The notes under the pieces: model-generated
The model's input: the letters and a program-made list of their open reading frames with translations, nothing else
The model's database searches: none
Told to the model about the DNA's origin: nothing
Part shown: piece after piece, positions 1-64,000 of the stretch
Layout of the letters: each line of letters begins with the position of its first letter
Position numbering within the stretch: the stretch's first letter is position 1
Made by a program: the position numbers and the translations under genes
Source: an uncultured Acidobacteriota bacterium
GTDB lineage: Bacteria > Acidobacteriota > Vicinamibacteria > Vicinamibacterales > Fen-181
Direction: 5' to 3'
Length of the DNA stretch: 64,000 nucleotides
Assembly: GCA_963741715.1 (NCBI GenBank)
Contig: CAVUJA010000001.1
Location: forward strand, 2,056,205-2,120,204

Positions 1-3000
1 GCCGCTATCCTTCCGACGAGTTCGCCGAACTGCGGCCCCGGCTCACCTGGGACCGGATTGGCGGCACCCTCGCGCCCAGGCAGGGCGCCGGTCGCGTGGC
101 CATCGTCAACGGGGGCACGATCCCGGACCGCGGGCTCTACGGCGTGTTCCTCGCGGGCGCAGGCAAGGGCGCCGCGCGCGTCGGCGAACTCGACGAGGAG
201 ATGGTGTTCGAATCGCGGGCCGGGGAGACGTTCGTGCTCGGCGCCTCGACGTGGCGGATCGAAGACATCACGCACGACAGGGTCGTCGTCTCTCCCGCGC
301 CCGGGGAGCCGGGGAAGATGCCGTTCTGGCACGGCGACCGGCCCGGCCGGCCGCTCGAACTCGGTCTCGCCATCGGCCGGCTGATCCGCGAACTGCGGAG
401 CCTGCCCCGTTCGGCGGCGATTGCGCGCCTGATCAAGGAGCACGACCTCGATCGCCGCGCGGCCGAGAACCTGCTCCTCTATCTCGGCGACCAGGAGCGC
501 GCCACGCAGGCGGTCCCGGACGACCGCACGCTGGTGATCGAACGCTACCGCGACGAGCTCGGCGACTGGCGCGTCTGCGTGCTCGCGCCCTTGGGGGGGC
601 AGGTGCTCGCGCCGTGGGCGATGGCCGCGGAAGCACGCGTCCGCGAGCACCGCGCCATCGACGTCGAGACCATGTGGTCGGACGATGGGTTCGTGGTGCG
701 GTTCCCGGACACCGACGAGCCGCCCGACGCGGCGCTGCTGCTGCCGCCGCCGGACGAGGCCGAACGGCTCCTGCTCCACCAGCTCGGCGGCACGGCGATG
801 TTCGCCGCGAGGTTCCGCGAGGTGGCCGCGCGCGCGCTGCTCCTACCCCGGCGGCGCCCGGGCGCGCGCACGCCGCTCTGGCAGCAGCGCAAACGCGCCT
901 CGGACCTGCTCGCGGTGGCCGCCCGCTTCGGCTCCTTCCCGGCGCTGCTCGAAACGTATCGCGAGTGCCTGCGGGACCAGTTCGACGTTCCGGCCCTGCT
1001 CGACGTCCTGGGGCGCGTCGCCTCGCGCGCGATCCGCGTCGCGACGGTCGATACGGAGAAGCCGTCGCCGTTCGCCTCGTCGCTCCTGTTCGCCTACACG
1101 GCCAACTTCATCTACGACGGCGACGCGCCGCTCGCCGAACGGCGGGCGCAGGCGCTGCTGGTGGACCAGTCGCAGCTGAGAGACTTGCTGGGAGACATCG
1201 AGCTGCGCGAGCTGCTCGACCCGGCAGTCATCGAAGACGTCGAGGCACAACTGCAGCACACCGACGCCAGGTACCGGGCCAGGAGCGCCGACGCCCTCCA
1301 CGATCTGCTGCTCCGCGTCGGCGACCTGTCGCGCGACGAGGTGGCGGCGCGAACCGCCAGCGACGCGGTTGCGCGGTCGATTCGCGCGCTCGTGCGCGAC
1401 CGCCGGGCAATCGAACTTCGCGTGGCCGGACACTCGCGGTACGTCGCCGCCGAAGACGCGGCCCGCTACCGCGACGCCCTGGGTGCGCCGCTCCCGCTCG
1501 GCCTGCCGGGCGCCCTGCTCGAACCGGTGGCCGATCCCCTGGGCGACCTCGTGCTCCGCTTCGCACGAACGCACGCGCCGTTCACGCCGCAGGCGGTCGC
1601 GACCCGGCTCGGCGTCTCGGCCGGCACCGTCGACGGCGCGCTCGCCCGCCTCGCCGCGCGCGGGCGAGCCGTCCAGGGCACGTTCACGCCGGGCAGGATC
1701 GGCCGCGAGTGGTGCGAGACCGAGGTGCTGCGAACCATCCGCCAGCGCTCGCTCGCAAGGCTGCGCCACCAGGTGGAGCCGGTCAGCGCGGCGGCGCTCG
1801 GCCGGCTGATGACGACGTGGCACGGCCTGCTGACGCGGCGGCACGGCCCCGATGCCCTGCTGGACGTCGTCGAACAGCTCCAGGGCGCGCCGATCGTCGC
1901 ATCGCTGCTCGAACGCGAGATCCTGCCCGCGCGGATCGAAGGATACCGCGCGGCCGACCTCGACTTGTTGAGCGGCGCGGGCGAGGTGGTCTGGGTGGGC
2001 GTCGGTGCGCTCGGCGAGCGCGACGGACGCGTCGCGCTCTACCTCACTGATCACCTGGCCGGCTTGCTGCCGCCGTCCGCCGACGCGGCCGGCGAACTCG
2101 ACGACCGGGCTCGGGCAATCGTCGCGCACCTGCAGCGCGAAGGCGCCTCGTTCTTCCCCGCCGTTCACGCCGCCGCCGGCGGAGGCTACCCGGGTGAAAC
2201 CGTGAGCGCGCTGTGGGACCTGGCGTGGCAGGGGATCGTCACCAACGACACCTTCCATGCGCTGCGCGCGTTCACCCAGCCGCCGGCGCGCCGGCGCCGG
2301 CGCGATCCCGAACGCGCCTTCCGTTCTCGGCGGCTCACGCCGCCAACGGCGGAGGGCCGTTGGAGCCTGGTCGCGGCGCGCGCCGCGGGCCGGCCCGGCG
2401 CCACCGGCTGGGCTGCGGCTGCCGCGCAGCAGTTGCTGAACCGCCATGGGGTCCTCACGCGAGAAGCCGTCGCGGTCGAGGGCCTGCCCGGGGGCTTCAG
2501 CGCCATCTACGACGTCTTGAAGGCGATGGAAGATGCCGGCCGGATCCGCCGCGGCTACTTCGTCGGGGGCCTCGCGGCCACCCAGTTCGCGCTGCCGGCG
2601 GCCGTCGATCTGCTTCGCTCGGTTCGCGACGAGCCCGAGTCGCCGCAGGCCGTGTGCCTCGCGGCCACCGATCCGGCGAATCCCTACGGCGCGATTCTCA
2701 AATGGCCGCAGGCCCTTTCGGGCGAGGGCCCGCGTGACCGCCGCGGGCCGACGCGTTCGGCCGGCGCCGGCGTGATCCTCGTGAATGGCGAGTTGGCGGC
2801 GTACGTCGGGCGAGCCGATCGGCAGTTCCTGACATTCCTGCCCGAAGACGAGCCGGCCCGCAGCACGTTCGCGCGCGAGGTGGCCGGCACGTTGTTCACG
2901 CTGGCGACATCCGAGGGCGACCGCGGGGGCATGCTGATCGGTGAGATCGACGGCGTGGACGCGGCACGTCACCCTCTGGCGCCGTTCCTGGTGGATGCGG

Positions 3001-3047
3001 GCTTCGTCCGCCGGGCGACCGGGTTCCAGGCGGCCCCGCCACGGTAG
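1..3047 (+). CDS. lhr: ATP-dependent helicase Lhr, C-terminal part (5' end lies outside the window)
   Basis: The reading frame is open from base 3 (RYPSDEFAELRPRLTWDR...GGTIPDRGLYGVF), so the track's start at 96 is an internal GTG. This is the long Lhr-type C-terminal region. It is followed by nei, as in the known lhr-nei operons. Confidence 0.85.
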   Translation, partial: RYPSDEFAELRPRLTWDRIGGTLAPRQGAGRVAIVNGGTIPDRGLYGVFLAGAGKGAARVGELDEEMVFESRAGETFVLGASTWRIEDITHDRVVVSPAPGEPGKMPFWHGDRPGRPLELGLAIGRLIRELRSLPRSAAIARLIKEHDLDRRAAENLLLYLGDQERATQAVPDDRTLVIERYRDELGDWRVCVLAPLGGQVLAPWAMAAEARVREHRAIDVETMWSDDGFVVRFPDTDEPPDAALLLPPPDEAERLLLHQLGGTAMFAARFREVAARALLLPRRRPGARTPLWQQRKRASDLLAVAARFGSFPALLETYRECLRDQFDVPALLDVLGRVASRAIRVATVDTEKPSPFASSLLFAYTANFIYDGDAPLAERRAQALLVDQSQLRDLLGDIELRELLDPAVIEDVEAQLQHTDARYRARSADALHDLLLRVGDLSRDEVAARTASDAVARSIRALVRDRRAIELRVAGHSRYVAAEDAARYRDALGAPLPLGLPGALLEPVADPLGDLVLRFARTHAPFTPQAVATRLGVSAGTVDGALARLAARGRAVQGTFTPGRIGREWCETEVLRTIRQRSLARLRHQVEPVSAAALGRLMTTWHGLLTRRHGPDALLDVVEQLQGAPIVASLLEREILPARIEGYRAADLDLLSGAGEVVWVGVGALGERDGRVALYLTDHLAGLLPPSADAAGELDDRARAIVAHLQREGASFFPAVHAAAGGGYPGETVSALWDLAWQGIVTNDTFHALRAFTQPPARRRRRDPERAFRSRRLTPPTAEGRWSLVAARAAGRPGATGWAAAAAQQLLNRHGVLTREAVAVEGLPGGFSAIYDVLKAMEDAGRIRRGYFVGGLAATQFALPAAVDLLRSVRDEPESPQAVCLAATDPANPYGAILKWPQALSGEGPRDRRGPTRSAGAGVILVNGELAAYVGRADRQFLTFLPEDEPARSTFAREVAGTLFTLATSEGDRGGMLIGEIDGVDAARHPLAPFLVDAGFVRRATGFQAAPPR

Positions 3048-3085
3048 CGAGCTGGTGAATGGGCAACCCGCGTCTGCCGCGCCGT

Positions 3086-3139
3086 TTGCGCATTGTGCAT
3101 TGTGCATTGTGCGTTGTGCATTGTGCGTTGTGCGTTGAC
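3086..3139. repeat. 7-bp tandem array (CATTGTG/CGTTGTG, about 7 units)
   Basis: Direct reading gives cattgtg cattgtg cattgtg cgttgtg cattgtg cgttgtg cgttgac. It lies between the lhr stop and the nei start. Confidence 0.9.
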
Positions 3140-3162
3140 CTGCTCTTCTACACTCGTTGGCC

Positions 3163-3990
3163 ATGCCAGAAGGTGACACGATCTTCCGCGCGGCTCGCAC
3201 GCTGCATCTCGCCCTGGCCGGACGGGCGGTCACGCGGTTCGAGACCGTGCTCCCGTCGCTTCAGCGGGTGCACGACGACCGGCCGATCACCGGTCGGACG
3301 GTGAACGCGGTGCGCGCGGTCGGCAAGCACCTGCTGATGGCGTTCTCGGGCGGGCTCGTCCTGCGCACTCACATGCGGATGAACGGCAGCTGGCACGTCT
3401 ACCGGCCGGCCGAGCGCTGGCAGCGCGGCCGCGCGGCGATGCGCATCGTCGTCGGCAACGCCGAATACGTGGCGGTGGCGTTCGACGTGCCGGTGGCGGA
3501 GTTCGTGGCGGCCCGGGAACTGGGGCGTCATTCGGAGTTGTCGGCGCTCGGGCCCGATCTGCTGGCGGAGGATTTCGACGCCGGGGAGGCCGTCGCCCGG
3601 ATGCGCGCGCGGCCGGCCGCGGCGATCGCCGACGCGCTCCTCGACCAGCGCATCGCGGCAGGCGTCGGCAATGTCTTCAAGTCGGAGGTGTTGTTCGTCT
3701 GCGGCGTGGATCCGTTCCGGCTCGTGTCCACGCTCTCGGACGGGGACCTCAGGCGGGTGATCGACGCGAGCCGCCAGCTGCTGAAGGCGAACGTGATCGA
3801 CGCCGCGCGGTCCGGGGCGCCCGGGTGGGGCGGCGCCCGCACGACCACGCGGCGGATGAATCCGGCGGCGAGGCTGTGGGTCTACGGACGCGCCGGGCGG
3901 CCGTGCCGGCGCTGCGGGACGCCAGTCAGCTGCCGCAAGCAGGGCGCGAACGCGCGCGGCACCTATTGGTGCCCGACGTGCCAGAAGTAA
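3163..3990 (+). CDS. nei: Fpg/Nei family DNA glycosylase (endonuclease VIII-like)
   Basis: The ATG at 3163 gives an N-terminal MPEGDT, with the catalytic Pro2 required by the family. The track start at 3157 is a TTG. The C-terminus carries a zinc finger, CRRCGTPV...YWCPTCQK. Confidence 0.9.
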   Translation: MPEGDTIFRAARTLHLALAGRAVTRFETVLPSLQRVHDDRPITGRTVNAVRAVGKHLLMAFSGGLVLRTHMRMNGSWHVYRPAERWQRGRAAMRIVVGNAEYVAVAFDVPVAEFVAARELGRHSELSALGPDLLAEDFDAGEAVARMRARPAAAIADALLDQRIAAGVGNVFKSEVLFVCGVDPFRLVSTLSDGDLRRVIDASRQLLKANVIDAARSGAPGWGGARTTTRRMNPAARLWVYGRAGRPCRRCGTPVSCRKQGANARGTYWCPTCQK

Positions 3991-4023
3991 GGACGGACGG
4001 GCATCCTGTGCCGGCATCGTGCC

Positions 4024-4079
4024 GTGTGTGCATTCTGCATTCTGCATTCTGCATTTTGCATTTTGCATTCTGCATTGAC
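4024..4079. repeat. 7-bp tandem array (CATTCTG/CATTTTG, about 7 units)
   Basis: Direct reading gives cattctg x3, cattttg x2, cattctg, cattgac. It lies just downstream of the nei stop. Confidence 0.9.
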
Positions 4080-4135
4080 CCTCCGTAAGCTGACCCTCCG
4101 TAAGCTGACACTCCGCGAGCTGACACTTGACGCAA
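4076..4135. repeat. 15-bp tandem repeat (TGACCCTCCGTAAGC, about 4 units, decaying)
   Basis: The units read tgaccctccgtaagc, tgaccctccgtaagc, tgacactccgcgagc, tgacacttgacgcaa. It is contiguous with the preceding heptamer array. Confidence 0.85.
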
Positions 4136-4164
4136 GTCCGCCTTCCCTGAGATACTCCACTTCG

Positions 4165-4254
4165 ATGTTGACGATCCGCACCACCGCGATGCCGATGCCG
4201 ATGCCCATGTCGATGGGCATGGGGGTCGGCGTGGTGCGTGCGATCGACGGCTAG
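4165..4254 (+). CDS. candidate Met-rich leader peptide (29 aa, MLTIRTTAMPMPMPMSMGMGVGVVRAIDG)
   Basis: There are six ATG codons within codons 9-19, which is very unusual in a GC-rich genome. An intrinsic terminator follows, and the unit lies upstream of hom-metY. No clear SD is visible. Confidence 0.45.
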   Translation: MLTIRTTAMPMPMPMSMGMGVGVVRAIDG

Positions 4255-4281
4255 TCCAGCTGCAAGCGATCGACACCAGCA

Positions 4282-4322
4282 CCCGCCGACCTGGGACGCC
4301 AGACGGCGGGTTTTGTTTTTTT
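4282..4322 (+). terminator. intrinsic terminator (attenuator 1)
   Basis: The hairpin cccgccgacctgg-gacg-ccagacggcggg is followed by ttttgttttttt. Confidence 0.75.
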
Positions 4323-4333
4323 GTGCGCCCATC

Positions 4334-4501
4334 ATGAACGACACCTTCGACGCCGCCATCGTTGAACGGAACGCCGCCAGCATCCCGCCGGCGTCGTCGA
4401 CCTCCGCCCGCGCGCGCACCACCGTCGCGACCGCGACGACCATGACCGTGCGCATGTGGACCATGTCCACGATGCGCATGCAGCCCAACGAGAGCGGGTG
4501 A
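4334..4501 (+). CDS. candidate Thr/Met-rich leader peptide (55 aa, ...RTTVATATTMTVRMWTMSTMRMQPNESG)
   Basis: There are 8 Thr and 5 Met codons in a 23-codon stretch near the C-terminus. A second terminator lies 31 nt downstream and the hom start is at 4601. No clear SD is visible. Confidence 0.35.
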   Translation: MNDTFDAAIVERNAASIPPASSTSARARTTVATATTMTVRMWTMSTMRMQPNESG

Positions 4502-4532
4502 TCCGGCAGCATTCCCGAGAGATTTCGACGGG

Positions 4533-4575
4533 GCCGTCATCCGCAAGAGGTTGCGGGTGGCGGCTTTTTTCGTTT
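4533..4575 (+). terminator. intrinsic terminator (attenuator 2) immediately upstream of hom
   Basis: A 14-bp stem, gccgtcatccgcaa-gagg-ttgcgggtggcggc with 2 G-U pairs, is followed by ttttttcgttt. It lies 26 nt before the hom SD and ATG. Confidence 0.75.
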
Positions 4576-4600
4576 GGCGAGACCAACGGGGAGAAGGCAG

Positions 4601-5638
4601 ATGTCGCTGCGAATCGGATTGGTGGGCTTCGGCACGGTCGGACAATCGGTGGCGAGGCTGCTGCTCCACGGCGGCGATCGGCGCCTGCGCCTCGTCAGGG
4701 TGTGCGGACGCCCTGGCGGCCGGGAGCGGCCTGCCTGGCTGCCCGCGTCCGTCGCCTGGACCACGCGTTTCGACGATCTCGTCGCCCGCGACATCGACGC
4801 CGTGGTCGAGCTGGTCGGCGGCGTGCAACCCGCACGGCAGTGGCTGCACAGGGCGCTGCTCGGCGGGAAATCGGTGGTGACGGCGAACAAGCAACTGGTG
4901 GCCGAGCACGGGCCCGAACTGCTCGCGCTCGCCGCCCGCGCCGGTGGCGCGCTCCGCTACGAAGGCGCCGTTGCCGGCGGCATCCCGGTCATCCGCGCGA
5001 TCGAGGACGGCCTCTCCGGCGATCGCCTGGTCAGGGTCGCCGGCATTCTCAACGGCACGTGCAACTACATCCTCACCCGCATCGAACAGCAGGGCCTGCC
5101 CTTTGCCGACGCGCTGCGCGAGGCCCAGACGCTGGGGTATGCGGAGGCGGACCCATCCGCAGACGTCGAGGGCTTCGACGCGCGGGCGAAGCTCTCGATT
5201 CTCTGCCAGGCCGCTTTCGGCATCCGCGTGCGCCCTTCGCAGGTAGAATGCGCATCGATCGCCTCCATCGCACACGAAGACTTCGCCGAGGCGCGGCAGC
5301 AGGGCTGCACGATTCGCCAGGTCTCGCGCGCGGCGCGCGTCGGGGCATCGCTGTCCGAGGTCGTGGCGTCGGTTCGCCCCGCGCTGGTGCCCCTCGACAG
5401 CCCGTTCGCGAAGGCGAGCGGATGCCAGAACGTCGTCTCGGTGCACGGCGAATTCGGCGGCGAGACGCTGTTCGCCGGCCAGGGCGCCGGCGGCGACGCG
5501 ACGGCGGTGGCGGTGGCTTCGGACCTGCTGGCCGTCGCCGCGAGAAGGAGCCAGGTTCCGTTGCCGCGCCCGATCGCGGTGACTGCCAATCCTGGGAGGC
5601 GAGGGCTGGCGGTCGCCTCACAAGTTGCGGGATTCTGA
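4601..5638 (+). CDS. hom: homoserine dehydrogenase
   Basis: The protein starts [15 protein letters not shown] (NAD-binding fold) and carries [11 protein letters not shown] and [21 protein letters not shown] motifs. An SD, ggggagaagg, lies upstream of the ATG at 4601. Confidence 0.9.
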
Positions 5639-5702
5639 CGCCCGCGTCGATCAACCTCGACCCGGAATGGGGCTCGGCCCCTTTCACAGGAAGGACAACG
5701 AC

Positions 5703-7019
5703 ATGTCGAACGAGCACGCCTACCGTCCCGCCACCATCGCCCTGCACGGAGGGCACCAGCCCGACTCGTCGAGCCGGGCGAGGGCCGTGCCGATCTACCA
5801 GACCACGTCGTACGTCTTCGACTCGGCCGACCACGCCGCCGACGTCTTCGCGCTGAAGACGCCCGGCAACATCTACACCCGCATCACGAATCCGACCACG
5901 GCGGTGCTCGAGGAACGCCTGGCGCAGCTGGATGGGGGCGTGGGCGCGCTGGCGCTCGCGTCGGGCCAGGCGGCCATCACGCTGGCCGTGCTCAACCTGA
6001 CGAGCGCGGGCCAGAACTTCGTCTCCACCCGGTCGCTCTACGGCGGCACCTACAACCTGTTCCGGCACACGCTGGCACGGTTCGGAATCGAAGCGAGGTT
6101 CGTGGACTCCTCCAACGTCGATGAGGTCGAAGCGGCGATCGACGGGAATACGCGGCTCGTGTACACGGAGTCGATTGGCAACCCGAAGAACAACGTCGAC
6201 GACTTCGACGCGATCGCCGCGGCGGCCCATCGGCACGGCCTGCCGTTCGTCGTCGACAACACCGTCTCGCCGTTCATCTTCCGCCCCTTCGACCACGGCG
6301 CCGACGTCATCGTCTACTCGCTGACGAAGTTCGTCGGCGGGCACGGCACGTCGATTGGCGGCGCGATCGTCGACTCCGGCCGGTTCGGCTGGGACAACGG
6401 CCGGTTCCCCGAGTTCACCGAGCCCGACCCGTCCTACCACGGCCTCGTCTTCGCCAGCCTTCCCGCGCCGTACATCACCAAGGCACGCGTCCAGCTGCTG
6501 CGCGACCTCGGCCCGTGCCTGTCGCCGTTCAACGCCTTCCTGTTCGTCCAGGGGCTCGAGACGCTGCCGCTGCGCATCAACGCACACTGCCTCAACGCCC
6601 TCGCCGTGGCCGAGTGGCTGGGCGCCAACCCGCACGTCGCCTGGGTCAACTACCCGCTGCTCCCCGGGCACCCCGACTACGAGCGTGCGAAGCGGTACTT
6701 CCCGAAGGGCGCGGGCGCGATCGTCGGATTCGGCATCCGCGGCGGTCTCGAAGCGGGCAAGCGGGTCATCGACGGTGTCCGGCTGTTCAGCCACCTGGCG
6801 AACATCGGCGACGCGAAGAGCCTGATCATCCACCCCGCCTCCACGACGCACCAGCAGCTGTCGGCGGAGGAACGGGTGGCGAGCGGCGTCACCGACGACT
6901 TCATCCGCCTGTCGATCGGCACGGAGGACATCGCCGACATCATCGAGGACCTGGAGCAGGCGATCGTCGCGTCGCAGCAGCAGACAGGCTCGCACAAGCC
7001 GCTGCTCCTGGTGGGCTGA
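5703..7019 (+). CDS. metY: O-acetylhomoserine sulfhydrylase (Cys/Met PLP-dependent family)
   Basis: The start region [17 protein letters not shown]...[10 protein letters not shown]...NPT matches the family. [10 protein letters not shown] contains the PLP-binding lysine region. Confidence 0.9.
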
Positions 7020-7577
7020 CGGCCAGGCTTGGCCCTGCGCTCCGTGCGCTCCTCGGGATCGATGCCATCCGCATGAGCCGTTCGACGGTTTCAACCACGA
7101 GCCCACAGAGGCTGTCACGCGCGACGGCATCGCGGCTCGGCCACCGGCTCCCACGCCCCCGGTGGGCGAGCCGGGAGGGGCGGCGGGGCGGCGCCGGCAC
7201 GACAAGCACGGGCGCGGGAGGCTTCTCGTGGCGGCGCGGCCCCGCCGCCCCTCGCGCCACGGGCTTCGCCCGCGGCGCCGATGCCCGCGGTCACCGGATC
7301 TCTCACGGGCGACGGGTGCCGATCTGCCCTTGTGGGCTCTGTGAGCTCGGTGGTTCCTCCCGCATTCCATCCGCCCGAGAATGTGCACAATCCTGAGCCT
7401 GCGCTCACTTGCGTTGAGTCGGGGCTCTCGGTCCGTCGCGACGCTGCGAGTGGCGGGTGGCCGGGCTGGCCGCATCTGCCCCTCGACGGCGCTCGGGGCA
7501 CGGTGAGCCTTGCCGAACCGTGGCGACCGCGCGGGCCGACGCGTCCCGCGGCCGAGCGCGGAGCGTCTGAGCGCGCA

Positions 7578-8042
7578 CTACTTGACCGTGAGGGTGCCCT
7601 TCATGCCGACGTTGAAGTGGCCAGGGAAGGTGCAGATGAACATGTAGTCGCCCCGCTGCGCGGGCGCGGTGAAGGTGACCTCCGCGGTTTCACCGGGACC
7701 AACCAGCTTCGTGTAGGCGAGAAGCAGCGGCTGGACGGCGGGCGCCAGGAAGTCCGTGTCGCGCGCCGACGCCGACTTGTCGACGACGGTCTTCGCGTCC
7801 GAGGCCTTCTTCAGCAGGACGAAGTTGTGGCCCATCGCCACCTTGGGCATGTTGCCGACGTCCTCGAGTACCACCTTGATCGACTCGCCCGGAGTTGCGG
7901 CGATCGCGGCGGGGGCGAACCTCATGTTGTCGCCGACCTGGATCTCGATCACCCGCGGCGCGGCCGCCGCCGGTGCGACCGGCACGACCGCGAACGACAG
8001 CAGCACGACGCACAGACTCGCAATTGCGCGCACACGTCCCTC
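7578..8042 (-). CDS. azurin-like blue copper protein (cupredoxin) with signal peptide
   Basis: The copper-ligand pattern MGHNFVL ... CTFPGH...M(KG) is present. A GTG start at 8042 is preceded by a GGAGG SD. The longer track ORF is upstream read-through. Confidence 0.8.
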   Translation of the reverse strand, partial: EGRVRAIASLCVVLLSFAVVPVAPAAAAPRVIEIQVGDNMRFAPAAIAATPGESIKVVLEDVGNMPKVAMGHNFVLLKKASDAKTVVDKSASARDTDFLAPAVQPLLLAYTKLVGPGETAEVTFTAPAQRGDYMFICTFPGHFNVGMKGTLTVK

Positions 8043-8124
8043 CGCTCTGAAGCAACCTGGTACCCACAGTGGACGAGCCCCTCCTCCACGGTAACCAATC
8101 ACCTCTGCCGGCGCAACCGCCGGT

Positions 8125-9057
8125 TCAGCCGGCGAACACGCTCTCGAGGACGAAGAGGACGTTCGCGGGCCGCTCGGCCAGCCGCCGCATGTACCACGGG
8201 AACCAGAACTCGCCGTAACTGACCAGCACCCGCAGCGGCGCGTGCTGGGCGGCGAGCCGGGCCTGGAGCGATCGCCGGATCCCGTAGAGCATTTCGAACT
8301 CGCACCCGATCGTGTTCGAGACGCGGCGGGCAAGGGCCGTGCGAATGCGGGTGATCAGCCGCTCGTCGTGCGTGCCCACCGCGAGGAACGCGCCCGCCGG
8401 CACACCCGGCCGCAGCATGCGCAGCGCGAGCTGGTGATAGTTCTCGTCCACGTCGGCCTTGCGGGGAAATGCGAGTTCGGGCGGCTCGCGGTAGGCGCCC
8501 TTGACCAGGCGGATGGCCGGAGCCAGCGGCAGCAGCGCCTCGAGGTCGTTCCGGGTGCGCCGGAGGTAGGCCTGCAGGCAGACGCCGACCCTGGTCGATC
8601 CGGCGCGCGCGCGGCGAAACAGCTCCAGCGTCGCGTCGACGTACTTGGTGCCCTCCATGTCGATCCACACCATGTTGCCGTGCGACTCGGCGCGGGCGAC
8701 GAGCAGGGCCAAGTTGCGGCCGCAGGCGTCGAGGCCGAGATCCAGGCCAAGTTGCGTGAGCTTCACCGACACCTGCGCGTCGAGCCGCATCGTCGCGATG
8801 CGGTCGATGAGTTCGAGGTAGTGTCGCGTGACCGCCTCGGCTTCCGCGAGGCTCGACAGGTTCTCGCCCAGGTGCGTGACGATGGTGCCGGCCCGGTGCT
8901 GCTCCTGCAGCTGGCGGCAGGCGTCCAGCGCCTCTTCCATGGTTTCGCCCGGCATGAAGCGGGAGGTCGATCGGCGCACGAAGGGCAGGCGTGTCGCCTT
9001 CTCGCGCAGCCAGACGCTCTCGGCCCCGGCAAGCAGGGCGCTCCTCATGATTGACAT
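8125..9057 (-). CDS. proline dehydrogenase (monofunctional PRODH family)
   Basis: Family-like stretches include VSVKLTQLGLD, VWIDMEGTKYVD, RLVKGAY and FEMLYGIR. The start is taken at MSIMRSALL (ATG at 9057). Confidence 0.75.
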   Translation of the reverse strand: MSIMRSALLAGAESVWLREKATRLPFVRRSTSRFMPGETMEEALDACRQLQEQHRAGTIVTHLGENLSSLAEAEAVTRHYLELIDRIATMRLDAQVSVKLTQLGLDLGLDACGRNLALLVARAESHGNMVWIDMEGTKYVDATLELFRRARAGSTRVGVCLQAYLRRTRNDLEALLPLAPAIRLVKGAYREPPELAFPRKADVDENYHQLALRMLRPGVPAGAFLAVGTHDERLITRIRTALARRVSNTIGCEFEMLYGIRRSLQARLAAQHAPLRVLVSYGEFWFPWYMRRLAERPANVLFVLESVFAG

Positions 9058-9225
9058 CGCGTGGGCACCCCTCCACCATCTTAACAAGCCGCCGGCGTTC
9101 GGCTCGCCAATGACGAGCTTTGAGGCCGCTGCGGTGGCTGTTATGCTCGAAGAAAGGGTTGCCCGCAACGACCACGAATCGGTCCGGTCTGTGTTGCACG
9201 AACAGGCCGCAGCTGCGCATCGAGG

Positions 9226-9403
9226 CTGGATGCCTTGAGGGGCTGGAATCCTTGCGAATGAGTCAAGTTCTCGCGACGCCATCCGGGCCCCTCAAGGCAT
9301 CTAGAGCCCCGCGCTCGCGCGGGGCCAGCCAACAGCGTTTCTGGTCTAGCGAGGCGGGCGTCGTCGCCGGACATGCTTGGCGGTCCGAGGCCCGCCTCGC
9401 TGG
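9226..9403 (+). repeat. structured intergenic repeat element, copy A (about 178 bp, three nested hairpins)
   Basis: About 90% identical by eye over about 133 bp to the reverse complement of 27909-28080. Hairpin 1 is gatgccttgagggg...cccctcaaggcatc, hairpin 2 is gccccgcgc-tcg-cgcggggc, and hairpin 3 is agcgaggcggg...cccgcctcgct. Confidence 0.85.
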
Positions 9404-9426
9404 ACTGCTGCACGGAAGGACGCGAC

Positions 9427-10359
9427 ATGCTCAACATTGCCCCCGACATCACCGCGCTCGTCGGACGCACGCCGCTCGTACGCCTCAACCGCATCGGCGC
9501 CAACCTGCCCGGCCGCCTGGTGGCCAAGCTCGAAAGCTTCAACCCCTGCGGCAGCGTCAAGGACCGGATTGGCGTGTCGATGATCGAGGCGGCCGAACGT
9601 GAGGGACACATCCGTCCCGACACCATCCTGCTCGAAGCCACGAGCGGCAACACGGGCATCGCCCTCGCATTCACCGCGGCCGCCCGCGGCTACCGGCTCG
9701 TCCTGCTGATGCCCGACACCATGAGCCTCGAGCGGAGGAAGATGCTCAAGGCGCTCGGCGCCGAGTTGGTGCTCACCCCGGGGGCCGAGGGCATGCCGGG
9801 CGCGATCCGGCGGGCCGCAGAACTGGCGGAGGGCGATTCCCGCTACGTGCTGATGCGTCAGTTCTCCAATCCCGCGAACCCCGACGTTCACCGCCGGACG
9901 ACGGCCGAGGAGATCTGGAAGGACACCGACGGCCAGGTCGACTTCCTGGTCGCCGGCGTCGGCACCGGAGGCACCGTGACGGGGGTCGGCGAGGTGATCA
10001 AGGCGCGCAAGCCTTCGTTCAAGATCGTCGCCGTGGAACCCGCCGCCTCGCCGGTGCTCTCGGGCGGCAAGCCGGGGCCCCACAAGATCCAGGGCCTGGG
10101 CGCCGGCTTCGTGCCCGAGATCCTCCGCACCGACTTGATTGACGAGGTCATCACGGTCTCGAACGAAGCGTCCGGGGACATGGCGCGCCGCCTCGCCAAG
10201 GAAGAGGGCATCGTGTCGGGAATCTCCTGCGGTGCCGCGACGGTCGGCGGGGTGGAGGTGGCCAAGCGCGAGGAGAACCGCGGCAAGTTGATCGTCGTCG
10301 TGCTGCCCGACACCGGGGAGCGCTACCTGAGCACCTGGCTCTTCGAGGATCAAGCATGA
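9427..10359 (+). CDS. cysK: cysteine synthase A (O-acetylserine sulfhydrylase)
   Basis: [22 protein letters not shown]...[11 protein letters not shown] contains the PLP lysine, and SGNTG is present. An SD, ggaagga, lies upstream of the ATG at 9427. Confidence 0.92.
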
Positions 10360-11303
10360 GCGAGGCACCAGACCGCCGGCTGACGGTGGATGGCGGCGGC
10401 GACGCGCCCCGCCTGTCGCTCTCCGCCGTGGTCCGGCACATGTGCTCAGACGCCGACGGCCTGATCAGGCCGGGGTCGAAGGCGCCGCACCCCAACCTGC
10501 CGTCCCGTGAAGCGCTCGCGCACATGGTGGACGGCTTTCGCTCGGTCTTGTTTCCGGGCTACTTCTTCACCCAGCGCGAGCCCACGGCCGAAGCGCTCGA
10601 GTTCCACGTCGGCGCGACGCTCGACCGGGTGATGCGCGTGCTCACCGAGCAGGTGCACCGCGCGCTGTGCTTCGCGTGCGCGGAACGCGGGCCGGACCGG
10701 TGCACCGACTGCGAGGAGCGGGCCGACGAGATCGCCAGGCGGTTCCTCGCCCGCCTGCCCGACGTCCGGCGGCTGCTGGCGGGCGACGTCCACGCCGCCT
10801 ACGACGGCGACCCCGCGGCGACGAGCCCTGCCGAGACGATCCTCTGCTACCCGGGGGTGCTCGCGCTCACCTGTCAGCGCCTCGCGCACGAACTCTACGT
10901 GCTGGGCGTGCCGCTGCTGCCGCGCATGATCACCGAGCACGCGCACACGCTCACCGGAATCGACATCCACCCCGGCGCCAGCATCGGCGAGCGCTTCTTC
11001 ATCGACCACGGCACCGGCGTCGTGATCGGCGAGACCTCCGAGATTGGCAACGGCGTGCGCCTCTACCAGGGCGTCACGCTCGGCGCCCGCAGCTTTCCGC
11101 TGGACGAGCAGGGGCGCCCGGTGAAGGGCGTCCCGCGCCACCCGATCGTCGAGGACGACGTCATCGTGTACAGCGGGGCGACGATCCTCGGGAGGATTAC
11201 CGTGGGCGCGGGCTCGATCATCGGCGGAAACGTGTGGCTCACCCGCAGCGTGCCGCCGGGCAGCCGGATCCAGCAGAAGACGGGGACGCGGACCGCGGAG
11301 TGA
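10356..11303 (+). CDS. cysE: serine O-acetyltransferase (long N-terminal form)
   Basis: The hexapeptide-repeat core reads [43 protein letters not shown]. An ATGA overlap couples it to the cysK stop. Confidence 0.88.
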
Positions 11304-11318
11304 CGGGCGACGGGGCGG

Positions 11319-12089
11319 CTACCGCCCGCCCTCCCGCCACGGATAGCCTGGAATCGCCGACCCGAGCTCCTCGCGCTCGACGTCGCGCCATTCTCCCGGC
11401 GCCAGCGCGCCCAGCGTGAACCCGCCGAAGGAGACGCGCCGAAGCCGCGTCACCTCGTGGCCGACGGCCTCGAACAGGCGCCGAATCTCGCGGTTCCGAC
11501 CTTCTTGCAGCCGCACGACCAGGTGCGTCTCCCGACCGGACCGCTTTCGCACCTGGACGTCGTCTGCCGCCAGGCGCCCGCCGCCCGCTTCCACGCCGGC
11601 CGTCAACGTGATCGCAGACTCGTCACTCAGCTCTCCGCGCACCGTGGCCGTGTAGACCCGCGGCACCGCGTTCGCCGGATCGGTCAGCCAGTCGGCCAGG
11701 CGCGTGTCGGTGGTGAGGAGGAGGAGGCCCGAGGTGGCGAGGTCGAGCCGGCCGACGGCCACCAGGTGCCCATCGACGCCGGTCACCAGGTCGAACACGG
11801 TCGGGCGCCCTCGCTCGTCGCGTCGCGTCGTAACGACGCCGCGCGGTTTGTTGAGGAGGACGAGGCGCCAGGCGGCGCGGACGCAGGAACGGCCGTCGAC
11901 GGCCACGACGATGCGTTCGGGCACGACGAGCGCGTCCGGGTCGCGCACCGTCCGGCCGTCCACCTCCACCCGCCCGCTGGCAATGAGCCGCGTGGCCTCG
12001 GCGCGGGAAGCGATCCCGAGCTTCGAGAGCGCACGGTTCAACGGGACACGTCCCGCGCCGGCGCGCGGTCGTCGCAGGTGTGGAGCCAT
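11319..12089 (-). CDS. rRNA pseudouridine synthase (RsuA/RluB family, S4 domain)
   Basis: An S4-like N-terminus (LNRALSKLGIASRAEATRLIASGRVEVDG) and the catalytic motif GRLDLATSGLLLLTTD are present. Confidence 0.85.
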   Translation of the reverse strand: MAPHLRRPRAGAGRVPLNRALSKLGIASRAEATRLIASGRVEVDGRTVRDPDALVVPERIVVAVDGRSCVRAAWRLVLLNKPRGVVTTRRDERGRPTVFDLVTGVDGHLVAVGRLDLATSGLLLLTTDTRLADWLTDPANAVPRVYTATVRGELSDESAITLTAGVEAGGGRLAADDVQVRKRSGRETHLVVRLQEGRNREIRRLFEAVGHEVTRLRRVSFGGFTLGALAPGEWRDVEREELGSAIPGYPWREGGR

Positions 12090-12133
12090 CGACGCCTATG
12101 CTACCCTGCTCGGAACCCGGCGAGAGGTGAGAC

Positions 12134-12916
12134 GTGCCCAGGTACCGGCTGACAATCGAATACGCCGGCACGCGGTATAGCGGCTGGCAGGTGCAGAAGA
12201 ACGCGAGGACGGTCCAGGGGGAACTCCTGCGCGCCGTGCGGGAGGCGACCGGAGCGGCGGCCCCCGACCTGCAGGGGTCGGGCCGCACCGATGCCGGCGT
12301 CCACGCGCTCCAACAGGTCGCGCACCTCGACCTCCCGAAAGCCGCCCAGCCCGAAATGCTGCGCCGGCAGGTCAACGACCTTCTTCCCGCCGACATCAAC
12401 GTGCTTCGGGTCGAGCCCGTTCCGCACCGCTTCCACGCGCGGCACGACGCCGTCTCGCGCAGCTACGTCTACCAGGTGGCGCGCCGCCGCACGGCCTTCG
12501 CCAAGCCGTTCGTCTGGTGGGTAAAAGAGGAGATCGACATCGGGGCGATGCGAGACGCGGCGGGGGCGTTCATCGGCATGCACGACTTCCGTTCGTTCAC
12601 CGACAGCGACCCGGACGAAACGTCCACACGGGTCCAGTTGGGCGCCATCGAGATCGAGGAAGCAGGCGCGCTGGTGCTCGTTCGCGTCGTCGGATCGCAC
12701 TTCGTGTGGAAGATGGTGCGTCGGCTGGTGGGCGTGCTGGTGGACGTGGGACGCGGGCGCCTGACCGTGGCCGACGTGGAAGGCTTCCTCGAGGTACCGT
12801 CGCCGATACCGGCCCGCCTCACCGCACCCGCGTCGGGCCTGTTCCTCGAACGGGTGGTGTACGCCGGCGAGCCGCCGCCCGGGCCGCTGACCCCGGTGAC
12901 GCCGATCGCCAACTGA
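12134..12916 (+). CDS. truA: tRNA pseudouridine(38-40) synthase
   Basis: The protein starts MPRYRLTIEYAGTRYSGWQVQ and carries the catalytic Asp motif GSGRTDAGVHA. Confidence 0.9.
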   Translation: MPRYRLTIEYAGTRYSGWQVQKNARTVQGELLRAVREATGAAAPDLQGSGRTDAGVHALQQVAHLDLPKAAQPEMLRRQVNDLLPADINVLRVEPVPHRFHARHDAVSRSYVYQVARRRTAFAKPFVWWVKEEIDIGAMRDAAGAFIGMHDFRSFTDSDPDETSTRVQLGAIEIEEAGALVLVRVVGSHFVWKMVRRLVGVLVDVGRGRLTVADVEGFLEVPSPIPARLTAPASGLFLERVVYAGEPPPGPLTPVTPIAN

Positions 12917-13001
12917 CCTCCCTCGTCCCTCGTCCCCCGTCCCTCGTCCCTCGTCCCTGTTAACTCTTCCTTCTTCCCTCTTCCCTCTTCCCTCTTCCCT
13001 G
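12917..13001. repeat. 7-bp tandem arrays (CCCTCGT x5, then CCCTCTT x4)
   Basis: They fill the convergent gap between the truA stop (12916) and the amidohydrolase stop (13002). Confidence 0.9.
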
Positions 13002-14726
13002 CTACTTCTTGTACCTGATCTTCCCCCCGACGATCGTGTAGAGAACGTCGGCCTTCTGGATTTCCTCCTCGGGAACGGTCGTGATGTCGGCCGAGAGAAC
13101 CGTGATGTCGGCAAGCTTGCCCGGCGTGATCGAGCCGAGCTTCTGCTCCTGGAACGCGGCGTAGGCGCCGTTCAGCGTGTAGGCCTTCAACGCCTCGGCC
13201 CTCGACATTCGCTGGTCGCCGTAGAACACCTCGCCGTTCTTCTGCCGGCGGGTGACGAGCGCGTAGTAGCCTGGCAGCGGATCGACCGCCTCCACGGGCG
13301 CGTCGGTGCCGTTGGCGACGACAGCCCCGGACTTCATCAGCTTCTGCCAGACGTACGCGCCCTCCTCGGCGCGCCGCGCGCCGAGCCGCGCCACCACGAA
13401 CGGGGCGTCGGACGTGCAGTGAATGCCCTGCATGGTGGCGACGACGCCGAGTTGGCCGAAGCGGGGAATGTCGGCCGCGTTGATGTGCTGCGCGTGCGTG
13501 ATCCGCCAGCGCAGGTCCTTCTTGTCAGGGTGGGCCTCGAACGCTTCCTTGTACACGTCGAGCGTCTCGCGGTTGGCGCGGTCGCCGATCGCGTGCGTCT
13601 CCACTTGAAAGCCGTTCTCGATCGCCCACCGCACGGTTGCCCGCATCTCCTCCGGCGCCACGGTATTGAGGCCGGTGCTGGTCGGAAGGTCGGCGTACGG
13701 CTCCAGCAGCCACGCGCCGCGCGAGCCGAGCGCGCCGTCCATCAACCGCTTGATGGTCCGCACGGTCAGGTGACCGTGGCCGGCGTCCACCATCCGGTAT
13801 TTCGTGCCGCTCTCGGCCAGCCGCGCCGCGCTCTCGTTGAGCATGACGTAGAGCCGGACGTTCAGCTTCCCCTGCTCCACCAGCTTCGTGTACACATCGA
13901 CCGTCGAGAAGCCAACCCCCCCGTCGTGCACCGATGCCACGCCCTTGGAGATGAACTCGCGGTCGGCCATCTCGGCCTCGCGCGCCGCGTCGGCCTCCAC
14001 CTCGTCCGGGCTTCGCTTCGCGCGTGCGTCTGCCAGCGCCCGTTGCACCAGCCCGGACGCCCGCTCCTTGAACACCCCGATGGGATTGCCGGCCGTGTCC
14101 TTCACGATCTCGCCGCCGAAGGGATTCGGCGTCGTCCGCGTGATGCCGGCCAGTTCCATCGCCTTCCGGTTGGCGATCGTGGCGTGGCCGCTCGCGTGCG
14201 TGAGCAGCACCGGGTTGTTCGGCGACGCCTTGCTGAGCATCTCGTGCGTGGGGAACCCCTCCACGGCGCCGGCCGGCAGGTGGTCCCACTTCTCCTGGTG
14301 CCATCCGCGGCCGAGGATCCACTCGCCCGGCCGAGCCTTCGCGGCGGAGGCGGCAACCATCGCGACGATCTGCTCCCAGGTCCGGGCTTTCATCAGGTCG
14401 AGATTCAGCTTCGACTCGCCGACGCCCGTGAAGTGCGCGTGGGAGTCGATGAACGCCGGCATGGCGAACCGCCCGGCCAGGTCGATGATCTCCGTCTTCT
14501 GGCCGATGTACTCCTTGATCTCGGCGACCGTTCCGACCGCCACGATCGTGTCGCCGCGCACCGCCAGCGCGGAGGCGGTGGGCTTCGTCTCGTCCACGGT
14601 CGCGATGCGCCCGTTCGTGAGGACGAGGTCGGCGGGTTCGACGCGCGGGCCGCACGCCTGCGCCATCGTGACCAGGAAGGCGAGAAGCGAGAGGCGCATG
14701 GACCACGAACGCATCCGGCAACGCAT
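13002..14726 (-). CDS. secreted or lipoprotein amidohydrolase (Amidohydro_3 / YtcJ-like metal hydrolase)
   Basis: FIDSHAHF is a metal-binding HxH motif, and the family is a long TIM-barrel hydrolase. The N-terminal MRLSLLAFLVTMAQAC resembles a lipobox, so the true start may be 14699. Confidence 0.75.
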   Translation of the reverse strand: MRCRMRSWSMRLSLLAFLVTMAQACGPRVEPADLVLTNGRIATVDETKPTASALAVRGDTIVAVGTVAEIKEYIGQKTEIIDLAGRFAMPAFIDSHAHFTGVGESKLNLDLMKARTWEQIVAMVAASAAKARPGEWILGRGWHQEKWDHLPAGAVEGFPTHEMLSKASPNNPVLLTHASGHATIANRKAMELAGITRTTPNPFGGEIVKDTAGNPIGVFKERASGLVQRALADARAKRSPDEVEADAAREAEMADREFISKGVASVHDGGVGFSTVDVYTKLVEQGKLNVRLYVMLNESAARLAESGTKYRMVDAGHGHLTVRTIKRLMDGALGSRGAWLLEPYADLPTSTGLNTVAPEEMRATVRWAIENGFQVETHAIGDRANRETLDVYKEAFEAHPDKKDLRWRITHAQHINAADIPRFGQLGVVATMQGIHCTSDAPFVVARLGARRAEEGAYVWQKLMKSGAVVANGTDAPVEAVDPLPGYYALVTRRQKNGEVFYGDQRMSRAEALKAYTLNGAYAAFQEQKLGSITPGKLADITVLSADITTVPEEEIQKADVLYTIVGGKIRYKK

Positions 14727-14819
14727 GGGAAGCTCCTTGCCGGGGCCATCGGCGCCGGCGGAGGCAGATTGTAACGCGCGGGCCTCTACTGAAGCTACGG
14801 CGGGTGCCGCAGCTCGGCG

Positions 14820-16370
14820 GTGGCGAAGGCGGTATCATGCTCGGGTCGCCCTGCGCCCCCGTCGAGGAGCGACGTGCGTCGGGCAACCGCGGCCTTGTCG
14901 CGCGATACACGACGCCAGCCACGGGCCGCGACCCGGGAGAGGATCTTCGTGGGGCTGTTCACATCGTTCCAGTTGAAGTCGCGCGACGCCGACACCAGGA
15001 AGCGTGCGGCGATCTCGCTCGGCGTTCGGGGCAGGAGGTCTGCGATCCCGATGCTGCAGCCACTGCTCGACGACCCCGAGTGGCCGGTGCGGCAGGCGGC
15101 GGTGGACGCGCTCGGTGCGATCGGCGACGCGTCCGCCGTGCCGCTGCTGATCGCCGCCGTGAAGCAGGCCGACCAGGTGCGCGACGAGGCGGGCGCCAGC
15201 GCGCTGCGGGCGTCGGCGGTCGAGGCATTCGGGCGAATCGGCGCGGCCGGGGTGGCGCCGTTGCTCGAGGCGCTGCGCGACAAGCACGCGAAGCTGCGCG
15301 AATCGGCCATCGCGGCGCTCGGCGCCGTCGGCGGCGACCGGGCGGCGGCCGCGCTGGCCGAGACGCTGCGCGACGAGCGGTCGAGCGTCAGGCAGGCCGG
15401 CGCGTCGGCGCTGGCCCGCGCGGCGGGCGTCGCAGCCGTGCCCGCGCTGAGGGAGGCGCTGAACCACAAGGACCCGACGACGCGGAGGTGCTGCGCGAGC
15501 GCGCTGGGCGCACTCGACTCGGCCGAGTCGGTGGCCGCGCTGCGCCATGCGCTGGCCGACCGCGACAAGTCGGTGCGCGAGGCCGCCGTCGACGCCCTCG
15601 CCGCGCTCGGCAGCCGCGCGGCGATCGCCGGGCTGGTGGCGGAGCTGCCGGCGGCGGATCGGGAGTTGAAGGGCACGATCGCGGCCCGGCTGAAGGCGAT
15701 GACCTGGACGCCCGCCGACGCGGACGAGCGCGTCGTCCATGCCGCGCTGCACGGCCGATACGAGGAGGCGGCCGCGGAAGGCGCGGCGGCGGTGGACGCC
15801 CTCGTGGCGGCGCTGGCGGACCGCGACCCCGGCGCGCGCCGCGGCGCAGCCGGCGCGCTCGGACGCCTGGGCGATCCCCGCGCCGCCGCGGCGCTGGTCG
15901 CCCTCTTCAAGGACGGCGACGCCTCGGTGAGAGAGGCCGCCGTCGGGGCGGTCGGGAGCATCGGGCTGCCCGCGGCCGACGCCGTGCTCGACGCGCGGCG
16001 GGACAGGAGCGCGACGGTCAGGACGGCGGCGGCCGCCGCGCTCTCGCGAATCGGCCACGCACGCGTCGCGGCCGCGCTCGTCGCCCGCCTCTGCTCGGGG
16101 TCGCCCGCCCGGCACGCCGGCCGCGACCTGCGCGTCGTCGCCACGCGCGCCGAACTCGACGCCGCCCGTGCGGCGGCCGACGCGCTCGAACGCCTGCTGG
16201 AACACGGCGCCGCGGAGCTGCCGCCCGATTCGGTGCGGCGCTGCGCGGAACTGGCCGACGTCATCCTGATCGAACCCGGAGAGGCGCCGGGGCAGAGCGA
16301 GACGGTGGATCTGGAGGCGGCCAGGCAGTCCGCGCACGACGAGATGCGCCGGCGGGGCAGCGGGCAGTAG
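14820..16370 (+). CDS. HEAT-repeat (PBS-lyase-like) protein
   Basis: There are more than 10 tandem copies of the D..VR..AA.ALG.IGD..A...L pattern. The GTG start is uncertain. Confidence 0.7.
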   Translation: MAKAVSCSGRPAPPSRSDVRRATAALSRDTRRQPRAATRERIFVGLFTSFQLKSRDADTRKRAAISLGVRGRRSAIPMLQPLLDDPEWPVRQAAVDALGAIGDASAVPLLIAAVKQADQVRDEAGASALRASAVEAFGRIGAAGVAPLLEALRDKHAKLRESAIAALGAVGGDRAAAALAETLRDERSSVRQAGASALARAAGVAAVPALREALNHKDPTTRRCCASALGALDSAESVAALRHALADRDKSVREAAVDALAALGSRAAIAGLVAELPAADRELKGTIAARLKAMTWTPADADERVVHAALHGRYEEAAAEGAAAVDALVAALADRDPGARRGAAGALGRLGDPRAAAALVALFKDGDASVREAAVGAVGSIGLPAADAVLDARRDRSATVRTAAAAALSRIGHARVAAALVARLCSGSPARHAGRDLRVVATRAELDAARAAADALERLLEHGAAELPPDSVRRCAELADVILIEPGEAPGQSETVDLEAARQSAHDEMRRRGSGQ

Positions 16371-16388
16371 TAGGCAGTAGGCAGTGAG
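16363..16388. repeat. short 7-bp array (GTAGGCA x3)
   Basis: The sequence reads gcagtagtaggcagtaggcagtgaggg. It overlaps the HEAT gene stop in a convergent gap. Confidence 0.6.
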
Positions 16389-16457
16389 GGCTGGGGCCGT
16401 GCCGCGCGCTGGCCGCGGATTACGGGCGCCCGGGCGGGCGGCGGATCGAGAGCGGGC

Positions 16458-17333
16458 TCACGCCCGACGCACCAGGTCGAGGAACGCCGTGGCCGCGTGG
16501 CTGAGAGCGCGGCGCGCCGGATAGATCAGCCGGATCTTCCGCATCAGTTTCAGCTCCTTCACCGCCACCTCGCAGAGCGTTCGCCGCTCGATCTCCTGCT
16601 CCACGCACATGCGAGGCAGGAACGCCACCCCCTCGTTCGCCTGCACCAGCTTGCGGATCGTCTCGACCGTCGGCATCTCGACGTCCATGTTCAGCGTGAC
16701 CTTGTGCTGCTCGAAGGCCCGCAGCACCAGGTTGCGGTACGGGGATACGACGTTGTGCGCGATGAACGTCTCCATGCCCAGGTCGCGAATCGAGACGGCC
16801 TTGCGCGACGCGAGGCGGTGGCGCGGCGAGACGACGAACGCGAGGTGGTCGGTGTAGATGACGGTCGCGGTAATCCTGGGATCCTGCGGGTCGTAGCTGA
16901 TGACGCCGAGCTCCAGATCGCCGTCGACGAGCTGGCCCGGCAGCTTGCTCGAGAGGCTCCGCCGCACCTGCACGTGCACGCGCGGGTACACCTTCCGGTA
17001 GGCGGCGATGTGGGGCAGCAGGTAGAGCGTGGTCGACTCGTTCGCGCCGACCGTCAGGCGGCCGGCGGAGTTGTCGCGCAACTCGGCGAGCGCGTTGTCG
17101 AGGCCCGCCTTGAGGTTGTCGAAGCGCCGCGCGTGGTCGAGGACGATGCGGCCGGCGTCGGTCAGCAGCAGGTCCTTCCCCGCCCGATCGATCAGGCGTT
17201 CGCCCAGCTCGGCCTCGAGGCGCTGCACGGCCAGCGACACCGCGGGCTGCGTCCGAAACAGCTTCTCCGCCGCGCGCGAAAAGCTGCGCTCCGTCGCGAC
17301 GGCCTGGAACACCTGCAGCGCGTACCACTCCAT
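16458..17333 (-). CDS. LysR-family transcriptional regulator
   Basis: An N-terminal wHTH (MEWYALQVFQAVATERSFSRAAEKLFRTQPAVSLAVQRLE) is present. The gene is divergent from leuA. Confidence 0.9.
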   Translation of the reverse strand: MEWYALQVFQAVATERSFSRAAEKLFRTQPAVSLAVQRLEAELGERLIDRAGKDLLLTDAGRIVLDHARRFDNLKAGLDNALAELRDNSAGRLTVGANESTTLYLLPHIAAYRKVYPRVHVQVRRSLSSKLPGQLVDGDLELGVISYDPQDPRITATVIYTDHLAFVVSPRHRLASRKAVSIRDLGMETFIAHNVVSPYRNLVLRAFEQHKVTLNMDVEMPTVETIRKLVQANEGVAFLPRMCVEQEIERRTLCEVAVKELKLMRKIRLIYPARRALSHAATAFLDLVRRA

Positions 17334-17427
17334 CTCTGCCCCCTCGCGAACCGGCTTCGCTCGCCCGCCCCCCGGCGTTCGGCGCGCCGCGTGCCAGCCG
17401 CGGCCCGGACGCCTTGGCCGAAACCAC

Positions 17428-17497
17428 CTATCAGCGACAGTTATGACATTATGCCAAATTATCTACATTCGCATCATTATAAATTTGCCAAATGAGT
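17428..17497. promoter_or_regulatory. AT-rich divergent promoter/operator island between lysR and leuA
   Basis: This is the only strongly AT-rich stretch I noticed in this window. It carries a duplicated TGCCAAAT motif at 17452-17459 and 17486-17493, and a possible TTATGA-N17-TACATT promoter facing leuA. Confidence 0.45.
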
Positions 17498-17540
17498 TCG
17501 GAACGGGCGATAGTCACCGGAACTCCTGGAGGGGAGACCC

Positions 17541-18701
17541 ATGGCCCAACACGTCCAGATCTTCGACACCACCCTGCGCGACGGCGAACAGTCGCCGGGC
17601 TGCAGCATGCACGTCCGCGAGAAGCGGCGCATGGCGGCGAAGCTCGTCGATCTCGGCGTGGACATCCTCGAGGCCGGTTTCCCGATCGCCTCCGAAGGCG
17701 ATTTCGAGTCGGTTCGCCTGGTCGCGGGCGAAACCCACGGCGTGACGGTGGCCGCGCTGGCCAGGGCGTGCGAGGCCGACATCACCCGCGCGGCCCGCGC
17801 GCTGGAAGGCGCGGAGCGGCCGCGCATCCACACGTTCATCGCCACGAGCGACAACCACCTCAAGTACAAGCTCCGCAAGACGCGCGCGCAGGTGCTGGAC
17901 GAGGCCGTCGCGGCCGTCCGCCTCGCGCGTCGCTACGTGGACGACGTCGAGTTCTCGGCCGAGGACGCGACGAGAACCGAGATCGACTTCCTGCGGCAGG
18001 TGACGCGGGCGACGATCGAGGCCGGCGCGTCGACCGTCAACATCCCCGACACCGTCGGCTACTGCACCCCGGAGGAATTCGGCGGCACCATCGCGGGCCT
18101 GGTGGCCGACGCCGGCGACACCGCGGCGATCAGCGTGCACTGCCACAACGACCTCGGCCTGGCGGTGGCCAATTCGCTGGCCGCCGTGCGCGCCGGGGCG
18201 CGCCAGGTCGAGTGCACCATCAACGGCATCGGCGAGCGCGCGGGCAACTGCGCCCTCGAGGAGATCGTGATGATCCTGGAGGTCAGGCGAGACCTTCTGC
18301 CTTACCGGACGAACATCAACACCCCGCAGCTGTTCCCCGCCAGCCAGCTCCTGAGCAGCCTGATCGCCTTCGGGCCGCAGCCGAACAAGTCGATCGTGGG
18401 GCGCAACGCGTTCGCCCACGAGGCCGGCATCCACCAGGACGGCGTCCTCAAGGAGCGGACGACGTACGAGATCATCGACCCCGCCGCGGTTGGCGTCCCC
18501 GAGAGCCGGCTGGTGCTGGGCAAGCACAGCGGGCGCCACGCGCTGCGCTCCCGTCTCCAGGACCTCGGCTTCCAGCTCACGCCCGAGCAGCTCGACGCGG
18601 TCTACCGCCAGTTCACCGCGCTGGCCGACCGCAAGAAGGGGCTGACGGACGAAGAGATTGGCGAGCTCGCCTCCGCGTATCGGCTCCAGGCCGCCAGCTG
18701 A
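17541..18701 (+). CDS. leuA: 2-isopropylmalate synthase family (short form without the C-terminal regulatory domain)
   Basis: [13 protein letters not shown] and [17 protein letters not shown]...[13 protein letters not shown] motifs are present. At 386 aa it is followed by leuB-leuC-leuD. Confidence 0.8.
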
Positions 18702-18721
18702 CCGGCCGCCGGGCGGCGGTC

Positions 18722-18829
18722 GTGCAGAATGCGCAGTGCCGATGCACAATGAAGGGTGAAAGCGAGGGGACGCGGGGCCGCGCGAGCCTGTCCTGCGTCC
18801 TGCACGCGTTGTACTGCATCGCGCATTGA
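18722..18829. repeat. two short opposed heptamer-like arrays of the GCATTNT family
   Basis: The left arm is gcagaat gcgcagt gccgatg cacaatg. The right arm is tgcacgc gttgtac tgcatcg cgcattg. The arms are only imperfectly complementary. Confidence 0.55.
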
Positions 18830-18839
18830 TCGGTAACCC

Positions 18840-19931
18840 ATGAACCTGCGTATCCTCGTGTTGCCGGGCGACGGCATCGGCCCCGAAGTGACCGCCGAGG
18901 CGGTTGCCGTGCTGGTGCGCGTCGCCGACCTCTTCGGACACACGCTGCACACCGTCGAAGGCCTGATTGGCGGCGCCGCGATCGATGCCGCCGGCACGCC
19001 GCTTCCGCCGGAAACGCTCGCCGCGGCGACCGACCTGGACGCGGTGCTGCTGGGGGCCGTCGGCGTGCCGCGTTTCGACAGCCTTCCGCCGGACCGGCGT
19101 CCCGAGCGCGGGCTGCTCGCGCTGCGCCAGGCGCTCGGCACGTTCGCCAACCTCCGCCCGTCGCGCGCGTGGCCCGCGCTGCTCGACGCCTCTCCGCTGA
19201 AGAACGCGATCGTCGAAGGCACCGACCTGCTCATCGTCCGCGAACTGACCTCCGGCCTCTACTACGGCACGCCGCGCGGCGTGTCGGGGAGCGGCCCCGA
19301 CGAGCGGGCCATCAACACGCTCACCTACACGCGCGCCGAGATCGAGCGGGTGGCGAAGGTGGCGTTCGAGCTGGCGCGCGCGCGCCGCCGCCGGGTCACG
19401 AGCGTCGACAAGTCGAACGTGCTCGAGAATTCGCAGCTGTGGCGCCGGGTGGTGATCGAGGTCGGCGGGTGCTACCCGGACGTCGCGCTCGACCACCTGC
19501 TCGTCGACAACTGCGCGATGCAGCTCGTCGTGAACCCCCGCCGCTTCGACGTCGTCCTGACCGAGAACCTGTTCGGCGACATCCTGAGCGACGAGGCCGC
19601 CGTGCTCAGCGGTTCCATCGGCATGCTCGCGTCGGCGTCGATCGGCGACCGGCGTCCGTCGGGCCGCCGCAGCGGGCTCTACGAACCGGTCCACGGGTCG
19701 GCGCCGGACATTGCGGGCCGGAACATCGCGAACCCGCTCGGCGCCATCGGGTCGGCCGCCGCCCTGCTCGCCTACACCTTCGATCTGCACCAGGAGGCGC
19801 GGGCCGTCGAGGCGGCGGTGGACGAGGTGATCGCGTCAGGCAGGCTCACGGCGGACCTTGCGCCGGCGGGACGCGCGGCCACCACCACCGAGGTCGGCGG
19901 CGCGGTGCGCGACGCCATTCGCCGGCCTTGA
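18840..19931 (+). CDS. leuB: 3-isopropylmalate dehydrogenase
   Basis: The protein starts [17 protein letters not shown] and carries [21 protein letters not shown]. Confidence 0.92.
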
Positions 19932-19977
19932 ATCGCGCCCGCGGCGTCCATGCACGACGAACCCGGATCCGGCCCGG

Positions 19978-20012
19978 CCTGAATCCAGAATCCCGACTCC
20001 CGAATCCCGACG
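19978..20012. repeat. 7-bp tandem array (GAATCCC/GACTCCC family, 5 units)
   Basis: The units read cctgaat ccagaat cccgact cccgaat cccgacg. The array ends 1 nt before the leuC ATG. Confidence 0.85.
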
Positions 20013-20013
20013 T

Positions 20014-21412
20014 ATGCGAACCATCATCGACAAGATCTGGGACTCCCACGTGGTGGCGGCGCCGCCCGACGCGCCGTCGCTGATCTATATCGACCTGCAC
20101 CTGGTGCACGAGGTGACGTCGCCGCAGGCGTTCGACGGCCTGCGCGCCCGCGGGTTGCGGGTGCGCCGGCCCGACCTCACCTTTGCGACGGTCGATCACA
20201 GCATCCCCACCACGCCTCCCGGCCTGCCCATCGCCGACGAGATTGCCGCGCGCCAGGTGGCGCGCCTCGAGGAGAACTGCCGGGAGTTCGGCATTCGGTG
20301 CGCGGGCCGGGGCCACCCCTCGCAGGGCGTCGTCCACGTGATCGGCCCCGAGCAGGGGCTCACGCAGCCGGGCGCGACGATCGTCTGCGGAGACAGCCAC
20401 ACCGCGACGCACGGCGCGTTCGGGGCGCTGGCCTTCGGGATCGGCACCAGCGAGGTGGAGATGGTGCTCGCGACGCAGTGCCTGCTCCAGCGTCGGCCGA
20501 GGACGCTCCGCGTGGACGTCGGCGGCCGCATGCCCGCCGGCGTCTCGGCGAAGGATCTCGATTCTCGCGATCATCGCCCAGATCGGCGTGGACGGCGGAA
20601 CGGGCCACGTCATCGAGTACGCGGGCGACGCGGTGCGGGCGCTGTCGATGGAGCAGCGGATGACGCTGTGCAACATGTCCATCGAGGCGGGCGCGCGCGC
20701 CGGGCTCGTGGCGCCCGACGACGTCACCTTCCGCTACCTCGCGGGACGGCCGTCGTCGCCTGCGGGCGCGGCGTGGGAGGCCGCGGTCTCGCGGTGGCGG
20801 ACGCTCGCCACCGACCCGGGGGCGGCGTTCGACCGCCGCGTCTCGTTCGACGCCGACCAGCTCTCGCCGATGATCACGTTCGGCACCAACCCGGGCATGG
20901 GCATTCCCATCGACGCGCCCGTGCCGGATCCGGCGGCGGTCTCCGACGCGGTGGCCCGCGGCGCCCTCGACCGTGCGCTCCGCTACATGCAGGTCGAAGC
21001 GGGACGACCGCTGCTCGGGCGTCCCATCGACGTCGTCTTCGTCGGCAGCTGCACCAACGGCCGGCTGTCCGACCTGCGCGACGCGGCCGCCATCCTGCGC
21101 GGCCGGCGCGTGGCCGCCGGCGTGCGCATGCTGGTCGTGCCGGGCTCGCAGGAGGTGAAACGCGCGGCCGAGGCGGAAGGGCTGCACCGCGTCTTCCTGG
21201 AGGCCGGCGCCGAGTGGCGCGAGCCGGGCTGCTCGATGTGCATCGCGATGAACGGCGATCAGCTGCGCCCGGGGGAGTACGCGGTGTCCACCAGCAATCG
21301 GAACTTCGAGGGACGCCAGGGCCCGGGCGGCCGCACGTTCCTGGCCAGCCCCGCCACCGCCGCCGCGTCCGCCGTGACCGGGGTCGTCAGCGATCCGAGG
21401 AGAGTGTCATGA
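20014..21412 (+). pseudogene. leuC: 3-isopropylmalate dehydratase large subunit, interrupted by a 1-nt insertion at 20560
   Basis: [12 protein letters not shown]...GVSAKDL is in one frame and (I)[21 protein letters not shown]... is in the next frame. The sequence gatctc[g]attctc shows the extra base. The total length is 3n+1. Confidence 0.85.
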
Positions 21413-22020
21413 GCAGCCTCCGCGAGCCCATCACCAGCTTCGAAGGCCCTGCCGTCGCGCTGGCCCGCGACAACGTCGACACCGACCAGATCATCCCGGC
21501 GCGGTTCCTGAAGACGACGACGCGGAGCGGGCTGGGCGCCAACCTGTTTGCCGACTGGCGGTTCGACGCGACAGGCGCGGCGCGCCCCGACTTCATCCTG
21601 AACGCCCCGGCGGCCGCCGGCGCCGCGGTGCTCGTCGCCGGATGGAACTTCGGCTGCGGCAGCTCGCGCGAGCACGCGCCCTGGGCGCTGGCCGACTTCG
21701 GCTTCCGCGCGATCGTCGCCGCGTCGTTCGCCGACATCTTCAAGCAGAACGCCCTCAAGAACGGCCTGCTGCCGATCGAGCTGCCCGCGGCCCTCCACGC
21801 CCCGCTGCTGCGGCACGTCGAGGCCCGGCCGGGCACCGTGGTCGGCGTCGACCTGGTCGCCCAGACCATCACGCTGCCGACCGGCACCGCCCCGTTTGCG
21901 ATCGACCCGTTCTCCCGGGAATGCCTGCTCGCCGGCGTGGATGAAATCGGCTACGTGCTGCGGTACGGCGACGCGATCGCCCGGTTCGAGGCCACGCGCG
22001 CGGCCGGCGGCGCCGCTTGA
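21409..22020 (+). CDS. leuD: 3-isopropylmalate dehydratase small subunit
   Basis: [35 protein letters not shown] is present. An ATGA overlap couples it to the leuC stop. Confidence 0.9.
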
Positions 22021-22062
22021 CACGACAGGCCGTCCCGCAGCCAGAATGGCTGATGGTCCTGC

Positions 22063-23127
22063 ATGGCTGCGCTTGAATCGCTCGGCTGGAACGGCCGGTT
22101 CGCGGAAGCCTTCGCGGCGCACGCCTCACCGGACGTCGTCCCGGGCCGCGTTTCGCTCGAACACCAGCACATCTATCGCGTCCTGACCGCCGAAGGAGAG
22201 GCGCTCGCCCGCGTGGCCGGGCGGCTCCGGCACGAGGCGGCGGCCTCGGTCGAGTATCCCGCCGTGGGCGACTGGGTGGCGCTTCGAAAGCGCCCCGGCG
22301 AGCTGCGGTCCACGATTCTCTCCCTCCTTCCGCGACAGAGCCGCTTTTCGAGGAAGGTGGCCGGCGACGCCACGCGCGAGCAGATCGTCGCGGCGAACAT
22401 CGACACGGTCTTCCTCGCCACCGGCCTCGACGCCGACTTCAACCTCCGCCGCATCGAACGGTACCTCGTCACCGCGTGGGAAAGCGGCGCGCAGCCCGTC
22501 GTGCTGCTCACGAAGGCGGACGTCAGCGGCGACGTGGCCTCGCGGGTGGCCGAGGTGACGGCGATCGCCGCGGGAGCCCCCGTCCACGCCACGAGCGCGC
22601 GAGAGAACCACGGCCTCGACGTGCTGCAGCAGTATCTCGAGCCGGGGCGAACCGTCGCCATCCTCGGCTCGTCCGGGGTCGGCAAGTCCACCTTGATCAA
22701 CCGGCTGATCGGCCACGAGCAGCAGCGCACGTCCGGCCTCTCGAAATACAAGGGGCGCGGGCGCCACACCACCACGAACAGGGAACTCATCCAGCTCCCC
22801 GGCGGCGGCATGATCATCGACACGCCCGGGCTGCGCGAGATCCAGCTCTGGGAGGCGGCCGGCTCGATCGGAGCCGCATTTCAGGACGTCGAGGTGCTGT
22901 CGGCGGGCTGCCACTTCTCGGACTGCCGGCACGACACCGAACCGCGCTGCGCCGTGCGGCAGGCGGTGGCCGACGGCGCGCTGCCGGCCGACCGGCTCGA
23001 GAGTTACCTGAAGCTTCGCAAGGAGGCGGACCACCTGGCCGAAAAGCAGGACCAACTGGCCCAGCTCGCCACCAAGCGCAAGTGGAAGACCATCGCCAAG
23101 GCGCAGCGCCAGATCGGGAAAGAGTGA
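22063..23127 (+). CDS. rsgA: ribosome small-subunit-dependent GTPase A
   Basis: A circularly permuted GTPase with GSSGVGKSTLINRL, DTPGLRE and a C-terminal zinc knuckle CHFSDCRHDTEPRCAV. Confidence 0.88.
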   Translation: MAALESLGWNGRFAEAFAAHASPDVVPGRVSLEHQHIYRVLTAEGEALARVAGRLRHEAAASVEYPAVGDWVALRKRPGELRSTILSLLPRQSRFSRKVAGDATREQIVAANIDTVFLATGLDADFNLRRIERYLVTAWESGAQPVVLLTKADVSGDVASRVAEVTAIAAGAPVHATSARENHGLDVLQQYLEPGRTVAILGSSGVGKSTLINRLIGHEQQRTSGLSKYKGRGRHTTTNRELIQLPGGGMIIDTPGLREIQLWEAAGSIGAAFQDVEVLSAGCHFSDCRHDTEPRCAVRQAVADGALPADRLESYLKLRKEADHLAEKQDQLAQLATKRKWKTIAKAQRQIGKE

Positions 23128-23176
23128 GCCGAACCGAACCGGGCGGGCGTTCGCCGGGCGGCGCGGATCGGACGCC

Positions 23177-24481
23177 CTACACCGGCTCGACGTCGTCGGC
23201 GTCCGCCGGCTCCACGAACAAGCCGGCGGGCTGGGCGAACTCGGTCTCGGACGAGGCGGCCGGCAGCTCTTCGACGTCCTTCAGCTTCCGTTGAATCGTC
23301 CGGCTCTGCTGCGCGATCGCGTCCATCTTGTTGGTGGCTTCCTGCAGCTTCTTCTGCACGACGCCCACGATCTCGCCGAACTTGCCGAACTGCGTCTTGA
23401 CCGACCCCAGCACCCGCCACACCTCGCCCGACCGCCGTTCGATGGCGAGGGTGCGGAACCCCATCTGCAGGCTGTTGAGCACCGCCCAGAGCGTGGTGGG
23501 CCCGGTGATGACGACGCGAAGGTCGCGCTGGACCTGGTCCGAGAGCCCCGGCCGCCTCAGGACCTCGGCGTAAAGCCCCTCGGTGGGAAGGAACAGCAAT
23601 CCGAAGTCGGTGGTCTGCGGCGGGTCGAGGTACTTGTCGTGGATGTCCTTGGCGGACTGCCTCACGCGCACCTCGAGCTGTCTGGCGGCGGCCTCGACCC
23701 CGTCGGCGTCCCCGCGCTCCGACGCCTCGAGCAGGCGCTGGTAGTCTTCCTGCGGAAACTTCGCGTCGACCGGAAGCCACACCGGCGCGTCCGCGGCGTC
23801 GCGCCCGGGCAGCTTGATCGCGAACTCGACGCGGTCGGCGCTGCCCTGCTTCGTCGCCACGTTGGCCTCGTACTGGCCGGGCGCCATCACCTGTTCGAGC
23901 AGCGCGCTCAGCTGCACTTCGCCCCACGTGCCGCGGGTCTTGACGTTGGTCAGCACCTTCTTCAGGTCGCCCACGCCTGCCGCCAGCACCTGCATTTCGC
24001 CGAGGCCGCGGTGAACCTGCTCCAGCCGCTCGCTCACGAGCCGGAAGGACTCGCCCAGGCGCGTTTCGAGCGTGCCCTGCAGCCGCTCGTCCACGGTCAC
24101 ACGCACCTGTTCGAGGCGGGCGGCGTTGTCATCCTGCAGGGCCCTCAGACGGTCTTCCACCGACTGGCGAAGCGCGTCCATCCGGCGCTCGTTCGACTCC
24201 GAGAACGACCCGAGCTGCTCGACGAGGGAGCTTCCCAGCCGCGCCACCGAGGTGCTGACCTCCTCGCGCAACGCGCGGTCCTGCCCGCTCGACTCGGCCC
24301 GCCCCTGCGCCAGCTCGTCGCGGAGGGCCCGCTCGACCTGCTGCTGCGAGGCCTCCAGCGACGCGAGACGCGCCTCGAGGGCGCCGAGGTCGGCCCGCGG
24401 GGGCCGCAGGAGCAGCAGCAGAGCCAGCGCCAGCCCCGCGATCACGAGCACCACCACCACGACGAGCAGCGTTTCGATCAT
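23177..24481 (-). CDS. rmuC: DNA recombination protein RmuC
   Basis: An N-terminal TM helix is followed by a long coiled coil and a conserved C-terminal nuclease-like region (FLPTEGLYAEVLRRPGL...). Confidence 0.8.
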   Translation of the reverse strand: MIETLLVVVVVLVIAGLALALLLLLRPPRADLGALEARLASLEASQQQVERALRDELAQGRAESSGQDRALREEVSTSVARLGSSLVEQLGSFSESNERRMDALRQSVEDRLRALQDDNAARLEQVRVTVDERLQGTLETRLGESFRLVSERLEQVHRGLGEMQVLAAGVGDLKKVLTNVKTRGTWGEVQLSALLEQVMAPGQYEANVATKQGSADRVEFAIKLPGRDAADAPVWLPVDAKFPQEDYQRLLEASERGDADGVEAAARQLEVRVRQSAKDIHDKYLDPPQTTDFGLLFLPTEGLYAEVLRRPGLSDQVQRDLRVVITGPTTLWAVLNSLQMGFRTLAIERRSGEVWRVLGSVKTQFGKFGEIVGVVQKKLQEATNKMDAIAQQSRTIQRKLKDVEELPAASSETEFAQPAGLFVEPADADDVEPV

Positions 24482-24605
24482 CGGGCGGCATCGTCCCCCA
24501 GACGGGGGGCGGCGTCAAGTCCGGCTTGCGGCCGTGTCGGGCCTGAGCCCGCCGCGCACGGCAGCGTTCGCCCGACGCAAGCCGGATCTGATACGATTTT
24601 CCACC

Positions 24606-25851
24606 ATGCCGAAGCGCCCGATGCGACTTCTCGCGTTCGTCGTCGCCGCGATGGCGACGGCCGCACCCTCCGCGCCGGCGGCCGACAAGCTGCTGCACCT
24701 CGCCATCGGCGATCCGGCAAGGAAGGACCGCACCGCGCCGCTGGTGCTCGACGGCATCACCGATACGAGAACCGGCGACCTGATTACGCCGACGGAACTG
24801 GCGGCCAGGCTCGCCAACACGCGCCTCCTGCTCGTCGGCGAAGAGCACACCAGCGTGGAGTGCCACCAGGTGGAGTACCGCGTGCTCGAGGCGCTCATCA
24901 AGTCGGGCCGCCGGGTGCTGCATCGGCCTCGAGATGTATCCCTACACCGAGCAGCGGTTCCTCGACGAGTGGCGCGACGGCCTGCTCACCGAGCCAGGCT
25001 TCCTTCGGCTGTCGCGCTGGTACGAGAACTGGGGCTACAACTGGCTCTACTACCGCGACATCTTCATGCTGGCGCGCGACAACCGGCTCTCGATGTTCGC
25101 CGTCAACACGCCGAGGGAGGTGGTGGCCGCCGTCCGAAAGAAGGGCCTGGCCAACCTGACGCCCGAGGAGGCGGCCCACATCCCGAGGGACATCGACGTG
25201 GACAACGCGGACTACATGACGTTCTTCAAGACGACGTTCGAGGGCAACGAGGGGCCCGTGCACGGCAGCGGGATGAGCGACGAGATGTGGAAGAACATGT
25301 TGAGCGCGCAGGCGACCTGGGACGCGACGATGGGCTACAACGGCGTCCAGGCGTTGAAGGCGTTCTCCGACGCGAAGGCGATCATGGTGATCCTGGTCGG
25401 CAGCGGCCACGTGGCCTACGGCCTCGGCATCGAGCGGCAGGCGAAGAAGTGGTTCGACGGCCCGATCGCCACGCTCATCCCGGTGTCGGTCGGCTCGTCC
25501 CCTGGCGGCATCCTCAGGGACACGCAGGCCTCGTACGCCAACTTCACCTGGGGCATCGCCGACGAGCTCGACTCCGCCTACCCGATGATGGGCACGTCCA
25601 CGGCGGTCGGCGACGGCGATGCGGCCCGCCGCGTGATCATCGTGCAGGAGGGGTCGCCCGCCGCGCTCGCCGGCGTGAAGGTGGGCGACGTGATGCAGTC
25701 GCTCGACGGCGTCCCGCTCGCCGAGAGGGAAACGTTCAGCCAACTGATGGCTGCCAAGCGCTGGGGCGATTCGGCCACGCTGGTGGTGAAGCGTGGCGCC
25801 AACACCCTGACCCTGAACGTCGTCTTCCGCCGAACGGTCCGGGAGAAGTAG
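24606..25851 (+). pseudogene. ChaN-like (haem-binding/Tiki superfamily) periplasmic protein with C-terminal PDZ domain, interrupted by a 1-nt insertion at 24921
   Basis: The signal peptide and LLLVGEEHTSVECHQVEYRVLEALIKSGRRVL are in one frame. IGLEMYPYTEQRFLDEW... continues in the next frame. The sequence gtgctg[c]atcggc shows the extra base. The length is 3n+1. Confidence 0.7.
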
Positions 25852-25937
25852 TCGGTCCGATCGCCCGGGGACGTTGGCAAACGGCCGCGGGCTGGTACAC
25901 AATAGCCTTCTCTCGCCGGCCTCTTCCCGGAGCGTTC

Positions 25938-26663
25938 ATGGACTCCACGTTCGCCCGTCCGTCGCCGCGAATCGATCGCGCTGTCGAGGTGGCGCACCTG
26001 GTGCACCGGGGCGCGGTCCGCAAGGGCACGAGCCGGCCCTACATCCTCCATCCGGTCGCGGTCGCAAGGATCCTCGAACAGCACGGTTACCACGAAGACC
26101 TGGTGGTCGCAGGGCTGCTGCACGACACGGTCGAGGACGCGAAGTACGAGAGCGAGGGGTTCCAGCGCGACATGTGCGCGCTGGCGGGCGGAGGGATGCC
26201 GTGCCCCGCCGGGCTGGCGGAGTTCCGAACGGCCTACCTCCAGTTCCTCGAGGCGGAGTTCGGCGGGAACGTCCTGCAGCTGGTGCTCGGGGTGACGGAG
26301 AAGAAGAACAACGGCGGACCGGCCCTCGACTGGCTCGAGCGCAAGAAGGATCAGCTGCTGCACCTGGCCGGGGCGTCGGAAGACGTGGCGGCCCTCAAGG
26401 CGGCGGACGCGCTGCACAACATCGAGTGCACGCTCGGCGACCTGCGCGAACTCGGCCTCACGGTGCTCGACCGCTTTCGAGGCGGGGCTCTCACGGTCTG
26501 GCATTACTCGGCGATCGCGCAGCTGGTCGCCGAGCGCCTGCCGCCGGGCCACCCGCTCGCGGCGCGGGTGGTGGACGCGGCCGGGCAGCTCTCGCTGACG
26601 GTGCGCACGCTCCGGCCGTCCCCCTCCGGGAACGCGCCCTTCCTTCCGCCGGCGATCTACTGA
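25938..26663 (+). CDS. HD-domain phosphohydrolase (SpoT/RelA-hydrolase-like)
   Basis: ILHPVAVARILEQHGYHEDLVVAGLLHDTVEDAKY carries the H...HD...D pattern. Confidence 0.75.
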   Translation: MDSTFARPSPRIDRAVEVAHLVHRGAVRKGTSRPYILHPVAVARILEQHGYHEDLVVAGLLHDTVEDAKYESEGFQRDMCALAGGGMPCPAGLAEFRTAYLQFLEAEFGGNVLQLVLGVTEKKNNGGPALDWLERKKDQLLHLAGASEDVAALKAADALHNIECTLGDLRELGLTVLDRFRGGALTVWHYSAIAQLVAERLPPGHPLAARVVDAAGQLSLTVRTLRPSPSGNAPFLPPAIY

Positions 26664-26730
26664 CATCGGGCCGGCGACTTGCGGCAGTTGTCACCGGCGA
26701 TCCGGCCGCCAGCCGCGCGCCGAAGCCGGA

Positions 26731-27906
26731 TCAGAACACGAACAGCGCGTTGATGCTCAGCGTCACCTGCGTCTTGCCGAAGGAGCCGTCCGACAACTCG
26801 AAGACGGCGCGGTTCGACCAGTCCCCGCGCAGGTCGCCGCGGACGACGAGCTTGGGGTGGGGACGGAACTCGGGCGTCAGCGTGATCTCCTCGAGGGCCT
26901 GGACGTAGCCGGTCCGCGCCCCGAACGGATCGTCGAACCACTCGGCGCGCACCGTGAACGCGAAGCGGTCCGCCGCCTGGCAGCGGGCGTATCCCGCAAT
27001 TCCCTGCCAGTGCGCGTCGGCCACGCCGCCGCCCGCGGTCTCCGGGAGCGGCACCTGGCTCTCCCAGCCGTAGGCGTAGTTCAGCGTGAGGGCGAGCCGC
27101 GAACCGGCCTTGAAGACGCCGTAGCTGTCCACCGTGTGGCGCGTGCTGTCGCCGGTGTCGGCCTGCTCGGGGCCGCCCAGGTACGCCACGACGAGAGACG
27201 CGCGGTCGGACGGGTTCGCCTCGAGCTGCGCGCCGATCGACTTCCCGGTGTTGTTGTCCGTCGCGTTGTCCCAGCCGTTGACGAGCAGCGCCTGCCCCGA
27301 TACCTTGTCGCTGAACGCGTACGACACGCGAAGCCCGGTGTGGCTCACGGGCTCGGCGTAGCCGAACAGGAACGAGTGCGACTGGTTGTCGTTGAAGCCC
27401 TCGTAGCCGTCCACGACCTCGTACCCGATGTGGGTCGTGAACTTCCCCGCGTCGAAGCGCAGCCCGCGCCCCGCGGCGGCGACGTAGCTCACGAACGCCT
27501 GGAGGATGTCGAAGTCGCCCGCGTCGCCGTTCTCGTCGCGGAACAGGCCGGCTGCCGCGGTCACGTTCGCCACGGCGCCGGCCATGAAGTCGATGCGGAA
27601 TCCCGCCTGCCCGGGGTTCGACACCTCGCGCTGCACGACGAGCTGCGCGACGTCGAGCCTCGCGCTGCCGCTCACCGTGTCGAACACCCTGAACTGGTTG
27701 GTGCGAGTGGCGGGCGAGTTGAAATTGCCCACGTACGACGTGGACACCATGCCGTTGACGGCAACCTGCTCGTGCCACGGCGGCGTCTTGGGCGCCGGAT
27801 CTGGCGTCGCGGATTGCGCCTGCGCAACGGCGGCCGCCAGGCACGCCATCGTGCACGCGACGATGACGACGACCGGGCGGCGGGGCGGAAAGTAATGGCG
27901 AGGCAT
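26731..27906 (-). CDS. outer-membrane beta-barrel porin-like protein
   Basis: A signal peptide (RRPVVVIVACTMACLAAAVAQA) precedes alternating beta-strand sequence, and the C-terminus ends in F (INALFVF). The start at 27906 is preferred because codons upstream of it lie inside repeat element copy B. Confidence 0.65.
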   Translation of the reverse strand: MPRHYFPPRRPVVVIVACTMACLAAAVAQAQSATPDPAPKTPPWHEQVAVNGMVSTSYVGNFNSPATRTNQFRVFDTVSGSARLDVAQLVVQREVSNPGQAGFRIDFMAGAVANVTAAAGLFRDENGDAGDFDILQAFVSYVAAAGRGLRFDAGKFTTHIGYEVVDGYEGFNDNQSHSFLFGYAEPVSHTGLRVSYAFSDKVSGQALLVNGWDNATDNNTGKSIGAQLEANPSDRASLVVAYLGGPEQADTGDSTRHTVDSYGVFKAGSRLALTLNYAYGWESQVPLPETAGGGVADAHWQGIAGYARCQAADRFAFTVRAEWFDDPFGARTGYVQALEEITLTPEFRPHPKLVVRGDLRGDWSNRAVFELSDGSFGKTQVTLSINALFVF

Positions 27907-27908
27907 GG

Positions 27909-28080
27909 CTAGCGAGGCGCGCCTCAGACGGTCGAGCATGTTCGGGCGAGCCTCGCTAGCCATAGAGACGCTGTTGGCTGGCCCCGCGCGAGCGCGGGGC
28001 GCTAGATGCCTTGAGGGGCCCGGATGGCGTCGCGAGAACTTGACTCATGCGCAAGGATCTTAACCCCTCAAGGCATCTAG
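27909..28080 (-). repeat. structured intergenic repeat element, copy B (reverse complement of copy A)
   Basis: See copy A. This copy contains the ybgA-like stop codon (28077-28079) at one end and abuts the porin ATG (27906) at the other. Confidence 0.85.
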
Positions 28081-29033
28081 ACGTGATTCCTCAGCATCAG
28101 CTCCTTGGGGTGCGGCTCCAGGTAGGTCTGGCCTGCGAGGTACCCCACCCCGCATCGCCGGACGTGGTGCCGGAACAGCGTGATCGGTACGACGAGCGGC
28201 ACGAGCCCCTCCTGATAGTCGGCCACGATCTCCGCCAGCTCGGCCCTCGTCGCCTCGTCCAGCGTCTTCCGGAAGTAGCCGAGCATGTGCTGCAGCACGT
28301 TCACGTGCTTTCGGGGCGTCGCCAGCGTGGCGAGCCCGTTCATGAAGCCCGATTCGTACTCCGCCTTCACGACGGCGCGCGGCAGTTCCGCCGAGGTCGC
28401 CACCAGGCGGCCGAGCGCGCGATACGCGTCGGGCGAATGCGCGAGCATCGTGAGCTTGTGCGCCGTGTGGAAGCGTACGAGCGCCCCCACCGTCCACCGC
28501 CCGGAGAACAGGTCGCGCAACCGCCGGTAGGCGAACACGCGCTCGACGAAGTTGTCGCGAAGCCTCGGGTCGGACAGCCGCCCTTCTTCCTCGACCGGGA
28601 GCAGCGGCAGCCGCGCGATCAGCGCCTCGGCGAACAGGCCGCGACCGGTGCGGGCCGGGGCCCCGTTCGCGTCGTACACCTTCACCCGCTCCATGCCGCA
28701 GCTGGGCGAGTCCTTCTTGAGGATGTAGCCGTCGAGATCCTCGCGCGCCAGCGCCTCGGCGCGCCGTGCCGACCAGCGCGCCATGGCCTCGGTGTGGTCC
28801 GTGGCGCTCTTCACGCCGAGCAGGCGAACCGACGCACCCGCGCGCTGCAGTCGAATCGGCTCGCGCGGAATCCCCATGCCCACCTCGGCTTCGGGGCACA
28901 CCGGCACCCACTCGACGAACTGTCCGAAGGTGTCCACGAGGAACGCGTCGCGCTTGTGGCCGCCGTCGAAGCGCACCTTCTGCCCGAGCAGGCACGACGA
29001 CACGCCGATGCGAACGGTCACGGGCTCGGCCAT
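28077..29033 (-). CDS. DUF523/DUF1722 (YbgA-like) protein
   Basis: MAEPVTVRIGVSSCLLGQKVRFDGGHKRD is the DUF523 signature. An SD, ggggagaag, lies upstream of the ATG at 29033. The gene lies downstream of a photolyase, as in the E. coli ybgA/phr pairing. Confidence 0.75.
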   Translation of the reverse strand: MAEPVTVRIGVSSCLLGQKVRFDGGHKRDAFLVDTFGQFVEWVPVCPEAEVGMGIPREPIRLQRAGASVRLLGVKSATDHTEAMARWSARRAEALAREDLDGYILKKDSPSCGMERVKVYDANGAPARTGRGLFAEALIARLPLLPVEEEGRLSDPRLRDNFVERVFAYRRLRDLFSGRWTVGALVRFHTAHKLTMLAHSPDAYRALGRLVATSAELPRAVVKAEYESGFMNGLATLATPRKHVNVLQHMLGYFRKTLDEATRAELAEIVADYQEGLVPLVVPITLFRHHVRRCGVGYLAGQTYLEPHPKELMLRNHV

Positions 29034-29163
29034 CTTCTCCCCTTTGGAGGCACACCTGAGCTTGGCGCGCATAGTCTACCGCGTCTCCGGGCAAACGCAC
29101 GCGCCCCGGTCAGCGATTGGCCGCCGCATCGGAGCGGAGGGTGACGACGCCGGCTGAAGCCGG

Positions 29164-30540
29164 TCAGGACGGGCCGGGGAGCCATCTGTCGATGTAGGCG
29201 CGGCTGTCGAACTTCCGCGAGGTGCTGGCGAACGACATGTAGCGGACCGTCCCGTAGATCGGCCGCTCCGGACCCCACGCGCGGTCGTGCTTGCCGACGA
29301 TCGCCCATGCGATGCCCGCGTAGCCGCTGGGATCGCGGCCGTCCAGCTGGTACCGGTCGTTCAGCGCGATCGCCGCGGCCATCGCGTCCTCGGGCGACCG
29401 CGACCACTCGAGGATCTTCTTCGCCCAGTACATCCGCACGTACCCGTGCATCCAGCCGCTCTCCACCATCTGGCGCTGCGCGGCGTTCCAGAGCGGGTCA
29501 TGGGTCTCGGTCCGCTCGAGCTCGCGCTCGGAGTACGTCCACTCGCGAACGTCCCCGCGATGCCGGGCGAGGGTGTCGAGCGCCCAGCGGGCGGCCGACT
29601 CCACCCGGTCGTACGAGGGGTTGTATCGCACGAAGTTGACCGCCAGCTCGCGCCGAATCACCAACTCCTCGATGAGCGCCTGGCGATCGGCCAGCGGCGC
29701 GTCGGCGTCACGAACCGCGAGCGCCGCTTCGCGCGGGCCGATCTGCCCGAAATGCAGGTACGGGGAGAGCCGGCTCGTGCCGTCGGCCTCGGGCCGGTTC
29801 CGTCGAATGGAGTACCCGTCGAGGCCTTGGCGGACAAACGCCTTCAGGCGTCCCAGGCCCGCATGCCGTCCGCCGCGCCACCCCGGCGCGGGCGCCACCG
29901 CGCGGTCGAGCCGCAAGTCGTCCAGGAGCCGCAGGTCGGGCGGGACACGCCGCAGGCCCGCGGGCGCCCGCCAGGCGACGGCCGCCTTCGTCCGCCGCGA
30001 CGGCCGCAGGCACAGATCCAGGTGACGCAGCACCCGGGGCCTCATCGTCCCCGCGGACCACTGTTCCTTCCCGAGGAGGACGGTCGGGACGACGACGTCG
30101 GCATCCACCGTCCAGAACGGGACGCGAAGCAGCTGGCTCACCTCGCGCCGCCACCGCTCCGGTTCGCGCAGCGGATTCTCGTCGCCGACGAGCAGCGACG
30201 CGCGGACGTCCTCGCAGAAGCGCGCCACCTCGTCGCGCCCGCCCACGCGCAGCACGAACCCGACGCCCCGGGCGGCCAGCGCGTCGGGCAGCTCCACGAG
30301 GCCTTCGACCATGAACTGGAAGTGGCGCAGGTTCGCGGACGGGAAGCGAGGGTCGAGCACGAACAACGCCACCACCGGCCGGCGCAGCTCGTTCGCGGCC
30401 GCGATGGCGGCATCGAGCGCCGGGTTGTCTTCGGCGCGCTGCGCCCGCTGCATCCAGCACACCACGGCCCTCCCGTCGAGGTCGGGCGGCCCGGCGCGGC
30501 GAACGTCGACACGCGGGTCGTCAGTCAGGACAGTCAACAT
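29164..30540 (-). CDS. phr: deoxyribodipyrimidine photolyase, class II type
   Basis: The N-terminal VVCWMQRAQRAEDNPALDAAI pattern and the C-terminal FAD-binding region (WNAAQRQMVESGWMHGYVRMYWAKKILEW) are present. Confidence 0.8.
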   Translation of the reverse strand: MLTVLTDDPRVDVRRAGPPDLDGRAVVCWMQRAQRAEDNPALDAAIAAANELRRPVVALFVLDPRFPSANLRHFQFMVEGLVELPDALAARGVGFVLRVGGRDEVARFCEDVRASLLVGDENPLREPERWRREVSQLLRVPFWTVDADVVVPTVLLGKEQWSAGTMRPRVLRHLDLCLRPSRRTKAAVAWRAPAGLRRVPPDLRLLDDLRLDRAVAPAPGWRGGRHAGLGRLKAFVRQGLDGYSIRRNRPEADGTSRLSPYLHFGQIGPREAALAVRDADAPLADRQALIEELVIRRELAVNFVRYNPSYDRVESAARWALDTLARHRGDVREWTYSERELERTETHDPLWNAAQRQMVESGWMHGYVRMYWAKKILEWSRSPEDAMAAAIALNDRYQLDGRDPSGYAGIAWAIVGKHDRAWGPERPIYGTVRYMSFASTSRKFDSRAYIDRWLPGPS

Positions 30541-30652
30541 CGGTCACGGATGCGAGAGTCGAGCGGGTTTCGGTTCCTCGGCGAGCGACCCGCGCACCAC
30601 GTGCTGCACGGACACGCGCGGCTGTCGGCCTCGCCAATATAACAAAAGGTTG

Positions 30653-30740
30653 TCGTGCCGAATGTCGAATGTCGAATGCCGAATGTAGAATGTAGAATGT
30701 CGAATGTCGAATGTAGAATGCCGAATGTAGAAATGTCGGG
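30653..30740. repeat. 7-bp tandem array (GAATGTC/GAATGTA/GAATGCC, about 11 units)
   Basis: The reverse complement belongs to the GCATTCN family. It lies in the divergent phr-galM gap and is preceded by an AT-rich aatataacaaaagg. Confidence 0.92.
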
Positions 30741-30821
30741 ACGCAGGATGCCAGACGCAGGTCGGTACCTCTGCATTCTTCATCGAGGCCTGCCGGTGCC
30801 GGCAGCCTGCGAAGGAGCGCC

Positions 30822-31996
30822 ATGAAATCGATCCTCTTGGTGGGTTGCGTTCTGTCCGCGGCCGTTGCGACGGCCGCTTTCGGCCAGGCGGGCGCTGCCG
30901 CCGGCGGCTCCAAGGCCGGCGTGCAGAAGAGCGCGTTCGGCAAGACGAAGGAGGGCGTTCCCGTGGACATCTACACGTTGACGAACAACCGCGGCATGAT
31001 CGCCAAGGTGATGACGTACGGCGCCACGCTCACGGAGCTGGTCGTGCCCGGCAAGGCCGGGGCTCCCGCCGACGTCGTTCTCGGCTTCGACAGCCTCGAG
31101 CCGTATCTCGCCGGCGTGCCGTATTTCGGCGCCACCGTCGGACGCGTCGGCAACCGGATCGCGAAGGGCGCGTTCACGCTGAATGGCAAGACCTACAAGC
31201 TGGCCACGAACGACGGTCCCAATCACCTCCACGGCGGCAACAAGGGCTTCGACAAGGTGGTGTGGAAGGCCGAGGTCGTGCCCGCGAAAGAGGGCCAGGC
31301 GGTGAAGTTCACCCATCGCAGCCCGGACGGGGACGAAGGGTACCCGGCAACCTCGACGTGACGGTCGTGTACACGCTCACCCACGCGAACGAGCTGCGGA
31401 TCGACTACACGGCGACCACCGACAAGGCGACGCCGGTGAACCTGACGAACCACAGCTACTTCAACCTCGCCGGGGAGGGCAGCGGCACGATCCTCGACCA
31501 CGTGATGATGATCAACGCCGACGCCATCACGCCGGTGGACAACGGCCTGATCCCGACGGGCAAGATCGCACCGGTGAAGGGCACGGCGTTCGACTTCACG
31601 ACGCCGACGGCCATCGGCGCGCGCATCGACAAGGTGCCGGGGCCGCCGCCGGGCGGCTACGACCACAACTACGTCCTCAACAAGGCGGCCGGATCCCCGG
31701 CGGGGGGTGCGGAGGGCGCGGGCGCGTTGACCCTGGCGGCGCGCGTGGTCGAGCCAGGCAGCGGGCGCGTGATGGAGGTGCGGACGACCGAGCCGGGCGT
31801 CCAGTTCTACACCGGCAATTTCCTGGACGGCACGATCAAGAACCGCAAGGGCGTGCCGTACGGGAAGCATGCCGCGTTCTGCCTCGAGACGCAGCACTTC
31901 CCCGATTCCGTGAACCACCCGAACTTCCCGTCCACCATCCTCGAACCCGGCAAGACCTACCGCACGACGACGGTGTACGCGTTCTCGGTGAAGTAG
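30822..31996 (+). pseudogene. galM: aldose 1-epimerase (galactose mutarotase) with signal peptide, interrupted by a 1-nt deletion near 31346
   Basis: ...SPDGDEGYP is in one frame and [21 protein letters not shown]... is in the -1 frame. The sequence tacccgg^caac is expected to be ccgggc. The length is 3n+2. Confidence 0.85.
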
Positions 31997-32018
31997 GGAT
32001 CGGGGTGAGGGCCGCATA

Positions 32019-32138
<120 letters not shown>

Positions 32139-32144
32139 GAGAAA

Positions 32145-32831
32145 CTACTTGATCCCCACCAGCTCGATCTCGAAGATCAGCGTCGCGTTGGGCCCAATCT
32201 CGCCGCCGGGGGTGCCGCGCTCCGCGTAGGCCAGGCTGCCGGGGATGAACACCTGCCACTTCGATCCGACCGGCATCAGCTGCAGCACCTCGGTCCACCC
32301 CTTGATCACCTGCCCCACCGGGAAGGTCGCCGGCGCGCCGCGTTTGTACGAGCTGTCGAATTCCTTGCCGTCGATGAACGTGCCGCGGTAGTGCACCGTC
32401 ACCTGGTCGGTGGCGAGGGGCTTCTTGCCGGTGCCCATCGTCATGACCTTGTACTGCAGGCCGCTCGGCAGCGTCACCACGCCGTCCTTGGCCTTGTTCG
32501 CCGCGAGGAATGCGTCACCCTCGGCCTTGTTCTTGTCCGCAGCCACCTTCGCCTCCGCCGCCAGCTTTGCCGCCACCGTCTTCTGCAACTCGCCGATGAT
32601 CGCCCTGGCCTCGTCCGCGGTCATCGCCGTCTTGGCGCCGGTGAGGGCGTCTTTCAGCCCCTGCGCGAGGATCGCGGGGTCGACCTCCACCGATCGGGAC
32701 TTGAACTGGGCGCCCATGTCCATGCCCAGCGCGTAGCTCAGCTTGTCCTTCTCGGTTTTGAGCGCGGGGGCCTCCTGCGCGGCGGCCAGTGCCGGCAGCG
32801 CGACCATCACCAACGTCAGCATCCATCGCAT
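32145..32831 (-). CDS. fkpA: FKBP-type peptidyl-prolyl isomerase (FkpA/Mip-like, periplasmic)
   Basis: A signal peptide (MRWMLTLVMVALPALAAAQE), an N-terminal dimerisation helix region and a C-terminal FKBP domain (VTVHYRGTFIDGKEFDSS...GWTEVLQLMPVGSKW) are present. Confidence 0.85.
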   Translation of the reverse strand: MRWMLTLVMVALPALAAAQEAPALKTEKDKLSYALGMDMGAQFKSRSVEVDPAILAQGLKDALTGAKTAMTADEARAIIGELQKTVAAKLAAEAKVAADKNKAEGDAFLAANKAKDGVVTLPSGLQYKVMTMGTGKKPLATDQVTVHYRGTFIDGKEFDSSYKRGAPATFPVGQVIKGWTEVLQLMPVGSKWQVFIPGSLAYAERGTPGGEIGPNATLIFEIELVGIK

Positions 32832-33085
32832 CGTCGTGCCCTTTCTCGAGTTGAAATCAGGCCGCATCCTCGCCCGCGTGGTCGAGGCGTGCCGCCAGGT
32901 CTGGCAATCAAACGGGAGGCCTCACACGGGCGCAGGGCGCCCCTCGACGTCGCTCGGGGCGCCCTGAGCGGGGTCGAAGGGCGCAAGCCTGGTTCGCGCC
33001 TCGAGGCCGACTAGCAGGATACCCGATCGGCAGACGGGATGAGAGCGGGACAGATGTCGGTTGCATCGCGGCTTCCGTGGACGGG

Positions 33086-33436
33086 TCACGCGTCTGCCGT
33101 CGTGGAGGCCGGGTCGGGCACGATTCCCGTGATTCGGTAGCTGTCGATCGTCACGGCCACCGCGGCCGGCGCATCCGGATTGCCGCTCCGCCGAACGACA
33201 TGCCCCTGGCACTGCACCTGGGACCGGCCACGGAGGCCGAGACTGGGCAGCGCCAGCACGAATTCGAGTGTCGCGGCGGTTTCCGGGCAGGGCGAGGGGC
33301 CCGTGAAGAGGACGCCGGTGCGGCTCACGTTCACGGTCCTGCCCGTCCGCCAGTCGTCCGCCCCGACACACCTGTACGAGAGAGGCGTCGACATCTCGTA
33401 CCGGGTCGCACGAGGTCGGCCGGCTGACTGCTGCAT
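33086..33436 (-). CDS. PilZ-domain protein (candidate c-di-GMP receptor)
   Basis: RPRATRYE resembles RxxxR, and NVSRTGVLF resembles D/NxSxxG. It is a small 116-aa single-domain protein. Confidence 0.5.
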   Translation of the reverse strand: MQQSAGRPRATRYEMSTPLSYRCVGADDWRTGRTVNVSRTGVLFTGPSPCPETAATLEFVLALPSLGLRGRSQVQCQGHVVRRSGNPDAPAAVAVTIDSYRITGIVPDPASTTADA

Positions 33437-33612
33437 CCAGGACCCCTTCGCGGCCGCTCACCGCCTTGCATCGACGTAGGGGGGTATCTGCGCCGTCTCC
33501 CAGTGTGAGCGAAACCCGCCTTCCCAGCAATGGCGCGAAGGTACCAGGGGACCCGGTACTTTAGCGTACTGTGACCATGCGACCGGGCGGTCGCGCGGGC
33601 CGGGGGATCCGG

Positions 33613-35751
33613 TCACCGTGTCCCCAAGTACTTCCGCGGCTCCTGCGCGAATCTCCGTTTGCATTCCTCCGAACAGAAGTAGTACCGGTTGCCGTTGAAG
33701 TCGAGCGTGAGGCCAGCAGCCAGTGCCTGCGCCTGGACTGTGGCCATCCCGCAAACGGGGTCGATGGCGTCGTGTGTACCTGGTCCGGGCCTGGCTTGTA
33801 CGTCGGAGGAACCGTTGATGGCGGGATTCTCGCCGCCGAGCGGACTAGCCTGGGCGACTCGGGGAAACCCGGGCCGGGCGTGGTACCCTGGCCGGCGGTC
33901 AGCCGTCGTGGCCGCAAGCCGAGTTGCGGGGAGAGCAGCCGTCGCGGTGTCGGCCGAACGCACGGCCGCCTCGTCCACCTCTGTCTCGACCGCCGGAGTC
34001 GCCGCAACAGGGCCAGGCGGTTGCACTTCGGCCTTCGCGGCGTATCGAGCAGGGTCCTTGTCGAACTCCGCCTTGCAGGCGTCTGTCAGGAAGTAGTAGG
34101 TCTTCCCCGCATGGGTCGACCTCAGGACGTTGGGCGCGGTGACATCCACGTCCGCGCCGCAGACGGGGTCAGTTCTGAAGACGCTGCGACCGGTCGCCAC
34201 TGGCGGCGAGGCAGGTCCCGGGTCGGACACGCCGGCCGGGTCGGCCACGGGGCTCCGCCAATCCCGGGCGGCACCGGGCGCCGGGGCGGGAACCGCGGCG
34301 GATGTCGCCCGCCCGGATGACGGCGGCGGCGCCGCCTCCTTCTCCGCATACTCCGCGGGCTTCGCCTCGAACTGCTTCTTGCACAGATCGGAGCAGAAGT
34401 AGTAGGTGCGGCCCTGGTGCGCGACGGCATGGCCGTCGGCGGTCGCCTTGGACCTGTCCACCGACATGCCGCAGACCGGATCGGTTTCCGGGACCGTGAT
34501 ACCGGTCGCCGCGAGCTGCATCCGGCTCTCGGAATCGATGAGAAAGTTGCCAGCCACGACTACCTGGTCGCCTGGCACGAGTCCCCGCACCACTTCGATC
34601 CGGTCATCAACCCTCCAGCCCGTTTCAATCCGGCGCGGCTCGAAGTAGCCGTTGCCGCGGTCGACGAACACGGTCTTCCGGATGCCGGAGTCCACGACGG
34701 CATCGACGGGAACCGTGATCGACTCCGGCAGGCTGACTGACAGGTCCACGTCGACGAACATGCCCGGGCGCAGCGCGAACCCCGGGTTTGGCGTGTCCAG
34801 TCGGAGCTTCAGCGTCCGGGTGGATGGGTCGAACTGGGGAAGGACGTCCCCCATCCGGCCGGAGATGGACGCGCCCTCGCTGTAAGGCAGCGAGATCTTC
34901 GCCGCGGCGCCTGGCTGGACGTAGCGCGCGTCGCTCTCGAAGAGGTCCGCCAGCACCCAGACGTTGGTGAGGTCCGCAATCTTGTAGAACTCGGTCGCGC
35001 GGTCGAATCGCTGGTTGGGAGACGCGCTGCGCTCCAGAACGTACCCCGATACCGGAGAGCGGAGTTCGATGGTTGCCACCCGCTGCCGTGTCCGCGCAAT
35101 CGCGGCGATCTGCGTGTCGCTCATGCCCAACGCCTGCAGGCTCTCGGTGGCCTGCCTGACCTGGTCGCGGGTGAGGTCCGACTGCTCGGTCGGCTCGCCC
35201 TTGTCGGCGCTGATCCGATCGAGCGTGTTCAACGCATAGATGAACGCCTGTTGCGCCGCGAGCGAATCGCGGCTGTAGAACGTCAGCAGCAGCTGGTCCC
35301 TTCGCACCAGGCTGCCGGCCGAATTGGGGAGGAGTTCCCGGATCGTGCCCTCCCCGGCAGCGATAAGCCGGTAGATCCGGTTCTCGTCCACCGTCACGCG
35401 GCCCACGGTCCTGATCTTCCGCGTGACCGACGATCGTGCGACCTGGCCCACCCGGATGCCGAGGACCTGCTGGCGCTCCACGGGCACCCGCAACGCGCCG
35501 GGCGGGACAGACGACCCGCTGGCGACGGCGGGGTCGTCGGCATAGACCGGTTCGAGCTTCATCCCGCAGTCGGGCGCGGTGCCGGGCTTGTCCGACTTGT
35601 AGGAGGGGTGCATCGGATCGACCCAGTAGAGCACCCGTCGCGCCGCCACGGGCGGTCCCGCCCCGTGAGCGCGCCACGTCAGCCAGGCGCCCCCCAGGAA
35701 GCACGCGGCGCCGAAGGCGACAACGAGGGCCACCGATGTCAGCCTCTTCAT
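33613..35751 (-). CDS. CusB-like RND periplasmic adaptor with an N-terminal heavy-metal-binding motif and three C-terminal YHS/TRASH domains
   Basis: The N-terminus reads YWVDPMHPSYKSDKPGTAPDCGMKLEP and is followed by an MFP core. Three DPVCG(M)...YYF(C/L)S..C...F...P..Y modules follow, separated by Pro/Ala-rich linkers. Confidence 0.8.
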   Translation of the reverse strand: MKRLTSVALVVAFGAACFLGGAWLTWRAHGAGPPVAARRVLYWVDPMHPSYKSDKPGTAPDCGMKLEPVYADDPAVASGSSVPPGALRVPVERQQVLGIRVGQVARSSVTRKIRTVGRVTVDENRIYRLIAAGEGTIRELLPNSAGSLVRRDQLLLTFYSRDSLAAQQAFIYALNTLDRISADKGEPTEQSDLTRDQVRQATESLQALGMSDTQIAAIARTRQRVATIELRSPVSGYVLERSASPNQRFDRATEFYKIADLTNVWVLADLFESDARYVQPGAAAKISLPYSEGASISGRMGDVLPQFDPSTRTLKLRLDTPNPGFALRPGMFVDVDLSVSLPESITVPVDAVVDSGIRKTVFVDRGNGYFEPRRIETGWRVDDRIEVVRGLVPGDQVVVAGNFLIDSESRMQLAATGITVPETDPVCGMSVDRSKATADGHAVAHQGRTYYFCSDLCKKQFEAKPAEYAEKEAAPPPSSGRATSAAVPAPAPGAARDWRSPVADPAGVSDPGPASPPVATGRSVFRTDPVCGADVDVTAPNVLRSTHAGKTYYFLTDACKAEFDKDPARYAAKAEVQPPGPVAATPAVETEVDEAAVRSADTATAALPATRLAATTADRRPGYHARPGFPRVAQASPLGGENPAINGSSDVQARPGPGTHDAIDPVCGMATVQAQALAAGLTLDFNGNRYYFCSEECKRRFAQEPRKYLGTR

Positions 35752-35881
35752 GTCGAACTCCCGGAGCAGAACGAGCCGGTCCGGCCCACCAGCGGCCTGC
35801 CGGACCGACTCCAGTTGATGCGCCGTGCGAGGCCCCGCGGACGAGCCATCGGCCCGCGAGGCCGCCGCGGAACATCGCGCC

Positions 35882-38048
35882 CTACGGCTTCGACAGAGGC
35901 GTGACGACCAGCGGCCGCATCATGTCGTGCTCTTCGTGCTCGAGGATGTGGCAGTGCCACACGTACTCGGTACTTTCCCTTGAACCGAGGGCTCGTCGGG
36001 ACCTTCACGGGGAACTTGTGGTTGATCTTCACCGGCATGTTCGGGAGATCGAACCGCATGGCCACCACCGTCACCTCGCCGGGGTTCATGCGGACGGTTT
36101 CCTTCCACCCGGTCTCGTTCGCGTCGGGTGGCCGGAGGTCGCCGATCGGCGCGAAGGTCGGTCCTTTCTCGTCGAACGGCGCGCGACCAATGATCTTCAC
36201 GTTGGCGATGTGGAAGTGAATCGGGTGCGTGTCGCCCGTCTGATTGTAGATCTCCCAAATCTGGGTCTCGCCCTCGTCCGGCATATTCTCTTCCGGCGTG
36301 ATGGCGTCCAGGTAGTTCATCGAGTATGTCGTGTTGCCCTCGTTGTTCAGGCCGCGCGGGACCGTCGTGCCGAGCCGCTGGATCAGGCGGCCGTACTGAT
36401 CGAAGTCCTCGTTGAGGGTCTTCTGGACGAGCGTGGCGCCCCTCGTATCCAGCTCGTTGTCCCCCTGCCTCCAGGCGTCGTACAGCGCGTTGGTGGCGGC
36501 AGTCAGCCAGGCGTCGTACGACACCGCGTCCCGGGTGCCGTCGTCGACAACGCGGATCTGCAGCACCCCACGGGTATCGGGCCCGTATGCCGGGTTCTGT
36601 CCCTTCTGGTTCACGCCGCCCCAGGGGCTCCAGTCCCCGGAGCCGGCATAATAGTCGTTGCGCGGGTCGCCCCCCGGGAACGGCGCAGGGGCGTCGTTGT
36701 ACAGCATCAGCACGCTGTTGTTCGGGCACTTGGAGAAGTCGATGACCACATCCGCCCGCTCAGCGCCTCCGAGCAACAGGTTGTAGCCCACGGCGTTCCC
36801 GTTGGCGTCGAAGCCGAGCGCCGGGTGAGGCGGGTTGTTGAACACCGCCGGCGCAGGCAGGAACCCGCCCTCCGTGCCGAGTTGCACGATCGGGGGGCCG
36901 GGCTTCTTCAGGTTAACCTTGAAGCCGTTGCCCGTCGCATACCAAAGCGACAGGTTGAACATCCGGGCCTGCGAACCGTTCAGCATCCGGAACCGCATGC
37001 GGCGCCGCGGGACCTCGAGGAATGGATAGGCGGCTCCGTTGAGAACGATGTTGTCCGAGAAGAACTCCGGAATGCACGAGTTGTCCGGCAGGGGCTGAAT
37101 TGGGGAGCCGCCGCGGTCCCATCGACCCGTGACGCCATAGGTGTCGCGGTTGAAGTCGGGCAGTTCGTCGAGGGCGTTGGGCCCCTCGTAGACGTTCGGG
37201 TACCACAAGTCGCCGGCCTTGCCCCGCCGGTCGGCCACCTTCTTGTAGGACTTGTCCTGGAGCACGAGCGGGATGCCGACGAGATTCGGCAAGACACCGG
37301 CGTCGACCATGCCGGTTTCGACGTCGTCGATGAGGACGTACGGCGCGGCGAGGCCGGCATAGGCGTTCAGCCGCGTGATACCCACGGCATGGTCGTGGTA
37401 CCACATGAGCCGTGCGCTCTGCTGGTTCGGATACCAGTAGTCGCTCGTCTTCTTGCCGGCGGCGTCCGGCAGCCAGTCCACGAGGGACGGCCCGTGCGCG
37501 CCCGACGGCGCGAACCAGTGGAACGGCCCGCCGTCGCTCATCCACGGCACGACGCCGCCGTGCAGGTGGACGGAGGCTCGATTCGGCAGCTGACCGGTCT
37601 CCGCGCCTGGGAGAGTGTTGTCCACCGGAAGCGGGTGGACGGGCGGGAGCAGGTTCGTGAACTTGATCCGCACCGGTTTGTCCCGCGTCGCGACGATGGC
37701 CGGTCCGAGATAGCGGAAGGGTGTCGCCCCATTGGTGGCGTCGGCGTAACCCCACAGCTTCGTCGGCCCGGGCAGGTCCGGGTGCATCCACTGCTGGTAT
37801 TGGCCCATGACGATGCGATAGAAGTCCACCGGGATCGAGGCACCCCCGGCGAACTGTGCGGTGTAGAACTCCGTCTTGCTCGCGGAAGCCACCGGGATGC
37901 CGGCCGGGCCGACACCGGGCAGCCGCTGGATGAACCTCCGCAGCGGTGGGCTCTGCGCGAAGGCGTAGACCTTCCCGTTCCCGGCGACCCAGAGGCCCGC
38001 GGTCGCCATCGCCGATGTCGTGATGAAACGCCGTCTCGTCAATCTCAT
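35882..38048 (-). pseudogene. Tat-exported multicopper oxidase, interrupted by a 1-nt insertion near 35969 just before the last copper site
   Basis: A Tat signal (RRRFITTSAMA) and copper sites HLHGG, WYHDH and HPIHFH are in frame. After ...PRFKGKY the true continuation EYVWHCHILEHEEHDMMRPLVVTPLSKP* lies in the next frame (plus strand gtactc[g]gtactt). The length is 3n+1. Confidence 0.8.
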
Positions 38049-38356
38049 AAGTCATCCCCCATCGCAGCCGGCACGCGATGAACCGTGACAGACCTTCGCC
38101 TCGACTCAGGCTCCCGTGAAGGCCCAGTGGCAATTGTGGGCATGGGGGGCCGGGCCCGAAATGGCCCCACGGGTACTAGTGGGCGTAGCCCATTCGGTAC
38201 CTGGGCGAACCTGGTACTTTGGTCCTACCTGCGGTTTCGGGAGTCCGGGAACGGGCACCCCGCGGCACGAACCCGCGCTAGGATCGCCGCCGTAGCAGTA
38301 GGGAGCCTCGTGAAGGGCGACGCTGCCGGCGCCATGCGCGTCGCCGTGCAGGGATC

Positions 38357-39430
38357 TCAGAAGGCCGACAACGCCCGGCCAAGTTGCGCGAGCCCCTCCG
38401 ACAGCACCTCCGGCCGGCCGCCGAAGCCAAGTCTGAAGTGCGCCGGCGCCTGGAAGAAGCGCCCCGGCACGACGTCGGTGTCGAACTCGCGCGCGAGGCG
38501 CTCGACGAAGGGACCGCAGTCCTCCACGCCGCGAATCCGCGGGAAGACGACGGTTCCGGCCGCCGGCTGGACGTGCTCGAGGTCCGGCCGAGATTCCAGG
38601 AACGATCTCACGATCTTGCCGTTGTGATCGAGCAGCCTCCGCGCGCGGGCGGCGAGGCGATCGAGAAGGGAGAAGGCGAGCACCGACAGCCGCTCTGCCG
38701 GAAACGCGCCCGAGCCGTCCACGATGTCGCGCGCGCGCCGGATCGATTCGGCCACGTCGGGATGCGCCAGCGCCCACCCGCACCGAAGGCCCGCAAGGCC
38801 GTAGCTCTTCGTCAGGCTGCTCGTGGAGACGAAGACCGGCGAGCGGGCGGCCGCCGGCGGGACGTCCCCGGCGACGGCGGTATCGAGATAGACCTCGTCC
38901 ACGATAACGAGCGCGCCGTGGCGTTCCGCGAGACGACCCACCTCGTCCAGGTCGGCATCGGCCGCCAGGACGCCAGTCGGATTGTGCGCGTTGGTGATGA
39001 CGATCAGGCGCGTCCGCGGCGTCATCGCGGCGCGCACCGCGTCGGGATCGAGCCGGTAGCCGTCCGCGAAGCGGCGGTCGAACCGGGTCACGTTCGCATT
39101 GAGCAGCGCGACCGGCCCCATCAGCGGGTCGTACCCCGGCCGCTCCACCAGCACGTCGTCGCCCGCCTTGACGAGCGCCGCGAACGCGAGGAAGTTGGCG
39201 CCAGACGCTCCCTGCGCAGTGACCACCATGTCGGGCATCACGCCGTAGCGCGCGGCAATCGCCTCCACGAGCGGCGGATAGCCGTTGTCGTTGTCGCCGT
39301 GGAGTTCGAGCGCCTCGCGCGCGCCCGGCAGGTCGGTCAGTTCACACGGCAGGAGGTTGCTGCCTGCCAGGCTCACCCGCGAGCGCGGATGCCGCTTGGC
39401 CCATTCCATGTAGGGTGCTAATGAAGACAT
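38357..39430 (-). CDS. PLP-dependent aminotransferase (class I/II)
   Basis: NAHNPTG and SSLTKSYGLAGLRCGW (PLP lysine region) are present. Confidence 0.8.
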   Translation of the reverse strand: MSSLAPYMEWAKRHPRSRVSLAGSNLLPCELTDLPGAREALELHGDNDNGYPPLVEAIAARYGVMPDMVVTAQGASGANFLAFAALVKAGDDVLVERPGYDPLMGPVALLNANVTRFDRRFADGYRLDPDAVRAAMTPRTRLIVITNAHNPTGVLAADADLDEVGRLAERHGALVIVDEVYLDTAVAGDVPPAAARSPVFVSTSSLTKSYGLAGLRCGWALAHPDVAESIRRARDIVDGSGAFPAERLSVLAFSLLDRLAARARRLLDHNGKIVRSFLESRPDLEHVQPAAGTVVFPRIRGVEDCGPFVERLAREFDTDVVPGRFFQAPAHFRLGFGGRPEVLSEGLAQLGRALSAF

Positions 39431-39459
39431 AGGTCTGCGCCGGCTCCGAGTCCCGTGCG

Positions 39460-40722
39460 TCAGCCCCGACTCTTCTCCACCCAGACGTCGGCGAGATGGA
39501 GCAGCGTCTCCACCGCGAGTTGCATCCACTCGAGCGGGACGTATTCCTTCTTGCCGTGGAAGTTCATGCTGCCGTCGAACAGGTTCGGCGTCGGAACGCC
39601 CATGAACGACAATCGCGCGCCGTCGGTGCCGCCGCGAATCGACGTCCGCCTGGGCGTGAGGCCCGCGCGCCGGATCGCTTCCTCCGCGTAGTCGGCGACG
39701 TGCGGGTGCCGGTCCAGCACGTACTTCATGTTGCGGTAGGACTCCTTCACCTCCACCTGCGCTTTGGCGCCCGGGTACTTCCGTTCGGCCCACGCGGCCG
39801 CCGCGCGCAGCGTGTCCTCGATCTCGTGCAGCCCGTCCTCGGCGAAATCGCGCACGATGAAGCTCAGCGTCGCCTCGGAGACGTTGCCGGTGACGTTGGT
39901 CGGGTGCAGGTAGCCCGCGCGCCCCTCGGTCGTCTCGGGCGTGCGGTGCTGCGGCAGCGCCATGACGATGTCGGCCGCGACGCGAACGGCGTTGATCATC
40001 TTGCCCTTCGCGTAGCCGGGGTGAACGTCGGCGCCGCTCACGGTGACCGTGGCGCTGTCGGCGCAGAACGTCTCGCTCTCGAGTTCGCCCACGCCGGACC
40101 CGTCCACGGTGTAGGCGTAGGACGCCCCGAACCGCTTCACGTCGAAACGCTCGGTGCCGCGGCCCACCTCTTCGTCGGGCGTGAACGCCACCCGGATGGG
40201 CCCGTGGAGCCGCGACGGGTCGTCGTGCAGCCGCCACATCGCCTCGAGGATCTCGGCCACGCCCGCCTTGTCGTCGGCCCCGAGCAGCGTCGTCCCGTCG
40301 GTGGTGACGATCGTCATCCCCTTGCACGCGGCCAGGGCCGGCTCGTCCGCGGCACGGATCACGACGGACGGATCGCCAGGCAGCACGATGTCGCCGCCGT
40401 CGTAGTTCCGGTGGACCTGCGGGTTCACGTTCGTGCCCGAGACCTCGAAATACGTGTCCACGTGGCCGAGCAGGCCGATCGCCGGCACCTTGCCGAACGC
40501 GGGGTGGCCGGGCGGGATGTTCGAGGGCAGCGTGGCCATCACGTAGCCGTGCTCGTCCATCTCGGCGTCTGCCAGGCCGGCGGCCTTCAAGTCGTCCACC
40601 AGCACGCGCAGCAGGTCTTTCTGCTTCTCGGTCGAGGGGTAGGACGGCGACGTGGCGCTGGACTGGGTGTCCACGCGGACGTAGCGGCAGAAACGATCGA
40701 GCAGCGATTCACGCGGTGACAT
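39460..40722 (-). CDS. pepT: peptidase T (tripeptide aminopeptidase, M20B)
   Basis: MSPRESLLDRFCRYVRVDTQS..., GHVDT, GADDKAG, and a C-terminal IRGGTDGARLSFMGVPTPNLF are present. The long track ORF beyond 40722 is read-through. Confidence 0.88.
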   Translation of the reverse strand: MSPRESLLDRFCRYVRVDTQSSATSPSYPSTEKQKDLLRVLVDDLKAAGLADAEMDEHGYVMATLPSNIPPGHPAFGKVPAIGLLGHVDTYFEVSGTNVNPQVHRNYDGGDIVLPGDPSVVIRAADEPALAACKGMTIVTTDGTTLLGADDKAGVAEILEAMWRLHDDPSRLHGPIRVAFTPDEEVGRGTERFDVKRFGASYAYTVDGSGVGELESETFCADSATVTVSGADVHPGYAKGKMINAVRVAADIVMALPQHRTPETTEGRAGYLHPTNVTGNVSEATLSFIVRDFAEDGLHEIEDTLRAAAAWAERKYPGAKAQVEVKESYRNMKYVLDRHPHVADYAEEAIRRAGLTPRRTSIRGGTDGARLSFMGVPTPNLFDGSMNFHGKKEYVPLEWMQLAVETLLHLADVWVEKSRG

Positions 40723-40745
40723 AGATTCGGCCTCCACGGCTAACC

Positions 40746-40801
40746 GGCCTGCGACTTGCGACCTGCGGCTTGCGGCCTCCGACTTGCGGCCTGCGGCGCT
40801 G
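40746..40801. repeat. 7-bp tandem array (GCGRCYT family, about 8 units)
   Basis: The units read ggcctgc gacttgc gacctgc ggcttgc ggcctcc gacttgc ggcctgc ggcgctg. It lies in the divergent pepT-SSS gap. Confidence 0.85.
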
Positions 40802-40932
40802 TCACCCGTGACGCGGCCGCCAGTCGCAAGGCGCACGCGGCGAACCCGTTTCAGTATTGCCGCGCGCAGGGCGTAATGCAAGAATGCCCTGTCCATGGCA
40901 CAAACGCTCGGCCACCCCCCCGGAGACGCTGG

Positions 40933-42600
40933 ATGCAACTGCACGCGATCGATTACGCGGTGATCGGCCTGTACTTCCTGTTCGTCCTCGGCATCGGCGT
41001 GGCGCTGAAGCGCTACATGCGCACCAGCCTCGACTTCCTGCTCTCGGGCCGCAGCCTGGCCACCTGGATCACCGGTCTCGCGTTCCTCTCGGCGAACCTC
41101 GGCGCGCAGGAAGTCATCGGGATGGCGGCCAGCGGCGCGAAGTACGGCATCCTGACCAGCCACTTCTACTGGGTCGGCGCGATCCCGGCGATGGTGTTCG
41201 TCGGCGTCTTCATGATGCCGTTCTATTACGGCAGCCGCGCCCGCTCGGTGCCCGAGTACCTCCGGCTCCGCTTCGACGAGAAGACGCGCGGGTTCAACGC
41301 CATCTCGTTCGCGGTGATGACGATCTTCTCGTCGGGCATCAGCATGTACGCGATGGGCCTCCTCTTCCAGGAGTTCCTCGGCTGGGACATCAACCTCAGC
41401 ATCCTCGTCGCGGCGCTCGTGGTGCTCGGCTACACGTTCCTGGGCGGCCTGACCAGCTCGATCTACAACGAGGTGCTGCAGTTCTTCCTGATCGTGTTCG
41501 GCTTCCTGCCGCTGTCGCTGCTCGGCCTCGAGGCGGTCGGCTGGTGGCCCGGCCTGCAGGCGAAGCTGGACGCCGTGGCCGTCGGCCGCGGCTTCGAGGC
41601 GGGCGTGCTCACGCACTCGTGGCAGCACCTCGGGTCGGCCGGCGCGAACCCGATGGGCGTCGAGTGGTTCGGCATGGTCATGGGCCTCGCGTTCGTCCTC
41701 TCGTTCGGCTACTGGTGCACCGACTTCCTGGTGATCCAGCGCGCCATGGCGGCCAAGTCGATGAACGCCGCGCAGCGGACGCCGCTGGTGGCCGCGTTGC
41801 CGAAGATGCTGTTTCCGTTCCTCGTCATCCTGCCCGGCATGGTGATCCTCGCGCTCGTGGGCGACGCGGGCCTGGCCGACGCCGCCGGCAAGGTGGACTA
41901 CAACCGCGCCCTGCCCGTGCTGCTGCAGAAGCTCTACCCCTCCGGCCTGATGGGCCTCGGGCTCGCCGCGCTGCTCGCCAGCTTCATGTCGGGCATGGCG
42001 GGCAACGTCACCGCGTTCAACACCGTGTGGACGTACGACATCTACCAGACCTACATCAAGCCGGGCGCCGACGACGCGCACTACCTGTGGATGGCGCGGA
42101 TGGCGACCATCTTCGGCACCGCCGCGAGCATCGCCACCGCGTACGTCGCGATGATGTTCAACAACATCATGGACCTGCTGCAGCTGGTGTTCTCGTTCAT
42201 CAACGCGCCGCTGTTCGCGACGTTCCTGCTCGGCATGTTCTGGAAACGGACGACGGCGAACGGCGCGTTCTGGGGGCTGATGGGCGGCACGGGCGCGGCC
42301 GCGGTGCACTACGCGCTGACGGGCGTGGCGGGGGGGCAGCGGGCGGGCCTGCTGCACACCTACCCGAGCGACATGGCCCAGAACTTCTGGGGCGCAATCG
42401 TCGCGTGGACGGGCTGCTTCCTGCTGACGATCCTGATCACCCTGGTGACCAAGCCGCGCGACGAGAAGGACCTGGTGGGGCTGGTCTACTCGCTCACGCC
42501 GAAGCCGTCGAACGCCGGGCTGCCCTGGTTCCGCCGCCCGCTGGTGCTCGGCGCCATCGTGCTGGCGCTCACGCTGGGGCTGAATCTGTACTTCTGGTAG
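40933..42600 (+). CDS. sodium:solute symporter family (SSS) transporter
   Basis: MQLHAIDYAVIGLYFLFVLGIGVALKRYMRTSLDFLLSGRS is followed by multiple TM segments. Confidence 0.85.
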   Translation: MQLHAIDYAVIGLYFLFVLGIGVALKRYMRTSLDFLLSGRSLATWITGLAFLSANLGAQEVIGMAASGAKYGILTSHFYWVGAIPAMVFVGVFMMPFYYGSRARSVPEYLRLRFDEKTRGFNAISFAVMTIFSSGISMYAMGLLFQEFLGWDINLSILVAALVVLGYTFLGGLTSSIYNEVLQFFLIVFGFLPLSLLGLEAVGWWPGLQAKLDAVAVGRGFEAGVLTHSWQHLGSAGANPMGVEWFGMVMGLAFVLSFGYWCTDFLVIQRAMAAKSMNAAQRTPLVAALPKMLFPFLVILPGMVILALVGDAGLADAAGKVDYNRALPVLLQKLYPSGLMGLGLAALLASFMSGMAGNVTAFNTVWTYDIYQTYIKPGADDAHYLWMARMATIFGTAASIATAYVAMMFNNIMDLLQLVFSFINAPLFATFLLGMFWKRTTANGAFWGLMGGTGAAAVHYALTGVAGGQRAGLLHTYPSDMAQNFWGAIVAWTGCFLLTILITLVTKPRDEKDLVGLVYSLTPKPSNAGLPWFRRPLVLGAIVLALTLGLNLYFW

Positions 42601-42625
42601 AGCGCGTGACAACTGTGATCTTCAA

Positions 42626-42880
<255 letters not shown>

Positions 42881-42897
42881 CGAACTCACGACAAGTC

Positions 42898-45030
42898 CTA
42901 GCCCTTCGCCCTGCGCGCGTCGTAGTACAGGTAGAAACACAGCCCCACGAAGCACACCAGCGAGATGATCTGGGCCGCGTCGATGCCGGGGTCGAAGCCC
43001 ATGACGGACGGCACGTCGATCAGCTGCGCGATCGACTTGAAGTCGCCCTTCGAGGCCGGGTCGGCAATGCCCGTCTTGATCAGGTTCAGCACCGCACCCA
43101 GCACGCCTGCCAGCGCCCCGCCGGCGATGAACCCGCTGGCGATCAGCGTGCCGCGGCTGCTGCGCGCCTCGGACACCTTCGGCTCCTTGCTCGACTTGCC
43201 GACGAAGTGGGCGATGAGGCCGCCGATGAACAGCGGCGTGTTGATCTGCAGCGGCAGGTACATCCCGATGGCGAACGCCAGCGGCGGGATGCCCATCATG
43301 AGCAGCAGCAGCGACAGCACCAGCCCCACGCAGTAGAGCAGCCAGGTGACAGGCGCGTTGTCGAAGATGCCCGACAGGATCGTCGCGAACAGGTTGGCCT
43401 GCGGCGCCGGCACGCGCGGATCCAGGAAGCCGGAGACGAACTGCCCGGTGGCCGGGTCGGTGTGCCCGTACGCCTGGTGGATGAGCAGCACCGTCAGCGC
43501 CACGCCGACGGCCGCGAACAGGGTGCCGATCACTTTCGACAACTCCTGGTGGCGCGGCGTCGAGCCGAGCCAGTAGCCCACCTTCAGGTCGGTGACGAAG
43601 CCGCCCGCCATCGAGAGCGACGTGCAGACGACGGCGCCCATCACGATGGCGGCGTACTTCCCGAACTCGCCCTGCAGGCCGACCGCTACCAGCGCGCTCG
43701 ACCCGATGATGAGCGTCACCAGCGTCATCCCCGAGATCGGGTTGTTGCCGGTCATCGCCGTGGCGAGCGCGGCCACCGTGGTGAAGAGGAACGCGAAGGC
43801 GAACGCGATCCCCAGGCCGGTCAGCGCAATCTGCGGCGCCTTGCCGGCCACCGCCGCGTCGCCCTGGCTGAGCAGCACGTAGAAGAAGATCCCGATGGCG
43901 ACGGCGCACAGCACGATGCCGCCGAGCACCGTGCTCATCTTGAGGTCGCGGTCCGTGCGCGGCACCTGCTCCGAGTGGCCGTGCCGAGAGAAGATCTGCT
44001 TGAAGCCGAGGGAGAACGCCCGGACGATGGTCGGCAGCGCCTTGAGAATCCCGATGATCCCGGCCCCGGCCATCGCGCCGACGCCGACGCGCTGCGCGTA
44101 GAGCCGGAAGACCTGGTTGGCGCTCATCTCGGGGATGAAGTCCGGGAACCCGGGCAGCGGCGCGGGCGGGATGGCGAACGCCGGGATGTGCTGCCCGAAG
44201 TGGAAGACGAGCGGCACCACGATCAGCGTCGAGAAGAAGCCGCCGGCGCAGATGATGGCCGAGAAGCGCAGCCCGGTGATGTAGCCGAGGCCCACGATCA
44301 TGCTGATCGCGTTGACGCTGACCGTGGCGCGGAAGTCGGTGGCGAGCTTCTTCACCACCGGGATGAACTGGAAGTTCACGATCTCGTTCCAGGCGCGGAC
44401 CGTGACGGCCAGGAAGTCGTAGATCCCGCCCACCAGCGCCGCGACGACGAGCGTCTTCGCCTGCTCGCCGCCCTTCTCGCCGGTGACGTAGACCTCGTTG
44501 ATGGCCGTCGCCTCGGGGAACGGCAGCTTGCCGTGCTGCTCGGCGACGAAATAGCGCCGGAGCGGGATCAGGAAGAGCAGGCCGAGGAACGCGCCCAGCA
44601 CCGACACGACGAAGATGGTCAGCAGCATGGACAGCGCGCCTGGCGCGACGTTCATGATGTAGAGCGCGGGAAGCGTGAAGATCGAGCCGGCGACGATCAG
44701 CCCCGAGGCGCCGCCGATGCTCTGGACGATGACGTTCTCGAGGATCGTGTTCTTGCGCGCGAACATCCCCGAGACGCCGACCGCGAGGATGCTGATGGGG
44801 ATCGCCGCCTCCATCACCTGCGCGATCTTGAGGCCCGAGTACGTCGAGGCGACGGCGAACACCATCACCATGACGATCCCGAGGCTCACGGACCGGACGG
44901 TGAACTCCGGGACCGCCGCCCCGGCGGGCACGTACGGCTCGTAGACCTCGCCCGGCTGCAGTTCCCGGTACGCCGCCGGGTGCAGTTTGCCGCTCCCGCC
45001 CACCTGTCCGTCCTGCTGCCCTGGACTCAT
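42898..45030 (-). CDS. OPT-family oligopeptide transporter
   Basis: A 710-aa polytopic membrane protein with an OPT-like organisation and N-terminal YRELQPGEVYEPYVP.... Confidence 0.8.
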   Translation of the reverse strand: MSPGQQDGQVGGSGKLHPAAYRELQPGEVYEPYVPAGAAVPEFTVRSVSLGIVMVMVFAVASTYSGLKIAQVMEAAIPISILAVGVSGMFARKNTILENVIVQSIGGASGLIVAGSIFTLPALYIMNVAPGALSMLLTIFVVSVLGAFLGLLFLIPLRRYFVAEQHGKLPFPEATAINEVYVTGEKGGEQAKTLVVAALVGGIYDFLAVTVRAWNEIVNFQFIPVVKKLATDFRATVSVNAISMIVGLGYITGLRFSAIICAGGFFSTLIVVPLVFHFGQHIPAFAIPPAPLPGFPDFIPEMSANQVFRLYAQRVGVGAMAGAGIIGILKALPTIVRAFSLGFKQIFSRHGHSEQVPRTDRDLKMSTVLGGIVLCAVAIGIFFYVLLSQGDAAVAGKAPQIALTGLGIAFAFAFLFTTVAALATAMTGNNPISGMTLVTLIIGSSALVAVGLQGEFGKYAAIVMGAVVCTSLSMAGGFVTDLKVGYWLGSTPRHQELSKVIGTLFAAVGVALTVLLIHQAYGHTDPATGQFVSGFLDPRVPAPQANLFATILSGIFDNAPVTWLLYCVGLVLSLLLLMMGIPPLAFAIGMYLPLQINTPLFIGGLIAHFVGKSSKEPKVSEARSSRGTLIASGFIAGGALAGVLGAVLNLIKTGIADPASKGDFKSIAQLIDVPSVMGFDPGIDAAQIISLVCFVGLCFYLYYDARRAKG

Positions 45031-45443
45031 GCTCGGCCTCCTCGTGCGACGAGTGACTTGCCGGATGCTATCACGGCAGCTGGCAGCGGATCACAGATGC
45101 GCGAGGCCGGCGGCAGGCAGCGTGCAAGATTAGATGAGAGTCCACGATTCCGAGTCGTCCGCGTGCCGTGGGCCCATCGGCTTCCGACTCGCCTCCGCAC
45201 GCCGGGAAACCGTCGTCGCTCTGCACCGGTTTCCGGCGGGAAGTGCCCGGCGCGCGCTAAAGCCGTGGCTCGAGCGGCCGCGCATCGCCGGGGGAAAGGC
45301 ACCCCAACGCGGCTGCCGCGTTGGGGGCCCCGCCTGGAGGCGCACCCGCTCCTCGGTTTCCGAGCGACGTGACGGCCTGCTCCGAAGCGATTCGTCCGCC
45401 GACAGGCCCGCGCCTCACGGCCGATCCCGAATCGTGGACTTCT

Positions 45444-45545
45444 GTCTCGGTTTCTCGACTCTTTGACTCGGACTCTCGACTGTCGACTGTCGACGCTCGA
45501 CTCTCGACTGGGAACTCTTGACTTTCGACTCTCGACTCCTGACTA
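45444..45545. repeat. 7-bp tandem array (CGACTCT/CGACTGT/TGACTCT family, about 14 units)
   Basis: The sequence reads ...ctcg actcttt gactcgg actctcg actgtcg actgtcg acgctcg actctcg.... The array overlaps the cusA stop codon (45543-45545). Confidence 0.92.
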
Positions 45546-48500
45546 GACCGTCTCTGACCGTCCGAGCGCCGGCTTCACCTCGAAGTACCACTTCCAGATC
45601 TCGTAGATCGCGGGATAGACAATCAGCTCGAGCATGAACGACGTGAAGACGCCGCCGATCATCGGGGCGGCGATGCGCTTCCACACGTCCGAGCCGGTGC
45701 CCGTGGCCCACATGATCGGGATGAACCCGAGGAAGGTGGTGGCCACCGTCATGAACTTCGGGCGGAGCCGCTTGGCGGCGCCGTGGACGATGGTCTCCTG
45801 CAGCGCGGCGAGCGAGGTGAGGAGCCCCTTCTTCTTCGCGTCCTCGTAGGAGAGGTCCAGGTACAGCAGCATGAACACGCCGGTTTCGGCGTCCACGCCG
45901 AGCAGGGCGATCAGCCCCACCCACACCGCGATGCTCATGTTGTAGCCGAGCAGGTACAGGTACCAGATTGCGCCGATCGCCGAGAAGGGGACGGCGAGCG
46001 CGACGATCGCGGTCTTCACCGCCGACTTGGTGTTCAGGTATAGCAGGACCAGCACGAGGAACAGCGTGAGCGGGACGATGTACATCAGGCGCTGGCGCAC
46101 GCGCGCCATCGCCTCGTACTGGCCGCTCCAGAGGGCCGCGTAGCCGGCGGGCAGCTTCACCTTCGCGCGGAGCAGCGCGTCGGCCTCGTCCACGTAGCTG
46201 TTCAGGTCGCGGTCGGCGACGTCCACGAAGACGTAGCCGGTGAGCAGGCCGTCCTCGTCGCGCACCATACCGGGGCCGGTCGCGATCTTGATCGCGGCGA
46301 GCTGGCCGAGCGGGATCTGGCGCTGGCCGCCCGAGGCGGGCACCAGCACGCGCGAGATCGAGTCGAGGTCGGACCGGAAGTCGCGCATGTAGCGGACGTT
46401 CACCGGGTAGCGCTCGCGCCCCTCGATGGTGGTCGTGACGTTCTCGCCGCCGATCGCGTTCTGGACGACGGCCTGCGCCTCCTCGATGCTGAGGCCGTAG
46501 CGCGCCAGCTCGTCGCGGTTCCACTCGATGTCGAGGAAGAACCCGCCGCCGGTGCGCTCGGCGAAGACGTTGCGCGTGCCGCGGACCGACGGCAGGATCG
46601 CTTCGATCTGCGTGCCCAGCCGCTCGATCTCCTTCAGATCGGCGCCGGAGATCTTCAGGCCGAGCGGCGTCCGGATGCCCGTGGTCAGCATGTCGATCCG
46701 CGCCTTGATCGGCATCGTCCAGGCGTTGGAGACGCCGGGCAGTTCGAGCGCGGTGTTCAGCTGGTTGACCAGCTCCTCCTGCGAGATCCGGTCGGGCGTG
46801 ACGTGGCGGAAGACCGAGACTCAGCCAGCCGGGCGCCCAGGAGGAGTACCAAGTGTCCGCCTTGCGCCACTGGTCGGTCGGCTTGAGCGTGATGATCGTC
46901 TCGAGCATCGAGAGCGGCGCCGGGTCGGTGCTGGTGTCGGCGCGGCCGGCCTTGCCGAGCACGCGGTCCACCTCGGGGAACTGCTTGATGATCCGGTTGC
47001 TCACCTGCAGCAGCTTCTGCGCCTCGGTGATCGAGATCCCGGGCATCGTGGTCGGCATGTAGAACAGCGCGCCCTCGTCGAGCGGCGGCATGAACTCCGA
47101 GCCGAGGCGGTTGAAGACGGGGATGGTGACGACGATCATCGCCACCGCGCCGCCGATCACCCACCACTTCCAGCGCAGCGACCAGCGCACGACCGGCTCG
47201 TACAGGCGCATCAGGATGCGGCTGATCGGGTGCTCCTCTTCGGACCGAATCCGTCCGACGACCACCGTGTTGGCGACGGCGCGCAGCCACGCCGGGTTGA
47301 AGGTGTAGCGGCGGACGCGCGTGAACAGCAGCCGCAGCGCCGGGTCGAGCGTGATGGCCAGGAAGGCGGCGACGATCATCGCCAGCGTCTTCGTGTAGGC
47401 GAGCGGCTTGAACATCCGCCCTTCCTGCGCCTCCAGGGTCAGCACGGGCAGGAAGGACACCGCGATCACGAGCAGCGCGTAGAAGCTGGCGGGCGCCACC
47501 TCCTTGACGGCCTCGATGACGACTTCGTGGTAGTCGGCCGTGGAACCGGTCCTCGCGCGCTCCTCGAGCTTCTTGTGCGTCTGCTCCACCACGACGATCG
47601 CCGCGTCCACCAGCTCGCCCATCGCGATGGCGATGCCGCCCAGCGACATGATGTTGGCGGTGATGCCCATGGCGCGGAACGGGATGAACGCGATGAGCAC
47701 GGCCACCGGGATCGTGATGATCGGGATGATCGCGCTCGGGATGTGGAGCAGGAACAGGAGGATGATGAAGACGACGGTGGCGATGACCTCGAAGAGCGTC
47801 TCGGTGACGTTGCCCACGGCGCTCTTGATGAGTTCCGAGCGGTCGTAGATCGGGACAATCTGCACGCCGGGCGGCAGGCCGGGCTCGATCTGCTTGATCT
47901 TGGCCTTGACGCGGTCGATCACGTCGAGCGCGTTCTGGCCCTCGCGCATCACGATGATGCCCGACACGGCTTCGCCCGTGCCGTCCAGATCCGAGACGCC
48001 GCGGCGCAGATCCGGCCCCAGCACCACCTGGCCGATGTCGCGGATCCGGATGGGCGTGCCGCTCTCGCTCGCGGAGACGACGATGCTCTCGAAGTCGGCG
48101 ATCGACTTGGCGTAGCCGCGGCCGCGCACCATGTACTCGGTGCCGCCGAATTCGATCAGGCGCCCGCCCGTCTCCGCGTTGCCGCCTTTCACCGCCGCGA
48201 CGACCGTCTGGATCGACAGGCCGTAGTTCCGCAGGCGGTTCGGGTCGACGTTGACCTGGTACTGCCGGCCGAAGCCGCCGAGCGACGCCACTTCGGACAC
48301 GCCCGGGACGGACTTCAGGTAGTACTTCAGGTACCAGTCCTGGTACGAGCGGAGGTCGGCCAGCGAGCGCTGGCCCGAGCGATCGACGAGCACGTACTGG
48401 AACACCCAGCCGAGGCCCGTCGCGTCGGGGCCCAGTTCCGTCTTCGCGTCCTGCGGGAGCTTGCCGAGCACCCCCGACAGGTACTCGAGGGTGCGGGTGC

Positions 48501-48816
48501 GCGCCCAGTAGATGTCGGTGCCTTCGTCGAAGATCACGTAGACGAACGAGTAGCCGAAGTCGGAGAACCCGCGCACCGCCCGCACGTGCGGCGCGCCCAG
48601 CATGGCGGTGACGATCGGATACGTCACCTGGTCCTCGACGACGTCGGGGCTGCGGTCCCATCGCGAGTAGATGATGACCTGCGTGTCGCTGAGATCGGGG
48701 ATGGCGTCGAGGGGAACGGTCCGCACCGCCACCGCGCCCGCGACGGCCGCGATGGCAATCAGCAGCAGGACCAGGAACTTGTGCTCGACGGAGAAGTCGA
48801 TGACGCGGTTGATCAT
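45543..48816 (-). pseudogene. cusA: CusA/CzcA-type heavy-metal RND efflux pump, interrupted by a 1-nt insertion near 46815
   Basis: MINRVIDFSVEHKF... runs to ...WYSSWAPGWLSL in one frame. VFRHVTPDRISQEELVNQLNTALELPGVSNAWTMPIKARIDMLTTGIRTP... continues in the next frame (gene strand agtctc[g]gtcttc). The length is 3n+1. Confidence 0.88.
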
Positions 48817-48865
48817 GGTTCGGCCCCGACGTGCGACCTCTATCCGGCTTGCGGCGCCGCCATCG

Positions 48866-48928
48866 GCTTACGACTCTCGACTTTCGACTGAGGACCCTTG
48901 ACTCTCGACTCTTGACTCTCGACTACCT
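48866..48928. repeat. 7-bp tandem array (ACTCTCG/ACTTTCG/ACTCTTG, about 8 units) inside the cusB-cusA junction
   Basis: It belongs to the same family and has the same orientation as the array at 45444-45545. Confidence 0.9.
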
Positions 48929-48976
48929 GGCGTACTGCCTCGGGTTCTTCTCGAACTTCTGCTCGCACTCGAGCGA

Positions 48977-50017
48977 TCAGAAGTAATACGTCTGGCCGTC
49001 GTGCGTCACGGTCTTGCCCGCGGCGGCCGCCTTCTTGGGATCGAGGCTCATGCCGCACACGACGTCGGCGACGGACGCGGAAACCGGCCCTGCGGCCGCG
49101 GCCTTCAGGCGCGTCTCGGAATCGAGGCGGAACGTCCCGGACACGACGACGCGTTCGCCCGCCATCACGCCCTTCGTGATTTCGACCTGGTCGCCCATGC
49201 GCCAGCCCGTTTCGATGGCTCGCGGCTCGAAGTAGCCATCGCCGCGGTCCACGAACAGCGTCTTCCGCACGCCCGAGTCGATCACGGCGTCGGCCGGGAC
49301 GGTGATGGCCTCCGGCCTGTCCAGGTGCAGCACCAGGTCCACGAACAGGTCGGGGCGGAGCACGTTGCCGGGGTTGTCGAGCTCGAACCGCGTCTTGAAC
49401 ACGCGCGTCTGCGGATCGAACTGCGGGAGCACGTCGCTCATCCGCGCCTGGAACTCCCGGCCCTGGTAGGTCACCGTGGCCGTCGCGCCGGGCGTGAGGA
49501 ATTCCCGGTCCTTCTCGAAGATCTCCGCCATCACCCAGACGTGCGAGAGGTCCGAGATGAAGTACATCTCCGTCCCCTTGTCGAACCCCTGCTCGGGCAG
49601 GATGCTGCGCGAAATCACGAAGCCATTGATGGGGGAGTAGATCCTCACTTCCTGAGGCGCGACGCGCGTCTGCTGGATCTCCGAGATCTGAAGGCCGCTC
49701 ATCCCCAGGGTCCTCAGGGAGCCCACCGCCACCTGCAGGCTGAGCTGGGCGGCCGGCTCGGCCTTCCCGGCGGCATCGGCAGACACGGGCACCAGGCGCA
49801 TGCCGCACATCGGGCAATCGCCGGGACGATCCGACCGGTAGGCGGGGTGCATGGGACAGGTGTAGATCACCGCCTTCTGCTGGGCGGACGTGCCCGTCAC
49901 CGTTGAGGAGCGCCGCCCGCCAATCCACGACCCGGCCGCGAACGCGAACCCGAGACCCGCCAGGACAACGAGAAGCAGGGCAGATTCCTTCATGGCATGC
50001 GATGTAGGAGAAGGCAT
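48977..50017 (-). CDS. cusB: CusB-like RND periplasmic adaptor with a heavy-metal-binding N-terminal motif and a C-terminal YHS/TRASH domain cut by an in-frame TGA
   Basis: CPMHPAYRSDRPGDCPMCGMRLVP is followed by an MFP core. The C-terminus reads DVVCGMSLDPKKAAAAGKTVTHDGQTYYF-TGA-SLECEQKFEKNPRQYAR-TAG, so the frame continues to 48923. Confidence 0.8.
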   Translation of the reverse strand: MPSPTSHAMKESALLLVVLAGLGFAFAAGSWIGGRRSSTVTGTSAQQKAVIYTCPMHPAYRSDRPGDCPMCGMRLVPVSADAAGKAEPAAQLSLQVAVGSLRTLGMSGLQISEIQQTRVAPQEVRIYSPINGFVISRSILPEQGFDKGTEMYFISDLSHVWVMAEIFEKDREFLTPGATATVTYQGREFQARMSDVLPQFDPQTRVFKTRFELDNPGNVLRPDLFVDLVLHLDRPEAITVPADAVIDSGVRKTLFVDRGDGYFEPRAIETGWRMGDQVEITKGVMAGERVVVSGTFRLDSETRLKAAAAGPVSASVADVVCGMSLDPKKAAAAGKTVTHDGQTYYF

Positions 50018-50434
50018 CCAAGTCGATCAACAAGGATACTAGCCAAGTCAACCTCAACAGCCAATGGGACGAAGGTCCCGGTGGCGCGCAGCCCGCCACC
50101 GAGCACCCTACTTGACCCGCAGCGTGACGAGCTCCTGCCGGGCGGCGGCCGGGCGCCCATTGGAGGAATCGACTCGGGCGTCTCGTTATGAAGGCGCCTC
50201 CCCTGACGTCCGCTGCCCGGCCAGCAGGGCGGCAACCGACGCCGCGGCCGCGACCAGTATGACCGACCAGGGATGCCGTCTGCTCATGGTGATCGCCTCG
50301 TCGCCCTGCGTCGAAGAGACGCTCGGCTCAGCCATTGCGGCCCAGCTCCACCGTGGAAGCGCAGGTTCGCCGGCTGCGCGGGAGCGGGCGGCGCGGCGGC
50401 GAGCGAGGGAACGACCGCGCCGGCGCGGGCCGGG

Positions 50435-50500
50435 GACGCCGCAAGCCGCAGGTCGCAAGCCGCCGGCCGGCGACGCCGCAGGTCGCAGGCCGCCGGCCGG
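50435..50500. repeat. degenerate heptamer array / about 30-bp direct duplication (reverse complement of the GCGRCYT family)
   Basis: gacgccgcaagccgcaggtcgcaagccgccggccgg is followed by cgacgccgcaggtcgcaggccgccggccgg. Confidence 0.7.
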
Positions 50501-50618
50501 ATGGGCCCTGATCCTTGAGCGCCGGGCCCGCGCATGCTAACGTAGCCGCTAAGGGCCTCGGCTGAGCGGTGTCGTCTTGCGGGGGGCAGCGCTGCCGGCC
50601 GGGGTCGAAGGCCCGCTT

Positions 50619-50702
50619 GCGAAAGTGGCGGAACTGGCAGACGCGCCGGACTTAGGATCCGGTAGCCGCAAGGCTATGGGGGTTCGAGTCCCCCCTTTCG
50701 CA
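50619..50702 (+). tRNA. tRNA-Leu (anticodon UAG)
   Basis: The acceptor stem is GCGAAAG/CTTTCGC and the anticodon stem-loop is CCGGA-CTTAGGA-TCCGG. A long variable arm (TAGCCGCAAGGCTAT) and a T arm (GGGGG-TTCGAGT-CCCCC) are present. No CCA is encoded. Confidence 0.92.
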
Positions 50703-50824
50703 TTCCTGCCAGCCTTCGCTGGTGATCGGACGCGAAGGCTGCCGCGCCGAAGCCCGAAGGGCGGAGGCGGGCTGTCACCTCTCTTTTTGTCCTAGTGCAC
50801 GCCTCCCTGCTGCCGATAACCTCA

Positions 50825-52115
50825 ATGAAGAGCGAATTTGTCGACGTCTCGGACACGAAGAAGACCCTGGTCATCGAAATCCCGAGTGATCAGGTGGATA
50901 GCGAGATCGACCGCGTCACCCGGCACCTCGGCCGGACGGTGCGGGTCCCGGGATTCCGGCCGGGCAAAGTGCCCCCGGGCGTGGTGAAGCAGCGCTTCCG
51001 CGGCGAGATCCTGCACGAGGTGGCGCACGAACTGGTGCCGAAGGCCGTGGACGAGGCGCTGCGCGAGCGCGGCGTCGAGCCGATTGCCACGCCGGACGTG
51101 CACGACGTGGACGTGAAGGAAGGGCAGCCGCTCAGGTTCACGGCGTCGTTCGAAACGGTGCCCCCCGTCGACCCCGGCGACTACGCCGCGATCCACGTGC
51201 GGCGCCACCCGGCGGCGGTCGACGACGAGGCGATCGACGCGGCGCTGGAACGGCTGCGGCAGCGGGCGGCCCGCTACGAGCCGGTGGACGACCGCGGCCT
51301 CGAGACGGGCGACACGGCGGCGGTGGACCTCAGGCGGCGCGCCCTCGAGGCCGACGGGACGGGGGGGGCCGAGGAGAAGCACGAGAACGTGTCCTTGGAG
51401 GTCGGGGCGGCGGTCAACCCGCCCGGCTTCGACGAGCAGTTGACGGGCATGCGGGCGGGCGACGAGAAGACCTTCACGGTCCACTACCCTGCCGACTACG
51501 CCATCGCCGAACTGCAGTCGAAGGACGTCGAGTACCTCGGTGAAGCTGCGCGCCGTCCGCCGCCGCGTCGTGCCGCCGCTCGACGACGACCTGGCCAGGG
51601 AGGTGAGCGACGCGGACACGCTCGAGAAGCTGCGCGAGCAGGTGAAGGAAGGCCTGGGCAAGGAGGCGCAGCGCGAGGCGGACCGCCAGCTCCGCAGCGA
51701 CCTGCTGAAGGCGCTGGCCGCCAAGGTCGCCTTCGAGGTCCCCGAGGTGCTGATCGAGCGCGACATCGACCGGCGCACGCAGGATCTCATCCGCCACCTG
51801 ATCGAGGAGCGGATCGACCCGCGGCAGGCGGGCATCGACTGGGAGGCGTTCCGGCAGGAGCAGCGCCCGGCGGCCGACGAGGCCGTGAAGGCGATGATCG
51901 TGCTCGACGAGGTGGCGCGGCGCGAACAGCTCGCGGTGAGCGACGAGGAGTTGGAGCGCGAGGTGGGGACGTTCGCCGAGCGGTCGGGACGCACCGCCCC
52001 GGCCGTGCGCGCCCAGCTGGAGAAGGACGGGGAACTGGAGCGGCTGCGCACCGGGCTGCGGCGGGAACGGGCCGTGGAGTACCTCCTCTCGCGTGTTACA
52101 ATCGCGGAAGACTAA
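50825..52115 (+). pseudogene. tig: trigger factor, interrupted by a 1-nt insertion at about 51539
   Basis: MKSEFVDVSDTKKTLVIEIP...GFRPGKVP...AELQSKDVEYL is in one frame. VKLRAVRRRVVPPLDDDLAREV... continues in the next frame (tacctc[g]gtgaag). The length is 3n+1. Confidence 0.88.
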
Positions 52116-52166
52116 CCTGCCGCCAGCCGTCGCCCACTCCAGAGCAGTCCGAACTGATCGGAGCCT

Positions 52167-52781
52167 ATGCCAACAGAAGTGAGCGTCCCCAGGATGCAGC
52201 TCGTGCCGATGGTGGTCGAGCAGACCAGCCGCGGGGAACGCGCCTACGACATCTTCTCGCGCCTGCTGAAGGACAGCATCATCTTCATCGGCACGCCGAT
52301 CGACGACGCGGTGGCGAACCTGGTGATCGCGCAGATGCTGTTCCTGGAGTCGGAGGACCCGGAGAAGGACATCCTGCTCTACATCAACAGCCCGGGCGGG
52401 TCGATCACCGCCGGGCTGGCGATCTACGACACGATGCAGTTCATCCGGCCCGACGTGCAGACCTACTGCCTGGGGCAGGCGGCGTCGATGGCCGCGGTGC
52501 TGCTGGCGGGGGGCGCGAAGGGGAAGCGGTTCTCGCTGCCCAACTCGCGCATCGTCATCCACCAGCCGCTGATGCAGGGCCTGGCGGGCCAGGCGACCGA
52601 CATCGACATCGCGGCGAGGGAGATCCTGCGGATGCGGGAGCGGCTGAACGACATCCTCGTGACCCACACGGGGCAGGTCGTAAAGCGCATCCAGGACGAC
52701 ACCGAGCGCGATTACATCATGTCGGCGGAGCAGGGGAAGGAATACGGTATCATTGACGAGGTGATCCGGAAGCGCGCGTAG
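52167..52781 (+). CDS. clpP: ATP-dependent Clp protease proteolytic subunit
   Basis: [26 protein letters not shown] (Ser), HQPL (His) and a catalytic Asp region are present. The start may be the internal ATG at 52194. Confidence 0.92.
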
Positions 52782-52859
52782 GGCCGGAAGACAGGCTGGA
52801 AGCCTGTCCTACCGGTCGTTGAGGGCGTGTCCGGGTGTCCCGTCGGGTCATCCTCCATC

Positions 52860-54107
<1,248 letters not shown>

Positions 54108-54108
54108 G

Positions 54109-54236
54109 ACGCAGGATTCAGGAGTCGGGAGTCGGGAGTCAGTCAGCACGCTGGATCCAGCCCCCCGCTTCCGGCGTCTGAGTACCTGGGAGGCGTGGCA
54201 CGACCGAATCCCGAATCCTGACTCCCGAATCCTGAC
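54109..54236. repeat. opposed 7-bp arrays (GGATTCA/GGAGTCG arm versus CGAATCC/TGACTCC arm)
   Basis: The left arm (54109-54146) and right arm (54203-54236) are about 85% complementary over about 30 nt. They are separated by about 56 nt and lie between clpX and lon. Confidence 0.88.
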
Positions 54237-54248
54237 AAGATCGCATAC

Positions 54249-56636
54249 ATGGAAGTCTACGAAACCCTCCCGATCGTTCCGCTGCGCGACGTCGTCGTCT
54301 TTCCGCACATGATGATGCCCTTCGTCATCGGGCGTCCCGCGTCCACGCGCGCGCTCGAGCACGCGCTGGGCAAGGACAAGCGGATCTTCCTCGCCGCCCA
54401 GCACGACGCGTCCATCGACGACCCGAACCCGCAGGACATCTTCACGATGGGCTGCGTCGCCAACATCGTCCAGAGCCTGAAGCTGCCCGACGGCAACGTG
54501 AAGGTGCTGGTGGAGGGCGTCGACCGCGCCCGCGCGGTCGAGTGGAAGGAAGACAAGGGCTTCTACCGGGTCGTCGTGAAGGTGGTGGCGCGGCTCAAGG
54601 ACGCGGCCGGCGACGTCGAGAGCGCCATGAGCCGCGTGGTGTCGCTGTTCGAGCAGTACGTGAAGCTGTCGAACAACCTCCACTACGACGCGATGATCGC
54701 CGCCGTGCGCGTGGACGACCCCGGCAAGCTGGCCGACACGATCGCGTCGCACCTGGTCGTCTCGGTGGACGAGAAGCAGAATCTCCTCGAGATCATCTCG
54801 CCGCTCGAGCGCCTGAACCGCATCGCCGGCATCCTCGAATCCGAGGTGGACAAGCTCCAGGTGGATCGCCGCATCCAGTCTCGCGTCAAGAAGCAGATGG
54901 AGAAGGCGCAGAAGGAGTACTACCTCAACGAGAAGATGAAGGCGATCCAGAAGGAACTGGGCCGCAAGGACGAGAAGGGGAACGAGGTCGACGAGCTGAA
55001 GAAGAAGATCGAACAGGCGAAGATGCCGAAGGACGTCGAGGAGAAGGCCATCCAGGAGCTGAAGCGGCTCGAGGCCATGCCCCCGATGTCGGCCGAGGCG
55101 ACGGTGTCCCGCAACTACCTCGACTGGCTGATCGCCGTGCCGTGGCACAAGAAGTCGAAGGAGAGCCGCGACCTCAAGCGGGCCGAGGAGATCCTGCACG
55201 AGGACCACTACGGCCTCGAGAAGATCAAGGAGCGCATCCTCGAGTTCCTCGCCGTGCGCGCGCTGGTGAAGAAGCCGAAGGCGACCATCCTCACCTTCTC
55301 CGGCCCCCCCGGCGTCGGCAAGACCTCGCTGGCCAAGTCGATCGCCCGCGCGATGAACCGCAAGTTCGTGCGGCTCTCGCTCGGCGGCGTCCGCGACGAG
55401 GCGGAGATCCGCGGCCACCGGCGCACGTACATCGGCGCGTTCCCCGGCCAGATCATCCAGATGATGAAGAAGGCCGGCACCCAGAACCCGGTGTTCCTGC
55501 TCGACGAAGTGGACAAGATGTCGATGGACTTCCGCGGCGACCCGTCGGCGGCGCTGCTCGAGGTGCTCGACCCGGAACAGAACCACATGTTCCTGGACCA
55601 CTACCTCGACGTGGAGTACGACCTGTCGCACGTGATGTTCATCTGCACGGCCAACGTCCTGCACACCGTGCCGCAGGCGCTGCGCGACCGCATGGAAGTG
55701 CTCCAGCTGCCGGGCTACACCGAGCAGGAGAAGACGGAAATCGCCAAGCGGTTCCTGGTGCGGAAGTCGGTGGAAGGCACCGGCCTCACGAAGGACAACA
55801 TCACCTTCACCGACGACGCGCTGTCCACGATCATCCAGCGGTACACCCGCGAGGCGGGCGTCCGCAACCTCGAGCGCGAGATCCAGTCGATCTGCCGCAA
55901 GGTCGCGCGCCGCGTGGTGGTCGACAGGGACTTCACCGAGGAGATCACCCCCGAGCGCGTGACGCAGCACCTCGGGGTGCCGCGCTTCCGCCCGACGATG
56001 GCCGAGGAGAAGAACGAGGTCGGCATCGCGACCGGCCTGGCGTGGACCGAGGTCGGCGGCGAGATCCTCGTGACCGAGGCGACGCTGATGCCTGGCAAGG
56101 GCCACCTGACGCTCACCGGCAAGCTGGGCGACGTGATGCAGGAATCGGCGCAGGCGGCCATGACCTACGTGCGGTCGAAGGCCGAGGAGTTCGGCATCCC
56201 GCGCGACTTCAACCGGCGCCACGACCTGCACATCCACGTGCCCGAAGGCGCCATCCCGAAGGACGGGCCGTCGGCCGGCATCACCATGGCGACCGCGCTG
56301 GTGTCGGCGCTGACCCGGGTCCCCACCCGCAGGGACGTGGCGATGACGGGCGAGATCACGCTGCGCGGCAAGGTGCTGCCGATCGGCGGCGTGAAGGAGA
56401 AGGTGCTGGCCGCACACCGCGCGGGGGTCAGGACCATCGTCCTGCCCAAGGAGAACGAGAAGGACCTGGCCGACATCCCCAAGGCCGTGCTCGACGTCCT
56501 CAAGGTGTACATGGTCGAGACGATGGACGAGGTGCTGAAGATCGCGATGGCCGAGCCGCTGCCGCCGCCGATCCCGCCCGAGGCCCGGGCCGCCGCGCCG
56601 GTCGTCGAAGACGCGGACGACGCGCGGACGCACTGA
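54249..56636 (+). CDS. lon: ATP-dependent protease Lon
   Basis: An N-terminal LON domain ([23 protein letters not shown]), Walker A (GPPGVGKTS) and the catalytic DGPSAG...K region are present. Confidence 0.95.
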
Positions 56637-56641
56637 CTCTT

Positions 56642-56676
56642 GCAGGATTCAGGAGTCGGGATTCAGGATTCGGGAC
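56642..56676. repeat. 7-bp tandem array (GGATTCA/GGAGTCG/GGATTCG, 5 units)
   Basis: The sequence reads gcaggattcaggagtcgggattcaggattcgggac. It lies between lon and engB. Confidence 0.88.
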
Positions 56677-56691
56677 GTCACGCTGTTCCGC

Positions 56692-57342
56692 ATGTCACGC
56701 CGACTCACTTCCGCTGACTTCGTCATCTCCGCCGTCGGGCCGCGCGACTTCCCGATCGACGCCAGGCCGGAGGTGGCGCTGGTCGGGCGCTCGAACGTCG
56801 GCAAGTCCTCCCTGATCAACGCCCTGGTGCGGAAGTCGATCGCGCGGACGAGCGCCAGCCCGGGAAAGACCCGGCAGGTGAACGTGTACCGCGTGACGCC
56901 CGCGGGCGCGGGCGCGTTCTACCTGATGGACCTGCCCGGCTACGGCCACACGGCCGGCGGCGACAAGGCGCGGCAGGAATTCAGCGCGCTGAGCGCCCTG
57001 TACTTCGAAACGCGAACGGGCAGGCGAGGTGATGGTGAGCCCGGCCGGGCGCCCGCGCCGCCACCGCGCTCGACGCTCTGCGCCGTGGTGCTGGCGATCG
57101 ACGCGCGCCACCCGGGCATGGCGAGCGACGTGGAAGCGATGCGCTGGCTGCACGAGCTCGGGCTGCCTTACCTGCTGGTGGCCACCAAGATCGACAAGCT
57201 GTCGCAGTCGGAGAAAGCGAAGCTGAAGGGCGTCTGCCTGGAGGCATTCGGCGCCGCCCCGCTCGCGACGTCGGCCGTGGACGGCGACGGGCTCGACGAA
57301 CTCTGGAAGCGGCTGCACGAATGGACCGCACGGCCGGTGTAG
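56692..57342 (+). CDS. engB: ribosome biogenesis GTPase YihA/EngB
   Basis: The G1 motif GRSNVGKSSLINAL, DLPGYG and TKIDK (NKxD-like) are present. Confidence 0.85.
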   Translation: MSRRLTSADFVISAVGPRDFPIDARPEVALVGRSNVGKSSLINALVRKSIARTSASPGKTRQVNVYRVTPAGAGAFYLMDLPGYGHTAGGDKARQEFSALSALYFETRTGRRGDGEPGRAPAPPPRSTLCAVVLAIDARHPGMASDVEAMRWLHELGLPYLLVATKIDKLSQSEKAKLKGVCLEAFGAAPLATSAVDGDGLDELWKRLHEWTARPV

Positions 57343-57497
57343 TGGCTAGTGGCCAGTGATCAGTGGCTTGTGGGTCACGCGTAACAATGTGGCAGACTAA
57401 CCACTGACCGCTAGCCACTAACCACTAGCCACTGACCACTAGCCACTAGCCACTGACCACTAGCCACTTGCCACTGACCACTAGCCACTAACCACTA
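57342..57497. repeat. opposed 7-bp arrays (GTGGCTA/GTGGCCA arm versus about 14 units of CCACTAG/CCACTGA/CCACTAA)
   Basis: The left arm (57342-57378) is the approximate reverse complement of the long right arm (57399-57497). This is the largest array in the window. Confidence 0.92.
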
Positions 57498-57515
57498 CTC
57501 TCCAGAGGTCAAACC

Positions 57516-58481
57516 GTGATTTACCGCCCCTTTCCCCGCACCAACTGGAAGGTCGCCGAGATCGGCTACGGCACGTGGGGCATGGCCGGCTGGAGCGGCT
57601 CGGACGATGCCGAGTCGCTGCGGGCGATGGAACGCGCGCTGGCGCTCGGCTGCAACTTCTTCGACACCGCGTGGGCCTACGGGTCGGGCCACAGCGAGCG
57701 CCTGCTGCGCCAGCTGCTGAAGGACCGGCGCGGAGAGCGCATCTACGTCGCCACGAAGGTGCCGCCGAAGAACGGCCGCTGGCCGGCCCTGCCGGCGTAC
57801 AAGCTCGACGACGTGTTTCCGCCCGGGCACATCCGCGAGATGACCGAGAAGAGCCTCGAGAACCTGGGCCTCGACTCGGTCGACCTGCAGCAGCTGCACG
57901 TGTGGAGCGACGGGTGGGCCGATGACGAGCGCTGGCAGCGCGCGGTGAGCGACCTGAAGCGCGAGGGGCTGATCAAGGCGTTCGGGATCTCCATCAACCG
58001 GTGGGAGCCGGCCAACGTCGTCAAGGCGCTCCGAACCGGACTGGTGGACTGCGTGCAGGTGGTCTACAACATCTTCGACCAGAACCCCGAGGACGAGCTC
58101 TTTCCGGTCTGCCGCGAGCTGAACGTGGGCATCATCGCGCGGGTGCCGTTCGACGAGGGGAGCCTCACCGGTGCGCTGACCGCCGACGTCAGCTTCCCGC
58201 AGGGCGACTGGCGCGCGCTCTACTTCACGGGCGAGAACCTCACGGGAACGCTGGAGCGCGTCGAACGACTGAAACGCGCCGTTCCGGCGGGAACCACGCT
58301 GCCCGAGCTGGCACTGCAATTCATCCTCGAGAACCCCCAGGTGACGACCACCATCCCCGGCATGCGCCGGGTGCGGCACGTGGAGGCCAACCTCGCCGCC
58401 AGCGACGGCCGCCGGCTCGACCCGACGGTCCTGGCGGAGTTGCGGCGTCACCGGTGGGACAGGAACACGGTGATCCCGTAG
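57516..58481 (+). CDS. aldo/keto reductase
   Basis: [10 protein letters not shown]..., [14 protein letters not shown], and the family length and pattern all fit. Confidence 0.85.
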
Positions 58482-58580
58482 GCCGGCTGGCGGCTTGCGG
58501 CTTGCGGCCGGGGTCCGGCCTGGCGGCCTGCGGCGGTGCGTGGCCGCGAGTATGGCCGCGAGTTGCGGGTCGCGAGCCGC
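58482..58580. repeat. degenerate 7-bp array (TTGCGGC/CTGCGGC/GCGAGYY family)
   Basis: The sequence reads ggctggcggcttgcggcttgcggccggggtccggcctggcggcctgcggcgg...gcgagtatggccgcgagttgcgggtcgcgagcc. Confidence 0.65.
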
Positions 58581-58632
58581 CGGCCAGACTGTGCTACAAT
58601 TGGTGGTTCGGACTACTCTGAAGGAGCTCGAC

Positions 58633-58902
58633 GTGAAGGAAGGTATCCACCCGAAGTACAAGGAAGTCGACGTGCGGTGCGCCTGCGGGGCGACCTGGAA
58701 GACCCGGTCCACCAAGGACGAGCTCCGCCTCGAAATCTGCTCGCAGTGCCACCCGTTCTTCACCGGCCGCCAGAAACTGATCGACACCGAGGGCCGCGTG
58801 GAACGGTTCACCAAGAAGTTCGGCGCGCAGACGTCGGAAAGCCGCAAGGCGGCCGCGAAGGCCAAGAAGGCGGCCACGAAGGAAGCTACGCCCACGGCGT
58901 AG
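58633..58902 (+). CDS. rpmE: 50S ribosomal protein L31
   Basis: A GTG start follows the SD gaaggag. (V)[26 protein letters not shown]...[13 protein letters not shown] carries the zinc-type CxxC motifs. The C-terminus has a Lys/Ala-rich extension. Confidence 0.88.
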
Positions 58903-58919
58903 GACGGCTCGTGGCACCG

Positions 58920-58941
58920 GGCTCAGGGGATTCCCTGAGCC
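58920..58941 (+). terminator. hairpin downstream of rpmE (terminator candidate without a U-tract)
   Basis: GGCTCAGGG-GATT-CCCTGAGCC is a perfect 9-bp stem, 18 nt after the stop. Confidence 0.35.
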
Positions 58942-59070
58942 TCGGCCGGCGCTCTACCCTCCCCCAGCCTGCCTCCCCTCGACATCGGGTAGCCCGAGAT
59001 CCATCAGACCTGCCGCAGCGGGCAAGCACGGAGGCTTGCCCCACAAGGACCCCTTCCTGCCGGCGGCGCC

Positions 59071-59174
59071 GTCATTCAGCATTCGGCATTCGGCATTCCG
59101 CATTGCGCGTCTTGCCCGTTGTGCATTTTGCATTGTGCATTCTGCATTTTGCATTGTGCATTGTGCATTCTGCT
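59071..59174. repeat. 7-bp tandem arrays (GCATTCG x3 and related, then TGCATTN x7)
   Basis: The units read cattcag cattcgg cattcgg cattccg cattgcg ... gtgcatt ttgcatt gtgcatt ctgcatt ttgcatt gtgcatt gtgcatt. It runs into the stop codon of the mrfB-like gene (59173). Confidence 0.92.
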
Positions 59175-60720
59175 ATGGCCTGTCCAGGCCGAGCGTCGCG
59201 GCCGGTGAAGGTCCGCCCGACAGCTTCCGCGACAGCCGTCCGAGCCGGTGCCGCACGTCGTCCACGCGCTTCGCGTCGTTCGACAACTGGAGCGCCGACA
59301 GCGCGAACGCGCGCGCGGCCTCGAGGTCCCTGGCCCTGTGCTCGTGATGGATCGCCAGCGCCTCGAGCGCCTCGCGTTTGCGCTCCGAGTCGATGCCAGG
59401 CACCTCGGTGAGCCGACGCCAGGCGTCGGCTGCCTCCTCGAATCGGTGCGCCCGCCGCCAGTGGAGCGCGAGCCAGAGCAGCGCGTCACCCCGAACCTCG
59501 CGGTCCACCTGAAGCTCGAGCGTGCCGTCGTCCGCCGCCGCGGCGAGGTAGCATCGCTCCGCGTCGTCGATGCGGCCGAGCGACTCCAGCAGCCGGCCGA
59601 GCGCCAGGCAATCCGGCCGCCCGCGCGCCGCCTCGGCGCCCTCGTGCACCATCTCGAGGATCACCGCCGAGACTGCGCCGAGCGAGACCAGGTCGAGCCG
59701 ATTGTGCTCGAGCACGGCCGACAGCCCGCTTGCATCGCCCGTCCTGGCGTAGCCGAAGTAGCGCGCCGGGATTTCCCAGCCCGGCACGTCGTCCTGCCGC
59801 CGGAGCCCGAGGATGTCGCGCTCGAGGGCCGTCAGCGCGCAGCTGCCGGGCGACTCGTCGAACGGGCCCGCGACTCGCGACCTGCGGCGTGCGGCGATGT
59901 CACGCCCGAGGCCCCCACCCGCCGGCCCCAGGTCCCTCGATGCGGCTCGGGACGACCCCGCGGCAGCCGGCGGGTCGGCCGGCGCCAGCCGCCGCCGCCA
60001 CAGGCGCCGCGCCGGGAAGAGCATGTCCACGTGCGACAGGTCGCCGAACGGCGAGTGGAGGCGGTGGAACTGGTAGCGCGTGTCGATGAGGGGCACGTCG
60101 AACGAGCGGCCGTTGTAGGTGACCAGGACCGGCGGTTCCTCTCGAACACCGCCGCCAAGTGCTGAGCGAGCACCGTCGTTGCGAGTCGAAGTGCTCACCT
60201 GCCGCGCGACCGCGTGCAGCAGCCCGCGCTCTTCGCCGTAGCCGCGCAGGAAGAACTGCCTCGTGGCGAAGCCGTCGTCGTCGAAGAAGCCGAAGCCCAC
60301 GAGGAACGCGTAGGTGCCCGCCCCGCCGCTCAGCCCCGTCGTCTCGAGGTCGAAGAACACCAGCGAGGGCGGCGCGCCCGCGTCCTTCTCGAGGAACCAG
60401 GGCAGCGCGCGATGCGACGCCCGCGCGGCGGCGTGAAAACGCTCCACCGTGTGGTGGCCGTGGCGGTGGGTCAGCGGGTAGTGCCGATCGACGACGACAC
60501 ACGGACCGGCCGCGTCCTCGAGAAGCGTGGCGCCCAGGACGTCGAGCACGCGCGACGACGCTTCGGCAGCCGCGCACCGTGCCGCGAAGGCCGTTTCTTC
60601 GTCGGCCTCGGGCGGGACGCCGCCGAGACCAGGGGCCGACGCCCGCGCCGGGCCCTGGGCCGACGCCGGGCGGTTCTTCAGGATTTCCTGGATGCGTGCG
60701 GCGAGCGAGGCGCGGTCCAT
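59173..60720 (-). CDS. YprB/MrfB-like RNase-H-fold (DnaQ-like) exonuclease with a C-terminal TPR-like region
   Basis: SLVFFDLETTGLSGGAGTYAFLVGFGFF...VTYNGRSFDVPLIDTRY are exonuclease motifs. The C-terminal helical repeats are Ala/Leu/Arg-rich and TPR-like. The gene lies directly downstream of the DUF1998 helicase. Confidence 0.7.
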   Translation of the reverse strand: MDRASLAARIQEILKNRPASAQGPARASAPGLGGVPPEADEETAFAARCAAAEASSRVLDVLGATLLEDAAGPCVVVDRHYPLTHRHGHHTVERFHAAARASHRALPWFLEKDAGAPPSLVFFDLETTGLSGGAGTYAFLVGFGFFDDDGFATRQFFLRGYGEERGLLHAVARQVSTSTRNDGARSALGGGVREEPPVLVTYNGRSFDVPLIDTRYQFHRLHSPFGDLSHVDMLFPARRLWRRRLAPADPPAAAGSSRAASRDLGPAGGGLGRDIAARRRSRVAGPFDESPGSCALTALERDILGLRRQDDVPGWEIPARYFGYARTGDASGLSAVLEHNRLDLVSLGAVSAVILEMVHEGAEAARGRPDCLALGRLLESLGRIDDAERCYLAAAADDGTLELQVDREVRGDALLWLALHWRRAHRFEEAADAWRRLTEVPGIDSERKREALEALAIHHEHRARDLEAARAFALSALQLSNDAKRVDDVRHRLGRLSRKLSGGPSPAATLGLDRP

Positions 60721-60735
60721 CGGTGTCCGGGACGA

Positions 60736-63300
60736 TTATCGGATAACGGCGCCGAGAATATCGAGCGCCACCGTCTTCGCCATCGGCCCCACTTCCCCGA
60801 GCGGGCCGACGCACGACGGGCAGCCAGCCTCGCAGGGGCACGTCGCGATCAGGTCGCGGGTCTTCGCGAGCAGCGGGGCGCGCATGGTGAACAACGGCTC
60901 GGAAAGGCCGATGCCGCCAGGGTAGTTGTCGTAGACGAAGATGCGCGGCTCGTCGAAGTCCACCGGCGCCTGGCCCGCCGAGCGTCCCCTGCCCACGCGC
61001 GCCACCGCGCCGACCTCCGGGCCCGCCACCCCCTGCGGGCCGTCGAGCGCGCTGCCGTTGCCGATCGACACGCCGACGTCGTGCCGGTCACACATCAGCA
61101 GCAGCTGCGCGATCTGCCGCATCGCGAACGCAACGCCCACCACGCCGTCGCGCCGATCGTCGCCACCGTAGGGCAGCGCCGTCATCACCCGCCGCGGAAT
61201 CGTGAACCAACAGCCGGTCGTGTGCATCTCCTGCTCGGGCAGGTCCAGCTCGCCCGAGCCGACGTTCTCGTTCGTGTAGAACTTGATCTTCTTGAAGCCG
61301 ACCACGCGCGAGACGACGTGCACTTCACCGTGGGACCAGGCGGCAGACAGGCTGGAAGCCTGTCCTACCGCGTCGGGCGCGGCGCCCTGCGCCGGCGGCT
61401 CCGGCCCGCTACCCGCCTCGGGCCCTGCCGTGTCGAACGTGTCGAGGATCGTGACGCGGTCGTACCGGATGGCGTCGGTGTAGTAGTCGCACTCCACCTG
61501 GCGGACGTACGCCTTGCGGTTGTCGAAGTCCAGCCGCTCCACCTGGTAGAGCGTGCCTTCCACGATGTAGATCGCCTTCTCGTGCAGCGTGGAGGGCGCG
61601 CTGGTGAAGTCGGTCTCGCCAATCACCCGCGCGTGGTCGGTGTTGTCCACGATGACGAAGTTGTCGGACGAGACCGATCGCAGGCTGATCGCGTCGGCGG
61701 GGTACGACTCGTTGGTCCAGTGCCAGTGCGCCTCCTCGCCGGGCGCCTGGCCCTCGGCCAGGTGCACGAGCCCCTCCTCCGCGAGGATCCGCAGGATGTC
61801 CTGCACGTTCTCGCACCCGAAGACCTCGGTGGTCCCGAAGGGCAGCTCGAAGGCGGCGCACTTGATGTGCGCCAGGAGGATCTGCAGGTTGTCGGGGTTG
61901 ATCAGCGCGTGCTCGGGCGACGCGTCGAAGAAGTACGACGGGTTGCGCACGACGTACTGGTCGAGCGGCGCGCTGCTGGCCACGAGAACCGCCGCCGACT
62001 GCCCGGCGCGCCGGCCCGCGCGGCCCGCCCGCTGCCACGTCGCGGCAATCGTGCCCGGGTAGCCCGCCAGCACCGCCACGTCGAGCGCGCCGATGTCGAT
62101 GCCCAGCTCGAGCGCGCTCGTCGCCACGACCGCGCGCACGTCGCCGTCGCGCAGCCCCTTCTCGATCTCGCGCCGCCGGTTCGGCAGGTAGCCCCCTCGG
62201 TAGCCCCGCACCACGTCGTCCGCGCCCGGCGGCCCCGACACGCTGTCTTTCAGGTACCGCGTGAGGATCTCGGTGACCAGCCGGCTCTGGGCGAACACGA
62301 TGATCTGCAGGCCGCGGCGCAGGAACTCGAGCGAGACGCGGCGCGTTTCCTGGGTGTACGAGCGGCGGATCCCGAGCTGGCGGTTGACGACGGGCGGGTT
62401 GACGAAGAAGAAGAACTTCTCCCCGCGCGGCGCGCCGCTCTCGTCCACCAGCTCGAACGGGCGCTCGGTCAGGCGCTCGGCCAGCTGGCGCGGGTTGGCG
62501 ATGGTCGCCGACGAGCAGATGAACACGGGGTCCGACCCGTAGTGGCGGCACACGCGGCCGAGCCGGCGCAGCACGTTGGCGAGGTGGCTGCCGAAGACGC
62601 CGCGGTAGGCGTGGAGCTCGTCGATGACGATGAACCTGAGGTTCTCGAACAGCCGCGCCCACTTCGGGTGGTGGGGCAGGATCCCGGAGTGCAGCATGTC
62701 CGGGTTGGTCAGGATGACCTGCGCGCGGGCGCGAATCGCGCGCCGGGCGTCCTGGGGCGTGTCGCCGTCGTAGGTGAAGACGCCGAGGTCGAGCCCCGCG
62801 GATTCGTCGATCACCCGGGCGAGGCGATCCAGTTCGGCGAGCTGATCCTGGGCCAGCGCCTTCGTGGGAAACAGGTAGAGGGCGCGCGTCGACGGGTCCG
62901 AGAGAATCGCGTTCAGGACCGGGACGTTGTAGCACAGCGTCTTGCCCGACGCCGTCGGCGTCGTCACGACGACGTTCTCGCCGCGCATCGCGCAAGCCGC
63001 GGCCGCGGCCTGGTGGGTGAAGAGCCGCTGGATGCCGCGGGATTCCAGCGCCTCGACCAGGCGCGGGTCGAGCCCCTCGGGCATCGGGGCAAACTGCGCC
63101 TCGGAGGGCGGCATCCGCCGCACCGCCGTCACCACCTCGTCCGGAGAATCGGCGTAGTCCTGGTGCCACGAGGGCACCAGGTGGTGCATGGCGGCCTGGA
63201 GGGCCTGTTCGCGCGACGGCCCCCCGGCCATCGAGCGGAGGGCGAGCAGGTCGCTCTGCGCCGCCTGCTGCTCGTCGTCACGGCGGGTGGATCGGGCCAT
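60736..63300 (-). CDS. YprA/MrfA-like DEAD/DEAH-box helicase with a C-terminal DUF1998 (4-Cys zinc) domain
   Basis: PTASGKT (motif I), VIDELH (motif II), SATI and QRAGRAGRR (motif VI) are present. The C-terminus reads CPCEAGCPSCVGP. Confidence 0.8.
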   Translation of the reverse strand: MARSTRRDDEQQAAQSDLLALRSMAGGPSREQALQAAMHHLVPSWHQDYADSPDEVVTAVRRMPPSEAQFAPMPEGLDPRLVEALESRGIQRLFTHQAAAAACAMRGENVVVTTPTASGKTLCYNVPVLNAILSDPSTRALYLFPTKALAQDQLAELDRLARVIDESAGLDLGVFTYDGDTPQDARRAIRARAQVILTNPDMLHSGILPHHPKWARLFENLRFIVIDELHAYRGVFGSHLANVLRRLGRVCRHYGSDPVFICSSATIANPRQLAERLTERPFELVDESGAPRGEKFFFFVNPPVVNRQLGIRRSYTQETRRVSLEFLRRGLQIIVFAQSRLVTEILTRYLKDSVSGPPGADDVVRGYRGGYLPNRRREIEKGLRDGDVRAVVATSALELGIDIGALDVAVLAGYPGTIAATWQRAGRAGRRAGQSAAVLVASSAPLDQYVVRNPSYFFDASPEHALINPDNLQILLAHIKCAAFELPFGTTEVFGCENVQDILRILAEEGLVHLAEGQAPGEEAHWHWTNESYPADAISLRSVSSDNFVIVDNTDHARVIGETDFTSAPSTLHEKAIYIVEGTLYQVERLDFDNRKAYVRQVECDYYTDAIRYDRVTILDTFDTAGPEAGSGPEPPAQGAAPDAVGQASSLSAAWSHGEVHVVSRVVGFKKIKFYTNENVGSGELDLPEQEMHTTGCWFTIPRRVMTALPYGGDDRRDGVVGVAFAMRQIAQLLLMCDRHDVGVSIGNGSALDGPQGVAGPEVGAVARVGRGRSAGQAPVDFDEPRIFVYDNYPGGIGLSEPLFTMRAPLLAKTRDLIATCPCEAGCPSCVGPLGEVGPMAKTVALDILGAVIR

Positions 63301-63339
63301 GGTGGAGGATGGTACCAGCCGGCCGTGGGTCGATCAAGT

Positions 63340-63370
63340 GGCGAAAGGCGAATAAATGGCGGAAGGCGGG
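63340..63370. repeat. short degenerate heptamer array (GGCGAAA/GGCGAAT/GGCGGAA)
   Basis: The sequence reads gtggcgaaaggcgaataaatggcggaaggcggg. Confidence 0.45.
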
Positions 63371-63396
63371 ACTACAGCTGGTGCCGCACACCGTCT

Positions 63397-64000
63397 TCAA
63401 GGCACCAGCACAGTCGGCGTCATGCCCGTCCTCCGCGCGTACGTCGCGGCAACGCGGCGCGCCACGTCGGCCGCCGCCCCCGGCCGCGCGAGCATCACGA
63501 CCGAGCCTCCGAAGCCCCCGCCGGTGAGCCGGGCGCCGTAGACGTCCGGCATCGCGCGGGCGAGGTCCACGATCACATCGATCTCGGGGATGGACACCTC
63601 GTAGTCGTCGCGCATCGAATCGTGCGAGGCGTAGAACAGCTGGCCGAGCGCGTCGAGGTCGCCGTCGCCGAGCGCCCGCACCGCCGCCAGCACGCGCGCG
63701 TCCTCGGTCACGACGTGCCGCGCGCGCCGTCCGAGGGGGTCGGGCAGGTCCGCGACCCTCGGCAGGTCCTGGAGGTCGAGGTCCCGGAGCTGCGCGACGC
63801 CGAGCCGACGCGCCGCCTCCTCGCACTCTGCGCGCCGCGTCCGGTAGTCGCCTCGCGCATGGTTGTGGGCGACGCCGGAATTGAGGACGACCAGTTCCGC
63901 GGCGTCCGGCAGGGGGATCACCGTCCAGTCGAGCGATCGCGTGTCGAGGAACAGCGCCTGCCGGTCGCCGGCCAGCGTGCACGCCATCTGGTCCATCACG
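63397..64000 (-). CDS. galK: galactokinase, C-terminal part (5' end outside the window)
   Basis: GHMP-kinase motif 3 (GARLTGGGFGGSVVML) and Y..RR.ECEEAARRLGV are present. The frame is open to the window edge. Confidence 0.8.
   Translation of the reverse strand, partial: VMDQMACTLAGDRQALFLDTRSLDWTVIPLPDAAELVVLNSGVAHNHARGDYRTRRAECEEAARRLGVAQLRDLDLQDLPRVADLPDPLGRRARHVVTEDARVLAAVRALGDGDLDALGQLFYASHDSMRDDYEVSIPEIDVIVDLARAMPDVYGARLTGGGFGGSVVMLARPGAAADVARRVAATYARRTGMTPTVLVP

Follow-up and report, generated by a model that had tools for sequence, protein, structure and literature searches.

What are the tandem arrays with a period of exactly 7 bp that fill so many gaps between genes in this DNA? The window, by which we mean the whole 64,000-nucleotide stretch analysed, comes from the MAG of a soil bacterium of the Vicinamibacterales (Acidobacteriota) and has a GC content of ~69%. 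It contains ~23 such arrays, of 3-15 units each, all within the 11.7% of the window that is non-coding, where they cover 1118 of 7460 bases (15%). The best reading is that they are long simple-sequence repeats (LSSRs) of the kind represented by cyanobacterial STRR and Xanthomonas GGGAATC arrays, and that this Vicinamibacterales genome has them at very high density. An earlier note on this DNA had listed 19 array loci; TRF makes period-7 calls with clear scores at 16 of these (starts at 3086, 4029, 12919, 19981, 30659, 32019/32075, 40745, 42625, 45453, 48863, 50438, 54112/54204, 56643, 57340/57396, 58484 and 59073/59119), while three (16369-16385, 18722 and 63340) proved marginal. The arrays, in window coordinates, are:

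3086..3137, plus strand: (GCATTGT)x7.4, single array between the stop of an Lhr-like helicase gene (3047) and the start of an Fpg/Nei-like gene (3163) (TRF, gap sequence, Pfam)
4029..4076, plus strand: (GCATTCT)x6.9, single array 38 nt past the nei stop (TRF); a 15-bp repeat (4076-4124) directly adjoins it
12917..12958, plus strand: (CCCTCGT)x6, beginning on the base after the stop of a truA-like gene (TRF, lag scan); RNA fold dG 0
12965..13001, plus strand: (CCCTCTT)x5, its last base preceding the stop of a convergent amidohydrolase gene; jointly with 12917..12958 it occupies the entire 85-nt gap
16369..16385, plus strand: (AGTAGGC)x2.4, marginal with only 2.4 units, overlapping the stop of a HEAT-repeat gene
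18722..18830, no strand assigned: marginal, degenerate inverted pair of GCAnAAT-like units; fold no better than shuffles (z -0.6)
19978..20012, minus strand: (GGGATTC/GGGAGTC)x~5, ending 2 nt short of a leuC-like start (TRF)
30656..30738, minus strand: (ACATTCG/ACATTCT)x11, with higher-order repetition at 21 bp, in the gap from which a photolyase gene and an aldose-epimerase gene diverge (TRF, gap sequence, Pfam)
32019..32045, plus strand: left, G-rich hairpin arm of TGGCTSG units in a convergent gap (TRF)
32070..32137, plus strand: right hairpin arm, (GCCACCA/GCCACTA)x9.7, partner of 32019..32045 (TRF, lag scan); hairpin 32019..32137 folds at -73.5 kcal/mol, z -7.2
40745..40838, plus strand: (GCGACTT/GCGGCYT)x7.6 at 40745-40797 and a short inverted partner at ~40815-40838, beginning 8 nt upstream of an M20 peptidase start in a divergent gap (TRF)
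42625..42674, plus strand: (GCCACTA)x7.1, single and unstructured (TRF, fold); it ends on the first base (A) of the ATG that opens a conserved 68-aa membrane ORF
45453..45538, plus strand: (CGACTCT)x12.3, 4 nt past the stop of an AcrB/CusA-like gene (TRF); the flanking genes are on the minus strand, so that their sense strand reads AGAGTCG
48863..48924, plus strand: (CGACTYT)x8.7, between a CusB-like and a CusA-like gene (TRF)
50438..50499, minus strand: ~8 units of the GCGRCYT family, upstream of a tRNA-Leu promoter region (TRF)
54112..54142, plus strand: left, G-rich arm, (GGATTCA/GGAGTCG)x4.4, beginning 4 nt past the clpX stop (TRF)
54204..54236, plus strand: right arm, (CGAATCC/TGACTCC)x4.5, ending 12 nt before the lon ATG (TRF); hairpin 54112..54236 folds at -68.1 kcal/mol, z -4.7, and orthologous gaps also have hairpins
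56643..56675, plus strand: (GGATTCA/GGAGTCG)x4.7, single array past the lon stop and ahead of the engB start (TRF)
57340..57373, plus strand: left arm, (TAGTGGC)x4.9, its first three bases being the engB stop codon TAG (TRF)
57396..57497, plus strand: right arm, (CCACTAG/CCACTGA/CCACTAA)x14.6, in which higher-order units of 14 and 21 bp occur (TRF, fold); hairpin 57340..57497 folds at -65.5 kcal/mol, z -6.0
58484..58590, plus strand: left arm of the (GCGGCTT) family at 58484-58534 and its complement at ~58560-58590, between an aldo-keto reductase stop and the rpmE promoter-like TGCTACAAT (TRF, fold); hairpin at -82.9 kcal/mol, z -4.3
59073..59104, plus strand: (GCATTCG)x4.6 (TRF, gap sequence)
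59119..59173, plus strand: (GCATTGT/GCATTYT)x7.9, ending at the stop codon of a convergent minus-strand gene (TRF)
63340..63370, plus strand: interrupted GGCGRAA run, marginal; GGCGAAA stands at the same gap in relative L001

The intergenic period-7 arrays are real and are not due to chance. A strict lag-p scan of the window found 12 arrays at p=7, whereas p=4-6 gave 0-1 and p=8-13 gave none. The self-match of non-coding DNA at lags 7, 14, 21 and 28 is 0.370, 0.336, 0.338 and 0.320 against a baseline of ~0.28; the coding DNA of the window has period 3 alone. TRF returned 17 period-7 rows with a score ≥40 from the window gaps, but 0 period-7 arrays at that score from 100 dinucleotide-preserving shuffles of them. 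Higher-order units of 14 and 21 bp are also present in the arrays by TRF.

The arrays are confined to the DNA between genes, as had been claimed. On the window gene map, each array of period 7, 14 or 21 with a score ≥40 is 0-2% coding, with the single exception of a 21-bp in-frame repeat within lon, and overlap with coding sequence is limited to the stop or start codon itself (57340 TAG, 42674 ATG and 59173), in agreement with the observation that arrays abut such codons. Most window arrays lie downstream of stops and none lies inside a coding sequence or between -35 and -10 promoter boxes; one unpaired array is directly 5' of a start codon that lacks an SD. The statement in the earlier note that nearly every gap above 40 bp has an array went too far, as only 18 of 39 gaps >40 nt have one (5 of 19 over 1-30 kb, 13 of 20 over 30-64 kb). 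Among intergenic arrays, 85 are closer to the upstream stop and 56 to a start, and the density per kb of gap is 1.38 for tandem, 1.18 for convergent and 0.57 for divergent gaps. The arrays at 30656, 40745 and 50438 occupy divergent gaps with promoters only, and thus a 3'-end role is impossible there; others fall within likely operons (an SSF gene and its small ORF; cusB-cusA). The flanking genes are housekeeping genes, including clpX, lon, engB, rpmE, leuBC, truA and nei.

The units belong to a limited number of families, at least five in this one genome, and relatives carry different ones. The recurrence of heptamer families is non-random, with 23 array pairs ≤1 mismatch apart compared to 4.5 ± 2.2 for random heptamers, although two families listed separately before, CGACTNT and GGAKTCR, are one family on opposite strands (AGAGTCG versus GGAGTCG). 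GCATTCG forms a one-change bridge from the GCATTNT family to GGATTCG. Distant loci have the same order of variant units, in blocks of 37 and 33 nt: the array at 40745 is 92% complementary to 50434-50470 (37 nt), and that at 19978..20012 matches 56645-56677 as an inverted copy at 88% identity (33 nt). In relative L022, a mosaic of four families occurs in identical order in three places.

About a third of the arrays form array-loop-inverted-array hairpins, an arrangement that we report here as new. An inverted partner is found within 200 nt for 31% of 202 intergenic arrays, compared to 4.5% in the control. The paired arrays have stems of 25-35 bp and extend from the stop codon, where the left arm begins, to a point shortly before the next start or ribosome-binding region, where the right arm ends; 21 of 27 pairs lead with the G-rich arm. 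Folding energies of the window hairpins lie between -65 and -83 kcal/mol (z between -4.3 and -7.2), while single arrays are unstructured. The orientation of single arrays is unbiased with respect to transcription (sense GC skew positive in 34 and negative in 37), and sense RNA does not fold better than antisense RNA (7 versus 13). Thus, nothing points specifically to an RNA-level role, which fits the caution of the earlier note that a DNA-level role is as plausible; the strand data favour neither. The earlier note had missed the inverted-pair architecture. As a counterpoint, template switching in quasipalindromes could by itself, without selection, keep hairpin arms complementary.

Arrays of the same kind extend well beyond this genome. 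A survey of 81 related sequences counted 149 arrays of period 7, 14 or 28, of which 125 are within the non-coding 15% of the DNA, while period-3n arrays are mostly coding (191 of 244). Relatives retain the architecture at the same gaps (clpX-lon, lon-engB) with replaced units, which we also report as new: inverted periodic arms whose units differ by genome occur in these two orthologous gaps and in two further ones, and a few relatives have period-8 arms at a shared site. At clpX-lon, the lag-7 match is ≥0.45, compared to ~0.25 at other lags, in 17 of 50 sequences (49 relatives and the window, gap ≥45 nt). Unit and copy number turn over very fast between species whose genes are ~85% identical. 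Since relatives have anywhere from 0 to 0.85 arrays per kb, some close relatives have no arrays and clpX and lon overlap in some clades, any function must be dispensable.

On balance, we lean towards the view that these are STRR-like heptanucleotide repeats, generated by slippage, copied in blocks and purged from genes, with a REP-like paired form. From their anatomy, replication slippage or unequal exchange would lengthen and shorten arrays by 7, 14 or 21 bp, and ectopic conversion or template switching may copy multi-unit blocks between loci, giving rise to a few genome-specific unit families that would drift by single-base steps. Since 7 is not divisible by 3, selection would eliminate arrays that fall in coding sequence, and arrays would therefore accumulate between genes, mostly right after stop codons. 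By analogy, the paired arrays probably act like REP elements, as intercistronic or 3'-end stem-loops of the REP/BIME type that would insulate or stabilise transcripts, while the unpaired arrays may be structure-free spacers, tolerated or mildly useful.

A purely non-adaptive origin, in which slippage-prone heptamers expand where selection allows, serve no function, and yield inverted pairs that arise and stay complementary via template switching within quasipalindromes, is a serious possibility to which we give less credence. The lack of strand bias, the rapid turnover between species, the range of densities, the copying of blocks and the occurrence of (GCCACTA)n in unrelated metagenomic lineages (GC 0.43-0.70) all agree with it. 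However, the array-loop-inverted-array layout persists at the same gaps in many genomes despite sequence replacement, arrays are scarcer in divergent gaps and concentrated beside stop codons, the G-rich arm tends to lead, and deletion bias should erase useless gaps of 70-170 nt, as where clpX and lon overlap. Sequence-specific binding platforms, at which a DNA- or RNA-binding protein reads each unit family phased every 7 nt, seem unlikely. Candidates would be a nucleoid-associated or repeat protein, S1, Csp, CsrA (proposed for TAACTGA repeats) or a HutP-like ring protein. The fixed and variable positions agree across independent loci and in L001 (GGA[K]TC[R]), Xanthomonas GGGANTC is reported to vary at the same position, units are shared between genomes beyond what composition predicts (43 identical pairs versus 13 ± 4), and Nostoc reporter work suggests a heptamer-binding factor (bioRxiv 10.1101/2022.06.06.494920). 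Against this, one genome alone has at least five families and each relative has others, units are replaced at orthologous sites while the architecture is kept, block copying explains shared variants equally well, and no candidate protein was identified.

The remaining explanations fare worse, and the analysis gave no evidence of terminator, Rho-site, G-quadruplex or phase-variation roles. Transcription terminators, either intrinsic (hairpins) or Rho-loading rut sites (C-rich single arrays), would suit arrays right after stop codons, the very stable hairpins and some single arrays (12917, 19978, 42625) whose sense strand is rich in C, poor in G and unstructured. Yet a T-run follows 0 of the 22 hairpins examined, although canonical hairpin-plus-T-run terminators exist in the same window at the Met/Thr leader, the sense-strand GC skew is symmetric and several arrays are inside likely operons; we consider termination very unlikely. 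G-quadruplex or i-motif elements, proposed for Xanthomonas/Nostoc GGGNATC repeats, are highly improbable: the CCCTCGT/CCCTCTT arrays (12917-13001) have 4-6 C3 tracts and L022 has GGGGATT arrays identical to the Nostoc unit, but four or more G3/C3 tracts occur in only 2 of 23 window arrays and the main families (GCATTNT, GCCACTA, CGACTCT, GCGRCYT) cannot form G4. We give scant credit to phase-variation (contingency) switches, in which copy-number change toggles neighbouring genes; heptamer tracts are mutable and a few arrays are in promoter regions or touch start codons (30656, 40745, 42625), but the flanking genes are housekeeping genes, and the arrays mostly follow stops and avoid coding sequences and the interval between promoter boxes. 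Finally, several conserved window genes are frameshifted (leuC, tig, galM, acrB-like), suggesting indel errors in this long-read MAG, but we all but dismiss an assembly artefact. Arrays are seen in short-read and long-read MAGs alike: dozens of independent assemblies, L004, L006, L022 and L027 among the short-read ones, have them at orthologous gaps, and at least 120 metagenome contigs carry them. Errors would not be restricted to non-coding DNA.

How, then, does the window compare with known repeats? Xanthomonas genomes have ~186 GGGAATC arrays each, 89-93% intergenic, near the upstream ORF and rare between divergent genes, with 70-75 inverted pairs and a variable position in GGGANTC (Rehm et al. 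2015, PMC4692102). The likeness to the window includes a GC-rich genome, period 7, ~90% intergenic location close to the upstream ORF, rarity between divergent genes, numerous inverted pairs that converge and could form stem-loops, and positions that are kept while copy number and sequence vary between related species; a single substitution separates the window family GGGATTC/GGGAGTC from GGGAATC, and the two share their variable position. Xanthomonas differs in its phylum and in having one unit family rather than at least five, most window units cannot form G-quadruplexes, and the window is ~10x denser (0.3 per kb versus ~186 per genome of roughly 5 Mb). REP/BIME elements of enterobacteria and pseudomonads are likewise genome-specific short families, extragenic and mostly 3' of genes or between cistrons, with inverted pairs that form stem-loops without a U-tract and mosaic combinations as in L022. 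However, a REP consists of one imperfect palindrome 20-40 nt long, mobilised by RAYT transposases, and not of a tandem array of 7-mers.

TAACTGA repeats of Beggiatoaceae, Cyanobacteria and Bacteroidetes (MacGregor 2015, PMC4679880) are intergenic heptamer direct repeats, some directly 5' of start codons without an SD, and a single unit spans unrelated phyla, as (GCCACTA)n does unrelated lineages; they differ in having one unit, which occurs in short runs of 2-6 copies, usually upstream of genes and almost never inverted. The STRR analogy drawn by the earlier note is apt, since STRR and Nostoc-Anabaena heptamers form several dispersed, intergenic families per genome, some overlapping start codons (PMC4692102; bioRxiv 10.1101/2022.06.06.494920), and L022 carries the Nostoc unit. 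STRR units are not those of the window, however, and are restricted to heterocystous cyanobacteria with AT-richer genomes, and few inverted pairs are reported in Nostoc. A GC-rich precedent, of which the earlier note knew none, exists in Xanthomonas (PMC4692102) and, according to the summary in PMC4679880 of Mrazek et al. 2007, in Burkholderia and Actinobacteria, which with Xanthomonas are among the richest genomes. As summarised there and in PMC4692102, that survey (Mrazek, Guo and Shah 2007) placed heptanucleotide repeats first in abundance among LSSR classes, as typical of large, GC-rich, non-pathogen genomes, and proposed a slippage origin; it predates any Vicinamibacterales genome and, in those summaries, is without hairpin architecture or unit turnover at orthologous sites. 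With the window, the class known from cyanobacteria and Xanthomonas gains a new and very dense example.

The earlier note on this DNA listed tandem arrays of 7-bp units at 19 loci. TRF finds clear period-7 arrays at 16 of these, and the remaining three are marginal, with 2.4 units at 16369, a degenerate array at 18722 and an interrupted one at 63340. A strict self-match scan of the window gave 12 arrays at lag 7, 0–1 at lags 4–6 and none at lags 8–13, and TRF run on the window gaps returned 17 period-7 rows, compared to 0 in 100 dinucleotide-preserving shuffles. Within the non-coding DNA (11.7% of the window, based on a hand-curated gene map), self-match is 0.370, 0.336, 0.338 and 0.320 at lags 7, 14, 21 and 28, but ∼0.28 at other lags; the coding DNA displays period 3 alone. 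Arrays make up 1118 of the 7460 non-coding bases (∼15% of the intergenic DNA) of a window with a GC content of 65–73%.

As had been claimed, the arrays lie outside coding sequences: all period-7, 14 and 21 arrays in the window are non-coding, save one in-frame 21-bp repeat within lon. Arrays do abut stop and start codons, and contact with the gene is limited to the codon itself. For example, the first three bases of the 57340 array are the engB stop codon TAG, and the 42625 array ends in an A that is also the first base of the ATG of a small membrane ORF; this ORF is conserved, with an identical start, in the array-richest relative (L022). The further claim that nearly every gap of more than 40 nt carries an array is overstated, as only 18 of 39 gaps do so (5/19 in the first 30 kb and 13/20 in the rest).

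The unit families in the window, GCATTNT, GCCACYR, GGAKTCR, GCGRCYT and CCCTCKT, do recur between loci, with 23 array pairs within 1 mismatch of each other compared to 4.5 ± 2.2 expected. The families previously named are therefore real, except that CGACTNT is GGAKTCR read on the other strand, not a separate family. Single-base changes link the families in a chain: GCATTGT, GCATTCT, GCATTCG, GGATTCG, GGAGTCG and AGAGTCG.

Arrays take two forms. In the first, a loop of 6–80 nt separates an array from a second, inverted one that belongs to its family, as found at these positions of the window:

32019-32137, paired array
54112-54236, paired array
57340-57497, paired array
58484-58590, paired array
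40745-40838, weaker paired array

Folded as single strands, the paired arrays of the window reach −65 to −83 kcal/mol, with z scores of −4.3 to −7.2 relative to shuffles. The second form, the single array, is if anything less structured than shuffles (0 kcal/mol for 12917-13001; z of +1.4 for 42601-42690). Directly after the 58484-58590 hairpin, within 58575-58640, we noted an extended −10-like sequence, TGCTACAAT, before rpmE (ribosomal protein L31), which starts at GTG 58633; the closest relative, L001, has a similar GTGCTACA at the equivalent position.

The excess of period 7 and the intergenic bias also hold in the window plus 80 related loci (1.58 Mb). This pooled set contains 93 non-redundant arrays of period 7, 59 of period 14 and 37 of period 21, compared to 13–20 for each of periods 8, 10, 11 and 13. 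Of 149 arrays with periods 7, 14 or 28, 125 lie within the 15% of the DNA that is non-coding, while 78% of period-3n repeats in the same 81 sequences are coding. The best 80 relatives are all Vicinamibacterales or Vicinamibacteria MAGs; the window Lon protease shares 92% identity with the Lon of an uncultured Acidobacteriota MAG, and the nearest relatives in a search with the EngB protein are only ∼80% identical.

The position of arrays relative to genes is not uniform. In the pooled set there are 0.57 arrays per kb of divergent gap, 1.38 per kb of tandem gap and 1.18 per kb of convergent gap, and the upstream stop is the nearer boundary in 85 cases, the downstream start in 56. An inverted partner occurs within 200 nt for 31% of 202 intergenic arrays, but for 4.5% in the control. 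In all 22 pairs examined, the left arm begins no more than a few bases from a stop codon; the right arm stops shortly before the next start or an AAGGA-like ribosome-binding site, and none of the 22 has a T-run after it. In 21 of 27 pairs the G-rich arm precedes its partner (P = 0.006), although these pairs are not all independent, because several are orthologous; this G-first property is identical on both strands.

To compare orthologous gaps, we used L001, which is syntenic with the window from 42.9 to 64 kb at ∼85% nucleotide identity in genes. The clpX-lon gap carries the GGATTC/GGAGTC family in both, with different copy numbers. Downstream of lon, the same place is occupied by GGATTCA units in the window and by GGCTCAG units in L001, and in the next two gaps, the TAGTGGC/GCCACTA and GCGGCTT hairpins of the window stand against GGCTCAG/CTGAGCC hairpins in L001. 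In the order as a whole, 50 sequences (49 relatives and the window) have a clpX-lon gap of at least 45 nt, and in 17 of them it is heptamer-periodic (lag-7 match ≥0.45, with other lags ∼0.25), with a different unit in almost every genome. In other clades this gap holds ordinary GC hairpins or is absent (TGATG overlap). The lon-engB gap has a similar pattern of unit turnover, and in some genomes the orthologous hairpin (in relatives L011, L017 and L019) has period-8 arms (ACGAATTT, CTCCGTGC); thus, the hairpin with periodic arms is not strictly heptameric.

Array density among the relatives ranges from 0 to 0.85 per kb. The array-richest, L022, is a short-read assembly, and other short-read MAGs also carry arrays, which are therefore not an artefact of one sequencing technology. 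From the OPT transporter to tRNA-Leu/tig, the window is 5.6 kb longer than L001 (window 45004-50610 versus L001 5952-6615); the extra segment holds a CusB-like gene (HlyD_D23 + HMBD) and a CusA/AcrB-like efflux gene, each followed by a CGACTCT array.

Similarity between distant loci extends to the order of units. Over 37 nt, positions 40744-40780 and 50434-50470 show 92% complementarity, which extends to the order of four variant units, and 19975-20007 and 56645-56677 are 88% complementary over 33 nt. In L022, up to four or five families, with CGGCTWT, CTACTGN, CTGCTTC and GCCCCWT in fixed order, stand back to back in composite mosaics:

L022 2744-2861, composite mosaic
L022 4118-4310, composite mosaic
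L022 6343-6535, composite mosaic

Two copies are direct and part of the third is inverted; one copy lies directly upstream of a tRNA-Leu promoter.

Units are also shared between genomes, with 43 identical cross-genome unit pairs compared to 13 ± 4 predicted by composition, an excess that is in part due to common descent. Exact (GCCACTA)x4 occurs in at least 120 metagenome contigs with GC of 0.43–0.70, some from human gut, and several of these have further heptamer families and inverted pairs too; therefore, neither the repeat class nor this unit is confined to this lineage. Exact (GCCACTA)n outside Acidobacteria was seen in two human-gut contigs of GC 0.55–0.56, at L116 1985-2040, with a TATAAT-like box on one side and an AAGGAGG ribosome-binding site on the other, and at L126 941-996, preceded by (CGAGCCA)x4. 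It was also seen in contig L142, which may be eukaryotic, combined with telomere-like TTTAGGG runs. The exact flank-plus-array pattern of the window had no match in the metagenomes, and arrays of one family had no flanks in common of the sort expected for a classical mobile element with defined ends.

Several functional readings were considered and rejected. Rho rut sites would be C-rich, G-poor and unstructured in the sense RNA; of 74 single arrays, 34 have a positive and 37 a negative sense-strand GC skew. Canonical intrinsic terminators are rejected for want of a T-run after 22/22 hairpins; classical hairpin and T-run terminators do occur in the window, at the Met/Thr leader. G-quadruplexes are rejected for most families, as at least four G3/C3 tracts are found in only 2 of 23 window arrays. 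The neighbours of the arrays are housekeeping genes and the arrays come after stops, unlike a phase-variable contingency SSR, which would be placed within a CDS or a promoter spacer of surface or virulence genes. The GGAKTCR core could be read as GANTC (a CcrM/HinfI-type site), but GANTC is not depleted outside the arrays (119 sites in coding DNA compared to 140 expected), and CGACTTT units do not contain it.

The evidence is good for three conclusions: array length changes by steps of 7, 14 and 21 bp, blocks of units are copied between loci, and selection excludes arrays from genes. Beyond these, the fact that paired arrays run exactly from stop codon to ribosome-binding site, and that hairpins persist at the same gaps despite unit replacement, suggests that the paired form works like REP/BIME extragenic palindromic elements, as a stem-loop without a U-tract at the 3′ end of a gene or between cistrons. 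The main rival explanation is that the paired form has no function at all, and that template switching within quasipalindromes keeps the arms paired. It is favoured by the absence of strand asymmetry and by the dispensability of arrays in close relatives. RNA-level selection acting through G-U pairs gained no support, since among 20 tandem-gap hairpins the sense strand gave the better RNA fold in only 7.

A third reading, which we consider improbable, is that the arrays, rather than being passive products of slippage, are the visible part of an active, lineage-specific system of small, BIME-like mosaic mobile elements that are written, copied or homogenised by a dedicated enzyme, read by a protein that recognises units phased at 7 nt, or both. 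The enzyme might be a RAYT-like (Y1) transposase, a template-switching polymerase or a reverse transcriptase; no transposase family was matched by Pfam among the 30 window ORFs scanned. Such a system, if real, would explain the dominance of a few unit families per genome, the block order kept at distant loci, the wholesale replacement of units at orthologous hairpins, the nearly constant 5′ position of the G-rich arm and the identical units in unrelated phyla.

The observation made in the earlier note is confirmed with corrections, and its interpretation is partly supported. To the heptamer puzzle we add two observations: hairpin sites are conserved while their units turn over, and the G-rich arm tends to come first. 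The lineage offers a dense natural series, from 0 to 0.85 arrays per kb, with the same boundary and hairpin design and different seven-base words, which makes the rival ideas of a mutational by-product, a REP-like RNA element and a protein-binding platform testable by comparative genomics. In practice, short-read assemblies will probably break at the arrays, and gene callers can be misled by the long spurious ORFs within them; the arrays could also serve as markers for strain typing.

The window has other features of interest. Two small Met/Thr-rich ORFs, 4166-4255 (encoding MLTIRTTAMPMPMPMSMGMGVGVVRAIDG) and 4334-4501 (ending in TATTMTVRMWTMSTMRMQPNESG), each followed by a GC hairpin and T-run, precede the homoserine dehydrogenase gene (4601-5638) and the gene after it (5667-7019); a promoter-like TTGACG-17 nt-GATACT stands ahead of them at ∼4125-4155. 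Judged by sequence, the ORFs within 4166-4600 resemble leader-peptide attenuators of the Met/Thr pathway arranged in tandem. A 15-bp tandem repeat, (TGACCCTCCGTAAGC)x3.3 at 4076-4124, sits just before the promoter-like site and is joined directly to the 4029-4076 heptamer array; it could act as an operator or as a set of binding sites. Unrelated to the heptamer arrays is a 124-nt dispersed element with two inverted, 91% complementary, intergenic copies (9219-9342 and 27964-28087), each enclosing a palindrome of its own (GCCTTGAGGGGC...GCCCCTCAAGGC). No Rfam family matched this element, which may be MITE/REP-like or encode a small RNA. Long gaps also harbour two sizeable, imperfect inverted repeats with no heptamer units, one with 57-nt arms that are 74% complementary and 188 nt apart (45139-45195 / 45384-45440) and one at 7167-7261 with 41-nt arms that are 85% complementary and 13 nt apart.

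Apparent frameshifts split at least four conserved genes in the 64 kb: a leuC-like aconitase (20014-21412), trigger factor (50795-52115), aldose 1-epimerase (30822-31996) and an AcrB/CusA-like pump (45543-48816), and possibly a ChaN-like protein (∼24600-25851). Indel errors are the likely cause and real pseudogenes a less likely one; thus, the source is probably a long-read assembly with such errors.

Intergenic heptamer repeats have been known in cyanobacteria since about 1990, and since 2007 heptamers have been regarded as the most common type of long simple repeat in large, GC-rich bacterial genomes. The earlier note had likened the arrays to STRR, the heptamer repeats of heterocystous cyanobacteria. 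The likeness holds for the broad class of heptanucleotide LSSR (long simple-sequence repeat) or STRR-like repeats, since the arrays have an exact 7-bp unit beyond chance, a non-coding bias and dispersed recurring families. They are not STRR in the strict sense, as the host belongs to the Vicinamibacterales, not the cyanobacteria, and the window units differ from the STRR unit, for example CCCCAGT, reportedly described by Mazel and colleagues in 1990. A CRISPR array (23–50 nt repeats with unique spacers) is excluded, as the units are contiguous 7-mers, and in an Rfam search of the whole window at gathering score only tRNA-Leu (50619-50702) was matched, and none of the arrays.

The earlier note was aware of no description for a GC-rich genome of this type, but there are precedents. 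According to Mrazek 2007, as relayed in PMC4679880, heptanucleotide repeats are the most abundant long simple-sequence repeats in bacteria, are proposed to arise by polymerase slippage, and are richest in groups that include Burkholderia, Actinobacteria, cyanobacteria and Xanthomonas. Xanthomonas has ∼186 GGGAATC arrays per genome, 89–93% of them intergenic (Rehm et al. 2015, PMC4692102). Their mean distance to the upstream ORF is 28 nt, few arrays separate divergent genes, and there are 70–75 convergent inverted pairs; between species array position is conserved while length and sequence vary, and no function was found (PMC4692102). In Nostoc there are several families of heptamers, some of which overlap start codons, and reporter data hint at a heptamer-binding factor (bioRxiv 10.1101/2022.06.06.494920). 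In the literature searched, we found nothing on heptamer repeats in Acidobacteria or Vicinamibacter, which is not proof of absence.

The GGGNATC repeats of Xanthomonas and Nostoc are proposed to form G-quadruplexes, which calls for a G3-4 tract in each unit and at least four tracts, a number reached by only 2 of 23 window arrays, but proximity to the upstream ORF, rarity in divergent gaps and frequent convergent inverted pairs are found here as well. A REP/BIME element is a single imperfect palindrome of ∼20–40 nt, whereas here the arms are tandem 7-mers and single arrays are non-palindromic; nevertheless, the extragenic stem-loops without a U-tract, the location 3′ of genes or between cistrons and the mosaic combinations of REP/BIME elements are all present. 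The repeat class is already known, and the window is an unusually dense, multi-family instance new to it rather than a new kind of element.

Follow-up and report, generated by a model that had tools for sequence, protein, structure and literature searches.

A candidate pair of methionine-codon leader-peptide attenuators in series upstream of hom-metY in an uncultured Acidobacteriota bacterium

Leader-peptide attenuation is textbook material for Trp, His, Leu, Thr, Phe and Ile/Val, and the textbook regulators of methionine genes are SAM riboswitches, T-boxes or repressors (MetJ, McbR), with riboswitches and T-boxes known to occur in tandem as well. Methionine is entered as riboswitch-controlled in PMC1262725, and predicted attenuators in Acidobacteriota were essentially unannotated in 2010 (PMC2965389). 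A search of the full-text literature, with most subscription journals outside its scope, returned no established Met leader-peptide attenuator; the sole Met-type leader proposal found was 'metL' of S. lividans (MSTTSDRTPATEATTTPGARCMCRRMCAF, before metNIQ; PMC8079986), a weak precedent for a Met leader. The type of mechanism considered here is well known for other amino acids, and what would be new is methionine, an amino acid without an established attenuator.

The locus lies in a window of 64,000 nt (the whole stretch of DNA analysed) from an uncultured Acidobacteriota bacterium (Vicinamibacterales; Fen-181; assembly GCA_963741715.1, contig CAVUJA010000001.1, positions 2,056,205-2,120,204, forward strand), a member of an abundant soil phylum. 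It was compared with seven other distinct Vicinamibacterales-type loci with readable DNA (L162, L163 (=L164), L165, L166, L167, L171 and L168 (=L169, L170)), the whole set being MAGs or metagenome contigs. Hom in these seven relatives is 57-68% identical to that of the window. L161, with just 13 nt 5' of hom, stands outside the leader comparison, and scans with Hom as query gave, among the matches listed, Hom identities of at most 56%. From sequence comparison and folding models, the hom-metY leader quite probably comprises two ribosome-mediated transcription attenuators in series that would sense Met-tRNA. The sequence-only reading had proposed a Met-codon attenuator at 4165-4322; comparison upholds the attenuator idea, and the element proves larger than was claimed, that segment being the first of two.

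The downstream genes had been read as homoserine dehydrogenase and O-acetylhomoserine sulfhydrylase, and Pfam assigns them as follows.

4590-4597, + strand: SD GGAGAAGG preceding hom; an SD is found in all relatives.
4601-5638, + strand: hom (Homoserine_dh by Pfam), ATG at 4601, 345 aa, lacking both an ACT domain and internal Met.
5625-7019, + strand, start putative: metY-like O-acetylhomoserine sulfhydrylase (Cys_Met_Meta_PP by Pfam, 5e-129), 464 aa, two internal Met.

The synteny hom-metY(-metX) is present in the relatives, and Hom throughout the clade contains 0-2 internal Met, against a background of 1.56% Met. A cupredoxin gene adjoins the operon in all loci in convergent orientation, without co-transcription, and copper-efflux and multicopper oxidase genes also occur within the window.

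The first leader contains the following features.

4127-4156, + strand: sigma-70-like promoter, with -35 TTGACG at 4127-4132, an 18-nt spacer and a TG-extended -10 GATACT at 4151-4156.
4165-4254, + strand: leader ORF 1 (sORF1), 29 codons, MLTIRTTAMPMPMPMSMGMGVGVVRAIDG and a stop, with homologues in L162, L163, L165, L166, L167, L168 and L171.
4189-4221, + strand: Met-codon run 1, a period-6 repeat in which six ATG alternate with other codons.
4171-4246, + strand: long hairpin of region 1 with region 2, present in the MFE and centroid folds and in the RNAalifold consensus of six sequences.
4224-4231, + strand: 5' strand of anti-terminator 1, GGUCGGCG, within region 2.
4281-4322, + strand: intrinsic terminator 1, hairpin 4281-4311 followed by the T-tract TTTTGTTTTTTT at 4311-4322.

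The promoter is the sole promoter-like site detected in 3500-8500. Its -10 end lies 8 nt from the sORF1 ATG in the window, so a leaderless or near-leaderless mRNA is predicted. The -10 hexamer stands 6-9 nt 5' of this ATG in all eight core loci, seven of which also show a recognisable TTGAC-type -35, and the arrangement TTGACN-17/18-NA(T/G)NCT-6..9 nt-ATG likewise holds in 7/8. No SD was found ahead of sORF1 in any of the eight core loci, and the mRNA for leader 1 is, on these sequence features, probably leaderless.

Translation of 4165-4254 confirms the 29-codon ORF with six ATG in eleven positions that had been described, the internal ATG codons falling at 4189, 4195, 4201, 4207, 4213 and 4219 (Met within positions 9-19); the in-frame 6-bp periodic repeat is likewise recovered by TRF as a period-6 array at 4187-4215. 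Across the eight loci, 42 of 42 internal ATG trinucleotides of sORF1 are in frame, with 4-6 internal Met codons per locus. Met accounts for 15-23% of sORF1 codons, compared with 0-0.6% in Hom and MetY and 1.56% in the other proteins of the window. The Met columns of the alignment are invariant while the codons between them vary (P/S/V/R/W/C), and indels among the homologues are of 3 or 6 nt. The peptide is fairly conserved, its 3' half at least partly owing to RNA pairing. With the Met sites kept, their neighbours changing and indels confined to 3 or 6 nt, selection appears to act on the codons rather than on the sORF1 peptide. Stalling at MPMPMP of the EF-P/polyproline kind was considered and rejected, since the prolines are substituted in relatives.

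The two halves of sORF1 pair with each other in the long hairpin 4171-4246, region 1 being the 5' half with the early Met codons and region 2 the 3' half; CAUG palindromes place Met codons on either arm, and two of the six AUG codons fall in region 2. The hairpin of terminator 1 (4281/4282-4310/4311) has a folding energy of -21 to -24 kcal/mol. The sequence-only reading had correctly described a strong hairpin with a T-tract here, placed 28 nt after the stop; the terminator begins 27 nt past the sORF1 stop. Its pairing is kept in 96.8% of cells over the eight loci, the upper stem shows compensatory changes, and 0/500 shuffles match its score. The terminator's 5' arm, CGCCGACC at 4284-4291, is the partner of anti-terminator 1, and the 8-nt complementarity noted earlier is exact, GGTCGGCG at 4224-4231 matching it throughout. 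Among the loci the complementary upstream segment measures 7-8 bp. Its inner 7 bp are paired in 54/56 cells (eight loci), where slid controls reach at most 58%, and variation there is limited to a single wobble change and a single compensatory change from U-A to C-G; L171 and L168 form the helix only with G-U pairs or a mismatch. Dinucleotide shuffling yields a Watson-Crick match of 8 bp to the terminator 1 5' arm in 2-3% of cases, and the folding z of the region is -5.6. The conservation check proposed with the original reading came out positive for leader 1, with Met run, terminator and anti-terminator pairing all kept in eight of eight distinct loci. Leader 1 is thus found in 7/7 of the other distinct loci with readable DNA, and leader 2, described below, in 6/7.

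4334-4501, + strand: leader ORF 2 (sORF2), 55 codons, ending in TTMTVRMWTMSTMRMQPNESG and a stop.
4448-4479, + strand: Met-run hairpin of sORF2, GUGCGCAUGUGGAC-CAU-GUCCACGAUGCGCAU.
4494-4502, + strand: 5' strand of anti-terminator 2, GCGGGUGAU (GCGGAUGAC in relatives), which includes the UGA stop at 4499-4501.
4530-4575, + strand: intrinsic terminator 2, hairpin 4533-4564 (-26 kcal/mol) with the 5' arm GUCAUCCGC at 4536-4544, then TTTTTTCGTTT.

The Met codons of sORF2 (4442, 4454, 4463, 4472 and 4478) number five in 13 codons and lie within the last 19. Met-rich counterparts ending in (S/G)G-UGA occur in L162, L163, L165, L166, L167 and L171, with 5-7 internal Met codons per locus; 41 of 47 internal ATG are in frame, and the other six are the GGATGA stop motif. 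The N-terminal part is free in length and sequence among loci, with the frame open through to the UGA. Neither an SD nor a recognisable promoter was found for sORF2. The hairpin 4448-4479 is paired in 89% of cells (seven loci), with compensatory changes at three pairs, and it may serve as a pause or 'region 1' element. Terminator 2 has 14 bp that are 100% paired in seven loci. Anti-terminator 2 forms 9 bp with 4536-4544 and is paired in 63/63 cells (seven loci; slid controls at most 67%), its pairs being invariant or wobble-only, without covariation. Shuffling gives p = 0.02-0.12 per relative sequence, and for the window taken by itself the leader-2 helix, with two G-U among its 9 bp, does not exceed chance expectation (p about 0.08). 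Because both anti-terminator helices are almost invariant, their support comes from conserved complementarity and not from covariation (one compensatory pair in eight sequences).

Three closer relatives (Hom 73-78% identical), compared at the level of gene coordinates, retain a gap of about 500 nt before hom, and in one of the three a 29-aa gene is called inside it. Farther away, a distant hom-metY locus (L096, Hom about 50% identical) has an unrelated sORF containing RRPAMAMSMHMC followed by a terminator, and L146 similarly has a sORF containing GSMCMRIRMTRM and then a terminator; these Met-rich sORFs are unrelated to the window leaders in both sequence and fold, and are read as an independent recurrence of the design. 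In L115, a locus of Acidobacteriota, an Ile/Thr-rich sORF whose SG-UGA end falls within a similar anti-terminator scaffold precedes an aspartate kinase-hom operon. The same phylum thus appears, from the L115 sequence, to use leader-peptide attenuation for sister genes too.

That the ATG codons are instead a by-product of hairpin-building CAUG palindromes, in a structured RNA such as a new SAM- or Met-riboswitch or a protein-binding leader, is considered unlikely. It would accommodate the position of the Met runs within conserved hairpins, the self-complementarity of CAUG, by which AUG-rich arms pair mutually, and the part of sORF1 3'-half conservation owed to pairing, together with the low folding z. 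However, the internal ATGs keep one frame with the start codon, gaps are multiples of three, and the stop is fixed relative to the helices; the sORF2 N-terminus varies freely and the frame still remains open to the UGA inside the anti-terminator; and L096 and L146 are Met-rich without any shared sequence or fold. Nor do the searches favour an aptamer: no multi-helix, aptamer-like conserved core was found in the leaders, Rfam cmscan of 3000-9000 at E<=10 gave just two chance-level matches to unrelated families, and gathering-score Rfam scans of the window and 12 loci gave nothing in the leaders. One of the two chance-level matches, to the osmY sRNA, overlaps terminator 2 with 16.2 bits against a gathering score of 46.9. 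SAM-I/II/III/IV/V/VI, SAM-SAH and T-box models had no match in the window or the Acidobacteriota loci, and as a positive control a SAM-I riboswitch was detected before metY in Bacillus L013 (90 bits).

It might also be supposed that the locus has no regulation at all, and that chance ORFs in GC-rich DNA stand beside ordinary or insulating terminators. At 69% GC, frames that stay open for 30-60 codons are common, and short tandem repeats are abundant in the window, but a 2nd-order Markov model predicts 0.14 Met-rich segments (stop-free, 12 codons, at least four ATG) per 64 kb, against the two adjacent ones observed, and at least five ATG were reached in 0/200 simulations. Four such segments occur in the six frames of the 64 kb, two of which are the leaders; other Met-rich segments, at 47618-47700 (+), lie opposite or within an AcrB/CusA-like gene (45415-48816, -) and were set aside as unrelated. 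Searching with nhmmer and both leader profiles gave no additional copy in the window, so the element is no dispersed repeat. Of about nine distinct terminator-like sites in the whole window, those of the two leaders are the strongest, and both lie upstream of a gene. The terminators cannot belong to the gene 5' of the leader, because its identity varies among loci (Fpg, VTT-domain, Ddl, KARI, DUF362, esterase) and it frequently lies on the opposite strand; several loci lack any co-directional upstream gene, and the element is kept in eight loci despite the changed neighbours. The specific proposal that terminator 1 is the fpg terminator was rejected because the upstream gene in relatives is different or divergent. 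Given the comparative data, the absence of regulation appears already disfavoured, and it is held to be most improbable.

The mechanism preferred for the two serial attenuators would run as follows. The mRNA is predicted to be leaderless, its 5' end coinciding with the sORF1 AUG or lying no more than a few nt from it, and the signal sensed would most likely be, at both stages, the charging level of elongator Met-tRNA. At stage 1 with ample Met, a ribosome translating sORF1 would pass the six AUG codons and first cover region 2 (GGUCGGCG), which would then re-pair with region 1, so that hairpin 4281-4311 and its U-tract stop the polymerase. With scarce Met-tRNA, the ribosome would be expected to halt at an early AUG (M9-M15) and keep region 1 open; region 2 would then pair with the terminator 1 5' arm CGCCGACC and the polymerase would read through. 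It had originally been suggested that a ribosome at the stop codon masks 4224-4231. This does not fit the geometry, since with the A site at 4252 such a ribosome would cover roughly 4237-4266 instead. Re-sequestration of the 8-mer by the Met-codon arm, within the hairpin at about 4171-4246 and by classical region-1:2 logic, is more likely on the folding models. At stage 2, if sORF2 is translated as supposed, a ribosome at the UGA would occupy GCGGGUGAU and terminator 2 would form, since no other segment can pair with the 5' arm GUCAUCCGC; a ribosome stalled on one of the five AUG codons, which lie 21-57 nt further 5', would leave GCGGGUGAU free to form the anti-terminator, and hom-metY would be transcribed. 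The effects of the two stages would be expected to multiply.

Folding with a ribosome footprint agrees with this scheme in part. In equilibrium models of the window, a footprint on the early Met codons lowers P(terminator 1) from 0.99 to 0.00-0.23; terminator 1 drops markedly also in L165, L168 and L096 and only partially in other loci, and in several relatives it stays dominant. Terminator 2 (-26 to -30 kcal/mol) prevails at every ribosome position. The switch therefore has to be kinetic, the helices presumably competing, and a nascent-RNA snapshot model was only partly discriminating; neither it nor the leader-2 footprint models are counted as support for stage 2. A stall at the two sORF1 AUG codons in region 2 would favour termination, and Met limitation should lower fMet-tRNA as well, so that less leader initiation, especially on a leaderless mRNA, would again favour termination.

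Another reading is that the element, while dependent on ribosomes, is not specific for Met, and responds to general translation capacity or to initiation (fMet-tRNA, leaderless), or acts via Rho or mRNA stability. A lack of Met specificity would be consistent with the predicted leaderless start, which ties stage 1 to 70S/fMet-tRNA initiation, and with the thermodynamic dominance of the terminators in the models. Parallels can be drawn with mycobacterial poly-Cys leaderless sORFs, described in title and abstract only as operonic expression attenuators (bioRxiv 10.1101/834739), and with mycobacterial cys leaders without conserved terminator hairpins (PMC1262725). Against it, conservation and enrichment single out the Met codons, the genes linked to the element are hom-metY(-metX) in particular, and both terminators have canonical U-tracts with conserved competing helices. 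A non-specific response is accordingly judged quite improbable.

Functional Met-rich micro-proteins, such as Cu(I)-binding MxM peptides, with the terminators merely separating the sORFs from hom, must be weighed as well. MxMxM motifs are typical Cu(I) ligands, and Met-based copper sites are periplasmic. The sORF1 peptide is fairly conserved, and the copper-related genes mentioned above, the cupredoxin gene included, are at hand. But the cupredoxin gene is convergent rather than co-transcribed, inspection by eye shows neither a signal peptide nor a membrane segment in these short peptides, and sORF2, L096 and L146 have Met richness alone in common. Such peptides would also leave unexplained both the complementarity of each stop codon and 3' region to the next terminator arm and the travel of the element with hom-metY. 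This explanation is regarded as very unlikely.

Taken with L115, the candidate tandem attenuators allow a broader interpretation, put forward tentatively as possible: a modular Acidobacteriota attenuator scaffold with operon-matched codons, in which the methionine stages are stacked. From the sequences compared, a scaffold in which the leader ORF ends in (S/G)G-UGA inside GCGGAUGA(C/U), a segment that pairs with the terminator arm, may recur, and its codons may be swapped, with Met for hom-metY(-metX), Ile/Thr for the aspartate kinase-hom operon of L115, and mixed codons in L081 and L084. The tandem could tell methionine starvation apart from translation failing in general, the start of stage 1 depending on fMet-tRNA and the AUG run on elongator Met-tRNA. 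If the modular interpretation is true, this phylum would control its methionine synthesis through ribosome-read charging of Met-tRNA and not through SAM. A conserved Met-codon attenuator would make the ribosome a methionine sensor even though Met also starts the leader peptide, which raises the question of how initiator and elongator tRNA-Met charging are balanced during starvation. The element would be among the first functionally interpretable cis-regulatory RNAs in Acidobacteriota and a clean natural case of two serial ribosome-dependent attenuators, and it suggests an annotation rule for uncultured lineages, namely a codon-run sORF and a terminator upstream of Met-poor enzymes.

In comparison with known systems, the locus shares with the classical attenuators of E. 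coli and Salmonella (trpL, hisL, leuL, thrL, pheL, ivbL/ilvL) a run of end-product codons in a 5' leader ORF and a Rho-independent terminator with an alternative partner for its 5' arm, lying upstream, that a stalled ribosome would expose; leader 1 would follow their region 1:2 / 2:3 / 3:4 logic. In the trp leader the terminator is stabler than the anti-terminator by textbook values, and here too the terminator is stabler and the decision would be kinetic. Unlike the classical cases, the regulatory amino acid would be methionine, two complete attenuators would stand in series, the first of them predicted to be leaderless, and the host belongs to the Acidobacteriota (Vicinamibacterales). The Met codons also alternate with others and lie on both hairpin arms through CAUG palindromes, and the stop codon is differently placed, beyond region 2 in leader 1 and inside the anti-terminator strand in leader 2. 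The window leaders have no sequence similarity to the Rfam leader families (Trp_leader, His_leader, Leu_leader, Thr_leader and the Phe leaders).

The actinobacterial leaderless leaders (mycobacterial poly-Cys; S. lividans trpL/leuL/ilvL, PMC8079986) are similar in having no SD, an ORF at the transcript 5' end, enrichment in cognate codons and a position upstream of biosynthesis or uptake operons. The S. lividans 'metL' has two internal Met and three Cys, without a typical terminator and without comparative support (PMC8079986), whereas the leaders here, set against it and the mycobacterial cys leaders, have 4-6 conserved Met codons, U-tract terminators, conserved anti-terminator complementarity and a tandem layout. 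SAM riboswitches and Met T-boxes occupy the same 5'-leader position at met genes and have the same output, premature termination versus read-through; here the ribosome is predicted to do the sensing, by way of Met-tRNA charging, in place of an RNA that binds SAM or uncharged tRNA. Closest in the gene controlled is the thr operon leader, whose Thr/Ile codons likewise place attenuation over a homoserine dehydrogenase gene, and the Ile/Thr-rich sORF of the L115 ask-hom operon has a terminator/anti-terminator scaffold resembling leader 2. Unlike in the thr operon, the homoserine dehydrogenase of this locus is a paralogue lacking ACT and linked to metY(-metX), and its leader has Met codons in place of Thr/Ile.

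Upstream of hom-metY (the homoserine dehydrogenase and O-acetylhomoserine sulfhydrylase genes) the window carries a real, conserved regulatory element, and the sequence comparisons make it quite probable that this is a pair of ribosome-mediated Met-codon attenuators in series controlling the two genes. Its parts are as follows.

Layout of the hom-metY leader in the window
4127-4156, +, sigma-70-like promoter TTGACG-18-GATACT, ending 8 nt 5' of the sORF1 ATG
4165-4254, +, sORF1 (first Met-rich leader ORF), translation MLTIRTTAMPMPMPMSMGMGVGVVRAIDG, then stop
4224-4231, +, putative anti-terminator 1 upstream strand GGTCGGCG, facing CGCCGACC at 4284-4291
4281-4311, +, terminator 1 hairpin, -21 to -24 kcal/mol, then TTTTGTTTTTTT
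4334-4501, +, sORF2 (second leader ORF), MNDTF...TTMTVRMWTMSTMRMQPNESG, then stop; five Met among the last 19 codons
4494-4502, +, putative anti-terminator 2 upstream strand GCGGGUGAU, holding the sORF2 stop codon
4533-4564, +, terminator 2 hairpin, -26 kcal/mol, then TTTTTTCGTTT; stronger than terminator 1
4601-5638, +, hom (Pfam homoserine dehydrogenase, no ACT domain), SD GGAGAAGG 5' of the ATG at 4601
5625-7019, +, metY-type gene (Pfam Cys/Met PLP enzyme)

The sequence-only reading had proposed a single Met-codon attenuator at 4165-4322. Its small ORF is present, with six ATG codons at every second position of codons 9-19 (a period-6 array at 4187-4215 by TRF); the 8-nt complementarity between 4224-4231 and 4284-4291, the latter in the 5' arm of terminator 1, is exact, and Pfam agrees with its homoserine dehydrogenase and MetY-type enzyme downstream. 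The strong hairpin plus T-tract was also correctly described, but begins 27 nt past the sORF1 stop rather than 28, and the leader, real as far as it was drawn, goes on past 4322 into sORF2 and terminator 2.

Several features exceed chance expectation. Stop-free 12-codon windows with at least four ATG codons number four in the six frames of the 64 kb, where a second-order Markov model predicts 0.14, and two of the four are these leaders. The folding z-score of leader-1 RNA is -5.6; among dinucleotide shuffles, 2-3% contain an 8-bp Watson-Crick match to the terminator-1 arm; and the two strongest of a handful of candidates in a whole-window terminator scan are the two leader terminators. The two further Met-rich windows (...AMAMPPSDMMLAVMPMARNGMNAMS...), at 47618-47700 (+), overlap in their frame a long AcrB/CusA-like ORF on the - strand, and probably represent either an artefact of the antisense frame or a piece of an alternative + ORF at 46528-48891.

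By its Lon protease, which shares 90-94% identity with proteins labelled '[Vicinamibacterales bacterium]', the window belongs to Acidobacteriota, class Vicinamibacteria. Exact-protein look-up led to seven further distinct loci whose Hom is 57-68% identical to that of the window, and each of them carries a homologue of leader 1 together with the terminator.

sORF1 peptides of the relatives
L162, MFTRRTTPMSMPVPMGMGMCVGVVRAIGR
L166, MLTRRSTRMSMPMPMGMGMRVGVVRAIDR
L163, MLTRRTTMSMPVPMTMGMCVGGVR
L165, MSRRETMLMWMCMPMGMRVGGVGAIDG
L167, MSMPRAEIMSMRMPIRMGMCVGEVRAIGG
L171, MLQRATMSMSMRMPGGIRADGVCDHN
L168, MLMRGASLMSMRMPKGIRVGGLRPLRD

A leader-2 homologue and second terminator follow in six of the seven (e.g., ...SLSMPMPMSMHMRTLSAMCMRNRSSG or ...SMAMPMRSMAAMSMRRRGGG, each before a stop); unlike these, the near-identical loci L168-L170 have no leader-2 homologue. 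In L168-L170 metY is also shortened or split into two or three gene calls (4038-5420); the cause could be frameshifts, pseudogenisation or errors of long-read assembly. The 22 nt GATGCCGATGCCCATGTCGATG are identical in sORF1 of the window (4194-4215) and in sORF2 of L162 (2820-2841) and L166 (2819-2840), which suggests duplication or gene conversion from one stage to the other.

Internal ATG trinucleotides are in frame in 42/42 cases over eight sORF1s and in 41/47 over seven sORF2s, the remaining six lying within a conserved GGA-UGA stop motif; sORF1 alignment gaps are 3 or 6 nt, and its Met columns vary little or not at all, whereas the intervening codons do change. Met makes up 15-23% of sORF1 codons, against a background of 1.56% in eight other window proteins, 0-2 internal Met per ~345 residues in Hom of this ACT-less clade (homologues P0001-P0062) and 2 in the 464 residues of MetY. 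The low content of the latter two looks like amino-acid sparing in methionine-making enzymes, as expected because such proteins must be made during methionine shortage.

The terminators might instead serve an upstream gene, which in the window encodes an Fpg/Nei glycosylase. This is ruled out by the variation of that neighbour among loci, where it is frequently divergent, and for the same reason the element is seen to travel with hom-metY(-metX). Three closer relatives retain a gap of ~500 nt within the same synteny, and in one a 29-aa gene is called there.

The promoter is the sole sigma-70-like site across 3500-8500, and seven of the eight core loci (the window and its seven relatives) share the layout TTGACN, 17-18 nt, -10 hexamer, 6-9 nt, ATG, the hexamers being GATACT, TATCTT, CATCCT, CAGACT or GACAGT. 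Because the -10 hexamer lies so close to the ATG and no SD precedes sORF1 in the core loci, sORF1 is predicted to be leaderless, like many actinobacterial leader peptides (PMC8079986); hom, unlike sORF1, always has GGAG/AGGA 6-10 nt 5' of its ATG. sORF2 starts 7-30 nt 3' of the terminator-1 U-tract, likewise with no SD before it.

RNAalifold and single-sequence folds show the 5' half of sORF1, with the early Met codons (region 1), pairing with the 3' half (region 2) in a long hairpin, partly through CAUG palindromes, with the terminator next. Terminator 1 is 96.8% paired over eight loci, with compensatory changes in the upper stem and a score reached by 0/500 shuffles. The pairing singled out by the sequence-only reading, between region 2 and the terminator 5' arm, is conserved along with the Met run and terminator: its inner 7 bp are paired in 54/56 cells (at most 58% in slid controls), with one compensatory change from U-A to C-G (L171) and one wobble (L168). 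The Met run of leader 2 folds into a separate hairpin that is 89% paired and shows compensatory changes in three of its pairs, and terminator 2 (14 bp) is 100% paired. The sole segment complementary to the terminator-2 arm GUCAUCCGC is GCGGAUGAC, which holds the sORF2 stop codon; it pairs in 63/63 cells, with per-sequence shuffle p of 0.02-0.12 in relatives and no significance in the window alone. Because this helix is invariant or wobble-only, the support it gives comes from conserved complementarity and not from covariation. That the anti-terminator helices of both leaders scarcely vary is a main uncertainty of the attenuator reading.

Ribosome movement was modelled by forcing a 28-30-nt footprint unpaired at successive A-site codons with equilibrium folding. 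In the window the terminator-1 probability, otherwise 0.99, falls to 0.00-0.23 with the footprint on the first three Met codons or the codons beside them, is 0.62 at M15, and returns to 0.99 from codon 17 onward. The drop is similar in L165, L168 and the more distant L096, only partial in L162, L163, L166 and L167, and absent in L171 and L146. Terminator 2 dominates at all footprint positions, with no switch at equilibrium; therefore any switch at stage 2, and at stage 1 in some relatives, would have to be kinetic. The same holds for the trp attenuator, whose terminator outdoes its anti-terminator in stability. A snapshot model of nascent RNA lacking the 3' arm was only partly informative. In the proposed mechanism a ribosome would read sORF1, region 1 would serve as the Met-codon arm, and region 2 would compete for the terminator 5' arm. 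The idea that a ribosome at the stop codon masks 4224-4231 needs amending, as its footprint there would be ~4237-4266 and miss the segment; more plausibly a passing ribosome would cover the segment, which would then pair with the Met-codon arm once the ribosome has moved on.

The window is rich in tandem arrays of 7-bp units (varied heptamers, 4-15 copies, several beside ORF ends), and short repeats of unrelated units also lie just 5' of the leader promoter in relatives.

Repeats and neighbouring genes
7-bp arrays, among others: 3086-3137, 4029-4076, 12919-13000, 30659-30738, 32075-32137, 42625-42674, 45453-45538, 57396-57497, 59073-59173
TGCATTC x7 array, then a 15-bp x3 repeat (4076-4124), directly 5' of the hom-leader promoter
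TTGTGCA arrays at both 3086 and 59119
L163, ~950-1000, gtcagtcgatg
L165, ~2578-2600, gggcataaagga x2
L168, 2690-2775, ttgactccg x8
L171, ~2476-2500, acggcgt x3
7578-8333 and 8125-9282, -, cupredoxin-like and proline dehydrogenase genes, convergent to hom-metY
33613-38048, -, CusB-like fusion protein with YHS/HMBD domains, and multicopper oxidase
45415-48816, -, AcrB/CusA-type pump

The promoter-proximal repeats could form arrays bound by protein, or such repeats could be a genome-wide trait of the lineage. The convergent gene arrangement is kept in relatives, and the CusB-like, multicopper oxidase and AcrB/CusA-type genes farther away make this look like a copper-handling neighbourhood.

Two collection scans with Hom, saturated by common motifs of this protein, listed distant loci only, at least 160 of them; among those listed, L096 alone has metY directly after hom (Hom ~50%, MetY 61% identical); its sORF, MSTRCQIRTIVACRRPAMAMSMHMCTIRPTGAGFQQS, is unrelated in sequence and is followed by a terminator, with hom 75 nt on. 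L146, a short contig, has MLATITARGSMCMRIRMTRMLHADGTRANAALN and a terminator 41 nt 5' of hom. In nhmmer searches with Met-leader profiles, leader 1 matches L146 and L084, and leader 2 matches L081 and L115; in both L115 and L084 the operon is aspartate kinase-hom.

Leaders of distant hom loci
L115, 1-130, leader sORF cut at the contig end; aspartate kinase 294-1856, hom from 2012
L084, 1186-1345, leader sORF and terminator before aspartate kinase (1414-2913) and hom; MSSMFQTIAMPTDMGTGTRISVWRGRR, mixed codons
L081, 2624-2765, leader sORF and terminator before the hom ORF (2815-4266); MLVMMIVPSALFTTVPARCGHGG, mixed codons

The L115 sORF (...LIISITGTILIRIVPSG, then stop) is Ile/Thr-rich, as in the E. 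coli thr leader, and its UGA is part of GCGGAUGAUG (GCGGATGATG), a segment that pairs with the following terminator arm CAUCAUCC. It resembles an attenuator of the thr-leader type built on the scaffold of Met leader 2, and suggests that Acidobacteriota may possess a reusable leader scaffold with exchangeable regulatory codons.

The leader is a member of no catalogued family. Rfam 15 at E<=10 gives it no match save two at chance level, one being osmY sRNA (16 bits vs a gathering score of 47) overlapping terminator 2; at the gathering score neither the window nor the leaders of 12 loci give a hit, and the same scan recovers the SAM-I riboswitch 5' of metY in the Bacillus locus L013. A full-text literature search, with most subscription journals outside its reach, turned up no description of a leader-peptide attenuator for methionine; the only Met-type proposal found, S. 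lividans 'metL' before metNIQ, contains two internal Met, lacks a typical terminator and is not backed by comparative evidence (PMC8079986). Seliverstov et al. place methionine among riboswitch-controlled rather than attenuator-controlled pathways, with no RNA element for it detected in Actinobacteria (PMC1262725), and Naville and Gautheret remark that attenuators predicted in Acidobacteria were essentially unannotated (PMC2965389). The closest conceptual relatives are the leaderless poly-Cys sORF attenuators of mycobacteria (bioRxiv 10.1101/834739). The leader has the structural hallmarks of the classical attenuators and would work in a like mode; what would be new relative to them is the Met specificity, the tandem design and the predicted leaderless start.

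Follow-up and report, generated by a model that had tools for sequence, protein, structure and literature searches.

The window, i.e. the whole stretch of 64,000 nucleotides of DNA that was analysed, carries a hom-metY operon with a leader that contains two short, Met-rich open reading frames, each followed by a predicted intrinsic terminator. Each leader ORF is called a unit here together with its terminator and the alternative RNA pairings (units 1 and 2). The main features are:

4127–4156, forward strand: promoter-like site for the whole leader, with −35 TTGACG (4127–4132), an 18-nt spacer with TG, and −10 GATACT (4151–4156)
4165–4254, forward strand: leader ORF 1, 29 codons, MLTIRTTAMPMPMPMSMGMGVGVVRAIDG, 6 internal Met
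4281–4322, forward strand: predicted terminator 1, stem 4281–4311 (−22.2 kcal/mol), T-rich tract 4311–4322 (TTTTGTTTTTTT)
4334–4501, forward strand: leader ORF 2, ATG 4334, TGA 4499–4501, 55 codons, MNDTFDAAIVERNAASIPPASSTSARARTTVATATTMTVRMWTMSTMRMQPNESG
4530–4570, forward strand: predicted terminator 2 from the terminator scan, stem 4530–4567, T6 tract 4565–4570
4590–4597, forward strand: Shine-Dalgarno sequence of hom, GGAGAAGG
4601–5638, forward strand: hom, homoserine dehydrogenase, 345 aa (Pfam PF03447, PF00742; NCBIfam NF004976, 355 bits)
5625–7019, forward strand: metY, O-acetylhomoserine sulfhydrylase (homocysteine synthase) (Pfam PF01053; TIGR01326, 629 bits, cutoff 495)

The TIGR01326 match in metY begins at residue 27–36, and the true start of the gene is probably some 25–35 codons past the TTG at 5625. 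In relatives, metX is added to hom-metY, and neither thrB nor thrC was found in the operon. Because metY (plus metX) comes next and thrB and thrC are missing, the regulated pathway is that from homoserine to homocysteine, i.e. to methionine, and the operon is methionine-specific. Within the window, the single match to metX was a spurious tail match lying antisense to a cupredoxin gene. Thus, an ORF rich in codons for the pathway product, Met, precedes the biosynthetic operon hom-metY(-metX), and an intrinsic terminator is predicted between this ORF and the first structural gene.

The order leader 1, terminator 1, leader 2, terminator 2, hom-metY was the same in 13 of 13 homologous loci, all of them, like all sequences compared, from uncultured organisms. 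A preliminary description of this DNA had regarded leader ORF 2 and its terminator as a second serial unit before hom, and this view is borne out by the conservation of both units in all 13 relatives with DNA. The genes upstream of the leader differ among the relatives (Fpg/Nei, a VTT-domain protein, Ddl, ilvC, Big_13), and since the arrangement is kept all the same, the leader travels with the operon. In six loci, unit 2 is free of ascertainment bias, since the metagenome scan was anchored on unit 1 only. For the closest relatives (P0001, P0002, P0004 and P0006), which were compared by synteny only, the order is Lhr, Fpg/Nei, a gap of ~500 nt and hom-metY; one of the four has a called gene of 29 aa within this gap. 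At least 80 more distant hom loci with at most 56% identity, mostly from Acidobacteriota and Alphaproteobacteria, were used as negatives. Among the 80 distant loci listed, neither a Met-rich upstream ORF nor a match of the unit-2 covariance model upstream of hom was present, and Rfam found no riboswitch at 20 distant hom loci. A cmscan of 3900–4700 against Rfam (E ≤ 10) gave only chance-level matches to osmY and Mcr7 and no relevant family; SAM/SAH riboswitches (all SAM classes) and T-boxes had no match in this region at the same threshold. The whole window yielded one tRNA only at gathering thresholds.

The promoter-like site at 4127–4156 is the only one within 3900–4700. Its TTGAC is invariant in alignment A1, and a layout matching that of the window was seen at four loci (L085, L087, L090, L118). 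Because the site ends 8 nt before the ATG of leader ORF 1, leader 1 is probably leaderless or nearly so (inferred start). Of the ATG triplets in the 13 leader-1 ORFs counted, 91/91 lie in frame 0. Two further predicted RNA elements belong to unit 1:

4172–4246, forward strand: unit 1 hairpin, segments 1:2, which holds the Met codons and would sequester the antiterminator strand 4225–4236
4225–4290, forward strand: unit 1 antiterminator, GTCGGCGTGGTG (4225–4236) with CACCCGCCGAC (4280–4290), the latter in the 5′ arm of terminator 1

The hairpin has a z of −3.55 for its MFE fold, and its inner helix is 95% paired over 14 sequences. For the antiterminator, 96% of cells were paired with no covariation, part of its 5′ strand having lain in the search pattern; for terminator 1, the value was 98% in 14 sequences. 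Unit 1 has the layout of the classical four segments (1:2, 2:3, 3:4), anti-antiterminator included. Folding of nascent RNA was modelled for both units by cutting the RNA before the 3′ arm of the terminator and masking the ribosome footprint. In this model, a ribosome on Met codons 9–15 of leader 1 lets the unit 1 antiterminator form. The covariance model built for unit 2 picks up unit 1 as well, at 24.5 bits (E about 1e-7 to 3e-4), which is consistent with the two units being a duplicated module.

Unit 2 comprises the following elements in addition to its leader ORF and terminator:

4442–4480, forward strand: putative regulatory Met codons of leader 2, M37 (4442), M41 (4454), M44 (4463), M47 (4472) and M49 (4478)
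4450–4477, forward strand: predicted hairpin P1, GCGCATGTGGAC / GTCCACGATGCGC, within the Met codons of leader 2
4494–4502, forward strand: 5′ strand of predicted antiterminator 2, GCGGGTGAT, spanning the final Gly codon with the TGA stop plus one more base
4536–4544, forward strand: 3′ strand of predicted antiterminator 2, GTCATCCGC, the stretch of the terminator-2 5′ arm nearest the loop

The stem of terminator 2 has 17 pairs (9 G-C, some G-T) with a 4-nt loop and a hairpin energy of −28.9 kcal/mol; a 14-bp-stem terminator placed at 4533–4575 in the preliminary description is the same object. All cells (100%) of this stem are paired in 13 sequences, mostly with invariant bases. The stem follows the stop codon of leader 2 at a distance of 28–31 nt, and the GGCCGTCA motif in its 5′ arm follows at 30–33 nt, while the sequence between varies; 30 nt separate the end of the terminator from the hom ATG at 4601. 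For the window alone, the folding energy of the unit-2 region is unremarkable (z = −1.4), and a simple terminator scan of the region gave 1 site vs 0.6 expected. What argues for unit 2 being more than chance is its conservation in 13 homologous loci.

The preliminary description had found no clean antiterminator pairing for this terminator. One does exist, however: 4494–4502 can pair with 4536–4544, where the terminator hairpin would nucleate, and 99.1% of cells are paired across the alignment. Of 10 sequences folded as nascent RNA, 9 have this pairing in their MFE structure, L087 being the one whose predicted nascent fold lacks it. One pair covaries (A2 columns 81:128; A-U in 10 sequences, G-C in 2, G-U in 1), and column 81 holds the third, synonymous base of the last Gly codon. 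This covariation concerns one pair of one 9-bp helix in 3 of the 13 A2 sequences, drawn from a narrow clade whose hom products are 64–78% identical, and the partner base also pairs inside terminator 2. In the nascent RNA model with an assumed footprint, the 5′ arm lost pairing (from ~0.8–0.9 to ~0.4–0.7) only when the ribosome mask lay on one of the final ~6 codons or on the stop codon. Antiterminator 2 and terminator 2 are thus predicted to be mutually exclusive, and the geometry is that of an attenuator, with the stop codon inside the antiterminator strand and the Met codons upstream of it, the footprint size being assumed. Equilibrium folding of the full-length RNA with ribosome masks always gave the terminator, whatever the position of the ribosome, and was uninformative; for this reason, the model rests on co-transcriptional kinetics.

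No conserved pairing that would sequester 4494–4502 was detected in unit 2, and the fold without ribosome displays the antiterminator. GTCCGC (4465–4470) with GCGG(G/A)U (4494–4499) was considered as an anti-antiterminator and rejected, GTCCGC being already used in the stronger local hairpin P1. An anti-antiterminator belongs to the trp-type layout, and not every attenuator needs one. Hairpin P1 is paired in 89% of cells, with 2 pairs changed on both sides, and may act as a pause hairpin for RNA polymerase. Part of the ATG conservation in leader 2 could be structural, since ATG/CATG contribute to P1.

The ATG of leader ORF 2 lies 11 nt past the T tract of terminator 1. As described before, the 55-codon ORF at 4334–4501 has 8 Thr and 5 Met codons near its end, in the stretch TTVATATTMTVRMWTMSTMRM (about 21–23 codons). 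Given the background in six real genes of the window (Met 1.2%, Thr 5.0% of residues), the binomial tail probability of 5 or more Met in 23 codons is 6e-6, and that of 8 or more Thr is 1e-5. Leader 2 has already been called by gene callers as a hypothetical protein (P0123), and five more Met-rich variants are known as called peptides. As a side observation, leader ORFs in the assemblies either carry the label hypothetical protein or are overlooked because antisense ORFs were called instead.

The Thr codons had led to the proposal that unit 2 senses both Thr and Met, in the same way as the E. coli thr leader before thrA senses Thr and Ile, with hom feeding both pathways. Eight Thr codons in a 21-codon stretch are far above the 5% background (P about 1e-5), and if unit 2 is ON by default, any stall upstream of 4494 would favour read-through. 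Moreover, codons 3 and 6–7 of leader 1 often encode Thr, and a ribosome placed there favours the unit-1 antiterminator in the model; these ACC ACC codons may be structural, since segment 1 pairs with GGTG of segment 2. The alignment of orthologous leaders separates the two amino acids. Within the last 25 codons of leader 2, Met is found 5–8 times in 14/14 sequences (the window and 13 relatives), and M37, M41, M47 and M49 are invariant in the protein alignment A4. In contrast, Thr is found 6 times in the window, 3 times in its nearest relative L118, and 0–1 times in the other 12, among them L082 with a 74% identical hom product. Enrichment in the orthologs thus holds for Met and fails for Thr, and the codons separating the invariant Met vary widely among the relatives in what they encode (P, S, A, R, H, C, T, W). 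The genes point the same way, with metY (plus metX) and without thrB or thrC. Also, Pfam found no ACT domain in the hom product of the window, a domain usually linked to threonine feedback inhibition; more distant homologs have it (PF01842). The Rfam family Thr_leader of the E. coli thrL type had no match at E ≤ 10. We therefore consider Thr sensing by unit 2 unlikely, including its narrower form, in which it would be a gain specific to the strain of the window. The Thr codons in leader 2 of the window most likely have no role beyond filling the gaps between the Met codons of a proposed methionine sensor.

The reading frame of leader 2 is kept throughout the family. The ATG that comes first behind terminator 1, at +9 to +22 nt, shares its frame with both the Met run and the TGA in 14/14 sequences. 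The ORFs have eight distinct lengths, all multiples of 3 (96, 114, 120, 126, 165, 168, 183 and 186 nt), and no in-frame stops occur in the 14 sequences, whereas the other frames usually have some. ATG triplets within the ORFs are distributed over frames 0/1/2 as 100/0/10, and the 10 in frame 2, judged by eye, seem to be GGATGA at the stop. This frame conservation gives indirect support to translation of leader ORF 2. A Shine-Dalgarno sequence, already reported as not obvious in the window, is absent before leader 2 in 14/14 sequences, although hom has one, and this counts against the attenuator model.

The missing Shine-Dalgarno sequence would also suit a different role of the AUG-NNN-AUG repeats, namely as sites for an oligomeric RNA-binding protein like TRAP, whose targets in the Bacillus trp leader are (G/U)AG repeats, or as part of an RNA binding Met or SAM, with the ORFs being incidental. 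In both units, 5–8 evenly spaced AUGs lie just upstream of the antiterminator strand, and in unit 2 the conserved hairpin P1 lies within the repeats. However, such a role does not predict a frame held across eight region lengths up to an invariant TGA, nor a stop codon located within the antiterminator. In 14/14 sequences, exactly 13 nt lie between the last Met codon and the antiterminator 2 strand, with a variable spacer sequence (A5). The repeats with their 3-nt spacers thus end before that strand, while TRAP sites overlap the antiterminator strand. No riboswitch, T-box or other Rfam family was matched at E ≤ 10 either, and we regard this explanation as distinctly improbable.

Leader 2 could further encode a functional Met-rich micropeptide, e.g. 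for metal binding or scavenging of oxidants, with the hairpin acting as partial terminator or insulator and not as part of a sensor. The ORF shows conservation, and several assemblies have it among their gene calls; MxM is a motif known to bind metals, and a cupredoxin gene is located nearby on the opposite strand. Against this, conservation in the peptide is limited to its Met positions, an Arg, an Ala and the Gly at its end, and its N-terminal part varies from 6 to 36 residues with no conserved sequence. The stop codon overlaps the conserved alternative pairing with the terminator, and the ORF is always located between promoter and hom-metY, whichever genes are neighbours. A micropeptide of this kind is therefore very improbable.

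From these comparisons, we consider it likely that 4334–4570 is the second of two serial ribosome-mediated (leader-peptide) transcription attenuators in the 5′ leader of hom-metY and that it senses methionine. As judged from the sequences, the tandem Met-codon leader-peptide attenuator is probably real. In both units, methionine would be sensed via the supply of charged elongator tRNA-Met. The anatomy of unit 2 is observed, and from it we infer the following dynamics. Transcripts escaping terminator 1 would carry leader ORF 2. In the nascent RNA, 4494–4502 would pair with 4536–4544, thereby blocking nucleation of terminator 2 and allowing RNA polymerase to proceed into hom-metY. With plentiful methionine, the ribosome would pass the 5 Met codons (4442–4480) and reach the UGA, where its footprint would cover the antiterminator strand; the 5′ arm would then be free to form the −29 kcal/mol hairpin, which together with the U6 tract would stop transcription. 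With scarce Met-tRNA, the ribosome would stall on a Met codon, the antiterminator would form and the operon would be transcribed. A stalled ribosome would leave antiterminator 2 able to form, because every Met codon is at least 13 nt upstream. Unit 2 would thus be ON by default and OFF only upon complete translation of the leader. With the units in series, the read-through fractions would multiply and the response would be sharpened; such multiplicative control is plausible. Since a shortage of methionine also hits initiation via fMet-tRNA, a model of stalling alone becomes less straightforward, above all for unit 1. In the design of unit 2, failed initiation and a stall at AUG would both be read as methionine being short.

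The enterobacterial attenuators (trpL, hisL, thrL, leuL, pheL, ilvL) are the closest known systems. They share with the leader described here a short ORF rich in codons for the pathway product, an intrinsic terminator before the first gene, a mutually exclusive antiterminator using the 5′ arm of the terminator, and masking of the antiterminator strand by a ribosome at the stop codon; unit 1 even has their full 1:2 / 2:3 / 3:4 layout. Several differences exist: the regulatory codon is AUG (Met), for which the literature searched holds no well-supported precedent; two complete attenuators stand in series; no Shine-Dalgarno sequences are present, leader 1 being probably leaderless; no Rfam leader family matches; and the host, from its best hom matches, seems to be an uncultured member of the Acidobacteriota and no proteobacterium. 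Also, unit 2 has no detectable anti-antiterminator, so that a failure of translation would lead to read-through and not to super-attenuation.

Leader ORFs of Actinobacteria are likewise short, leaderless, without Shine-Dalgarno sequence and rich in cognate codons (Cys, Trp, Leu, Ile/Val) (PMC1262725, PMC8079986), a likeness that extends to the high-GC genomes. In the study by Seliverstov et al., no RNA element turned out to be conserved for the methionine operons of Actinobacteria (PMC1262725). A tentative 'metL' peptide of Streptomyces lividans (MSTTSDRTPATEATTTPGARCMCRRMCAF) upstream of metNIQ mixes Met and Thr, but it has 2 internal Met only and no clear terminator and precedes a transporter, and its authors considered termination unclear (PMC8079986). 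In contrast, the leaders compared here have 5–8 Met, strong predicted terminators and antiterminators in 14 sequences, and biosynthetic genes downstream.

The Salmonella mgtCBR leader has mgtM and mgtP, short ORFs each of which governs alternative stem-loops and thereby transcription of the coding region (PMC3641672). As here, two short ORFs lie within one long leader. However, the signals for mgtM and mgtP differ (ATP and proline), and the two ORFs do not each have a canonical intrinsic terminator, whereas both units here are terminator-based and would respond to one amino acid. In other phyla, metX, metY and hom are controlled by SAM riboswitches and Met T-boxes, and tandem riboswitches or T-boxes are cases in which two serial terminator-based switches can steepen the response. 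The regulated genes and the goal are the same, and a Met T-box also reads the charging of tRNA-Met. Unlike those systems, the leader matches no aptamer or T-box (Rfam, E ≤ 10), and the proposed sensor is the translating ribosome. The proposed leader-peptide switch is familiar in kind, while no earlier description of its Met specificity and doubled form was found; the literature searched, subscription-only papers aside, contains no Met attenuator for hom, metY or metX.

Leader-peptide attenuation is textbook knowledge for Trp, His, Phe, Leu, Thr and Ile/Val, and for Cys in actinobacteria, while methionine genes are normally described under the control of SAM riboswitches, T-boxes or protein repressors. 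If true, a conserved Met-codon attenuator would add a new amino-acid specificity to the mechanism. It would also be a case from nature in which two complete leader-peptide attenuators follow each other and read one signal, and it raises the question of ribosome-based sensing of an amino acid that is also needed for initiation. It is possible, albeit doubtful, that these are the first well-supported Met-codon leader-peptide attenuators and that the classical four-segment unit 1 and the three-element, default-ON unit 2 follow different logic. If so, the default-ON unit 2 could explain how Met-codon attenuation works at all, and also why, once the first unit had been duplicated, the leader gained a second one with different wiring. 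According to one paper, hardly any of the attenuators predicted in the Acidobacteriota has been assigned a function (PMC2965389), and the leader of hom-metY, if it works as proposed, would extend the mechanism to uncultured bacteria, probably Acidobacteriota.

The leader 2 region in front of hom is probably the second of two tandem leader-peptide attenuators that sense methionine and would control hom-metY. Each unit of the tandem consists of a short leader ORF and a terminator, and the locus contains the following features (window positions):

3157–3990, Fpg/Nei-family glycosylase gene, bordering the leader region (3990–4600) on the upstream side
4127 (TTGACG) and 4151–4156 (GATACT), promoter-like site, the sole such site in the region
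4165–4254, leader ORF 1, 29 codons, MLTIRTTAMPMPMPMSMGMGVGVVRAIDG
4281–4311, stem of terminator 1, T-rich tract to 4322
4334 (ATG) to 4499–4501 (TGA), leader ORF 2, 55 codons, C-terminal end ...RTTVATATTMTVRMWTMSTMRMQPNESG
4530–4567, terminator 2 hairpin, 17 pairs including G-T, −28.9 kcal/mol, T6 at 4565–4570
4590–4597, Shine-Dalgarno sequence of hom, GGAGAAGG
4601 (ATG) to 5638, hom, homoserine dehydrogenase, 345 aa, Pfam PF03447 and PF00742, without ACT domain
next after hom, metY, O-acetylhomoserine sulfhydrylase, PF01053, TIGR01326 629 bits vs cutoff 495
7578–8333, minus strand, cupredoxin gene, downstream of metY
9373–10359, cysK-like PALP gene, downstream of the cupredoxin gene
10356–11303, cysE-like hexapeptide transferase gene, after the cysK-like gene

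Against the background of the window's real genes (Met 1.2%, Thr 5.0%), leader 2 is enriched in both residues far beyond chance (Met P = 6e-6, Thr P = 1e-5), which confirms the Thr/Met-rich ORF of the preliminary description. Homologs of hom with less than about 60% identity contain an ACT domain (PF01842) and comprise 430–460 aa; the short ACT-less form suggests that this hom is a paralog insensitive to feedback and reserved for methionine synthesis. No metX was found after metY or anywhere in the 64-kb window; the order hom-metY-metX occurs in the relatives L081 and L083–L087. Two tandem repeat arrays (4029–4124) directly adjoin the −35 element on its upstream side, namely TGCATTC (7-nt unit, 6.9 copies, 4029–4076) and TGACCCTCCGTAAGC (15-nt unit, 3.3 copies, 4076–4124), and heptamer repeats (TGTCTTC or TGAATTC) also lie just 5′ of the −35 in L094, L101, and L117. 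Such arrays could be a UP-like element or a regulator binding array.

A genome scan detected hom at no more than 56% identity among the matches listed, mostly in Acidobacteriota MAGs, and among these listed matches no Met-rich upstream ORF was present at the distant hom loci. By protein search, an ACT-less hom family with 60–78% identity was obtained, the closest relatives (JGI contigs), compared by gene order, having the same synteny of Lhr, Fpg/Nei, a gap of ~500 nt, hom, and metY. Seven relatives (L082–L087 and L118; hom 64–75% identical) were compared as DNA, and a metagenome scan anchored on a unit 1 motif only yielded another nine loci, of which six were distinct. Leader 1, terminator 1, leader 2, terminator 2, and hom-metY, and thereby the two units in series described before hom, were present in 13/13 distinct related loci; this conservation excludes a chance arrangement of leader 2. 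Usually, metX follows next (NF001209, 476 bits in L083). The genes upstream of the leader vary among the loci (Fpg/Nei, VTT-domain protein, Ddl, ilvC, Big_13 protein), and therefore the leader belongs to the hom operon. On the long-read contig of L082 (4140–5620), metY was called in three fragments of 322, 46, and 48 aa, probably due to assembly frameshift errors and not as a pseudogene.

In all 14 sequences (window and 13 relatives), the first ATG 3′ of the terminator 1 T tract, at +9 to +22 nt, opens the reading frame that contains the Met run and ends at an invariant TGA. The ORF takes eight lengths (96, 114, 120, 126, 165, 168, 183, and 186 nt), all multiples of three and free of in-frame stops, while the other frames usually contain stops. 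By a rough estimate, seven independent frame-preserving length changes would occur by chance with ~(1/3)^7 = 5e-4. This comparative pattern is hard to explain unless leader 2 is translated. The weak point is initiation, since a Shine-Dalgarno-like sequence is lacking before leader 2 in all 14 sequences, as had been noted for the window. Leader 1, starting 7–9 nt after the −10 hexamer, is probably leaderless; for leader 2, we can only suggest that initiation benefits from the U-rich tract of terminator 1, which is unstructured and lies immediately 5′.

The leader 2 peptides comprise 31–61 residues. Their N-terminal parts (6–36 residues) do not align; the C-terminal part is conserved (e.g., SMPMPMSMHMRTLSAMCMRNRSSG, MAMPMRSMAAMSMR..GG, RMRTMSSMATPMRTMCAMRMRNNGSG), with the start Met, four internal Met positions, and the terminal Gly invariant. 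A functional Met-rich micropeptide is disfavoured, as little is conserved apart from the Met positions, and the codons separating them vary freely. ATG triplets within the ORFs fall 100 times in frame 0, never in frame 1, and ten times in frame 2; judged by eye and not individually, the latter seem to come from the stop-codon GGATGA. The last 25 codons contain 5–8 Met in 14/14 sequences; Thr occurs six times in the window, three times in L118, and 0–1 times in the other twelve. Thus, of the expected enrichment in orthologous leaders, the Met part held and the Thr part did not, and the conserved signal, as read from this comparison, is methionine, not threonine plus methionine. Dual Thr/Met sensing is therefore not supported at the family level; for this strain, it keeps a low probability, because in a default-ON design any slow codon upstream of 4494 would promote read-through. 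Methionine also agrees with what the operon encodes (homoserine via O-acetylhomoserine to homocysteine).

A search with a profile built from the 14 peptides matches P0123, the window's own leader 2 already called as a protein, and, among public gene calls, another five Met-rich variants. Elsewhere, leader 2 is likewise called a hypothetical protein (P0122–P0130, including P0123). Spurious antisense ORFs over leader 2 are frequent in automatic annotation, and one call is a 107-aa 'protein' fusing a frame-shifted unit 1 reading with leader 2; miscalls of these kinds concern L084 2741–2869, L087 2721–2879, and L118 461–589, all minus strand, and P0129.

Terminator 2, recognised before hom in the preliminary description, is paired in 100% of alignment cells and mostly invariant (13 sequences). 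The same description had found no clean antiterminator, but GCGGGTGAT (4494–4502; last Gly codon, TGA, and one base) can base-pair with GTCATCCGC (4536–4544), the loop-proximal half of the terminator 5′ arm, and this helix pairs in 99.1% of cells across 13 sequences. One pair covaries (A-U in 10, G-C in 2, G-U in 1 of the 13 sequences), its 5′ base falling on the third, synonymous position of that Gly codon; the two G-C sequences, L082 and L087, belong to different sub-clades, and a second G-U is contributed by L118. Recognition of AUG repeats by a TRAP-like protein or a small aptamer is disfavoured by the conserved reading frame and by the position of the stop codon within the antiterminator.

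The last Met codon is exactly 13 nt from the antiterminator strand in 14/14 sequences, although few parts are less conserved in sequence than this spacer; a constant length combined with a free sequence would be needed for a ribosome-footprint 'ruler'. The stop codon lies 30–33 nt from the GGCCGTCA motif in the terminator 5′ arm. When nascent RNA was folded up to the terminator loop, antiterminator 2 was part of the minimum-energy structure in 9/10 sequences. With the ribosome modelled as a masked 30-nt footprint, it stayed intact with the footprint on every codon as far as the last Met, and a footprint on the last ~6 codons or the stop lowered 5′-arm pairing from ~0.8–0.9 to ~0.4–0.7. For the complete RNA, equilibrium folding always favours the terminator, and therefore control must be kinetic, as in known attenuators. 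No conserved partner sequestering the antiterminator strand of unit 2 was found, and without translation this unit is predicted to read through. Hairpin P1 (4450–4477), within the Met codons, shows 89% pairing, two of its pairs having changed on both sides, and may be a pause site.

Unit 1 has a classical attenuator layout. Its long 1:2 hairpin (4172–4246, z = −3.55) sequesters GTCGGCGTGGTG (4225–4236), which can alternatively pair with CACCCGCCGAC (4280–4290), the 5′ arm of terminator 1. In the nascent-RNA model, the 1:2 hairpin forms without a ribosome and the terminator arm is partly free; a ribosome at Met codons 9–15 allows the antiterminator (0.8–0.9), and one at later codons or the stop leaves the arm free (0.2–0.6). 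Searched with a covariance model of unit 2, unit 1 of the window reaches 24.5 bits (E ~3e-4 over 607 kb; 1.4e-7 locally), the alignment placing Met run on Met run and terminator on terminator, which suggests that the units are duplicates. Leader 1 (4165–4188 and homologs) often has Thr at codons 3 and 6–7 (MLT..RTT). Its ACC ACC codons lie within segment 1 and pair with GGTG of segment 2, so these Thr codons may be kept for structure.

The leader region has no Rfam match at E ≤ 10 and is therefore negative for Thr, His, Leu, and Trp leaders, all SAM riboswitch classes, and T-box; in the whole window, Rfam found tRNA-Leu only. In the openly searchable literature, no attenuator using Met codons was found for hom, metY, or metX. 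Closest to one comes a tentative 'metL' peptide with two internal Met 5′ of metNIQ in Streptomyces lividans, for which termination is unclear according to its authors (PMC8079986). For methionine operons of Actinobacteria, Seliverstov et al. found no RNA element (PMC1262725), and Naville and Gautheret remarked that hardly any attenuator predicted in Acidobacteria has been given a function (PMC2965389). Salmonella mgtCBR likewise has tandem attenuators with two short ORFs (PMC3641672), but its signals and architecture differ from those of the hom-metY units.

Both units would sense charged tRNA-Met via ribosome speed on AUG codons. The elements are observed together with their conservation, complementarity, and spacing, and from these the translation, coupling, stalling, and regulatory outcome are inferred. 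In unit 2, a stall at 4442–4480, or no translation, would let 4494–4502 capture 4536–4544, thereby blocking nucleation of the terminator hairpin so that hom-metY is transcribed; a ribosome at the UGA would cover the antiterminator strand, and terminator 2 would form. Modelled in this way, unit 2 appears to be wired default-ON, and two terminators in series would multiply their read-through probabilities. The mechanism would be of a known kind; new, as far as the literature searched shows, are the amino-acid specificity, the same-signal tandem, and a second unit that is apparently default-ON.

Follow-up and report, generated by a model that had tools for sequence, protein, structure and literature searches.

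Closest described palindromic repeats

The REP/BIME repeats of enterobacteria and pseudomonads, REPIN doublets included, are many-copy extragenic sequences made up of a mosaic of palindromic units and conserved linkers. They are found at the 3' ends of genes and between co-transcribed genes, occur in tandem arrangements, and keep their stems while their loops vary. REP sequences are reported to make upstream mRNA more stable; where a stop codon is near, they are reported to reduce translation. Several other groups of small repeats offer points of comparison. MITEs that insert at TA or CTAG include derivatives of the IS630/Tc1 type and the Correia elements of Neisseria. Mycobacterial interspersed repetitive units (MIRUs) and the Geobacter MITE 'Chunjie' lie inside operons, in very short intercistronic gaps, where their ends overlap the flanking stop or start codons, so that the operon is left intact. 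Finally, the hairpin elements derived from IS200/IS605 (PATEs) are associated with a guide-based choice of target.

Here, analysis of a 64-kb stretch of DNA from an uncultured member of the Acidobacteriota (hereafter the window) revealed two copies, A and B, of an element composed of three hairpins (H1, H2 and H3), which is probably a dispersed, non-autonomous, mosaic palindromic repeat of the MITE or REP/BIME kind and not a regulator of the neighbouring cysK and porin genes. It resembles REP/BIME repeats in copy number, mosaic build, placement, tandem arrangement and conserved stems with variable loops, its imperfect palindromes being arranged in an extragenic mosaic at high copy number. Its H1 (about 79 nt) and H3 (32-62 nt) are, however, far longer than the 20-40-nt REPs, its sequence is unrelated to that of published families, and no RAYT partner of it is known. 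In the REP super-families, each palindrome is marked on one side by a conserved tag, GTAG or CGTC (PMC3733652), whereas the modules of this element are bounded by CTAG. A CGTC-like ACGTC occurs in most H1 arms from metagenomes, and ATGCC in those of the window.

As in MITEs generally, the element is shorter than about 500 bp, non-coding and present in many dispersed copies. It shares with MITEs of the TA/CTAG type the inverted-repeat hairpins, the TA within CTAG at both ends, presence or absence among relatives, and a co-transcribed position next to genes. Unlike in these MITEs, the two ends of the composite are not inverted repeats of each other, as seen when the left end GACGTCTTGAA is set against the reverse complement of the right end, GCGAGGCGGGC, or the left end GACGTCTTGAACGG (GATGCCTTGAGGGG in the window) against the right-end reverse complement GCGAGGCGGGCC. 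Inverted repeats are internal to H1 and to H3 and do not span the composite. A further difference is that neither a transposase partner nor a full-length parent IS was found, the ~640 kb of metagenome loci described below containing no long element with such hairpin arms (H1 or H3) at its ends, and that any duplication is inseparable from stem sequence. The placement of the element at operon junctions recalls MIRUs and 'Chunjie'. MIRUs, however, are direct tandem units of 40-100 bp with small ORFs, and the three-hairpin palindromes have no sequence relation to them. With PATEs it shares subterminal hairpins at both ends, the lack of a composite inverted repeat and a short conserved junction tetranucleotide, but, unlike in PATEs, the same palindromic CTAG stands at both ends and no TnpA or TnpB partner was seen. 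Searches of literature full text with sequence strings of the element returned nothing, nor did a literature search on MITEs in Acidobacteria yield a description of it, and the family is apparently undescribed.

Two copies in the window

The two copies, their modules and the genes beside them are as follows (positions are those of the window).

8125-9057, minus strand: proline dehydrogenase family gene (Pro_dh, PF01619), start at 9057, divergent from cysK; neighbour of copy A
9226-9403, plus strand: copy A as a whole (H1, H2, spacer, H3), in the 369 bp that separate the divergent Pro_dh and cysK genes
9226-9304, plus strand: H1 of copy A, with CTGG at its opening and CTAG at its close
9306-9325, plus strand: H2 of copy A, GCCCCGCG-CTCG-CGCGGGGC
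9326-9345, plus strand: spacer after H2 of copy A, CAGCCAACAGCGTTTCTGGT
9346-9403, plus strand: H3 of copy A, CTAGCGAGGCGGGC ... GCCCGCCTCGCTGG
9427-10359, plus strand: cysK (cysteine synthase A, PF00291), neighbour of copy A
26731-27906, minus strand: OmpL-like beta-barrel porin gene (PF07642), neighbour of copy B
27904-27962, minus strand: H3 of copy B with its stem extension, UAUGGCUAGCGAGGC paired with GCCUCGCUAGCCAUG
27909-28080, minus strand: copy B as a whole, occupying the complete gap from the DUF523/DUF1722 stop to the porin start
27981-28000, minus strand: H2 of copy B
28002-28080, minus strand: H1 of copy B, its first CTAG at 28080-28077
28077-29072, minus strand: 2-thiouracil desulfurase/DUF1722 (DUF523/DUF1722) gene, with its stop in the first CTAG of copy B

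Read and aligned, copies A and B are the same three-hairpin element of ~175 bp. A repeat search of the window returned them as inverted arms (9219-9342 and 27964-28087; 124 nt, 91% complementary), and sensitive blastn aligned them over 184 nt at 84.8% identity (E = 1e-45). The stem of H1 in copy A is formed by GATGCCTTGAGGGG and CCCCTCAAGGCATC, and the former 14-mer has four matches in the window against 0.67 expected, all of them H1 arms. Within the 64 kb the GC palindrome is confined to the two copies, and nhmmer searches of the window with module profiles gave no third copy. Both copies are predicted to fold into three hairpins, at -124.1 kcal/mol for copy A (z = -6.8 against shuffled sequence) and -101.3 kcal/mol for copy B (z = -7.0). 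In copy A the outermost tetramers are CTGG rather than CTAG, and the H3 stem can be extended to 9343-9406; in copy B the first CTAG contains the TAG stop of the upstream gene (28079-28077).

An earlier, sequence-only reading had described two look-alike stretches of about 175 bp with three hairpins, and coordinates, alignment and folding all bear this description out. The spacing that it gave to the downstream genes was likewise recovered, copy A ending at 9403 ahead of the cysK ATG at 9427 and copy B at 27909 ahead of the porin ATG at 27906. Its coordinates for the copy ends hold, with the correction that the H3 stem of copy B runs beyond the end given there and pairs with the porin ATG.

Orthologous sites in relatives

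Relatives whose CysK is 87-89% identical in amino acids, and whose gene order is that of the window, were compared at the Pro_dh-cysK junction, and relatives in the porin at the DUF1722-porin junction. The Pro_dh-cysK gap, 369 bp long in the window, measures 130 bp in locus L132 and 191 bp in L133, in both cases without the element. Between DUF1722 and the porin, L134 has 11 bp, with a Shine-Dalgarno sequence, and the contig that encodes protein P0123 has 27 bp, again without the element. In L135 this gap is 199 bp of unrelated sequence, and the native gene end and stop CACGTCTAG (a GTCTAG stop) are kept. Ahead of the orthologous cysK or porin, the element is therefore absent in L132, L133, L134, L135 and the P0123 contig.

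Another relative syntenic with the window (Ga0209048_10000037, locus L230; 11336-14606 against 7575-12055 of the window) lacks the cysK found there, its Pro_dh gene being followed by ~170 nt and then by a cysE-like gene. The copy in L230/L216 does not form a clean filled/empty pair with the window, since the gene order differs. CTAG, and hence TA, stands at both ends of most copies, where it belongs to the stems as well; none of the sites compared gave an empty counterpart that could be aligned exactly. Because CTAG is palindromic and part of the stems, a target-site duplication is indistinguishable from stem sequence.

At cysK, copy A most likely adds a 178-nt structured leader and leaves the GGAAGGA ribosome-binding site free, this Shine-Dalgarno-like sequence lying outside the copy. 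At the other junction, copy B appears to stand in for the 11-27-nt DUF1722-porin junction of the relatives. The conserved porin ATG (27906-27904) is paired within its H3 stem. A public porin model (P0121, 402 aa) starts instead at the ATG at 27939 on the minus strand, inside the H3 loop, and the ATG-CCT start common to L134 lies 33 nt downstream of that ATG, paired in the stem. On the predicted fold, copy B would remove any nearby Shine-Dalgarno sequence and leave the conserved ATG-CCT start paired in a 15-bp stem. We infer that such effects of the element on its neighbours are incidental by-products.

A dispersed family

Further copies in the window's own 3.2-Mb contig, recognised by 100%-identical proteins, were sought by comparing six-frame translations of the element with a protein collection, and two proteins of that contig, P0241 and P0242, matched. 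P0241 is a spurious 227-aa ORF across a copy, its residues 121-180 being identical to the antisense translation of copy A. In P0242, a DUF4097 protein, the C-terminal tail runs into H3 from the opposite side. Since these ORFs read across two more copies, the genome holds at least four (A, B and these two), of which at least one lies at the 3' end of a gene in reversed orientation. A tblastn match that would have placed the P0241 copy upstream of a cysK paralogue ran into cysK antisense; it was dismissed as low-complexity noise, since the reconstructed possible sense-strand residues gave no CysK motifs.

A single exact 20-mer, covering the 3' arm of H2 and the spacer, served to collect the metagenome family, whose breadth, like the apparent invariance of H2 and the spacer, is subject to the corresponding ascertainment bias. 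The search returned 114 loci, 113 of them with the element or a remnant; L215 was a chance match. The loci come from more than 45 metagenome datasets, 35 from sample Ga0209048 alone, and yielded a non-redundant set of 73 copies that are full and a further 26 that are truncated where a contig or locus ends. One contig of 115.5 kb (Ga0209048_10000044) carries three copies and another of 48 kb carries two, a density that resembles the two copies per 64 kb of the window. A 120-kb contig of the same sample is syntenic with the window at ~75-78% nucleotide identity, so that the hosts are relatives. Judged from few named protein hits, the hosts of the family are probably a lineage of uncultured high-GC bacteria within the Acidobacteriota.

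Contigs often break off within the element, and about one locus in four ends there. Rare forms lack H1 or H3 and leave a single CTAG at the junction (L217, L159 and L198), and head-to-tail tandem copies with one common CTAG were seen in L138, L202 and L188. In the ~640 kb of loci, neither H1 nor H3 occurs on its own, apart from the middle module; the idea that H1 and H3 are independently mobile mini-MITEs was rejected on this ground, and the forms without them are better read as deletions between CTAG repeats. Taken together, the copies in the genome and the more than 100 in metagenomes, their unrelated contexts, the breaks inside the element, the tandem copies and the presence or absence between relatives support the suggestion of the sequence-only reading that this is a small mobile, MITE- or REP-like element.

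A plasmid collection gave no match to the element, a metagenome 20-mer taken from the window-type H1 arm matched nothing, and a viral scan with the 14-mer hit phage coding sequence by chance. Eleven matches to TGCCTTGAGGG...CCCTCAAGGCA in genome contigs belong to a different nested-palindrome family. These loci (L001-L011, on MAG contigs CALQHT02..., CAMATI01... and CAMBXJ01...) carry an unrelated multi-copy mosaic of ~190 bp, GTTGCCTTGAGGGATGGGGCCCTAC..., present one to six times per MAG in the fetched loci, and have only the 11-mer TGCCTTGAGGG in common with the window element.

Anatomy and covariation of the stems

Members of the family are 150-190 bp long and consist of H1, the GC hairpin H2, a conserved spacer and H3, the modules being delimited by CTAG. 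The element opens with CTAG and H1 closes with CTA(G); its stem is ACGTCTTGAACGGCC in the family, with the compensated variant ATGCCTTGAGGGG in the window copies, and its loop holds a motif conserved family-wide and present in copy A, GCGAATGAGTCAAGTT. H2 is an 8-bp GC hairpin with a variable loop, and is followed by the spacer CAGCCAACAGCGTTTCTGG. H3 opens with CTAG, continues with the stem CGAGGCGGGC and closes with CTAG, and its interior of 0-30 nt varies by insertions and deletions; the 58-nt type seen in copy A is the most frequent in the family. Sequence conservation ends exactly at the left CTAG, in which A, T or G replaces C in 9 of 61 copies. A 4-bp target duplication of the whole element, as suggested by CTGG...CTGG in copy A and CTAG...CTAG in copy B, is not a rule, because many members have CTGG on the left and CTAG on the right.

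One and the same host gene end, which reads ...SEYADKF before the stop, is occupied by different subtypes of the element in different metagenomes, with a 58-nt H3 in L200, a 44-nt H3 in L214 and none in L159 and L237. This suggests that the site has been used more than once or that H3 turns over.

In an alignment of 62 sequences, 97.2% of stem cells are paired and both sides have changed in 14 of 40 pairs. None of 500 shuffles scored as high for stem pairing and two-sided changes, and controls in which the pairing was slid were 34-42% paired. Compensatory changes on both arms are seen in H1 and in H3; H2 is invariant across the family, part of it having belonged to the search pattern. The structural constraint that had been proposed for the stems with variable interiors is thus confirmed by their covariation. 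Such covariation alone does not show RNA function, because DNA palindromes and inverted repeats covary likewise.

No conserved ORF was found in the element, the ATG in the loop being neither conserved nor constant in frame, and a micro-ORF or promoter in the conserved H1 loop was rejected for lack of a conserved ATG and of a promoter-like site. On either strand of either copy there is neither a sigma-70-like promoter nor an intrinsic terminator (GC-rich hairpin with U tract), and the earlier proposal that the element carries expression signals found no support. Rfam gave no match at the gathering score; at a permissive E-value only sub-threshold, hairpin-like matches appeared, the best with 26 bits against a gathering score of 77.5. 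That the copies form a family of small-RNA genes, each an independent transcription unit, would suit the conserved loop motif GCGAATGAGTCAAGTT and the stable structure, but seems very improbable in view of the missing promoter- and terminator-like signals on both strands, the ends that coincide with stop or start codons of neighbours, the loss of modules at CTAG junctions and the tandem copies with a common CTAG.

Pairing of the H3 foot with the host flank

The H3 stem reaches 3 bp past its closing CTAG into host sequence. The element triplet that precedes the opening CTAG of H3 is complementary to the flank at position 1 in 66 and at position 2 in 63 of 80 copies, against 44 and 39.5, respectively, when partners are shuffled. 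The consensus triplet is GTT; among the 29 copies with another one, 15 are fully complementary to their own flank, a count reached in none of 2000 shuffles. Covarying pairs of triplet and flank include GTT/AAC, GGG/CCC, GTG/CAC and GGA/TCC, among others, and no such effect was seen at H1. The host bases involved mostly form the end of the last sense codon of a gene. With an internal GTT, the flank reads ...G TTC TAG (Phe-stop) on the gene strand, and about 38 of the 80 right ends listed read Phe-stop in a frame ending at CTAG. In general, Phe-stop typically accounts for an estimated 3-4% of proteins.

It is conceivable, though on balance doubtful, that the element chooses its target, or adapts after insertion, by base pairing of the H3-foot triplet with the host flank. 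This could take the form of a guide-like, re-programmable homing to amber stops, or of a templated extension of the palindrome that rewrites the element to fit the end of each host gene; the triplet would reflect either a preference for sites that pair with it or a later rewriting of the inserted copy, such as template switching inside the palindrome could bring about. Guide-like homing would be reminiscent of the guide sequences of IS200/IS605. As in PATEs, bases at the foot of a hairpin are complementary to bases flanking the junction. The complementarity seen here is, however, a direct 3-bp extension of the stem and differs from the arrangement of guide and cleavage site in IS608.

Placement relative to genes

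Gene ends at the copies were judged by an ORF and GC3 test, with the following result.

H3 end (right CTAG), 57 assessable copies: stop of a converging gene in the terminal CTAG in 22; gene start within 60 nt, reading away, in 11
H1 end (left CTAG), 54 assessable copies: stop of a converging gene in the terminal CTAG in 7; gene start within 60 nt, reading away, in 29

At the H1 end, the next gene often begins after 3-26 nt, its Shine-Dalgarno sequence directly adjoining the CTAG, and the copies sit in very short intergenic gaps. Among co-directional copies flanked by a stop and a start, 11 have H3 first and two, including copy B, have H1 first, so that the usual orientation relative to flanking genes is the reverse of that of copy B. 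Copies also occur in divergent and convergent gaps, and in the extended ORF tail of P0242. Their neighbours are unrelated genes, among them those for DnaN, BamA, YbaB, a TonB-type receptor and a hydrogenase. Gene ends at the copies are native: the match of the BamA-like protein to the Omp85 Pfam model runs up to the last residue of the protein, and that of DnaN to its own model stops no more than one residue short of the protein's end. Stop-codon usage figures from a crude ORF caller contained too many false calls and were set aside.

In L146, the frame of a transposase, IS66-like on our reading of the sequence by eye, apparently ends (...ILPEF, then stop) exactly at the H3 CTAG of an element copy, which suggests that the copy was inserted within or at the terminus of a different mobile element.

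The sequence-only reading had proposed a cis-acting 5'-UTR RNA, and one rival explanation is a dedicated regulator of this kind (a riboswitch or leader) for cysK and the porin gene. In its favour, each window copy immediately precedes a gene, with the same orientation in both cases, and the predicted structure is strong. The element is missing from the orthologous cysK and porin leaders of syntenic relatives and has no Rfam match, more than 100 family members stand beside unrelated genes, and gene starts reading away are commoner at the H1 end (29) than at the H3 end (11), where they lie in the window. As a property of the family such a regulator is already refuted, and for the two genes of the window it is hardly credible.

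CTAG is strongly depleted in the window: there are 31 sites, where base composition predicts 181 and a Markov estimate 66. CTGG and CCAG occur 383 and 395 times. Of the 31 CTAG sites, the two copies contain six, and heptamer arrays of the GCCACTA type another 17.

Such period-7 tandem arrays, of 5-15 units each and of at least ten different heptamers (including TTGTGCA, TGCATTC, TCCCTCT, CGAATGT, GCCACTA, CGGCCTG, TCTCGAC and ACTAACC), are scattered over the 64 kb:

3086-3137: period-7 array
4029-4076: period-7 array
12919-13000: period-7 array
30659-30738: period-7 array
32075-32137: period-7 array
40745-40797: period-7 array
42625-42674: period-7 array
45453-45538: period-7 array
48871-48924: period-7 array
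57396-57497: period-7 array
59073-59104: period-7 array
59119-59173: period-7 array

The window also contains a direct repeat pair (34508-34729 and 49095-49316; 222 nt, 72% identity) that may be paralogous coding sequence.

A probable mobile repeat at operon junctions

Placement and covariation also bear on the possibility that the host retains the element as a REP/BIME-like sequence that is co-transcribed between genes and acts at the RNA level, where it might shield upstream mRNA from 3' exonucleases, set expression ratios within operons or stall terminating ribosomes, since the hairpin begins at the stop codon. This would account for the tight placement between co-directional genes with a stop codon in the terminal CTAG, for the 11:2 orientation bias, for stems kept through compensatory change, for the 48 G-U pairs against 16 A-C mismatches on the H1-to-H3 strand and for the covariation of the H3 stem with the host flank. 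However, the mRNA in the prevailing orientation is the complement of the H1-to-H3 strand, in which the tolerated G-U pairs become C-A mismatches. Moreover, the corresponding junctions of relatives lack the element, a terminator-like U tract is missing, copies occur in divergent and convergent gaps and inside the extended ORF tail of P0242, and DNA palindromes would covary equally. We regard a host-retained element of this RNA-level kind as unlikely.

The reading that we favour is that of a dispersed, non-autonomous mosaic repeat which appears to spread, or to have spread, as one unit by insertion at CTAG/TA. The whole unit would insert into CTAG/TA sites through an enzyme supplied in trans, for which the terminal hairpins or inverted repeats, as DNA, would be the recognition signal. 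With CTAG depleted about six-fold in the genome, the surviving sites would be mostly C+TAG at gene ends, and because of this the copies would come to be packed between a stop codon and the ribosome-binding site of the next gene. Insertion into CTAG/TA, which in these genomes would largely mean C+TAG stops at operon junctions, is the simplest reading of the placement. The 11:2 bias in orientation could reflect selection at the RNA level rather than the choice of target.

Significance of the element

For genome annotation, the element accounts for long structured 'leaders', wrongly placed gene starts and spurious ORFs, as illustrated by the porin model P0121 and by P0241, and it also explains contig breaks in metagenome assemblies of the host lineage. 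With it, a family of mosaic palindromic repeats is described from uncultured high-GC bacteria that have been little studied, and the family shows an unusually precise association with C+TAG stop codons in a genome where CTAG is strongly depleted. This precise association and the covariation of the H3 stem with the host flank are its main points of interest and, if the pairing of the H3 foot with the flank reflects the mechanism of insertion, the element would represent, on a small scale, a natural case of targeting to gene ends that is guided by sequence.
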